A DNA stretch of 47,081 bases, the filler included, from Streblomastix strix (Eukaryota), in assembly GCA_008636045.1 (NCBI GenBank). It is 2 parts of 2 records of this genome, joined end to end, with 100 filler letters (N's around TTAATTAATTAA, not from the genome) between each part and the next. Parts side by side here need not be neighbours in the genome. Positions count along the whole stretch, not along the records: positions 1 to 23,498 come from SNRW01000279.1; positions 23,599 to 47,081 come from SNRW01000280.1. One strand, written 5' to 3'. Shown in pieces: positions 1-47,081 of the stretch (position 1 is its first letter; every line of letters starts with the position of its first letter). The notes below the pieces were generated by a model. The model ran no database searches, was not told the origin of the DNA, and saw only the letters and a program-made list of their open reading frames with translations. The position numbers and the translations under genes are program-made.

Positions 1-252
1 TTATAGACAAACCTTTCTGCTGTAGAACTAAGATAGGCAGCAATGGAGAAATAAATTGCTGATTTACTATCATCTGGTGGAATTTGATTCATTTCACGTG
101 ATCAATTTTATTTATTGTGATTTATTTTCTCTCTAAATGTATTATAATATAAAACATGAAATGAAAAAGATTTATTAGTTATTAATGGGATTGTCATAAG
201 TCATCTTCACCAAAGCTGAATATTTCTTTTGAAGTAGGTTTTATAGCAATTG

Positions 253-1630
253 TATTTTCATTTATCATCTGCTCAAAAAGCCATAATTTTAATAAAAACC
301 CATAAATAAAAAAAGTTTAGTTTTGATTTTTATTCTACGATTTTTATTTCAAAATTATTTAATTTTTTGTTTAAAAGATCATGACATCAACTTGGTCGGT
401 TGGTTCAATGATTGACGTGAGAAATTAACCAACATTGTTCGACAAAGTCGTCGAAGCGGCCTTTCTTTTCCCTGCGTAATCATCTCGAAATGCTGAGGAT
501 CTGCATATAACTTCTCAAGTTTTGTACACAATGATATATTTTTTTATTATAAATATACAATAAGAGTGTCGTAATGGAAAAATATTGCAAAGGGGCTGCA
601 GTTACTATTCAATTCATATCAGTCATATGAAGATTTAATGTATAAGTTGCTCAACCGTCAGATGCGTATGTTTCATTATTTGCAAGACGTATGGAATTAC
701 ATTCGGAAAGGAAATTTGAATCAATGAAAATAAAATGATGGCTGGCTTCGAATTTAAAATTCATGCATGGTTTAGGATTATTTTTACTGAAAGAACTGCA
801 GAACAATTTCGAGTGCATGCTGTTTAAAACGGAGATGAAACAGCTACTAATTTAAATTCTGATGTAAACTTGGCTAAAACTTGAAATAAGAAATGAATCC
901 CATCAGTATCAGCAGGCGCAGCTAACAAAATGTCAGTGATAATGACTGTTGCTTTCGGAAAAGAGTAACCTTCTCCATTTACAATAGTTAGAAACATAAA
1001 GAGAAGCATAATTTACATGTTCACTCATAAGATATATGGATGATGCTAATATCGTTATTGATGCTTAAATGATGTTAAATTTGTAGGGTACATTAAGAAA
1101 GACAGGAAATTTCGGAATCATAGATCCAAAACTACTCTTCCTTGATTGTCACCATATAAGAAATAATGAAAAAGTAAAGAGAATATTCCAACACGCTGGA
1201 ATAACTTGCATTATTTTCCATGGTTTGCCAACTCATATATTATAGCCGAATGATTGTGTAATGAATAAGCAATGGAGAAGGAGATTTAGATAAAAACTGA
1301 CTAATATGAAATACGAAGAAAAATAGATCAAAATAGAAAAATGGGTAAATAAAAAAGGATATAACTGACATTAGATCTGATCAGTGGGCAGAAATTGCCT
1401 ATGTGAATAAATATCATTATGTAAGCATAATTTGAAACTTTTAATACTATTTCAAATATTAACTTATCAATTCACATATATTTGTATCTTTTGATAATAT
1501 TTTAATATATTGTACTTAAAAATTCATTCTAGTAATTTATTTATTGTCCAAAAAATAAATTATGGCTTTATAAAATAATTATAGCTTTATTATAAAATTA
1601 TGGCTTTTGAGTAGACGATAATGAAACATA
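253..1630 (+). mobile_element. pogo/Tigger-like (DDE_1) DNA transposon, decayed
   Basis: Imperfect terminal inverted repeats: left TTTCATTTATCATCTGCTCAAAAAGCCATAATTTT (~256-290) versus reverse complement of right end TTTCATTATCGTCTACTCAAAAGCCATAATTTT (~1594-1626). TA dinucleotides lie just outside both, and the repeats enclose a transposase relic. Confidence 0.75.
381..1434 (+). pseudogene. pogo-family DDE_1 transposase with CENP-B-like HTH remnant; stops and frameshift
   Basis: Code-6 translation gives NGDET (828-842), LLFLDCHH (1132-1155) and THILQPND (1231-1254, Q=TAG), matching the pogo N.DET, LD.H.SH and THxLQPLD motifs. HAWFR near 762-776 resembles the CENP-B HTH. Confidence 0.8.
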
Positions 1631-1680
1631 TGATCCATCTTAATTAATAAATGGCAAATATTCATCAAATAACTCTCTTG

Positions 1681-2064
1681 TCATGAAAGAAGGAAGTTAT
1701 TACTGATAATTTTTTTATATAACTTATTCATATAATCATCTTAAATACTATGTCAACGTCTTGAATTTAGAATTGATAAAGTAATGTAATGCGCAGCACA
1801 ATTATTTATAGATAAACCTGTTGGGAAAGCATGCCCACATTTAGTGTGAGTGTTTAATGCTTCACCAAGGATGTTTCTACCTCTTTTCTCAAAATTAACT
1901 GCCAAATCATAAAAGCTAGCTACAAGTTTCAATGATTATCGATTAAATGCTCATAATTATCTATGAGCCACTGCGGCCTAACGAAAATCATTATATGTTC
2001 CTTCAAATTTAACTCATTTTTTTGTTACATTTGGAACTTTTTGCCATTCTTCTATTTGTAGCAT
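1681..2064 (-). pseudogene. hypothetical protein relic (MLQIEEWQKVPNV...KCGHAFPTG...)
   Basis: About 128 codons in code 6 with internal TGA stops; no recognisable motif. Confidence 0.35.
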
Positions 2065-2431
2065 TGAATGATGAAACTTGTCTCATTTAATTCGCGAAAT
2101 TAATTAAAACTTCTATAATTGAGCTTTAAAATTCTTAGATATGAAATTGATTTATATAATTTCAATTAATTTTCTTTTAATTTTTATCCAATTTATTTTT
2201 CTCAAAGTAAAAAATACATAAAACATTAATTAGTTAATATTATTTGATTATGTTTAGGTTGAATTTTGGAGATCTGGAGCCGATTTTAGCTCAGTAGTAA
2301 GTTCAAAACTCATCGAACATTTAATTCTGTTTACTAATAAATTCAGCAATCAAAATTACTAACCAACAAGCAAAAAACTATAAACATAATACTTTATTCA
2401 TTGATTTATAATGTTTTTCTCATGGCTGGAA

Positions 2432-4890
2432 TCAAAAATAAAGTCGATTAGCAGTCCAAACGTTAATATTGTCGCTAGCATCTTCGTTAGTGTCTAATGG
2501 TTATAACTCTTAATCCATTAAATATTCGACATCGTCATATTAACCCATCACATCCTTTAACAAATCAAATTAAACATAAAATACTTGTTTTAATTCATAA
2601 CATCATAAACGTATTGCTTATTTTTATATATTTTTATTATCGCAATATGTCTTAATTCCAATCTCATAGAATTATTATTTTATATTTTCTGGTTTAAATT
2701 ATAATGCACTTGCACATGGAACACCTTTTTTAAACACATTAAGGTGTTTTAATATTGTATCTTCTATCTATGATTTACTAACCTTAATTATATCACGTTT
2801 TGCCTCCGTCATAGGTAGTTGTTGCATTTCAAAATCTTTCAAATTTTATTTCATAAAGAAAGTAAATAAATTATTGTAAAAATTAACATCTTAACTATTG
2901 CATAATTCTTTAAAATACGAAATATCTCCTTTATGAATTGGGTTTCATTTTAATATAACATAACGCATATCACTCGCTTCGATTTTTTATTGGATACGGA
3001 TTGTTTGAAACGAATATAAAATTAGTATCATTCTCAGCATCACGATGAGGTTATTTTTTTTCATTTATTCTAATTGTATAATTAGTTTCAACAGATTTTA
3101 ATCCCTCATTATTTGCTCGTTTATCCTCTCCATAATTTGTCATCTCATTGGCTACAATCAAGACCTTTCCTTCAACAATTGAATTGAAATTGCCAGTCAA
3201 TTCTTTTATATTTGTGCAATTTTTACAACTATAGCCCGCCATGAGCTCACATAAAACATCTGTAAATCGGTTCTTACCTATGCCTTAAATACTTTTTAAA
3301 ACAAATGACGATTAAGTTTTTTCCCTCACATTTTGAAGAATATAAGCTATCCAATTAATTACATATTTATATAATTTTTCATCGCCCGAACAAATAACGT
3401 TTAATACTAAATTTAAATATTATTTTATTATATTTTTATCATATTTTTCTAGTTGCTCATATTTCCATCCTTAAAATAGAGAGAAAATTTATTGCTCTAC
3501 TTCATTGAATTTTATACCTTGTATGCTAAATAATGCAGTATATTTTTCGAATATATGCCATACAATTAATTATTTTTTACTATCTTTCCATAATAACATT
3601 GTTTTTAATACATCATATATACCCGCTTTTGTCTTGTGTTCTAATAGATATCTTTTTTGCATGTACATCATATATTTTGACAATGAAATCCATTCGTAAC
3701 TAAACAAATCGAATAAATTTAGTCAAATACGTTATAACTTCATCCTTTGTATATTTTTTTCTCATATCAACAAAATTAAAAGCATCATGCATATCAATAT
3801 CAAATATTTAAATTTCTGATATGTTTTTATTTAAATTGTTTGATTTTCTGAGCTCAGATAGTATCATATTCTCTGAATATTAATTATTGTCATTATTAAT
3901 AGATTTTTATAAATTGAATATGAATTTTTTATCATTAAATCTTATCTTTTTCTGCTCCAATTATTCCATTGCATTACTTGTTAAGTTATTGGATTCTTTA
4001 ACATCTTCATAAACTTATTCAATCTCTTCCTCATTAAACCCGCAATTGATTAGTCCATTGAGTCTGGAAAATAAAGTTAATTAGCTTATTTCTTTTTCTA
4101 ATTTTTATGCATCATTATGAATATTTTATCCTGTTATACCTTGAATCAACTACTCCGCATAATTGTGTGATAATTAAACGGTCCATTCATCGGATATATA
4201 TGGTATTTCTTCATCGACTTATTGCTACAAGTCGATGCCTAATCAATCCAGTATGCATTCAAGAGGCGCCATAAATTATTTAGATTTATAATTATTTAAA
4301 TCAATATATTTTAAAACTTATCTTTCATTATTTTTTGACTCTCTAATTGTAGAACCGGCTTATATGATCCAATGTTATTTTTCATTAATACAATAAAATA
4401 AATCAATCTAATAATTTTCATATTTATAAACATTAATTTATAAATTATTTTTAATATTATAGCTGTTCAAATTGCAATTTAAATGAAGTCCTCCATGTGC
4501 GGTTTAAACTAGTCCAATTTAATCAGTCACTTAGCCAAGTCCCTTAATTACTTAATCTCTTATTTATTTTCTTTACTCTTCATTTAATGTTTTATTTATA
4601 TCAATATCGATAAATGCTAACGCTTAACATTTTGCGATATCTATTGCCTATCCTGATTTATATCCAACACTTTTATTCGTTGGAAATTTAACATAATTAT
4701 ATATATCTGTTGTTGCATCTCTAATTCTATCACTTAACGATTAATAAAAAATTTAATCAAATTGTTTATATAATTGTTTATTTTATTAACTGTTTTATGA
4801 TGATTTCAATGCATCGATTGCTAATAAAATTGAACTCAATGAGTAGTCAATTGTTGGATTCTTATTGTCTGCAATTTCTTACCTGTTAAA
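2432..4890 (-). pseudogene. AEP-type primase fused to SF3 (D5-like) helicase
   Basis: N-terminal AFIDIDIN and TAHGGLHL (AEP DxD and H motifs). Walker A LKSIQGIGKNRF (~3266-3299), then ELTGNFNSIVEGKVLIVANE, IRINEK, NFIFVSN and DMRYV. ORF-track 3051..3242 is part of this gene. Start uncertain; frameshifts present. Confidence 0.88.
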
Positions 4891-4977
4891 AAGTTGAATT
4901 TAAAAAATATAAACTCGTTTATTTTTAAAATAAGTTTAATTATTTATATTTTAAACTTTTTATTTGGCACATTGATA

Positions 4978-5098
4978 TATTGGCCGCTAATTTCTACAAT
5001 AAGTTAAAATGTTCTCTGGGTGGGGACACTCGGGACACTTTTAAACTATTCATTACCTTTTCTATTTTCTCGTACCAAATTTATGCTTTTCATTAACG
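4978..5098 (+). repeat. element-A dispersed intergenic motif, copy 1
   Basis: ATTGGCCGCTAATTTCTACAATAAGTTAAAATGTTCTCTGGGTGGGGACACTCGGGACACTTTTAAACTATTC, with homologs at 11205, 15148 (reverse) and 17357. Confidence 0.85.
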
Positions 5099-5585
5099 TT
5101 TCGAGTATCTGGCAGAATGGCAGGCTGGCAGCAGCTTTTGATGAAAGTTTTTGACTCAATCCACACAATCCACACGGTCAAATTAAAAGTCATTCTCTAT
5201 CAATTTCAGTTATCCGCGCCAAAATCATGTGCGTTTATATTGCAAAATTCGGATTCGTCAACCGTTCGAGATTTCAATTTTAATATCGTATTTGAATTCT
5301 ACGTATCAACATTGTATATAAATATCATTCTCAAGGTAATATGAAAACATTAATTTTTTGGCTTATTTTTTGGCTTTAATTTTTACAGTCATTATATATA
5401 GGAATTAATAAAATAAAAAATAAAAATAAACTTTATTTTCATGAAATTTTAAAATCGTTTGATAATCAACTATACACACAATTAATATACTCTGATTCCG
5501 GATATGACCATTTTTTTCAATCTGAAACAGTTGATTAGGCTCAATTTTCGGCTTTATTTTATGCAAATAATTAATTTTTTTAACA

Positions 5586-6154
5586 TGATTAAAATGAAGA
5601 GTCCAACAATTCCAGAAGTAGAACCATAATTTAAAAAGGAAATCGACCCATTTTAGCAACCATTTCAACAACCATTTCAGCAACAGGCTATCAGATGTGA
5701 AACGCCAACATTGTCGGCTAGGCACAGAAGTTCAATATTTGAAGAAACTTTAATTCCAGACCTTTCAGTGTGTCATTGATTATTGGATATCAATAGTGAA
5801 GACGAGCATATGGTTAAAGAATCAATGCATTTCCTATTGTCTGAAAATTAATTGATTCGGGTTGTTGCTTACACTTTTGACGTCCTAGAGAGTTAAATTT
5901 AATTAAGTATAGAGGACGAAGAATGTTGTGGTAGGTTTTGCAGCAATTCAACTCAAACATTAAATGATAAATTAATTGGGAACGTAAATATATTAAAGCT
6001 TAACGTCGAAAAAGTAAATTTTATAAGTTATAGCTATAAAATATATTTATAAAAAATATGAAAAATAACAAGTATTTTAGAATTAGGAGAGATAACTAGT
6101 AAAATTATTAGAGCCGTATCAAAAGGATTAATGACAATGATAAATAAAATTTGA
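5586..6154 (+). pseudogene. conserved hypothetical viral protein (ORF-X, ~190 aa)
   Basis: MIKMKSPTIPEVEPQFKKEIDPFQQPFQQPFQQQ...SEDEHMVKESMHF..LIRVVAYTFDV. A clear homolog lies at 35158-35752 (-). Internal TGA stops. Confidence 0.75.
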
Positions 6155-6369
6155 TGCCTGCCGATGGCTGAGTTTTACGACATAATAAATTATTTTTATT
6201 TTTATAAAATAGACAGAGATTTATATATGTTTGATGTTGTTTTAAATCATGATTAGGCACTTTATGGTTCAAGTAAGTATAACATCATTGGTTTAATTAA
6301 CGAAGTAAAAAATATTGAAAATTTAATAAATATAATTAATGAAGCACCTGAACCATTTAATCGTGAAGA

Positions 6370-6810
6370 AATTGATGAAATGCTTGATAAAAAATTAAAT
6401 ATTTCTGAATAAATCGATGCTTACACCAAATCAGAAGATGATGCTCAGCTGTTGTTTAAGGCCGATAAATCAGAGCACATTGATGCATATTCGAAAACTG
6501 AAGCCGATGCCTTACTCGACGACAAATTAAATATTTCTGATTTTATTAACGCTTATACCAAATAAGAAGATAATATATTGTTAGCATTAAAATTGAATAT
6601 TATAGATTAAATCGATGCATATTCGAAAACTGAAACCGATGCTCTACACGATGATAAATTAAATATTACTGATTAAATCTATGTATATTCAAAAACAGAA
6701 GCTGATGCCTTACTCGATTAAAAATTAAATATATCAGATTAAATTGATGTTTACACCAAATCAGAAGATGATGCTCTGTTGTTGTTGAAGGATAATAAAT
6801 CAGAGCTTGC
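6370..6810 (+). repeat. ~66-bp coding tandem repeats (first block of fibre A)
   Basis: Recurrent ATCGATGC(T/A)TA..C.AAA.C.GAAG..GATGC units. Confidence 0.85.
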
Positions 6811-7439
6811 GGACTACGTTAATTTAGGCTCTGCTCAAACAATTACAAGTCAAAAATAGTTCAATATTATAATAGTTGCAAGTGTTTCAAAATAGAGAAA
6901 AAATGATGCCTCTATTTTTTTCGCTTGTGGTGGTGATATGCTTGTGAGTTCATTAGTGAATTAAACTGAATTATAAGAAGTTCACGATATAGCTTCTGCA
7001 AAGTAAATAGCATACGTATTCGATATATAGTAAGATTTGATTGATCGGATGGCAATTCAAGACAATGTTGCGAAACTTATAATAAGTGATAATTTATATA
7101 TTGTTGATAAATAAGTAGTGGATTATTGGTGGGGTGGCATCGATTTAAAAGTATTAGAAACTGAATAACCTGATATGACCAATGTCATAACTACTCTAGG
7201 AACAGCTACAGGTGGAGACAATGCAATAAGTGATTTATCATTCAGTGGAAATACATTAATACTTGCGAAAAAAATAAATTTTGTTACCGCAGACTATGAT
7301 TAAAATATTAGCGGTTCAAAAACATTTACCAGCACTATTCATTCTGTTGGCATTTAAGTTCAATATTATGACAATTTAAGCGTCGTACTAGCTGATGGTG
7401 GTAAAAAGCCAATATAGGACATAAATTCAAGCTTTGATT

Positions 7440-8070
7440 TATCAAATTATTACAATAAATCATAAACATACTCATAAACTAAAATAGATTGAAAATATAA
7501 TCTAAAATTGAACTTTTCCGAATAAATTGATGCTTACACTAAGACTTAAAATGATGCGTTGCTGCTGTTGAATGCTGAAAAAACCGAGTTAATCGATTCA
7601 TACACAAAAGGAGAAGATGATGCTCTGCTATAATTGAAGGCTGATAAAACATAATTAATCGATGCATATACAAAACAGAAGCCGATGCCCTACTCGATGA
7701 CATATTAAACGTAAGCGATTAAATTGATGCTTACACCAAATCAGAAGATGATGCCCCGCTGTTATATGAAGGCTCATAAAACTTAATTGATTGTTGTATA
7801 TACAAAAGGAGAAACCAATAATCTTTTAAATAATAATGCAGATTCAGGAGTTTCATACACTAAAGGAGATGATGATGTGTTGCTGTAGTTGAAAGCTGAT
7901 AAAACTTAATTGATTGATGCATGTACTAAAGGCGAATCTATTAATCTTTTAAATAATAAAACCAATTCAGGTGTTTCATACACTAAAGGATAAGATGATG
8001 CTCTGTTGCTATTGAAGGCAAATCAATCAACAACTTAAACCAAAACAGAAACTGATTAATTAATATCACA
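7440..8070 (+). repeat. coding tandem repeats (second block of fibre A)
   Basis: Alternating YTKGEDDALLLLKADKTQLID and YTKGETNNLLNNKADSGVS units. Confidence 0.85.
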
Positions 8071-9014
8071 AATTGAAGTTGTTGATGTTGATTTAAGTGG
8101 TTATATGACCTTAGGCATTGCATAGACAATAACAGCAAACAAAATATACAATAATGCTTGTCAACTCGTAAATTCAATAGATGGAATGGCAACAATTACA
8201 GGTTCATCATTTGTTAAATCAGGTGCTGATGATAGCGTTGTACTACTTTGAGCTGGTGGAACAAAACCATTATCTGAATCCGCTGGTGCTCCAACTGATT
8301 TATCAAACTATTACACAAAAACATAAACATATTCGAAAACAGATACGGATAATAAATATGTAAGATTGGAAGGTTCTATTTAATAAACAATAACAGGAAG
8401 ATTAAAATATGTTAATCCATATGGTGAGACATACAATGAAACAAAAGACCCTGTAGCTAACACTTATTTGACTATGTCAGAAGTAGATTCAAAACTAACG
8501 AATTTCGTTAAAACTGTTAATAATTATGAAATTAATGGCATAAAAACATTCAATGCTAATGATAATGCGACTGGATTTGTGAAAACAGGCAAGGATGATT
8601 CTTCGGTTTTATTGGCTGGTGGTGGCGACCAATTATTATCATCATTTGGAGGGATTGAAGATTTATCATCATATGCATTTTCTGTTATGAATGGAGCAGT
8701 AGTATAATTTAAATTAATTAGAATCGGAAATCTTTATATATTTTCATTTCTCGCTTATGTAGGAAATTATAATGCAGGAACTTTTAATCCTGACTAGTTA
8801 GTTTAGGCTGACACGGCTTTTGCTACTTACATTCCATTTTCGAATAGTACTATTGATAACGGAGGTTATGTAATGATTACTCATCCAACTGGATTAATTA
8901 CCATAAAATCATATACTAATTCATATATTTAATGTGCATCTGCTACATGGTTTAAATGATAACCCAGATTGAGATTTATTATTCGGATTAATTAACTATT
9001 TTTATTGAATATAA

Positions 9015-10618
9015 ATGTCGAACCTTTATATCGATGAAAGATTGTTAGATGCAGCTGGTTTATCTGATTTACCAGAGTTATACGCATATATCAAAGAACG
9101 TTATCCTAAGCCACTAGAGCAACAGCCGCAACCTGCACCTATTGGAGACCAAACTCTACAATAGCAGGTGAAAAATAATGATGATATAATCTTTGGGTCA
9201 GGAGATTCAAATGAAGAGTTCGAGCCATTAGTACCGAACGCTATAACGAAATTGGATTTGAGTTCATAATTAGAGCGATAAAGTTTTTTAGCAACCAGTG
9301 GTTCAGATCCATAGTTAATCGTTTATGGTGATAGAATTACACTAACCGCATCATATGCAACAACAGGTCTATTTCCGGGTGGTGGTTAGGAGAGCGGTTA
9401 TTTATTCAAAAGTTATCCACCTGAAGCAAGACCAAAAGTAGGTGATTAAGTGATTACATTAGTTGGAACCGATGCTTCTAATACATATAATATATTTTGC
9501 TATATCGACTAAAACGGTCCATTTATTATAAACTCCAGATAATTACCATAAAATACTGATCTCATGCTTAACACTACATATTTTAAACAGTATAAATCTT
9601 CAAAGAAAATAAATTGTGATGCGAATAATGAAGGAAAAATAGACATTATAGATACATGGAATATAAATGGAAAAGGATAATTTGAAGCATAATCGTATGT
9701 CTATGAAACAATAAAAAAATAAACTGATTTAATTGAAGCTGGAGTGTAAGATTTAAATAGAATTAATTATTCGAACAGTGAAAATAAACTTAAGGATGAA
9801 TTAGCGATATATAAGGCTGATGGAGCAGCATATTTTATTAAAGATGGTCCATTCATTACATATAGCTTTGAGCAAAATTGGCACAATTAGGCGTAAATTC
9901 TGATACGCAATAAACTGTATATAAATTATTCTCGACAATCATTAAAAATATACTACCACCGAATACGAAATATATGCCTATTCATGTAGAATAATAAGAA
10001 TTTTCCACTATTTGTTTATTCATGGATACGTTTGATAAATATTCAGCTGTTTAGGTGGCCGTTAGTGGAAAATTAGATATGTTTAATTGTGAATTTCATG
10101 GAACATATATCATTGACAACTATACGAACAGCACAAGCACCAATGAAGCATCATCTGAAGAACCCGAATCTCGCATCGACGAAGTAATAATAAAACATGA
10201 AAAATAAATAGATTCATCACCACAACCATAATATATGATAACAAATGTCTATAATCAGTTTATGATAAATGATTTTTTCCTTTCATCAGCATATAATACG
10301 TTCTATATCGTCGATGATGGCACTTGCAAAGTTTGCGTATTTAATCTATATTTCGAATCAAAACGATTGCAAGGGAGGACATAAGAGGTAGGTCGTATTC
10401 CAGATTCTGTATTACCTGCAGATGGTAAAAGTTTGGGTATCCCCACTGCAATATATAGTGCATAGGGTGGAAGATAAAATAAATTTTCTATGAATTATTT
10501 TATTGTAAATTCATAATTTAAAATGTTATACTTTTAATTATCAGAACCATAAGAGTCAATACCAGTAGATTCTGCTGATGTTTATAAATATTGTGCTAGT
10601 GGAATGTATTATTTGTGA
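9015..10618 (+). pseudogene. conserved ~530-aa virion-like protein with repeated beta-sandwich-like domains
   Basis: MSNLYIDERLLDAAGLSDLPELYAYIKERYP ... YPPEARP ... GRIPDSVLPADG ... YCASGMYYL*. Homolog at 29568-31174 (-). At least one frameshift. Confidence 0.7.
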
Positions 10619-10840
10619 AAAAATCAATGAAAAGCATTATTTTAGCACGGATATTTGAAGCGGTTAATGAATGTCTTTTAACTGCACCGAGTGCATCGAG
10701 TGCATCTGGTCAGAAACTTTTATAAAAAGCCGTGGCCAACTGGACAAATGGCCAATAATTGAGAAAAAATTAATAAAAAAATCATTTATTCAAATCCAAA
10801 ATAATATATTTTAAATTTTATTTTTATTATAAATAAACTT

Positions 10841-11155
10841 ATGGCAGTCGGCTTATTCTCAAAAATCAAATAATTAGTTTTAATGATAAGGAAAGGTCTT
10901 CAGTGGTCTAATGATAACATTTATAAACCGTTCATAAAACCATTTGCAAAACCAATACTTGGAGCACTAGGTCCTGTTGGCTAAATAATAGGCAAAGGTT
11001 TAGATGCTGTAAGCTCATTTATTTATTATAATTATGGTGCGGAAAATATTGGTTAATTTAGATAAGAATTTGAAATGTTGAGAAATAACGAATATTTAAG
11101 ATAAAAATTACCCATTGATATTCAGAGTCGAAGAATATAATTATAGAACCAATGA
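10841..11155 (+). CDS. small basic amphipathic protein (104 aa), candidate membrane-penetration/cement protein
   Basis: Intact code-6 ORF MAVGLFSKIKQLVLMIRKGLQWSNDNIYKPFIKPFAKPILGALGPVGQIIGKGLDAVSS. Homolog at 29185-29514 (-). Confidence 0.75.
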
Positions 11156-11204
11156 AAAATAAAAGCATTAACGTTTGAAATATTACTTATTTTTATTTGG
11201 TATT

Positions 11205-11340
11205 TTGGCATATTGGCAGCTAATTTCTTAAATGAGTTAAAAATGTCCTCTGGATGGAGACACTCAGGATACTTTTAAGTCATTCGTTTCCTTTTTTATT
11301 CTCTCGTTGCAAAAGCATATACTTTTATATTTCATTAACG
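11205..11340 (+). repeat. element-A dispersed intergenic motif, copy 2 (upstream of capsid gene)
   Basis: GGCATATTGGCAGCTAATTTCTTAAATGAGTTAAAAATGTCCTCTGGATGGAGACACTCAGGATACTTTTAAGTCATTC. Confidence 0.85.
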
Positions 11341-11409
11341 GTATTTCATTAATGATGTTTCAATAACTAAGATTCATTAAGTGTTTTGTTTTTTTATTGA
11401 ATGTAAAAG

Positions 11410-13123
11410 ATGAATAGATTCTTAATGAAAGCAACACATTTACAACATGCAGGGACCATTGAAGAAACATTGTTAGGTAATGCCGTTGTTCCTTTCACTA
11501 ATGACGGAGAATATCATTATTCTATCAAGGAAATCAAACCAGAATCATAAATGGTAGCATTATTTGATAAAGAGATAATCATTAGTTTATCAGACACAGA
11601 CCACAATATCACATAGATGTAAAATACGTTCTTGTCGATAGTGCTAACTGCCAATATCTAACTCGATGATAAATTTGATAAAATTGACGAGACATATAAA
11701 GACGCATTGGTTTCAATTTGTAAGTCTCAAATAAGGTTCAAATCTTATTAGAGAATATACCATCTATCATATAGGTAAAACCATCTATGGAAGTCTATAG
11801 AATGATTCAACAACTGAATCATTTATTTTTAATACAATCAAGCAAAAAAGTGAGAAAAATAATAGACAATACATTCATTTCCTTTATGAGAATATTCAAA
11901 AATTTGATACGGAGGCATGTGGAACATATATAAATATGCGAGAGATTGAAGAGCTAATAGGAAATCGAACAGCCGTTCCATATATAATTCCAATACGCTT
12001 TAGATTCAGCATTCCACTTGATGACCTCTTGATATTTTCTGCCTTCACTGATTATCTTTATGGCCTATTTGGTTATTTAAAAATAATATTCAAAGTAAAT
12101 CCTCAAGCATTCGATTTTTTTTAAGTGAATGCAATTATTTCAATGGCAAAATACTATATAATGAATAAATATGAGTAATTAGGTAGTAGCCAGTAGAGGC
12201 TAATGGATATCGATTTGATGTTCAGAAATTGGAGTTTGACGTTCTAATATACTAAATAATTTACATAATAGGGATGCACTACTGATTTGATTACAGGACT
12301 ACATGCGGAGCCACTTATTGAGTCAGGATTGAAGAACTTAGTACACAACATCAAACCCGTTACCATGAGCATAAAAAATTATATCATTACAGAGGTCATT
12401 GCTAACATGGCGGGTTATAAAGCTACTGATGCATGCCTTAATCGAGTCCGATAATTCTACAGCTAACACCCATTTGTCGTATCTGCGCAATGTGTGGAAG
12501 TATTGCCATTTCCAACATCTGCTACTTTAACGGGAATACGAACATCTTAAAATATTCCTCTGTCTCACGTAACCGACTTCTGCCTTTTATTTCCGAAAGA
12601 TGCAAGATAAACAATGTGTTTTGAAAATCTTTGCTATTAGAACATGCAATTATCCACCTGTGGACGTAATTTCCAAGATATGACTATGAATACGCTTGAC
12701 TAATAATTCTTCTAAATATAACTCAATGCGTCAAATCTTGACTTGATATTCGAAGCTACTGATGAATTCAAAGATGCTTTAACAGCACCAAGAAATACAG
12801 CTACTAGAAGACTAAATCCCCACACTGATTTAACAAGCTTTTTGATAACCCTTTAGTGTGAAAGGAATAGTAATGGAACACTAACTTTCGATTGACTAGA
12901 CACTCAGAATTAGAACACTTCTATCGAACTCAGAGGAGCACCAATATATCAAGGAGCAACAGATTCATACTGTAATGTCGATATCAGTGGAAAGAGGCCA
13001 CCATCTCCGATTTTATGAACAATTCATGATACATTTTTGTTGTTTTCGCCAACAGCGGGTGGTAGCTGCATATATGATACCAACCATTTATTTGATGAAG
13101 TTATTGAACCACTGATAAGATGA
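11410..13123 (+). pseudogene. putative major capsid protein (double jelly-roll?), ~570 aa
   Basis: The most conserved large gene between A and B (IPLDDLLIFSAF, VTANMAGYKA, NIPLSHVTDFCLLFPKD, FENPCYQNMQL, ITLQCERNSNG.LTFDGLDTQN). Size, beta-rich composition and position beside a penton-like gene and an ATPase support MCP; the fold was not verified. Frameshift near 11720-11760. Confidence 0.65.
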
Positions 13124-13282
13124 TGATATAATCCAGCCTCAAGGCGGAGTTTTATGACATAAATGAGAACATTTTTTATTTTTTTATTTATATATATAAC
13201 TAACACCTAAACATTAATTCAATTAATTGAATAGGTCATTAGTTATATGCGCATTAATTATTTTTTATTTATTTTATAATAA

Positions 13283-13678
13283 ATGGCTTCAAATATAACT
13301 TCAGTATAAAACTTAAAATATTACATTTTAACATAAGATGATAGGGTTGTTATCGCATAAAACGATTAGAATGGACTTGGATTTGCATTACCATACGCAT
13401 TTGTAAATACAGATAATTAAAGAAAAATAACATTCTGCTTATGTCAGCGTTCATACTAAGGCTCTGATGCATGCATTAACGTTCATAGTTCAATGGTTCA
13501 AGAAGAATAATATTTCGATTAATTTGTTGGCTATTGTAATGAATAACATGTTTATAAGCTTTTCATCCAATATTCGAACAACAGATATTTATATATATGG
13601 TTCCGTTAAAACTAAGAATTATTAGATATAAATTAAAATTAATTAAAATTTGTTCTTGAGTTGATGCTTGAATATTGA
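13283..13678 (+). CDS. putative minor capsid/penton (single jelly-roll-like), 131 aa
   Basis: Intact ORF MASNITSVQNLKYY...INVHSSMV...YLYIWFRQNQELLDINQNQLKFVLELMLEY*. The C-terminal pattern resembles Polinton pentons. Homolog at 26949-27341 (-). Confidence 0.6.
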
Positions 13679-13888
13679 TGTGAAAAAGTTGCTGGTTCAA
13701 AAATGAGCTAGCCCATCGATGTGCATATTTTTGTTCAAATCATTGGGCCACGCTACCTCCAGAAAAATGGAGATAAATTATTTTGAGTCTGGCTGATATC
13801 CGCCGTACCATTTAATGTTCAAACATATAAGACTTCCAAAATTAATCGTTTTATTTTTATTTAAATCTAACTTTTTATCTGCTATAAA

Positions 13889-14757
13889 ATGGAAGCAGAA
13901 ACTACAGTCATATAATAAATTATTTCAAATCATGAAACTTTCACTATTGGCTCTAATATGATGTTCGATATAATGACAAGAGATAAATATGAATATGTTA
14001 ATGCAACAAAATTAGTTGCTTTAATTAATAAACGCGAACATACAAATAAATTATTGAAAAAATAATCATTTCTCCAATGTATAGAGATTATAAAGAATTT
14101 TTATGCTCTTAAGGTTATGGACCAAAAAGTGCTACACCCTTTGAATATGCACTACCGTCAATATTTTAAAATAACGTAAGAGGAACATATATTTATAAAG
14201 ATTTAATAAACATAATATGTATGAAAACATCGATAAAATATCTACGTTATATAAATAAAACTTAGGATCTACTTGATGAATGAATTCATTTGGAATATTA
14301 GCTAGATGATTCGAATAGAATGGCCGAATAAGCTTCTATTATATTTGATAGAGATATGAAAGAACGATAAGCAAAAATAAATTAAATATAGGAATAAATT
14401 TAATAGAAAGATAATGAAAATAAATAATTGGAAACGCGTGCTGTTCCAGATGGATATTAAATAGATTATATATTCACTGTTTAGGTAGAAGACGATAATG
14501 AGAACGACAACTCTGTCCTTAATATTAGACGTAGAAATAAATATTATACCAGTAAAAAGCTAAAGAAAGAGTTGAAGGATAGTTTATTAATCTATGAAAA
14601 AATACCTATAAGTAAGTCAAAAAATTATGAAATTAAGGGTTAATTATCGGAAATGTTTGGAGATTAAATACACTTTCATAAGTGCAGATACATCTTTAAA
14701 CCTGAACTAATGGATGAGGTCATAAACTTTATAAAACTAAAGATGTAAGAAAAATGA
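13889..14757 (+). pseudogene. KilA-N domain protein with coiled-coil and C-terminal domain
   Basis: RDKYEYVNATKLV and VRGTYIYKDL are KilA-N motifs. Frameshift near 14060 and an internal TGA. Confidence 0.85.
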
Positions 14758-14791
14758 AAGATATTATTTAATTTATTTTTGCAGAAATAAA

Positions 14792-15152
14792 ATGAAAAGA
14801 ATCTTGTTCGATAACAGAAAAAACAATTTATTTACTTAGAAATTATAATTAGAAAAAGATGAATAGGAAGAAATACCATTCGAGGAGGGGATCGAAGGTT
14901 AGACTAACGGACATAAATATTTTGAGACCTTAAATGATTTCAAATAATTTATTTCAAAAATTTAATAATAATTATCTAAACTAACAACGTAAAAACTAAA
15001 TAAATTATATATAAATTGGACGGTTATAAGTTATCAAAAATAGAAGGTCAATTATGTATAAGAACTTGAGTCAAAGACTAATTGAATAGGATTGAGTATA
15101 AATTAGATTAGTTTTTGGATGTTCTAAACCATTAGGTTTAAATGCTGAAATG
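14792..15152 (+). pseudogene. small conserved hypothetical protein
   Basis: MKRILFDN...TTQKLNKLY.KLDGYKLSKIEGQLCIR. Homolog at 24951-25355 (-). Confidence 0.6.
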
Positions 15153-15230
15153 AATGACTTTAAAGTGTCCCGAGTGTCCCCACCCTGAGGACATTTTAAC
15201 TTATTATAGAAATTAGCTGTCAATATGCCT
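15148..15230 (-). repeat. element-A dispersed intergenic motif, copy 3 (inverted)
   Basis: Reverse complement GGCATATTGACAGCTAATTTCTATAATAAGTTAAAATGTCCTCAGGGTGGGGACACTCGGGACACTTTAAAGTCATTC. Confidence 0.85.
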
Positions 15231-15263
15231 CTGTGCCAAACGTTGTTGAAAAGCATTAATGTC

Positions 15264-16051
15264 TCAGATTATTTTTACAACTGTCCCACCCATTTCGTAT
15301 TATACCGCTAATGCTTATTATTTAGTTAGTCGTACATACTCATACTATATTGTTTCTTTATATGATGGTATAGAAGATTAATAGAAAAATCAATTAAATT
15401 TTAATCTGTTAAATGAACCGAAGAACCACAATGATTCAAGATTTGATTTAATTGCAGAATTTAAACCACAAACGTTCTATAAACAAAGGAAGTATGTTAT
15501 TCTGTGCTATCTGTTCTTAAATAACTTTTTAAACAGTGGATTATTTTTATTTATAAATATACTCATTGCATCGTCAAATAAAACAATTGTATGTGGAAAT
15601 TTTACGTTAAAATTACCTTCTCCACTAGCTCCAAATACATTAATTAATATATCATCTTTTGATTCTTCAATTAGCATTTTTATAATTATTTTTCTTAAGT
15701 TTCATCGTACGCTTATTTGCATTCTATTAAATCTTTCAACTCTTGATCCGCTTCGGCATCCGGAATAATTTTAGTCGGAATTTTAATCAAATATTTCATT
15801 TTTTCATAAGTGATGTCATTATTTGAGTCGCTGACGTATATGAATAGTGTATAGCAATGTTTTTTTAATTACATTTATTTTATTAATTCTTTGAAGACAT
15901 TATACGTCTTGCCACTGCCACGCTAACCTATCAATAAATTTACAGAGTTATATGTAAAATTTAATTTTTTATGAATAATTATTTAAATTATATTCTTATC
16001 CACTTTTATTTTTTTTAACATATTATCAACTTTTTATGTTAAACTCGCCAT
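15264..16051 (-). pseudogene. A32-like (FtsK/HerA) genome-packaging ATPase
   Basis: Walker A NLLIGQRGSGKTY (~15901-15940), Walker B FPHTIVLFDDAMS and the KNRQ arginine-finger region; frameshifts present. Confidence 0.9.
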
Positions 16052-16092
16052 TTTTATATAATAAAACATATTTTTTATCGGTTAAAAAAAGA

Positions 16093-17184
16093 ATGTCAGA
16101 AATAGATTAAAATGCACTTGAAAAAGTAGCAATATTAGAATTTGAGGCGGAATAAAGATAATAAGATGCAGGTGGTGCAGATGGGATGATGGAAATTATT
16201 GGAATGGAAGCAGATTATGATTAATATGAATCGCAAGCTACAAGATAAGACAGAATGAAATCACAAGCAAAATCGTTTGATAGGCTGCCGTTCCATCCCA
16301 GTACGATTCAAAGAACAAAAAAGCTTGCAGGCCCATAATTTAGAGAAGAGGCAAGCGATGTCCTTGCTACACTCGTTGGTTATTTGAATAGATACATTAA
16401 GAAAATTAATAGGTTATCGTCTGCCGTAAGTGCCCAAAAATATATAAATGATAAACATTTATGCAAACTATTCAGTGTAAAAGAATAAGACTTAGATGAT
16501 AATGGAGCCACTCCTGATAATGTGATAGTTTTTGATAAGAAAAAGAATGCAATTTATTCAATCGATGGTTATACAACAGCTGTTGAATTTGGAGACCCAG
16601 ATCATTAACATAAAAGAAATTGGAAGAAAAAATATTATTCAGATGTTAATGATTTAGAACGAGCTGCATTGGCTGCAAAATTAAAACAATAAGGAATAAA
16701 AGGCGGCCCTTATATGAAATGTCTATCAACGACTAAGCCGCATAAAGAGAGAGCGATAAAGCTACATAGTTTCAGAACATTCATCGTTGATGCCAAAAAA
16801 TTCATAAACTCAAATTGAGGCGTATAATTTCCAATGGCAACCAAACAACAGATAATGGAATCTACTTGGAATTTTTTATTTATTACTCCTGCTATAGAAA
16901 TATTAGAAAGATAAGATGGAAAAATAGATATATATAACAGAAGCAATAAAACTAAAATATTATAAGGAGATTACGAATATTTGCCACTTGCTAAAAGATT
17001 GTATAAGAAAGAATTGCCTACCGTTATTGCTCAACTATATACTACTGGTGAACAAATTAATAATAAGATTGGATAAGCTCTTACACAAGCAATTCAATAT
17101 TATGATGAAATTCTAACATAGAGATAATAATAAATAGGTGGTTATGACTTAGCCAAATACAAGTTCACTTAAAATATTCAATGA
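16093..17184 (+). pseudogene. hypothetical protein, 363 aa (possible core protein)
   Basis: Open in code 6 except for one TGA (~16816). Acidic N-terminus and a QDLDDNGATPDNVIVFD motif. Confidence 0.7.
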
Positions 17185-17356
17185 TATCAACAATCGATTT
17201 ATTTTTATTTATTTTTCTTACTTCTGGCAGAATGGCAGGCTGGCAGCAGTTTTTGATAGAAATTTCTGAATCAAAACACTTGGAATATTCAAACAATCGA
17301 ATATCATTCATTACTTATTCAATTTACAAGAGCCAATTTCACAAAACGTATCGATG

Positions 17357-17440
17357 TTTTGGCTTATTGGCAGCTAATTTCTTAAATGAGTTAAAAATAC
17401 ACTCAGGGTATGGGCACCCTGACCACTTTAAAGTCATTCC
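17357..17440 (+). repeat. element-A dispersed intergenic motif, copy 4 (upstream of PolB)
   Basis: GGCTTATTGGCAGCTAATTTCTTAAATGAGTTAAAAATACACTCAGGGTATGGGCACCCTGACCACTTTAAAGTCATTC. Confidence 0.85.
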
Positions 17441-17592
17441 TATATAATCCATTTTCATGTGTCAATAATAATGATTTCGTTGATGTTCCTGACGTTGTTT
17501 TATGACTGAATTCACCAAACAATCCAATATATTTATATAATTATTATTTATTTTTATTTTAAATAAGTGACAAATAAATAGGTGTATGATTC

Positions 17593-20500
17593 ATGAAGAC
17601 GACGCACGCCTCCGATTTAGCCTCCGATTACACTACAAATTCAAGCTCTACCAGAGCTATAATCACTTAATTAATCGCTTAGATAAACGGAGTCATAATT
17701 GGCATAAATGTAGGACTACATTTCATAAATGCAAATAAGCAGCTACCAGCCATCGCCAGATTTATAAATGGAAATCAACAATAATAACTGATCCAAATGT
17801 AGAATTATATTATGTAAATGCAAGCGCATAATTATCAGCAATCATCTGAATTATCTCCTGAATTATCACCTAAACAGCAACCCAAACAAGGCGAAGCTCA
17901 CGATGTGCGGGCAGATTATCAAGTGAATTTAAGACATTAAAAACTAACACCAGAAATAATAAGAGAATTAATGACTTTATATTACTATGAAATTTAATAG
18001 AAAATAAATATTAATGAATTATGGTCATAATTTTCATTAATTTTAGATAAAATTCATTTAGAAAAGGGTAGAAACAATAGGAATATAGTTTTAAATGCCA
18101 TGTTATAATCAAGACCATTTGTTTAACGAATCAGGTAAGATACTTAAATAGGCCTTCAAAATGAAGAAATAATAGCTAAAGTTTATGCTAAATAATTTAT
18201 GCAAGAAAAAGATAATACGTAGAATATAAGCACTTAAGATGAATAGAGCAAACAACGCAATTAATAATGGGAGAAAGTGATGGAAGATTAACGAGTCAGA
18301 TATGCAAATCTATTAAAAGAGATTAATGATTAAAAGGTAAACCTTAAATAAAAATTAAATGCAGATGTGTTCAAAAATGTTAATGATGAAACATAAGAAT
18401 TTAATGATATATAATGATAAGAATTATAGGCCAATTAACGCCCTGCAGAATACGATTATGTTATGCGCTTCATAACTTGAGGAAGATTATGAAAGAAGAA
18501 TTAGTCATGAGTGAATATATATATATATATATATAATTAGCATGTCAAATATGACCCACTCCATGTTCATACAATTAGCTCTACAAAAGAATATTACAAA
18601 AACGATTTGAAAGCGATTGAAGAAGTTGATGCTTATTTAGATGAAATATATTAGCAAGAATATAAATTTGCATTTAAAATTGCATTTGATTTTGGAATGA
18701 TTATTGAGCGTGTTGATGGATAAGAAAATGAATAACAAATAATTCATAAAATCAATCATCCACTTGAAGCTAAAGCAGAGATGAGAGCACCAACAACCAT
18801 ATTCACGCAATTAGATTTGGAGGGTTATAAAAGATTCATTAGAAATCACATAATTTAAATGCAAGAGTGAACCATTATGGATACAAAAGAGAAAATAAAA
18901 GGCATATTTTCGATAATGATTCAGGTATTTAGGCTTCTACATGCTGGCGCTGGCGGTTGAACAACAACCACGTTAAAGAAGAATATTATGAGGCGAGAGA
19001 TTCGATATATTGACCCTGAGAAAAATAATTAAAATTTATGTTTCTTTCTAGCATATTCATTTGTTACGATGCCAGACATTATGGCAGAGGGTTCAGTGGC
19101 GGCCAAGCGCTATAAGGAGCATTCACGTATTGCAGAAGCTAAACGATTATTTTAAAGAATCTATGGAAAAAATTGATGATAATTATTAAGGATTTAATTT
19201 TTCTACAGATGCAGATTAGTTTTTTTAGAATGAAAATTTAAATATAAATGTATTCGCTTATGAAGAAACAAAGGCAACCTCATCGGAAACTAATTAAGGC
19301 AGTTATTATCTATGGAAATAATATAGAACAAATGAATAGAACGAATAAACAAAAGAATTTAATGTTCTTTTAATAACAGACACAATCAACGAACAACCTA
19401 CAGCTCACATTTTTTATATAAATGATGTTGAGACACTAACTGGTTTAAAATATTGTTTTATTTGTGGTGTGCAAGCATATATGACCAGAGATTCAAATTT
19501 ATAATCCAAACTAAAAAAGGCACATATAAAAATGTTAAAAAAATGAAGGAAAGATAGTAAAAAAAGTTTATTTAGAAAGATTTCCAAGGTTATATGTTCC
19601 TCATATATTGAATAATGTTAATTATAAATATCTTCCAGCACATGATCGAGAGGATAAATTTAAACTTACTAAATAATTTATAACATATGGTATTGAAACC
19701 GTTGAAAGAATCGTAAATGAAAAATTCGGTGATAATTCAAAATATATTTCAATATTTGAACTCCATTCGATTGCAAGTACAATAAAAATAATAAAGAAAG
19801 TCGTTAATGGTTCAAATAACGGTTCCGTTGATTAAGTTTATTCTATTTATTTTGACATTCAAACCCCTAATTTCATTAATATATGGATTAAATAGTTTTT
19901 TAAGAAAGCCAGAAAAGTTATTGATTCGAACAAGTTTGAAGATGAAACGATATCATAGCATTACGAGGTACCAGTTTTTGGCTTCAATTCTTCAAAGTTT
20001 GATGTTGCACCGATTCTTGAAAATTTATAAAGCGATGAATGGTAAATATTTAAATATCTTGATAGTGGTTCAAATGCTAAATAAATCATCGTTAAACATA
20101 AAATAACAGGAATCAAATTGTGGTTCATTGATGCGATGATTTATTGTACAAAAATGAAATTGAAATAATTCATAAAAGATTTCACGTCAACAGCAATGAA
20201 AACAGCATTAACCAAATTAAAATTTCCATATGAATTCATCAATTATGATAATTATGTCTAAGAACTCGATAAATCAGAACCATTTCCGATTGAAGCGTTT
20301 AATAACACTATTAAAAAAATATAAGTCAAGAAAAATATTAATTTTATTAATCTATTGCTTAATAATTTTCGAACAGATGGGACTACCTTCGAAACGACAA
20401 CCTTGAACATTCTCGCTTAATTTTTCAGCCGTTGGATTACCTAATTGATACGTTCTTAAATTATAAAATTGATACGCTGTAGTTTATGTCGATGTGAGCC

Positions 20501-22480
20501 TTCACTAATGCTATCAAACATGCTCTTGCTTATAGCGACTTCAAATTGGATTTAAATTACACGACAAAAGACGATTATACATCATTCGTACTTGCATAAA
20601 ATTATTGGAACATTAAAGTTAAAATTATCTGGAATAAGATAAAAAAAGAAATAGAGACGCAAGCAACAACATCATGGAATCAGATTGTGCGTTCTATAAA
20701 AAATTAATTTTATCAACAGGATGCCATATTTGTAAAGCACGATTCACAAGCAAAATTCCACCAATATTAGATAGAATCAACAATGACAGGGGCCATTCTG
20801 CAGATAACGTCAAACCATGCTGTTTATTCTGTAATAAATTTATGTCAAATAAAGAAGAAAATTTAACAAAATTAATAATCAAATTAAAGAATTTTTGTTT
20901 GTTGAAGTCGCTACCAATGACAATTACCGATGAGGAAATTTATTAAATTTTACATTCTGGTATAACTGGTGGATTATCGTAAATAATGCATAGATATAAT
21001 GTTGCAGGTGAAACTAAAATAAATTAATTAAAATATATTAATGGAATGGTCATCAGCTAAGACAAAGACTACATAATGACCCATCTTTTAACACTAGATT
21101 TCCATTGTTAATATCCCAGCGTTATGAGCTCAGAGCCGCATAAGTTCATTAAAAATATAGGAAATAAATTATACATGGTGGGATAAATATTGGAAAAAAT
21201 TACAGATAAATAAACAGCGAGAAATTTAATTTATAACCCCCAACGATTTATTAACGTTGATAGAATGCCGTTGTTTATCGCTGTAGTTAAAGGACACATC
21301 GACGAATAACATATAAATGATTTCAATAATTTTCTTCCAACATTAAGAAACATTGACATAATGACTGATGAAAAAACATTACATTCATATGTGCATAATT
21401 TACTATTGATAAATAAAATATTGTACAAAATAATTCAAAAAATATTAACAAATTTATCATCGACACATGGACAGTTCATGTTATTCAATAATTATTATTT
21501 GTTGCTTCTCATTGATGATTTTCATTTCATTATTGACGATATTTAATGTATTATAACATTCTCGAAATATTACAGATTCAATCCATCCGATAAGGAATTT
21601 ATGAGTCAAAGATTATAGGCAATAAATGAAAAAAAAAATGAAAAATAATAATTCTATAAATTAGCTATGAACTCAAGCTATCAAAGTGATGAGATGAATT
21701 AAGAAAAATATTCACAAACGAAATTGTTGAGCTCTGATAGGATGTGGCTGTCTTATCTCTAAGGCTCATTCGTTAATGATTAATAAATAATAGACAATTT
21801 ATTTGCTGTGTAATTTAATGCTGAAAGTTACAACTGCAACACCTACCTCCATTCAGCATATTTCATATTAGATAATAGCAAATACTGGTAGATAAATTTT
21901 ATCTATAATTTAATGACTAAAGCTTTCGATATGAACAGGATGCGCTATATTTGTGGTAATATTGATTCGATGACATGGATCATCAGCGGCAGCCCTGATG
22001 CAGAAGAAGGATACAGACAGAAATTTAAATATGTAATCAAGAACTAAAAATTTTTCGATGAAAATTATCCTCTTTTTTTCAGCAAATATAAACAACTATT
22101 GAGAGTCAGTTATGAGGCAGAAGGAACGTCATGTATTGCTTTAGCTTCAAAAATACATTACATTTATAATCCACTACCTAATGAGAATGAATAGGATTAC
22201 AATTATTGTTTGAAAGGTATAATATAAAAATAAAATATTCATTTAAACGATGAGGCACTTCAAATAATCATTAATTGGAGAATAAATAAATGTTCAAAAT
22301 ATTATCCTTGGTTAAAGAAATATATAAAAGTCAAAAATATAAATTAATAAAGTTGGTTTATCATCAATTCATAATAAAATGGTTGTAATTGAAAATTAGT
22401 ATTGAGCTCCATTTCTTTACATTAACGGATAGCGATTAAGTTCAGATAATTATATAATTATTTATGATTAATTCTAATGA
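17593..22480 (+). pseudogene. protein-primed family B DNA polymerase (Polinton-type pPolB) with long N-terminal region and HNH/EndoVII-like insert
   Basis: FKIAFDFGMIIE, NLCFFLAY, ExoI FITYGIET (D>G), ExoII VFGFNSSKFD, KFPYEF, insert CHIC...LDRINNDRGHSADNVKPCCLFCN, GITGGLS, motif A LDFHCQYPS (21094-21120), motif B KLAMNSSY (~21658) and motif C YICGNIDS (~21946). Many stops and frameshifts. Confidence 0.9.
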
Positions 22481-22542
22481 CAAACACTAACAATAAGCAA
22501 TGAATAGGAGCGATAAATTGATGTGGATAGTGAATGACTTTT

Positions 22543-22582
22543 GAGTGTTCCGAGTGTTCCGAGTGCTCCGAGTGTTTCGAGT
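22543..22582 (-). repeat. 9-bp tandem iterons (GAGTGTTCC)x4, related to the element-A motif
   Basis: TGAATGACTTTT-GAGTGTTCC-GAGTGTTCC-GAGTGCTCC-GAGTGTTTC-GAGT; its reverse complement matches the GACACTC...AAAGTCATTCA core. Confidence 0.8.
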
Positions 22583-22779
22583 CAAATGGGTTCTATAAAA
22601 AAAGCCATTAGATCCGCCGAATAGTCGAAACTTTAATTGATTTTATCGGTGAATTGAACATAAATTGTTTTATTTTTGCAAGAAATTAATGTAAAACGAA
22701 AATAGTTTGTATGAGGGTATCCCACGGACTTTTGCTTGTGAATAATATCAAAGAGAAGAATAGGAATTTGAAGTGCAAT

Positions 22780-22991
22780 AAGATATCATTGACTTTTGAA
22801 ACAGATTTTGTTTAATTTTATTTATATCATATTCTTGCATTTTTTCGTTGCTCTCTCGCTGCAATCATTGCCTATTCTTTATCTGTACATTTCTTTGGAC
22901 GTTCTTATTTTGCTGAATTAAATGGTTAAGTATAGGTTGTTTCATTGATTGCCTCCTTGATTGTCTCGCTTATTGTCTCAATAGCTGTCAT
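22780..22991 (-). pseudogene. small basic protein with degenerate AT-hook-like motif
   Basis: MTAIETISETIKE...KQERPKKCTDKEQAMIAAREQRKNARI*; the end is uncertain. Confidence 0.35.
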
Positions 22992-23041
22992 TTATTATAC
23001 GATAAAAAATTAAAAAATATATAAATAAATTTTTTTTTATT

Positions 23042-23394
23042 TCACCTAAATAAAAACTCTGTTGCATAATATTCTGGTATAGATTCTTTATTTTAAAAAC
23101 ATATTTATATTAATATGAAGATATTTTTATTATATTTATTTTATAAGAATGATTCAATAATCTGCATAAAACATTACCATTCACATATCGAATAAACTTA
23201 GCTAACTAATTAAAATTTTTCCTTTATTTCATAAATTTTTATTATGTTTTTTAGAAATCAAGATGTATTAATATTATATTTCCAGCCTTAAATGACAATA
23301 TGCCCTCTTATCGCTATCTTGCTAGTTATCGCTCTAATTTCTTCATTTATGAACGAATATATTATCCTTCTAAATCTCTTGATAATTGAACTTA
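23042..23394 (-). pseudogene. possible C-terminal fragment of a Polinton rve-type integrase
   Basis: LSRDLEGQYIR...EGILSFKAGNIILIHLDF..KFMKQRKNFNQLAKFIRYVNGNV...IPEYY resembles the FxxGDxV SH3-like C-terminus of Polinton integrases. No catalytic DDE core is visible because the sequence is cut at the contig edge. Confidence 0.4.
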
Positions 23395-23498
23395 ATATGT
23401 GCATAATTTACTATTGATAAATAAAATATTGTACAAAATAATTCAAAAAATATTAACAAATTTATCATCGACACATGGACAGTTCATGTTATTCAATA

Positions 23499-23598
23499 NN
23501 NNNNNNNNNNNNNNNNNNNNNNNNNNNNNNNNNNNNNNNNNNTTAATTAATTAANNNNNNNNNNNNNNNNNNNNNNNNNNNNNNNNNNNNNNNNNNNN
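23499..23598. other. assembly gap with TTAATTAATTAA linker
   Basis: N runs flank an all-frame stop linker. Confidence 0.95.
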
Positions 23599-23864
23599 TG
23601 ATTTCTGGGCATTTGGTGATCTGAAGAATAAAATGAAAGGAGTTACATTTCACGATAGAGCAGAGATTGAGCGGTTCGTTGAAGAGTGGTGCGGTCAACA
23701 AACACCTGCGAAGCTTTAAAAAGTCACACGAAATTGGTAAGAACGTTGTGATATCGTTATAGCATAAGGAGGCGAATATATAAAATGTTAATAAAATAAT
23801 AAAATTAAATAATGTTCTGGAACTTTTTCTTTTTATTATCGAAGGACTTTTCGAGGCCCCTGTA
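23599..23864 (+). mobile_element. mariner/Tc1 transposon 3' end (transposase C-terminus, TIR, TA target)
   Basis: DFWAFGDLKNKMKGVTF...NWQERCDIVIAQGGEY is a mariner-like C-terminus. The terminus ...CGAAGGACTTTTCGAGGCCCCTG|TA reads TA-CAGGGG on the reverse strand. Confidence 0.85.
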
Positions 23865-24364
23865 CCTACAAAGATAGTTCCATATGCAGAAGCGAATGAA
23901 GCATTAGATGAACTGATCGAATGTAAGAAAGCATATGATGAAGTAAATGAATATAAGTTAGAGAAATAAGTGAAAGAAGAATCGAAGAAAGATATATTAT
24001 CTCATATTGGAGCAAAGCATTTTTCTATCAAATTTCCATATACAATAGTGCTGTTCGATGATGCTATTAGTATATTTAAAAAAATTATCCATGATATAAG
24101 AAAATATTCAAAAATAGATAGCCAAGAATCATTTATTTCCTATGCTTGTAAGACATAATTGGTTTAGATGCTAGCATTAAATCTAATGTTGATGCAATAT
24201 ACTTTTTCGGTGGATTCAAAATATAAAAATTCAATTTATTCTTCTATTAATCATCGTTGCCAATTGAAAAAGAAAAATTATGAAATGAATAAGTGTAGTT
24301 AGGCAAACGAGAAGCATTATTGGAATAATATAGTAAAGATGGAACAATTTTGAGAATAATCTGA
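23863..24364 (+). pseudogene. packaging ATPase, C-terminal half (disrupted by mariner)
   Basis: PTKIVPYAEANEALDELIECKKAY...FPYTIVLFDDAIS (Walker B)...KSNVDAIYFFGGF, homologous to 15264-16051. Confidence 0.85.
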
Positions 24365-24398
24365 TAGAGAAATTTCATTCACAATTAATTTTATTTTT

Positions 24399-24837
24399 TC
24401 AGTTCTTCATAATTAGAGTGAATATCAATAGCTTGGAAAACTGTGCCAGCGTGCCGAGTTGGACCCCCTAAAATTGCGAAAATGATGGTTGGTCAGTCGG
24501 TCGCTATAAAAATATATTGCAGAGCGGCTTGTATAAAACTTCCTTAATTTTTCTCTATTATTAGTCTTTTTCTGCCGAGTTATAGAGATAGAGAATATAG
24601 ACAAAAATAATATGATTGACGAACTATTAATAGTGATTAATGTATGACTAATGTATGATTTATTGGGCAGGATTAATGAAAAAAATTGATTAAAAAATAT
24701 TTTTTCTCGCTTTCTATCAAATATTTACCGACCAAGCGACCGACTTTCGCTCAAGGGGTCAATTTTAGGTGGTCCAACTCGGCACACTGGCACAGTTTTT
24801 CGGATCATTCAATTTTAGGCTAATTATGAAGAACTGA
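24399..24837. repeat. long inverted repeat (about 75-bp arms around an AT-rich spacer)
   Basis: AAAACTGTGCCAGCGTGCCGAGTTGGACCCCCTAAAATTG (24437-24476) pairs with CAATTTTAGGTGGTCCAACTCGGCACACTGGCACAGTTTT (24760-24799). An outer TCAGTTCTTCATAATTAG / CTAATTATGAAGAACTGA pair flanks them. Confidence 0.9.
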
Positions 24838-24950
24838 TTTATTTCAAGAGCGACCAACCGAACAAAATGATTTTTGCAAATTTTGGGAGTCTTATTCTGC
24901 ACATGTGTACAGTTTTTAGAAGGTAGCGATTTGAGTTAATATTGAATGAT

Positions 24951-25355
24951 TCAATGAACTTACTCTTCATCTTAGTATGAAAATGATTATTATTTTTATT
25001 CAAAGACGCTAACTAAATACATTAATTTATCATTGATTTCTTTCAATTATTCCTGTAGACTACCTAATACAATTTGTTCAGATGACTTATGTTTTGCTTA
25101 TTTCAATGCAACTTATTCATTCTATTCTGTGAAGATATATCCTTCTACTTTATATTGTTTATTCAAATTTATAGTTGATATCTCATCAATAGACTTTTTA
25201 TTAGCTGCATAGTATTAATGGAATTCATTAGTCGAATCAAACGTCAATGGTTGTAAATCAGTTTTATTGATTATTTTTAGTTCAGGTAATTATTATATTT
25301 TGTCTTATGATTTATGGTTCTTAACTAACTTACAATCGAATAATACTCTAGTCAT
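24951..25355 (-). CDS. small conserved hypothetical protein (homolog of 14792-15152)
   Basis: MTRVLFDC...FDSTNEFHQYY...STINLNKQYKVEGY. Confidence 0.6.
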
Positions 25356-25381
25356 TTCAATTTAACAAAAATAAATTATGT

Positions 25382-26262
25382 TCATACATCCTAAACATCA
25401 ATAACGATCTCTTTAATATGTTCGATTATATCATCTAATTCGTTATAAGGAAATGTGTATTTCGTTCCTTTTATTTTCATTCCATCACGTCTAGAGAACT
25501 CTTCTTTAATTAGTTCATTAATTGTTGTAGTTATCGGAAGATTATCGATAAAGAGTAACGTATCATGTTTATAATATTCGATTAGTCCTTCGCTAATAGT
25601 TTTCTTCATTTTCCTTCTAATTTATATCTTAATTTAATCATTATATTAATGAACCTCTTCAACTATTAAATAAAAACTTCTCTATTTACCTTTCGGAACT
25701 GCTCTTGTTTATCAATGTCGTACATCAGTGCTAAGTTCATTATTCTATTCTCTTAATTCACCATTCTCTTATTTTTGTTCATGAATTCACTGGTAACATT
25801 ATCGACATGGGTATCTATAGGAGTATTGGGATCAGCTTTGTGTTATGCAGTAACTCTTTCGTTAATTTTGTACATTATTTCTGTTACAATATCAAGATAT
25901 ATAATTGAAATCTTCATGTAAATTATGTTAATTAATTTTTTATATATGTATATTTTTCTAACTTCATTAATATATTCATTAGTCAGCTAATACTCAAGTA
26001 GGTGGAGATGGCAGGTTTTACTGCCAGCCGAATTGTCCTGGATAAATCTCTTATATTTCTTATTCATTTGAGTTTGTATAATATTATTAAGTTACTTTCT
26101 TGTATTCTCTTATTCGTTAATCAATTATATTAACTTATTTGCATTAACATAATTGTCCTTATCACTTATCAATATTTCGAATCTCATATAAGATCCAATA
26201 GTGGACGTTTCGTTGTTTGATACAATCCTTTCAAGTTTAGGTGTTGCTGCTTGTGATGTCAT
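25382..26262 (-). pseudogene. KilA-N domain protein
   Basis: MTSQAATPKLERIVSNNETSTIGSYMRFEILISDKDNYVNANKL... ORF-track 25391..25609 is its C-terminus; homolog of 13889-14757. Confidence 0.8.
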
Positions 26263-26457
26263 TTTCTGATCCAGTGAAAAGTTAGATTAATAAATTGAAA
26301 CGAATAATTAATTATTAATGCTTTGAAAATTAATTTACGAGGGGGTCAGTTGAATTTCAGCCGACAGATTGAACTGATAATTTGAATACAAATCTCCATG
26401 ATAGTTTAGGTAAATTTTTTATCCCTTGATTGTTTAAAAATAATTCATTATATTACT

Positions 26458-26718
26458 TCATAACTTTTTATTATTCTTGATAATCTCCTCAACTTATGCA
26501 TCATATTGCTCCATTAATTCTAATTTTGTATCTTCATCACTTTTATTGGCCATAGGATTAACAAAGCAATATGCTAAATCTACTAATCTATTGATTATAT
26601 TTTCCTTAATATATTATTTTAGTACATGTGCCTATTACTCAAGTTCTTTGATTTATTTATATTAATCTTAGATTTACAATAATTTTTAGCATTATTCGGT
26701 AATTGTTATTGAATCCAT
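26458..26718 (-). CDS. small coiled-coil hypothetical protein (element B only)
   Basis: Code-6 ORF MDSITITEQCQKLLQIQDQYKQIKELEQQAHVL...LAYCFVNPMA...; the end is uncertain. Confidence 0.45.
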
Positions 26719-26948
26719 TTGCTTATAATAAAAATATCCAAATTATATTTTGATTAATACATAAAAATAATTCAGTTGGCTCAGATATGAGCAATCAAAG
26801 TGTTACGATAATTCGAGCACTAATCACCAAATAAAAATTGTTGGAGCCAAATGGGACCGACAGAATGAACCAATAATTTGACCACAAATCACCATATCAA
26901 ATTGGTCCCTTCAAATTGAAGAGACTAGTTCACAATCAATCTCATTCA

Positions 26949-27341
26949 TCAATTCACAAGCATCAATTCAAGAACAAATTTTATTTCCGTTTATGTTACA
27001 TTTTAATTCATATAAATTTTGAACCAAATCAACATACTTCGTTAGTGATTCATTTATTAAAATTCATTGATTGTTCTTGTATCATTACAAAAACCTACAA
27101 AATTATCGTTATATTATTCTTTTTGCATTAATGATGAATGAATAGATACAACATCTGGAGTATTAAGTATCTTACATTATATGTATATTATTTTTCGCTC
27201 ATTATTTGAATTTACAAAATCATATGGTAGCCGAACTCGAAATTTCCCTACTTCAAACGTACAATCATCCTACATAATTTCAATGTGCTTCAAATTCTGA
27301 GCCGAAATCATATCAATAATTATTGCCAGATTATATGCCAT
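26949..27341 (-). pseudogene. putative minor capsid/penton homolog
   Basis: LPYDFVNSNNERKI...SIHSSLMQ..FVGFCN...IWFK...KFVLELMLVN*; one frameshift. Confidence 0.6.
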
Positions 27342-27399
27342 TTTTTATAAGCAAAAATAATGAGCTTTGCTCGCTGGAAAGGCTAAATTTCCATCAATA

Positions 27400-29121
27400 T
27401 CAAGCAATTATTTATCCAATAACCTCATCGAATGAGTGAGTTGTATTATAATCACATGAATTTCCATTGAGAGATCTAAAATGTCAGAAAATATCATGAA
27501 TTGTGCAAAGAATTGTGGGAGGTGGATGTTATTTATTAGAATCAACATTGTAATATGTATCAACTGCACCTTAATATATTGGTTATTTTCTTAGTTCAAT
27601 TGAAATATTTTTGTTCTGTGTATCTAATCCATCAAATGTTAATGCACCATTGCTATTACGTTCACATTATAAAGTGATAAAGAATGATGAATAATCACTT
27701 ACTGGATTGTATCTTCGTGTAGTACTATCTGTTGGAGTAGTGACTGATTCTTCATATTCATCAGTTGCTTCGAAAATATTATCAAAATTATTAGCAGCAA
27801 GTTATATTGTGAAGAATTACTCGTTAAGAGTATTCATTGGGAAATCAGGGAAATTTCGACCTAAAGTGCTAAATTGCATGTTCTAATAGCATGGGTTCTC
27901 AAAGCAAGTTGTTTATCTAATATCTTTTAGAAAGAATAAACACCTGTCAATAACGTGATAAAGTGGAGTATTTTGACTAGTTCTTAAACCTGTTAATGCT
28001 ACACCACTTGGAAATGCCAATGTTTCAATACGCTATGCAGGAACAACGAATGAACGACTTTGATAGAATTAAAATACGCGATTGAGACATATATCTGATG
28101 CTTTATATCCACTCATGTTAGCTGTAACAGCTGTTAAAATATAGTTTCTTACAGACACTGTAACTGGTCTAATGTCACAAACTAGATTCTTCAATCCTGA
28201 TGGTGTTAGTTCTTCTGCACGTATTCCAGTAATCAAATCAGCAGTGCATCCAATTTATGTGTACATGTTGGTGTATTGCAATGTGAGACTCTAGTTGCGG
28301 AAGAATAGATCAATATACTTAAGCTTATCTAGACCTGAACTCAATAATCCATCTTTGCAAATTGTATCAAATTTTGCTAATGATATAATTGGATCTACTT
28401 AGCAGAGTAAGAATGCTTTTGGATTAATTTTGAATTTAATTTTGAGATCATCAAATAGAGAATTAGGACATTCAGAAAATGCAGAGAAAATCAGTAAATC
28501 ATCTAGAGGAATTGATATTGCGAAATTAACTGGCATAAAATATGGTGCAGCAGTTTATGCAGCATGTGCATCTGAAATAGCTTTGAAGCTAATATATCTT
28601 TTACAGCAGGATATATCATCTATACGTACACTTTCATAAAGGGATTGAACAAAGCTATTAATATTTTTCTCTGATTTCGGTTTAATTGTGTTATAAATAA
28701 ATGATTCAGTTGTTGCATTATTCTATAGAGTTCCATCTACTGTCTTTCCTCAATGTTATAGAACATATTCTCTAATCATTTCAGCTGAATTTTTCAATCT
28801 AACAAATATGAAAGTACCTTCTTTGTATGCTTCATTAAATTAATCAAATTTATTATCGAACAGTAGATTCATTGTGAATTCAAGTGTATTGAATGAATTT
28901 TGGATTTATGTGACATCATGATCTGAATCGGTTAAGCTGACGATAACTTCTTTGTCAAATAATTATGGCATTTATAATTTTAACTTGATCTCTTTGATTG
29001 AAAAATGGAGTTATCCATCGTTCTAAAATGGTTGAATTGCAAAGATTTTTAGCAAGTTCTCAATAGTTTACAAACTTTCCTGTGATTTTGAGATATGAGT
29101 CTTCATAAACTAGCGATTCAT
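27400..29121 (-). pseudogene. putative major capsid protein homolog (~573 aa)
   Basis: MNRQFMKTHIS...PFQNDGQLHFSIKEIK...IPLDDLLIFSAFSE...FENPCYQNMQ...CERNSNGALTFDGLDTQN; a few internal TGA stops. Confidence 0.65.
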
Positions 29122-29184
29122 GTTCAATTGCACAAAAATAATCTGAATAAATGTTAGTTAATTCAATTGATGATTCACTTTAAA

Positions 29185-29514
29185 TCATTAAAATTTATTT
29201 CTAAGAAGGTATATACGTTTGTTTATTATATCAATCGGAACTTTTTTCCTTAAGTAATCATCTTACCGGAATGCCTTGAAATCTTAACTGAATTTTTATT
29301 TTGATTATTATTTATTTGGTCCGAATAGTGCATCAACGGCTGATGATCCTGCACTAATTCCTTTCGCCACCATACTTCCAGCTGGAACCAATGATTAGAA
29401 AAGTGCATTAGTTATGGACATTATTGGTTTAACTATTTTATCATTCATCCAACTGACTCCTTTACCTACATCTGAGACTAATTTTTTAAACTTGCTGAAT
29501 ATTCCTGCTGTTAT
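29185..29514 (-). pseudogene. small amphipathic protein homolog
   Basis: (I)TAGIFSKFKKLVSDVGKGVSWMNDKIVKP...YLRKKVPIDI; the start appears as ATA. Confidence 0.7.
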
Positions 29515-29567
29515 GATTTTAAAACGCAAAAATAAACGTAATTGTATCACTTAATCGAATAAATATC

Positions 29568-31174
29568 TCAAAGATAGTGTATTCCACTTGAGCAATATTT
29601 ATAAATATCTGTTGATGATTCAGGGATAACTTCTTGAACATTTTGCAAAAAGCAATATAACAATTTAAATTAAAAATTAAAACCCAAATAACAAATATTC
29701 AACCAATTAATATATTCACCAGCATTTCAATGAACAGATGCATGAAATCCCATACTTTTACCATCGGTTGGTAATTTCGCATTTGGAATTCTACCTATCT
29801 CTTATATACTTGTTGCTTATCCTTTTGTTTCAAAATATATATTGAATGCACATACTCTGCAAGTCCCATCATCAACAATATAATAAGTATTATAGGCATG
29901 ACCTCCGTAATCAAATGATGCAATTAGTTGAATTTAATTAAATACATTGGTTACTGTATATATTAGTTGTTAAGATGAAGCTAATTATTTATCATGTTTT
30001 ATTATTACATCATCAATGTGAGAATCAGGTTCTTTTGGATCTAGTTGAGATGCGTTTGGTTCTTCATTTGATGTTGGATTCTTATAGTTATCGAGTATAT
30101 ATTATCCCTAAAATTAACAATCATACTTATTCAATACTCCACTTACAACTACTTCTACATCTAATGATTTATCATATATATCTTTGAACAAACACATAGC
30201 AGTAAATTCTAATTATTAAGTACGAACTGATATGTATTTCATATTTGGGGGAAGCAATTTTTAAGTTATTGTCGAAAATAATCTATGAACTGTTTATAGG
30301 TTTTCTGAATTCTCTTATTATTATATTATTTATCCTAATTTTATACCAAAACTAAATATAATAAATGGACCTTCTTTTATGAAGAATGCTGCTCTATTCG
30401 CTTTATAGATTGCAAATTCATCCTCTAATTTTATATTACTATTCAAATAATTATCTTTGTTATCACCAACAATCCAGTTACGATCAAATCAGTTTATTTT
30501 CTCACAGTTTCATTTACAAGAGATTGAGTTTCGAATGTTCCTTTACCATTAACATGCCATGTATCCTATATATCAACTCGTCAATCATTATTTGTATCAT
30601 AATTTATAATCTTTGATTTTTCATATTTTTTATAATAAGTTATATTAATTATAATTGCAGTTTTTGGAGGAATCTATTAAGTATTAATGATAACAGGTCC
30701 ATTCTAGTCTACATAACAAAATATACTATTTTTATTCGTTGTATATGTTCCAACTAATGCAATCACTTTATCTTCTGCTTTTGGTCTCGCATCTTCAGGA
30801 TATTTTTTTTATAAATATCCATAGGGAAATAATCCAGTTGTTTCGTATGAGACGATTAATGAAACACGATCACTGTACACAGTCAATTATGGGTCTGATC
30901 CTCCTATTGATAAGAATCTAGATCGTTCTAGCTATGAACTTAAATCTAATTTTGAAGAAGCATTTGAAACTGGAGGAACGAATGCTTCGTTTGTATTACT
31001 AAGAATATCATCATTATCTTTCACTTATTTTTGTAAAGTTTTTTCTCCGATTGGTATTGCTTATGCAGATGGAACTGGCTATTGATATCTTTCACGAATG
31101 TATGCGTATAATTCTGGAAAATCTGATAACCCTGTTGCGTCTAATAAAGTTTCATCTAAGTATACTGAACTCAT
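29568..31174 (-). pseudogene. virion-like multi-domain protein homolog of 9015-10618
   Basis: MSSVYLDETLLDATGLSDFPELYAYIRERY...YPEDARPK...YNTYYIVDDGTCRVCAFNIYF...KYCSSGIHYL*. Confidence 0.7.
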
Positions 31175-31275
31175 TTCATACTTCAAAAATAAAGAATAAC
31201 GTTGTCTAGCTTTCAGCTAATAGTAATAGACATATTTGATAGGTAAAGCTAATATCAATTGCTCCATTATTATTT

Positions 31276-34200
31276 TCAGTTTGCTGCAGGATATGTAACG
31301 TTGATGTATGCTGATGCGGCACCAGCCAAACCCGCTGTTCCAGTTAGTGCTTTAATAGTTTCGTAACCTTTCCATCAGTTTTAAATTTGAAACTTGCGAA
31401 ATATGGTGCGGAGCCAGCAAAAACTATATCATTCGCTTAAAATTAATACTTTGAAAATCCAGCATTTGCAAGTATGCAAACTGCAACTTAAGCATCAGAA
31501 GCTCCTGCTTCATTACTCATATATATATCTGTAAAAGTTGATTAGTGATCCATCTCTCTAACATTTTAGTGACATTATTGAAGTTGTACTAACCACATCA
31601 TCAGTTTAAGTAATACTTATTAATTCTAATACTCCAAATGCCGATAATAATCTCACTACATCGCCAGCCAATAAGACTGACGTATCATCATTACCTGTTT
31701 TCACAAATCCTGTTGCATTAACATTTGCATTGAATTTATTAGTTCCATTAATTGATTAGTTATCGGTAATATTAACATAATTCGTTAGTTTTGCATCAAT
31801 CTCTAACAAAGTCAAATATATATTTTCAACTGGATCATATGTCTAATCATATGTCTAACCAAATGAACTTACATATTTTAATCTTCCTGTAGTAGTTTAT
31901 TAAATTGAACCTTCCAATCTAACATATTTATTATCTGTTTCTGTTCTAGAATAAGTTTCACTTTTATTATAATAATTTGATAAATCAGTTAGAGTACCAG
32001 TAAATTCAGATAGTGGCTTCGTAGTTCCATTTGCTAATAATACCTGCTAATTTGATCCACCAAATTTAATGAATGCAGATGCAGTAACATTTCCAGTAAA
32101 AGTTTTAATACCTAATATTTTTATGCAACTGTTGAATTACTTGTAACATATGAATTTGCAATTTCACCACGAGTAATATAATCTTCATCTTCCTCAGAAA
32201 AATCACCTGTATCTATACTTTTTCGAAAATATCGTTCAATTACTTATAAGTTCTTTCCTCTTTTCTTAACGAACGTACCTTCGATATCATATTTTGCTGT
32301 ATATTATCTAGTTTTAAAGTTATGGAAAGATTCAGGACTATCTGTTCTTATAAATTTTCCTGTGATACTTTATGATAATAATCTTGTTTTCCTCACATAA
32401 TTTGAATCATCAACGCCCCCATCGAATTCAGCTATTGGTTTAATACCACCAGCTCCTAATAAAACTTCAGTATTATTTGCGTCTAATTTGACAAATGATG
32501 ATCCTGTTACTGTCGACATTCTATCAATGGAACTTACGAATCTACAAATATTATTGAATGTCTTATTTGCATTTATTGTTTATGAAGAACCTAATGTAAC
32601 ATAATTAGATAGTTGGATTATATCTGCTTTTTCTCCTATTAATTCATTAATTTTTGTTTTATTGTAATAATCAGTTAAAACAACATCGCCAACATCAATC
32701 TATGATATTAGTTGATCTGCATCTGTCCTGGTTTATGTTGTTGATTAATATGCTTTATTATTTAAGATATTATTTGTATCAATTTTTGAATAATAATCAA
32801 TCAGTTACGTTTTATCAGCAATCAATAATAAAAGTGCATCATCTTATGTCTAGGTTTATGTAGTTTATTTATAAGCTTTCAATAACAAAAGTGCATCATC
32901 TTCACCTTTTGCTTAGGAAACCTCATTATTTGCTTTATTGTTTAAGAGATTATTTGTTTCATCTTTAGAGTATGAATCAATCAGTTATGTCTTATCAGCT
33001 TTCAATTATAGGAGTGTATCATCTTATGTCTTGGCATATGTAGTTGATTTATCAACTTTCAATAATAAAAGTGCATCAACATCACCTTTCGTATAGAAAC
33101 CCCAGTATCCGTTTTATTATTTAAGAGACTATTTGTTTCACCTTTAGTATGGACTTCGTCTCTGGCTTAAGTTTCTCATTCTGCTATATGAATCAATCAG
33201 TTATGTCTTATCAACTTTCAATAATAAGAGTGTATTATCTTCATCTTTCGTATAGGAAACCCCAATGTCTTCTTTATTATTTAAGAAATTATTTGTTTCA
33301 TCTTTAGTGCGTGAATCAATCAGTTATGTCTCATCCACTTTCAATAATAAGAGTGTATCATCTTATGTCTTGGTATATGTTGTTGATTTATCAGCTTTTA
33401 GTAATAAAAGTGCATCATCTTTACCATACAAGTAGGAAACCCCAGTATCAGCTTTATTATTTAAGAGTTTATTTTTTTCACCCTTAATGTATGAATCAAT
33501 CAGTCATCTCTTATCAGCTTTAAATAAAAAGAGTGTATCATCTTATGTCTTGGTATGTGTAATTGATTTATCAGCTTTCAATAATAAAAGTGCATCATCT
33601 TTACCATACATGTAGTAAACCCCAGTATCTGCTTTATTATCTATGAAATTATTTGTTTCACCTTTAGTGTATGAATCAATCAGTTATGTCTTATCAGCTT
33701 TCAATAATAAAAGTGCATCATCTTCGATCTTGATATATGTAGTTGATTTATCTGCTTTCAATAATAAATGTGCATCATCCTCCTATTTAGAATACGATGC
33801 ACTTTAAATATCTGCAATTGATAAAACTCTTCCTTTCGAACAAACAACACCTGAATTATCATATGTTTATACCATGATTCCAACTGAATGTATTATTTCA
33901 TTAAGTGACTTTTAATCATAAATATTTTTATCATAATCTATATCTAAAAATTTTTATTTTTCGCTGAAGTTAGTACGTTTCCATCAATTGATATATAAAT
34001 AATTGCATTACCTCCTCCTGTAGCTGTTTTTAGAGTTGTTTTAACATTATTCATATCAGGTAGATCAGTTTCTAGTACTTTTAAATCAGTTCCATCCCAC
34101 CAATAATTAGTAACTTCCTTATCAACAATATACAAATTATCTCCAACTACAAATTTTGCTACATAATCTTGAACAGTCGTTCAGTCATTCAACTCTGCTT

Positions 34201-35131
34201 GTGTTGAGAATACGTATGCTTTTGACTTTCCAGTTGCAATATCTCTTATCTTTTATAATTATGGTTGAGTTACTAATGAACTTACTAAGATATCTCCCTC
34301 ATTTGCATGAAAAATAGATGTATCATTTTTATTTAATTTTGATATGCTGAAAACGCTAATTTCACCGAATTATTTTTAACCTATTATTGTTTGAGCAGAA
34401 GTTAAATTAACATTATTAGCCAAATCAGTAACGTTAACTTTCAACAGTAAGAAAGCATCATCCTCTATCTTGGAATATGAATCAATTATTTCGGTTTTAT
34501 CAGCTTTCTGCTGTAAGAGAGCATCATCTTCGGATTTAGTAAATGAATCAATTAGTTTGGTTATATCAGCTTTCAACAATAAGAAAGCTTCATCATCTGT
34601 TTTGGAATAACAATCAATAATATCAACAATATTAGCTTTTGCATAGAGTAGAGTATCGGTTTCAGATTTGGTGTAAGTATCAGTTTTATCAGCTTTCAAC
34701 AGTAAGAGAGCACCATCTTTAGATTTAGTATACGTGTCTGATTTATCAACTTTCAACTTTAAGAGAGCATCATCTTCTGTCTTGGAATAACTATCCACAA
34801 TATCAGCAACATTAGCTTTCAATAATAGAAGTGCATCGTCTTCAAATTTAGTATAAACATCGATTAGTTCAGTCTTATCAGCCTTAAGGTCTAACTTTTC
34901 ATCAGTTTCTGTCTTTGTATACGAATCAGTTTTGTCTGCTTTTGTATCAAATATTTCATTTGCTTTAGGTCTAGTTTATTCATCAGGTGCAGGAGCATTA
35001 TTTATCATATTGATTTGATTGATAATGTTTTCAACCTAGTCAACTAAGCCAATTGAATTATATCTAATACTTCCGAATAAAACTTCATCGTGTTTGATAA
35101 GAACATCTAATGAGTGGAGATCTGAATCCAT
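31276..35131 (-). pseudogene. repeat-rich fibre/spike-like protein (~1280 aa)
   Basis: MDSDLHSLDVLIKHDEVLFGS..., with the same YTKxEDDALLLLKADK repeats. ORF-track 34376..34822 and 33944..34135 are pieces of it. Ends YINVTYPAAN*. Confidence 0.75.
32640..33800 (-). repeat. expanded coding tandem repeat block of fibre B (~180-bp higher-order unit)
   Basis: Units TGAATCAATCAGTTATGTCTTATCAGCTTTCAATAATAAAAGTGCATCATCTT recur at roughly 180-bp spacing (e.g. ~33310, 33490, 33670). Confidence 0.85.
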
Positions 35132-35157
35132 TTTATATGCAAAAAAATATAAAATGA

Positions 35158-35752
35158 TCAATGAATTTATGAAAGTACAGCCATCAATGATTTACTTGCT
35201 GCAGACATCAGTTTGGACGATATATCTCCTAGATCAATGATACTAGTTATTTCTCTTACTTTTTACGGACACAATTTATATGAATCTCTGAGAAGATTGA
35301 ATTTATCTATATCTAAAGTAAGTATATTAACATAATTAATTGTAATATCGTTTAATGTTCTTGTTCCATCATGCATAAATTTACCACTACATCCTTCATT
35401 TTCTATGTTAAGTACAATTTAGTTTTCCACTACATCAAATGTATATGCAATTAATCTAATTAATTATGATTTAGATAATTTGAAATGAGCTGACTCTTTA
35501 GTCATGTGTTCATCTTCACTAATTATATTCAAGTAGCCATCGACGCATTGATGGACATGGAACTATTATTTCATCAAATATTGATGATCTTCTTCTTGAA
35601 TGCTAAGTTTAATCCGATACTTAATCAGGCTCTTTTTCGAAAGGTGAATCTACTTCAACAATTGCAGGAGTTATCGGAACTGATAAACGTGGTGACATTG
35701 GTTCTATTTAACTTATTTTTTCAGATGATGATACAGATCTTTTCTATGACAT
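35158..35752 (-). pseudogene. ORF-X homolog
   Basis: RRSSIFDEIIVP...SEDEHMTKESAHFKLS..LIRLIAYTFDV...ITSIIDLGDISSKL; the start is approximate. Confidence 0.7.
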
Positions 35753-35814
35753 TTATTCTTACTATAAATAATGTGCCAATACTCATGAATAACATTTTTA
35801 ATTGAGATAAATAA

Positions 35815-36783
35815 ATGCCAAGTTAAACATTAAAAAATTGAAGAGTTTACAATTACGTTTAATGGTGATGGATATGATTAAATAGGTAAGGTAATAAATA
35901 CGAATGATGCAAATAGTTCAATAAATATAAATATTATGGATTCTAACTTTATTGAATAAGATATGTTTTCAAAAGATAATATTAATGATGCAATTGAATA
36001 CCTTAAGAATAATAAGGTACTATAGATCGAAATACTATACTAGGTACTTTTCAAAAAGGATACGTTTAGATAACGCAGTGTGTATATAAGTGGTAAAAAT
36101 AATTTAAAAATAATCTCTGCTGCTAATGTAGGAATTTAGCATGAAAATATTGATCCAGATTAACTGTAACAGTTTGTGAACTTTGCTTATGAATATGATC
36201 AACCAAATAAGGATATGGTTCTGTTTACATGCTATCTATTATATGAACGTATTCATCCGCATAAAGATGGAAATGGAAGAATGGGAATATGAATGTTTCT
36301 GGAAAATATATACTAATTTACTGAATCATTTGTTTCCCTATCATGTTCGTAACAATAAAAGCAAGCAAAACGATTAATAAATGATATATTCAAGTATATC
36401 AGTTTTGGAGAAGTAATGAATAAGCGTTAGGTCAAGAGTGGTGATGCACTGATTTATAGAGAAGAAATATAAGAGATAGATTTGAAGAAATTTTATGAAA
36501 TAATTAATAGTAACTAACGAACTAAACAACAATATTATACATTAGATTTAGATGATAATACTTGACAATTAATTATTTAATTATTGAATATAGCTAATTT
36601 ATGAGCTGAAGATGCCGAACGAATAACCATTTAATAATGTCAACGCGCATAATAAAAATATAGAATTCAACGACAGGAATTTTGTACATCTGCTAACGAT
36701 TTATAACTCCTCTTGATTCGACATTTATAGAAAACCATCATATATGATGCATAGGATTTACTTCAGATTAGTTAGATAATTGA
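35815..36783 (+). pseudogene. Fic/Doc-domain protein
   Basis: TFRQRSVYISG and LLYERIHPHKDGNGRMG (36236-36286), a variant of the Fic motif HPFxDGNGRxxR; stops and frameshifts present. Confidence 0.85.
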
Positions 36784-36867
36784 TCGGTACAATCAATAGA
36801 ACAATCAATCAAATAATCAATCAAACAATGAGTGATATGGATTTATTTATTATTATATTATAACAAA

Positions 36868-37074
36868 TGGAATACAATGAACTAACAAAGGAATAAAGAG
36901 AGAATGGATACAAAACTTATGCTAGGATAGAAACAATAATGCATCTATCTGAAGGAAAGATCCAATAAAACTAAGCAAAGAAGTAATAAAGATACTACGT
37001 TAATGAAGTATGATAATTAGATAAATAAGGAAAATTAAGATGGATTGGTCAAACTAATCAATGATTATTTCTGA
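36868..37074 (+). pseudogene. small hypothetical protein
   Basis: MEYNELTKEQRENGYKTYARIETIMHLSEGK... with a frameshift. Confidence 0.3.
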
Positions 37075-37237
37075 GTGGATCTACGATCTGATTTATTTTT
37101 GTACGTTATCTCTTCTCGTTAATGAGTTATAATAATAATAATAAAACTACATGTCAGCAATTCAATTTGAATTTGTTCCAAATTATTCCATAAATTAGTA
37201 CGAATAGGCTAGAATCATATGTAATATTATATATATC

Positions 37238-37710
37238 TCTAGATGGAACAATGGAACAAATGGAACGGAAATATATGAGATTGTGAAAAAGTGCAGACAT
37301 ACTGACATATTGACATATCTTTTATTTTAAATCTAAATTTGAGGGATTAGTTAACATTCTACCTAAAAAACTCTATCATAAGACTATTATTATGTTAGCA
37401 ATCTAAAAGATTGAGTTACATAATTGTTCCACCCTAAATTTCACAAATATATTGAAGGATTTTCAGCAATATTAGAATCTTTCATTTCCAAAATTAATTT
37501 CTATCTCTATAAGCATGGAACAAGTTTTTTCCATCAATTTTCAGGACATCGACATAATTCAATTGTTATGGTAGAATAGTTTAGGTAGAATATTCACTAG
37601 CCGTTGAGGATTAAATACAAAATGAAGGATATGTCAATATATCAGTATGTCACCAGTTTTTCACGAGACGTTTTGAGATTGGTCTATTTGTTCCAATTGT
37701 TCCACTTAGA
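37238..37710. repeat. inverted-repeat pair (about 80-bp arms), element-B motif
   Basis: TCTAGATGGAACAATGGAACAAAT...GTGAAAAAGTGCAGACATACTGACATATTGACATATC (37238-37319) pairs with GATATGTCAATATATCAGTATGTC..TTTTTCAC...ATTTGTTCCAATTGTTCCACTTAGA (37628-37710). Confidence 0.85.
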
Positions 37711-37830
37711 CAAATCACTTCATTTTCCCATTTCGCTAGCTCAAACTAAACTAATATGGATCAAATTTCTGTTCCATCTTCATTTTAGCTGAAATAAACT
37801 TTACATCAAAAAAATTTTCATTTATAGCTT

Positions 37831-40670
37831 TCATTAATATTTAACATCCTATGCCATTTATTCAACATACTTATCATCTTCGTTCTATTTTTTATATTTC
37901 TGGTGGATTTTATTCGATGCTTTAATATCTTCTTCGTACATCATTTTATCGTAATATATTTATTAATCATCATTTAATTTTTATACTTTAGTTCATATTC
38001 CTTCAATTCCCGGTGTTTATTCTATTCAATTATGTTATATTGCATTCTGATATGTTGTTTGTTTCCAATTTTAAGGTTTGTATTAATTTATAAGAGCTAT
38101 TGGAATACCTTATTTGAATTGTTCATAATGTTCCATAATTACATCTTCGTTTGGGGATCGACTTACATTTATCAATTATTTCTTTGCATCGGTCATTGGA
38201 ATTAAGGTTGGATTAAATTATGAAATATCTCTTTCATAAAAGAATGTCATTAAATTTTCATAAAATTCTTATATGAAGCTTTAATTAATTTTATTAAAAT
38301 ATTCAACATCTTCTTTATGATCTTCAGTGACTTAATGAACAGTTTTATAAGCACATACTAAGTGACGTCTATAATCTGTGTCTAAATATAAAGGCGAATC
38401 GGCATTAGATACATAAATTATATTCATAACGTTCTCATCCGTTTTTCTAGGTAGATTCTTTTCATTAATTCTAATTGATTCATCTGAGATTATAGACTTC
38501 ATTACAGTTGCAACTCCTTTCTTAGAATCGTTATAATTTCTTATTTCATTTAGTACTGAAAATGTCTTATTTTCAACTACTTAATTGAAGTTACCTGTGA
38601 ACTTATTAATGTTAGTTATACTTTGGCAACTGTATCGATTAGTTCATTCAGCTATTATATCAGTGAATCTATTTTTACCTATACCTTATCTACCTTATAA
38701 TATGATTGCAGCTCTCAATTTTTTTTCCAGGATTTTATAATATCCATGCAATCCAGTTAAGAATATATTAATAAACCCTTTCATCACCCGCAGCAACAGT
38801 TTCTTTGATTAAATTTATATACATTTATAAATATTCATAATCAATTGTATCTAATTTTTTATATTTATACCCTTGGAATAAACTGAATATTTCTGGATCA
38901 TCATTTATGAATTTACATACTTTCATTATAAATTTTGATGCATACTTTTTAAAGATATTTTTCGCAGTTAGTTGTTTAGATTCTTTTGTTTCATCTGTTT
39001 TTTCATCTTTCTTTTTTATTCATGAAATTTATATTAACTTTTTCTAACTATTTTTAGATAGTTCCTTCAAATTTATGATGTATGACTAACGTTCCACAAA
39101 GAGAATCAAATTGTATAATCATTTATAAATCTTCGGTTTTACCTGAATAATAAGCAATTATTTTTGTTAAATCCATCACGATTTATTCTTCACTCTAATA
39201 TTCTCCATTGGCTGCTTTTTTCTATATATGAAGTTGTGCAAAATCATCAGTTAGATCAATTTAATTTGGAATCAATGTCTAATTGATTAAAATTTATTTT
39301 TCCTTTTTCTTTGTTTCATAACAATTTTTCAATAGTGGTTAAATTATTATATCATAGTAATCTTTATTAAGATATCTGAGAATCTTTATAAGAATCCGCG
39401 GATTATGTTTACGTTCACCATTTGATGAAGCTTATCCATAGTTCTTATCGGCGTTTGCAGTTATCTTGTTAAATTTACGTATATTATTTATCCCTTCAAT
39501 TCTAATTGATTTTTTAGTGATTCCATATAATCTTGAAAATATACTTAAAAGAGATATTACTATATTAGTTGCTTAAGGATAGTTATGAATCGTTAAATTC
39601 TTTAAACCATCTATGCAAGCTTATGCAAGTTCATTAGACATAGGTTCTATCATTCTTTCATTATTTATTTGTTAGGTAAGTAGTTTTTGTTATAATTATT
39701 TTTCATATTCAGCATATGAAACCTCAATATCAACATTTCATTTATCATGAATCTCGTGTAGACTCGTTAAATTTGTCATATTAGCTTAATCATTAATAGC
39801 CTTATATTTGAGTGTTATTTGCTAGCTACTTTTCGTTTCATGGATACTTGTATTAGGTGCAACTACTCTATTTTATATAATTTATTCAGTTTATCTACCA
39901 AATTCAATTTATTATTTCGTCATTTGTGCAAATATATCAATTTCAAAATTTTCCAATATAATAACTTTCATGTTCCAATTTTAAGGTAATCTATAGCCAT
40001 TTCTATTACAATAAGCATGCAATCCTCAATGAGCATTCTTCACTAAGCCTACATTAGATGGAAGCATGTTATCTACTATATTTTATCTTATTTTAATGAT
40101 CTCTTCATTTGGAAGCTTCTTATTAATATCAAAATCAATCACACATAATTCATCGTCATTCATTGACGATAAATCAATAACTTTTACTGTTTTTTATCGT
40201 TTATTTACTCTTTCCTTACGTTCAAACTTAATATAATTTATCGCATCAATCATTACATTCTTAACTCGTTCGCTAATTGGTGCATTTATTATCTCTTACA
40301 TCTATTTATCTTAATCCGATAGAAGTATATCTAAAAGTTTATTAATTTCAATTTTTTCTTATGCTTCTTTCACTCTACATTCTTCATGGTATTTATCAAG
40401 TATTTCACCAAGATCAGTTGATTCAACAGTTGATTCATCAAGTTATTCAACAAATTATTCAACAAGTTATTCAATTGATTATTCAATAGATTGTTTGTTA
40501 AGCATCTCATCTATCAATGCTTTTGCTTTGTCATTTGTTTTCGATTTACGATTAAACTTACGAGATGAATCTTTCTCTAATGTCATATATTTGATTTTTG
40601 GTACGATTGTTCTATCTTCACTTGATTCTAAATATTCTAATCCGTCAGATGACGTTATTTGAATTGTCAT
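37831..40670 (-). pseudogene. AEP primase / SF3 helicase (element B)
   Basis: LCVIDFDIN, NAH*GLHAYC, Walker A LQGRQGIGKNRFTD (~38660-38700), GNFNQVVENK, IRINEKNLPR, NIIYVSN and DYRRHLV. ORF-track 40479..40670 is its N-terminus. Confidence 0.88.
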
Positions 40671-42251
40671 TTTGCTTATGGACTAAAAGTTCAAATATTT
40701 TGTTAAAACAATATTTTATTTAATTTATAACATATGGTAATAGCAGATTAAATTGTTGGGAATTAAAATTTTTGACTTGTTTTGTCTTTTGTCTTATACA
40801 GATAATTATTCAATTCATCAACAATACTAGCACATACGTACTAACAAGAGACAAGCATTTTGTCTTATCGCCAAGTTGTCTGCCATATTTATTGATATGG
40901 TCATTACATTCAATACATCCACGTAAATAATCACATGAAGCTATCTCAATATGTCTATATATAAGCACTTTTTCACGGGTATCGTTGGGATTGTTCCATT
41001 TGTACAAATTGTTCCATCTAGACAGATCATTTCTTTTACTCACAGTGCTAGTGTATGTACACCATAATGAGGAACAATCGGAACAAAATTACTATATATA
41101 GACAATTTATTCAATTTATCCATGCAAATAATCCATATGTTAAATCTTCATATTGCTCCTCATACAACTGTAACAACATTCATTTTTAACATCAAATTCA
41201 TGATCAACATATCAACTTTAACCTTAGGACTCATTCTCAAGTAAATCCGAAAACATTTATTTTTCCATATATTTTTCACTTTCTATTAGACTAGTTGGAG
41301 AGCGCGCTTCACTGTGCGACATTAAAATACATTGATATATATATTATTTATTCAATTAAATATATAATTTAGTAAAAATATTAAATATTCTTTTTTAAAA
41401 AATAAATCTTATGATTCACAGTACAGTTTAAAGTATTATTTTCATGTACACATGAAAATATTATATAGTATATATTTATTATATTAAATTGTAAAAAACC
41501 AGATGCTTATAAAATCAAAAATTTTTCTATAGTTAAATGCGAATTTTTTTATATATAGCATAGACTATATATATTAAAAATAAAAATATTTTATCATAGG
41601 TCAGAATTCCCATTAAATACTTAAAATTTCATATCTCTCTGATATACTACTCTAAGGTCATATCATATGCGTAGATTCTAAAAATAATGTTTATAATCAA
41701 TTCTGTAATTGTTAATAACCAATAATTTTAACAAATAATCCATTTCAATCTTCGATATACTCATCGAAGATATTATTTCATTTTCACTAGTAGAAACTAG
41801 ATTCGACCAGGTCCTTTAGTCAAAATTAGTTAGCACTTATCGCATAAATCATCAGATTTATGCTATCTGTAGTGATGTAAAAAGAAGCCTGCCTGAGAAT
41901 AGAAAAATCTGAAACCTTACCAACACAATAATTCCTATTCATTAACCCACATAGCAACATACTCAAATATCTGTTCTGATTGCTTCACATAATTAGGATG
42001 AACTAGTAAATTTATTCATAAATAATAAACAATTATTTTGAAGAATGAAATTTAATCATAAACAATTATTACAATAAATAAAGAATAAATTAAAGAATAA
42101 TCAATATGAATAATTTTATTAAATAATTATATAACAATCCTATAAAATATCTCCTATAATTCGCCAATACAATTAAAAGATAATGATTTACACTCTGAAT
42201 AAGTTTTTTAACTTTTTGATTCGAGGGTAGGCTTCTTTTTACATCACTACT

Positions 42252-42640
42252 ATCCAGTGAAGTACTTCAATCTCCAAATCTAATCATTTGTTTATCCTCA
42301 TTTGAATTGTCAATCTTGAAGTGGAGGTGTGCTATATCTTTATTCGATGCTTTCACGTCTAGTATCTTTCTCTATTTCCAATTTGCTTTCTTTATCATGA
42401 CTGTTTGATTGTACAATTTTTTCTACTTTTTTCTAATTAGTATCATAATACTATCTTTCAGTTCTTCCTCTAATATTAACTTGTACTCTTTCGTTTCTTT
42501 TTCTGTTCCCCTAAATTTCGTTATCTTTAACAATGCTGTAGTTTATAGATATTCTAGTTATCTTTACATTAGAGGGTAAATCCTTATTTGGATAAAGTTT
42601 TTCATGATGATTGTTTCCCATTGTTCCAAATATCATGCTG
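42252..42640 (-). pseudogene. reverse transcriptase, N-terminal fragment
   Basis: EYKLILEEELKDSI...YNQTVMIKKANWKQRKILDVKASNKDIAHLHFKI...IRFGD*STSLD covers RT motifs 1-3 (F.V.K..G..R.I.D...LN, LD) and is cut off at the first catalytic Asp. Confidence 0.8.
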
Positions 42641-44577
42641 TTTATCATCCCATTCCTTTTTAATATTTCTTCATTATCAACATCTGTTTCAAAGTTTTCA
42701 AAATTTCTTCCCTCTCTTCTTTCCTCCTTTCTTCCTTAATCAGTCCAACTGTTCCGGCTAATTAGTCACGAAGTCGAGATCTATTTCTATCTGATTCTCA
42801 GAGTTGGATCCCTGTTTCTATTTCTTTGATCCTGCACTGGTCTTTTTGCTTTTGAAATGTTCTATGGACTTGTCTTCTTTAACTGCGGCTATATCTATAT
42901 TTTTTCACCGTACCTACTAGTGTGCGAAGTGGTTAGGATAGTCAGAGTTATTTCTAGCATTAGTACTCCATAAAAACTTATAGGACGAACTATTTTATGT
43001 TTATTTTGCTTCTTATATCATGGTCGTTGGTTTATTGTACCTCTTATTTGGGTACTACAACTTTCACTCTAACTTAGCCTAATTCTGGAGGTATGGTGAT
43101 TAGAGGGGGTTGGCCTTTGGATTATGAAATGTTTGGATTTCTTAGTTCTTATTCGGGATGGCTTGTATGAGATGATCCTATTTCTCTTAGCTTAGTATTT
43201 CCATTATCATGAAGTTTAGTTTCATATTCATGTTGACTTTCGTTGTTGGATCCTTAATTTAATTCACTTTCTACGGTTTAGTTATCATTCGTTTGCTCGT
43301 TATTGCTTTCATTGCCAGTGTTTTCGATTGCTTGATGGTTTAAGTGTTCATTATTGTTGGATACTACCTGTTACTGCGCACCGCAACCGTTTAATCCGAG
43401 TCCATCTGATCCATTTACGTTGTGAAGTGGAGTGTTGGCGGATGTTTCTATGATCATGATCTCGGGATTCATTTCTCAGTTGATAGTGGTCTGTAGCTGC
43501 GTCCCGCTGTGATTGTTTCTGAGTCTATCGTTCCTGTTAGTGAAATATTTGGATTCGATTGTGTGCTCGGATTAGTCTTCGTCTTCATTATCATCTGTAT
43601 TCTCGGCTTCGAATCATTCTAGATCGTTCGTAAATTCTTCTTGTTCTTCACTCTCTGTTTCAAATTATTCAATAGTTTGTTCTGTAGCGAATACAATTAA
43701 GCCAATTACAGCTTCGGGTATTGATTGATATATTTGGGGAAGTACATTAGTGAATCCAGCCACTCCATAACTAACGTTTAGTAATCTTGGGATGTATGAT
43801 CCCCTTGATAAGTTCGCCCATTTCTCAAGGTCATCAGTTCGTCAAAGACAAAAGGGGACTACGCCTTCGCGTACGTCCCCATTAAACAAAAATCATTGTT
43901 CTTCTGAGTGATCTAAGTCCTTAGGTCTAGGTATTGGTGTTGGGCGATAGTTCTTAGTTGGATAGAAGAAGGCAAGACCGTCTTTGTTCAGGTAATGTTA
44001 GTATTATTCTGGTTGCATAGTCTTGGGTTTCTTCTTTTCTTCTTCAATAATTGGTTTCATTATTTCATGGAACCTTTCAATTACATTCATAAGTCCTAAA
44101 TATTGTTATAATTTCGGTAATTGCGGTTCGACTTCCTTTTATTTGTATTCTCGTGGATCTTTGGGAGAAATTGTCCTTAATGTAGCTAACGTTTCTTCCT
44201 GTGTGGGTGATGGTGAGTGTTGTTGAGTATATGATGAAAGAGATTTATGGGGTGTATTATGATGTGGTCTTATGTAATTATAACCTAAGTTCTGATTTGA
44301 TTAAGTATTTGAATTGGGTTGATGATGTGAAATGGAATTCTTCAGCTCTAAAAGCCTATCTATTTAGTTTTCATTTAGTTCTGAGTCTTTCAGCTATCGT
44401 GGTTGATATAATTGTAATTATTATTGGTTCATAAACTGTAGTTTTCTATCAAATTAGATTTTTTCTATTTTTCCATCTATCTATAGCGTTAGTCATCCTC
44501 GAACCAGTCCTCGTCTCCATCGGTTCACGGAACTATCGTATTTCCCTAGCCTGTCCAATCTTCTTGTATTTGCTAGC

Positions 44578-44628
44578 TATTGCTGTTACTGCTACTGTTA
44601 CTGCTACTACTACTGCTGCTGCTGCTGT
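44578..44628. repeat. degenerate (CTG/CTA)n trinucleotide tract in the retroelement
   Basis: TGCTGTTACTGCTACTGTTACTGCTACTACTACTGCTGCTGCTGCTG, read as poly-Ser or poly-Gln on the minus strand. Confidence 0.7.
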
Positions 44629-47081
44629 TCTATTCGTTTTTTTAGCTTTTGCATCAAGGACTGTTTCGTTTTCCTTTTTTCTTTTTCTTTCTTTCCAATT
44701 TTATGTCTAATTTACGCTTTCTCTTTCGTTTATTCAGATATCTTTGTTTCAACAAGATTTATCGAAAGGACTTTGGGATTTGAATTCCTTTGATAAGTAG
44801 CGCTTTATATTAATCTATTCCAATGATATGCCCGTATCTGCCCCAAAATTTTTCAAATTTCTAAATATAAAAGGTTTCTTCGTTGATAACTTGCTGATCC
44901 ACTTCGTATTTTTATATTAATTCACATTGGGATCCCTTGTTAAATCTTATCTTCTGTCTTACAATGTTCCTTAAGATCTCTCTATGTCAATTTTGTACAG
45001 TGGAAAATGTGAAACTGTCTTTCCAAGAATTATATCATCCAGAAAGTCCTCTTCTTCTGACTCCTCTACTCTTTTATATATTGGAAATATTGATCTTTTA
45101 CTCAATATATGTTGTTAATCCCTCTTAGTTGCGTAGGGTAGCAGTGATATTCGATGAGCTTATTGCAGAGGTTATGTTATTATTTGGAGAATTAATGATG
45201 GACGTATATTTCTAGTTAACTATTCATTACGTCTTAATCTCCATATTGGTTACGTTATAGCTTGGTCCCTTGCTGGGTCTGTTGATTTAAATTCTATTTG
45301 TTTTTCATATTGAAGTTCATAAATAGTCAAGGCTAGTTCGTTTGTGTCAGTAGTGGATTCACTGTTGGAAAAAATGAGTTCAATGATAGAACTGTTGGAA
45401 ACTTAGCTGGCTAGATCGGGAATTGCATTAATTATCCAGAGTATTGGAAAGAGTATTGCGATGGCAGATATCTTTACATTATACTTATTGTCGTGGTGGA
45501 TGCATGTAAAAAATGTTGAGTTGTATGAACGGTTTCAGACTCTGTTGCAGTATCTGATTTTAAAGTATTTTGAAAGTGATCATTTAGGTCACTGGAGTAA
45601 GTTTCTAAGCGATTTCTTGAGCGAATTCTGGTGATATTATCTATAGATTGCTCCAAATTAAGTCAATCCTTTGTTGCACTGACAGTTTCTTCAGTTCTTG
45701 GTCAAGTTCTCCCGAAAAGCCCATGATTCTGGTTAGCGGTGTGCCTACAGATGCTGGATGGGCTCCATCTGTCAGGGGTAATGCTCGCTGCGACCTCAGC
45801 ATTTAATTATTGTATGCCGGACGTATTATTGGTGACGGTTATGTCTTCATTAGGTTCCTTTGTTCTGTCGTGTCCATCAGCGCTCGCGTCATGTTCACTT
45901 TGTAAATCGTGTCATATATGCTTATGAACTTGTACAAATTGAATTTCAGAATTATGATCCAGTCTTATTTCACGATCTATGTCAATGTTCCCTGTAGCAG
46001 TCTGTGCAGTTACAGCAATTTCGTTTCCAGATCTGTGAGAACTTTGTCAAATGCGATCGTCAGTTGCGCTGGTGGGATATTATGTTTCGACGGTTTCTTG
46101 CGCATTACCAAGTCCGTGGCTGCTCTTGCGCGTTGTCTAGTTTCTACCACTTGCTCTTCTGGCGGCTCATCCGCATAAAATCGATTTGCGACGTTTCCTG
46201 TCCAGAAAGTCCAGCCAAGAGCACTCGTGCTGCAGTTATCGCGTTCGTCGGTACCTCTTTTGGTGTCGCTATCGTTTATTCAAGATCCAGCGGGTCTATC
46301 TCCAAGTTCTGGCGGAACGTGTTCATAAACGTCGATTGCCACTACGCGGCGACCTGCAGCGGGTTTTGCGGTTCTAAGTTTGCGCAGTTCGGTGCCTAAT
46401 ATGAATCCCTGCTCGATATACGTCTATTGGTATTATTGGACAAATGATACATCGTTTTTTTGCAGTTTCTAAAAATATTACCCTTTTGTAAACATTGTTT
46501 GGGGAATTTCAGGAAGAATCACTTCAAAAAGTTGATGACAAATACTCAATAAAAGGTGAAATTGTTGGATATAATAAATACACTCCGCAATTGCCAAAGT
46601 TGGACTTCTAGAAAATATTATAAAAATCATTTTTGATATATCTACGCATTTAAATTTATATTTTAATAGTTTAACAGTAAACTTTATGCTTATACGATTG
46701 CAACCTGAGGTTTTTCTATGAGACTCAATAATTTCATATCCTCACGAGAGCAGTTAAACCATTAATTGTATCAATTTTATTGGGGTTTTTTACTCTTAAT
46801 TGTTTATTTTCCCCACGTGAGAAGTTTTTCTAAACAATTTTTTACTCTCATTTTAGTTTTTTCTAAAATTTTTACTAAGTTTATTTATTTTTAACTGAGT
46901 TTTTAATTAAAGTCAATCAAAACTTTTCCCAGAGGGAGTTTTTTATTTATTTCTTTTCAACTTTGAATATTGTACTTATAATTTCTTCATATCTTGCATC
47001 GCTTTGCCGAACTCTTTTAAAGGGACTCGGATGTAATATTTATTTCTTTTGTTAAATTGTTGTTTTTTTTTTGAATTCTTT

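What the first reader, a model, noticed from the sequence alone, without database searches (positions are those of the whole stretch)
1650..41100. Two diverged copies of a recoded endogenous Polinton-like virus with a conserved virion module
Seen: the order ORF-X, fibre, multi-domain virion-like protein, amphipathic protein, putative MCP, putative penton, KilA-N, small ORF and convergent ATPase is kept in A (+) and B (-), with B adding one small ORF before KilA-N, despite obvious protein divergence. A also has pPolB, and both have a primase-helicase. Known: pPolB, an A32 ATPase and jelly-roll capsids define Polintons/PLVs. Inferred: a distinct, possibly undescribed lineage of virion-forming endogenous viruses in a code-6 protist, with an MCP I cannot place in a known family by eye and several conserved genes of unknown function.
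Basis: partly seen in the sequence, partly recalled or inferred. Interest (0 to 1): 0.9.

Follow-up and report, generated by a model that had tools for sequence, protein, structure and literature searches.

The report
Dead Polinton-like viruses in termite protist
These are two broken copies, on contigs that are likely unlinked, of a Polinton-like DNA virus family already reported in the termite-gut protist Streblomastix strix; the main new detail is a very small protein predicted to be its capsid vertex (penton).

Summary
The gene map is real, but the lineage is in print. Copies A and B share the virion module in the stated order (33-67% aa identity). Their capsid proteins are 78-80% identical to Streblomastix strix proteins in the 'confirmed MCP' set of Bellas et al. 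2023 (Metamonada group; 820 hits in that genome; TAA/TAG=Gln noted there). A 2026 preprint still cannot classify the group. Corrections: the window halves are joined by a 100-nt N/TTAATTAATTAA spacer and are very likely separate contigs. B is cut inside a mariner-like insertion in its ATPase, so its missing pPolB means nothing. A and B fall in different MCP clades. Both are decayed, including A's polymerase motifs. New here: the 131-aa ORF after the MCP models confidently (pLDDT 90) as a crownless single jelly-roll. Its five best fold matches are capsid entries of double-jelly-roll viruses (Z 6.7-8.5), and it has 54 relatives in the 50%-cluster library. KilA-N occurs here in a non-parabasalid host. 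No integrase, protease or terminal repeat was found, but both copies are open at one end. My own MCP model failed (pLDDT 34). Verdict: known group, useful added anatomy.

The parts
256..1626 (.). Host flank: DDE-transposase-like fragment (786-1365) between 53-bp inverted repeats; not part of the virus
   Evidence: 256-308 vs 1626-1576, 81%; DDE likeness by eye only, no family hit; covered by a 0-difference contig
2447..4900 (-). A: primase / SF3 (D5-like) helicase, broken into four frames
   Evidence: DUF5906 E 8e-17; PHROG DNA primase E 1e-18; primase motifs DID and TAHGGLH by eye
4957..5079 (+). A: copy of a ~90-bp intergenic repeat; others at 10668 (-), 11190 (+), 15147 (-), 17357 (+), 22531 (-)
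5585..6151 (+). A: short Pro/Ser-rich ORF plus ORF-X, unknown function
   Evidence: 59% to B over 87 codons; short ORF 30% to B, E 3e-6
6164..8959 (+). A: fibre-like repeat protein with in-frame TGA breaks
   Evidence: 66/132/123-bp repeats; PHROG 5004; 56-67% to B
9015..10618 (+). A: conserved multi-domain protein, likely structural; one frameshift
   Evidence: 56% to B over 515 codons; no meaningful family or PDB hit
10841..11155 (+). A: small basic protein before the MCP; protein-VI-like role is a guess
   Evidence: 40% to B; fused to MCP in 18 of 213 S. strix gene models held; amphipathy not above shuffles
11410..13114 (+). A: major capsid protein (Metamonada group), one frameshift and two TGA
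   Evidence: 78% to KAA6401509.1 = P0169
13283..13678 (+). A: 131-aa predicted penton, crownless single jelly-roll; open frame
13889..14757 (+). A: KilA-N protein, broken
   Evidence: PF04383 E 4.5e-5, just under the cut-off
14792..15085 (+). A: small ORF
15250..16051 (-). A: packaging ATPase (A32-like by motifs), frameshifted
   Evidence: Walker A GQRGSGKT and Walker B IVLFDD in the sequence; weak terminase PHROG hits E 0.003-0.006; 46% to B
16093..17184 (+). A: ~360-aa unknown protein with one TGA
   Evidence: no convincing family
17593..22392 (+). A: pPolB region (possible N-terminal ORF; TP/vOTU-like part by eye; exonuclease; HNH/EndoVII insert; palm); frameshifted, catalytic motifs altered
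23392..23498 (+). 107-bp 99% copy of pPolB 21384-21490 at the contig end, probably an assembly artefact
23499..23598 (.). Artificial 100-nt spacer joining two contigs
23599..23863 (+). 3' end of a mariner-like transposon inserted at a TA in B's ATPase
   Evidence: transposase likeness by eye (recalled), no Pfam hit
23864..24365 (+). B: C-terminal part of the ATPase
24399..24837 (.). B: small element with 78-bp terminal inverted repeats (CAGT...ACTG)
24954..26718 (-). B: extra 86-aa ORF, KilA-N protein and small ORF
   Evidence: KilA-N E 5e-6, above the cut-off
26949..27341 (-). B: predicted penton
   Evidence: 37-43% to A
27400..29121 (-). B: major capsid protein, 573 codons in one frame with two TGA
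   Evidence: 78-80% to KAA6381728.1 = P0203
29185..35752 (-). B: small basic protein, multi-domain protein, fibre, ORF-X and short ORF
   Evidence: fibre repeat PHROG 5004 E 9e-13; weak match to SPO1-like phage genes, one annotated tail fibre, E 1e-4
35834..36565 (+). B only: Fic-domain ORF (HPHKDGNGRMG), broken
   Evidence: PF02661 E 0.005, under the cut-off; PHROG E 2e-8
37238..41037 (-). B: primase-helicase (40670-37837) with related repeats at 37238 (+), 37622-37725 and 40935-41037 around it

Best explanation
The window holds two decayed copies of the Streblomastix strix Metamonada-group Polinton-like virus, read with TAA/TAG as glutamine and lying on what are likely separate contigs, whose intact ancestors likely formed icosahedral virions. 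Inferred cycle: a linear genome is copied by a protein-primed PolB, helped by a primase-SF3 helicase. An A32-like ATPase packs it into a shell of double-jelly-roll MCP, closed at the vertices by a minimal single-jelly-roll penton that would carry the long fibre. The small basic protein before the MCP may aid membrane entry (weak). Integration most likely used an integrase that lies beyond the truncated pPolB-side end of both copies, as in trichomonad Mavericks (about 55%); otherwise the family has none and was fixed by host repair (about 35%). Shown: gene order, MCP family, helicase, pPolB homology, decay, one host-virus junction. Predicted: penton fold. Inferred: virion formation, entry, integration route.
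For: MCP: 120 of 120 listed hits (of 248) are S. strix. B is 80% identical to KAA6381728.1 and A 78% to KAA6401509.1; both accessions stand in the 'confirmed MCP database' column of Bellas Table S5, about 32% to T. vaginalis MCPs. Bellas Table S3 matched an S. strix member to the Sputnik capsid by Foldseek, E 2.6e-12. Atlas features of P0026 score 0.96-0.97 with Preplasmiviricota, Sputnik-MCP and NCLDV-capsid clusters. Penton: pLDDT 89.7; the top five of 48,161 chains are EhV-201, PBCV-1, mavirus penton (Z 7.2, rmsd 3.6, 113 aligned), FAdV-C4 and SGIV entries. A-B divergence under selection: pN 0.18-0.43 against pS 0.47-0.73. Decay: long end branches 0.17 and 0.21 against a median of 0.061; motif C reads GNIDS against GDTDS/LDTDS and Exo I YGIET against FDFET/YDFET in relatives. 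Integration: a 0-difference contig (1808-2673) bridges flank and helicase end.
Against: My MCP model was uninformative (pLDDT 33.9), so the double jelly-roll rests on the published model of a homolog and on atlas features. Penton Z scores are middling, no Foldseek match reached E 0.001, and nucleoplasmin cores score 6.1-6.5. That the four non-mavirus chains are pentons is recalled, not shown by a call. The ATPase has no strong family hit. No integrase, protease or terminal repeat was found. Run X1 may be the window's own source, so it is not independent. In the code test Lys (12 of 51) is commoner than Gln (6 of 51) opposite TAA/TAG in P0214.
Confidence: 0.88

Rival explanations
1. The family has no integrase or maturation protease: it is a lytic or episomal virus whose copies were fixed by host repair, perhaps helped by the HNH insert in pPolB.
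For: About 20 kb of A from its left junction, and B from the ATPase to its host-like flank, gave no integrase or protease hit; no inverted or direct terminal repeat above shuffles.
Against: Both copies are cut at the pPolB side (A 1.1 kb after pPolB, B inside the ATPase). Decay weakens family hits. T. vaginalis Mavericks, the closest group, have an integrase ORF (PMC12289875). Several hundred insertions are easier to explain with an integrase.
Confidence: 0.35
2. The primase-helicase is a separate mobile cassette lying next to the virus, not a viral core gene.
For: Its orientation relative to the capsid module differs between A and B; it is the most diverged shared gene (33-41%); in B related repeats lie on both sides in inverted orientation.
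Against: It lies at the ORF-X side of the module in both unlinked copies. Primase-SF3 helicases are common PLV replication genes.
Confidence: 0.2
3. The broken frames are assembly errors from collapsed near-identical copies and the elements are intact, as Bellas et al. found in other protists.
For: Passage in PMC10120064; 33,849 similar contigs pile on A; a 107-bp duplicate at the contig end suggests assembly trouble.
Against: A low-depth contig with 0 differences spans the broken helicase stretch 3420-3937, while deeper variants differ there by indels. Transposon insertions and motif decay are not typical consensus errors. Only A was laid.
Confidence: 0.08
4. The 131-aa protein is some other single jelly-roll protein (cement or nucleoplasmin-like), not the penton.
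For: Z 6.7-8.5 is only about 1-2 above the nucleoplasmin rows; atlas hits were under 0.9.
Against: All five best rows are capsids of double-jelly-roll viruses; the gene follows the MCP in both copies; a crownless single-jelly-roll penton exists in SGIV (PMC10090177).
Confidence: 0.15

Closest known systems
Metamonada-group EVEs of Streblomastix strix (Bellas et al. 2023, PMC10120064; MCP cluster MMPC_40)
   Same: MCP 78-80% identical to members of their confirmed set; same host code; 820 MCP hits in the genome.
   Different: In the text and tables I saw, the paper gives MCP-level data only: no penton, fibre or gene order for S. strix. Five automated S. strix maps in Dataset S1 are figures that I could not see.
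Trichomonas vaginalis Mavericks / Polinton-1_TV
   Same: Same MCP cluster (about 32% identity); KilA gene; high copy number; unplaced in PLV taxonomy.
   Different: They have an integrase ORF and often TIRs; neither was seen here. These copies use code 6 and an oxymonad host.
Polintoviricetes (Polintons / Mavericks / adintoviruses)
   Same: pPolB with an inserted homing endonuclease, ATPase, MCP and penton; best BFVD row is an adintovirus protein (E 2.5e-3).
   Different: No RVE integrase or Ulp1 protease found; highly divergent MCP; extra primase-SF3 helicase and phage-like fibre.
Mavirus-like virophages
   Same: pPolB plus helicase (recalled); penton fold match Z 7.2-7.5; published MCP model nearest to Sputnik.
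   Different: No virophage protease or integrase seen; penton under half the length; no helper giant virus evidence here.

Membership tests
Metamonada-group Polinton-like EVEs (Bellas 2023) | MCP in the T. vaginalis / S. strix cluster | tested here: met
   78-80% to two accessions of the confirmed set
Metamonada-group Polinton-like EVEs (Bellas 2023) | S. strix members read TAA/TAG as Gln | tested here: met
   Frames open only under code 6; Gln opposite TAA/TAG in 6 of 51, 5 of 48 and 3 of 16 aligned places against backgrounds of 41/1044, 27/937 and 7/198; enrichment modest
Preplasmiviricota (PLV sensu lato) | Double jelly-roll MCP | tested here: inconclusive
   Own model pLDDT 34; atlas features 0.96-0.97; published Foldseek match of a homolog
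Preplasmiviricota (PLV sensu lato) | Single jelly-roll penton | tested here: met
   pLDDT 89.7; best fold rows are viral capsid entries incl. mavirus penton; vertex position not tested
Preplasmiviricota (PLV sensu lato) | A32/FtsK-type packaging ATPase | tested here: inconclusive
   Walker A and B present in A; only weak HMM hits; A32 assignment by recalled motifs
Polintoviricetes (Polinton proper) | Protein-primed PolB | tested here: met
   34-38% to full-length relatives that hit a DNA polymerase PHROG at E 7e-13 and EndoVII; motifs decayed in A; B truncated; protein priming itself inferred
Polintoviricetes (Polinton proper) | RVE integrase | tested here: inconclusive
   No hit in 61 + 44 frames against Pfam or 21 against PHROGs; both copies truncated at one end; 44 of the 88 listed spare frames were not scanned
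Polintoviricetes (Polinton proper) | Ulp1-type cysteine protease | tested here: inconclusive
   No hit in the same scans; truncation and decay apply
Polintoviricetes (Polinton proper) | Terminal inverted repeats and target-site duplication | tested here: inconclusive
   No end-to-end match above 30 shuffles; second ends are probably not in the contigs
Virophages (Virophaviricetes) | Dependence on a giant virus; virophage MCP and protease | not testable with these tools
   Bellas places the Metamonada group apart from virophage MCPs

The most novel reading that the evidence does not exclude
An integrase-less, protease-less family of fibre-bearing viruses with one of the smallest pentons known fills about a tenth of an oxymonad genome, has many uncharted relatives in metagenomes (54 penton clusters), and carries KilA outside parabasalids; its penton and pPolB would be the markers that finally place the unclassified Metamonada group.
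Probability: 0.3. Interest if true: 0.65.

Novelty: already known. Interest (0 to 1): 0.38.

Why it matters
The virus group and its recoding are published, so the headline claim is not new. The added value is anatomical. The Metamonada group is still unplaced for lack of comparable genes and genomes. A predicted minimal penton with 54 relatives in the 50%-cluster library, two full-length pPolB relatives and a conserved gene order give markers to find and place it. KilA-N in an oxymonad element bears on the preprint claim that KilA appears restricted to parabasalid polintons: either it was gained earlier, or the virus moved between protists that share the termite gut.

Tried and rejected
No whole genome is held. 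MCP AlphaFold model unusable (pLDDT 34) and not searched by fold. MCP against Pfam and PDB sequences: nothing meaningful. Word-index search with the penton: none; atlas search with relative P0216: under 0.9, poor model. Six scans of viral contigs and two of metagenome contigs returned no locus, so no intact copy, gene order outside S. strix, TIR or TSD could be examined. Four-copy complex of P0216: no verdict. No RNA holder listed. Summed contig depths were not used to rank genes or count copies. Rfam and tRNA scans: none. PDB and phage searches for A's fibre and multi-domain protein: no meaningful match. vOTU-like Cys region against P0215: not significant, E 1.2, so that domain is by eye. The MCP tree is a quick tree of 25 of the 213 S. 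strix proteins held plus two window frames, with no outgroup; no pPolB or ATPase phylogeny was possible with two relatives. One training interval and one ORF-X piece were off-frame; no conclusion rests on them. Earlier scan findings: none. Rejected: local duplication of one insertion (different clades, near-saturated synonymous sites, artificial join).
Full report
1. What is in the window. GC is 23-35% up to 43 kb. The standard code gives only 28 ORFs of 80 aa or more; code 6 opens long frames with clear viral repeats and motifs. A code-6 tblastn of the window against itself shows two collinear, inverted blocks, A (5.6-16.1 kb, +) and B (35.8-23.9 kb, -), plus a primase-helicase in each. Identity per gene runs from 33% (primase) to 67% (fibre end), with 58% over 555 MCP codons. 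Synonymous sites are near saturation (pS 0.47-0.73) and non-synonymous sites far lower (pN 0.18-0.43).

2. The two copies are not neighbours. Positions 23499-23598 are 44 N, TTAATTAATTAA, 44 N. The halves are 23,498 and 23,483 bases. An S. strix gene model, P0112, sits on a contig of 23,498 bp and is identical to A's small basic ORF over 39 aa; locus tags close to it sit on a contig of 23,513 bp. The simplest reading is two consecutive contigs of a length-sorted assembly. B's contig starts inside a mariner-like 3' end that abuts the ATPase at a TA (transposase likeness by eye), so the rest of B, including any pPolB, is unseen. In a quick MCP tree (25 of 213 S. strix proteins held, plus both window frames) A and B fall in different clades with support 99-100 and have long end branches.

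3. Identity of the virus. B's MCP gave 248 hits; all 120 listed are S. strix hypothetical proteins. Bellas et al. 2023 (PMC10120064; I saw the abstract, passages, the first two of three parts of the Results, rows of the supplementary tables and the labels of Dataset S1; the table file was cut when stored and figures are not held) define a 'Metamonada group' seeded by the T. vaginalis MCP. They name S. strix and state that its EVEs use the same translation table. They count 820 MCP hits, about 11% of that genome by their estimate, and report a Foldseek match of one member to the Sputnik capsid. Two accessions in their confirmed-MCP column turned up in my cluster look-up; B is 80% identical to one and A 78% to the other. 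A 2026 preprint (10.64898/2026.06.19.733378; passages and section 8, supplements closed) leaves Metamonada elements ungrouped. My own MCP model failed; atlas features support a capsid protein.

4. The penton. The 131-aa ORF after the MCP, searched as an A+B profile against 1.84 billion representatives, gave 54 hits at E up to 0.001, mostly 106-214 aa. The 19 that I looked up come from ENA, JGI or Logan and have no informative name. With 51 of the 54 as alignment (two long and one 35-aa hit left out) the model has pLDDT 89.7 and eight strands. Against 48,161 PDB chains the top five rows are EhV-201 (Z 8.5), PBCV-1 (7.3), mavirus penton (7.2), FAdV-C4 (6.8) and SGIV (6.7), followed by nucleoplasmin cores at about 6. 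Only the mavirus chain is named as penton by the tool; the others I recall as pentons. Foldseek gave nothing at E 0.001. SGIV has a crownless single-jelly-roll penton (PMC10090177, passages). I put the penton reading at about 85%. Searches listed no paper whose title or the passages I read name a penton for this group; the five S. strix maps in Dataset S1 may bear on this.

5. Replication genes and decay. A's pPolB aligns at 34-38% with two full-length metagenomic proteins that hit DNA polymerase and endonuclease VII PHROGs. Homing-endonuclease inserts and a TP-vOTU-Exo-Palm layout are described for polinton pPolBs (10.1101/2024.03.18.585575, passages); the TP and vOTU parts here are by eye only. 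A's copy has frameshifts and altered Exo I and motif C residues. Each MCP has two TGA stops. Laid on A, run X1 (termite gut metagenome contigs, possibly the window's own source) gives 0-difference contigs over 419-1837, over 1808-2673, which bridges the flank and the helicase end, and over 3420-3937, a broken part of the helicase; thousands of 80-99% alike contigs pile up from about 2.5 kb on. This supports integration, real decay and a large family.

6. What is missing. No integrase or protease was found in the coding segments or in 44 further frames, and no terminal repeats. T. vaginalis Mavericks have an integrase ORF (PMC12289875, passages). Both copies are open at the pPolB side, so absence is not shown. 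I therefore file this under the Metamonada group of Polinton-like EVEs and not under Polintons proper.

7. Side results. KilA-N follows the penton in both copies, while the egovirus preprint (10.1101/2024.03.23.586382, passages; supplements closed) says KilA appears restricted to parabasalid polintons and does not mention Streblomastix in its main text. A carries six copies of a ~90-bp repeat, in both orientations, all between genes although only 12% of A is intergenic; motif searches found none in B. It is either a viral signal of A's clade or a small mobile element that the virus tolerated while still functional.

8. Verdict. Known group, dead copies, with a predicted minimal penton and a gene map as modest additions. 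Interest 0.38.

Noticed in passing
window 4957, 10668, 11190, 15147, 17357, 22531: Six diverged copies of a ~90-bp repeat with tandem 9-mers, only in A and only between genes; none found in B. A second short repeat lies at 5108 and 17223, and contig joints suggest that it sits at other intergenic sites in other copies.
   Followed up: partly
window 23499-23598: Artificial spacer joining two contigs of almost equal length; any adjacency across such spacers in this scan is not biological.
   Followed up: yes
window 23599-23863: Mariner-like transposon end inserted at a TA inside B's ATPase.
   Followed up: partly
window 24399-24837: 439-bp element with 78-bp terminal inverted repeats starting CAGT, just after B's ATPase.
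   Followed up: partly
window 35834-36565: Fic-domain ORF in B only, on the strand opposite to the module.
   Followed up: partly
window 37238-37725 and 40935-41037: Repeat family forming a ~490-bp inverted-repeat element and a third copy on the far side of B's primase-helicase.
   Followed up: partly
window 26361-26399 and 26857-26895: 39-bp direct repeat (85%) around B's extra small ORF, which suggests gain by duplication of an intergenic signal.
   Followed up: no
window 23392-23498: 99% copy of 107 bp from inside A's pPolB at the contig end; probable assembly artefact.
   Followed up: no
window 42270-46400: Higher-GC, strand-skewed host region with broken minus-strand ORFs, possibly a retroelement; no family hit.
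   Followed up: no
window 256-1626: DDE-transposase-like fragment between 53-bp inverted repeats in the left host flank.
   Followed up: partly
proteins P0033, P0058, P0048 and others: In 18 of 213 S. strix gene models held, the small basic ORF is merged with the MCP, probably by false introns; this shows conserved adjacency and mis-annotation.
   Followed up: partly
proteins P0270, P0280, P0285: Metagenomic penton relatives on contigs of 9-18 kb, which may hold intact related viruses; the contigs could not be fetched.
   Followed up: partly
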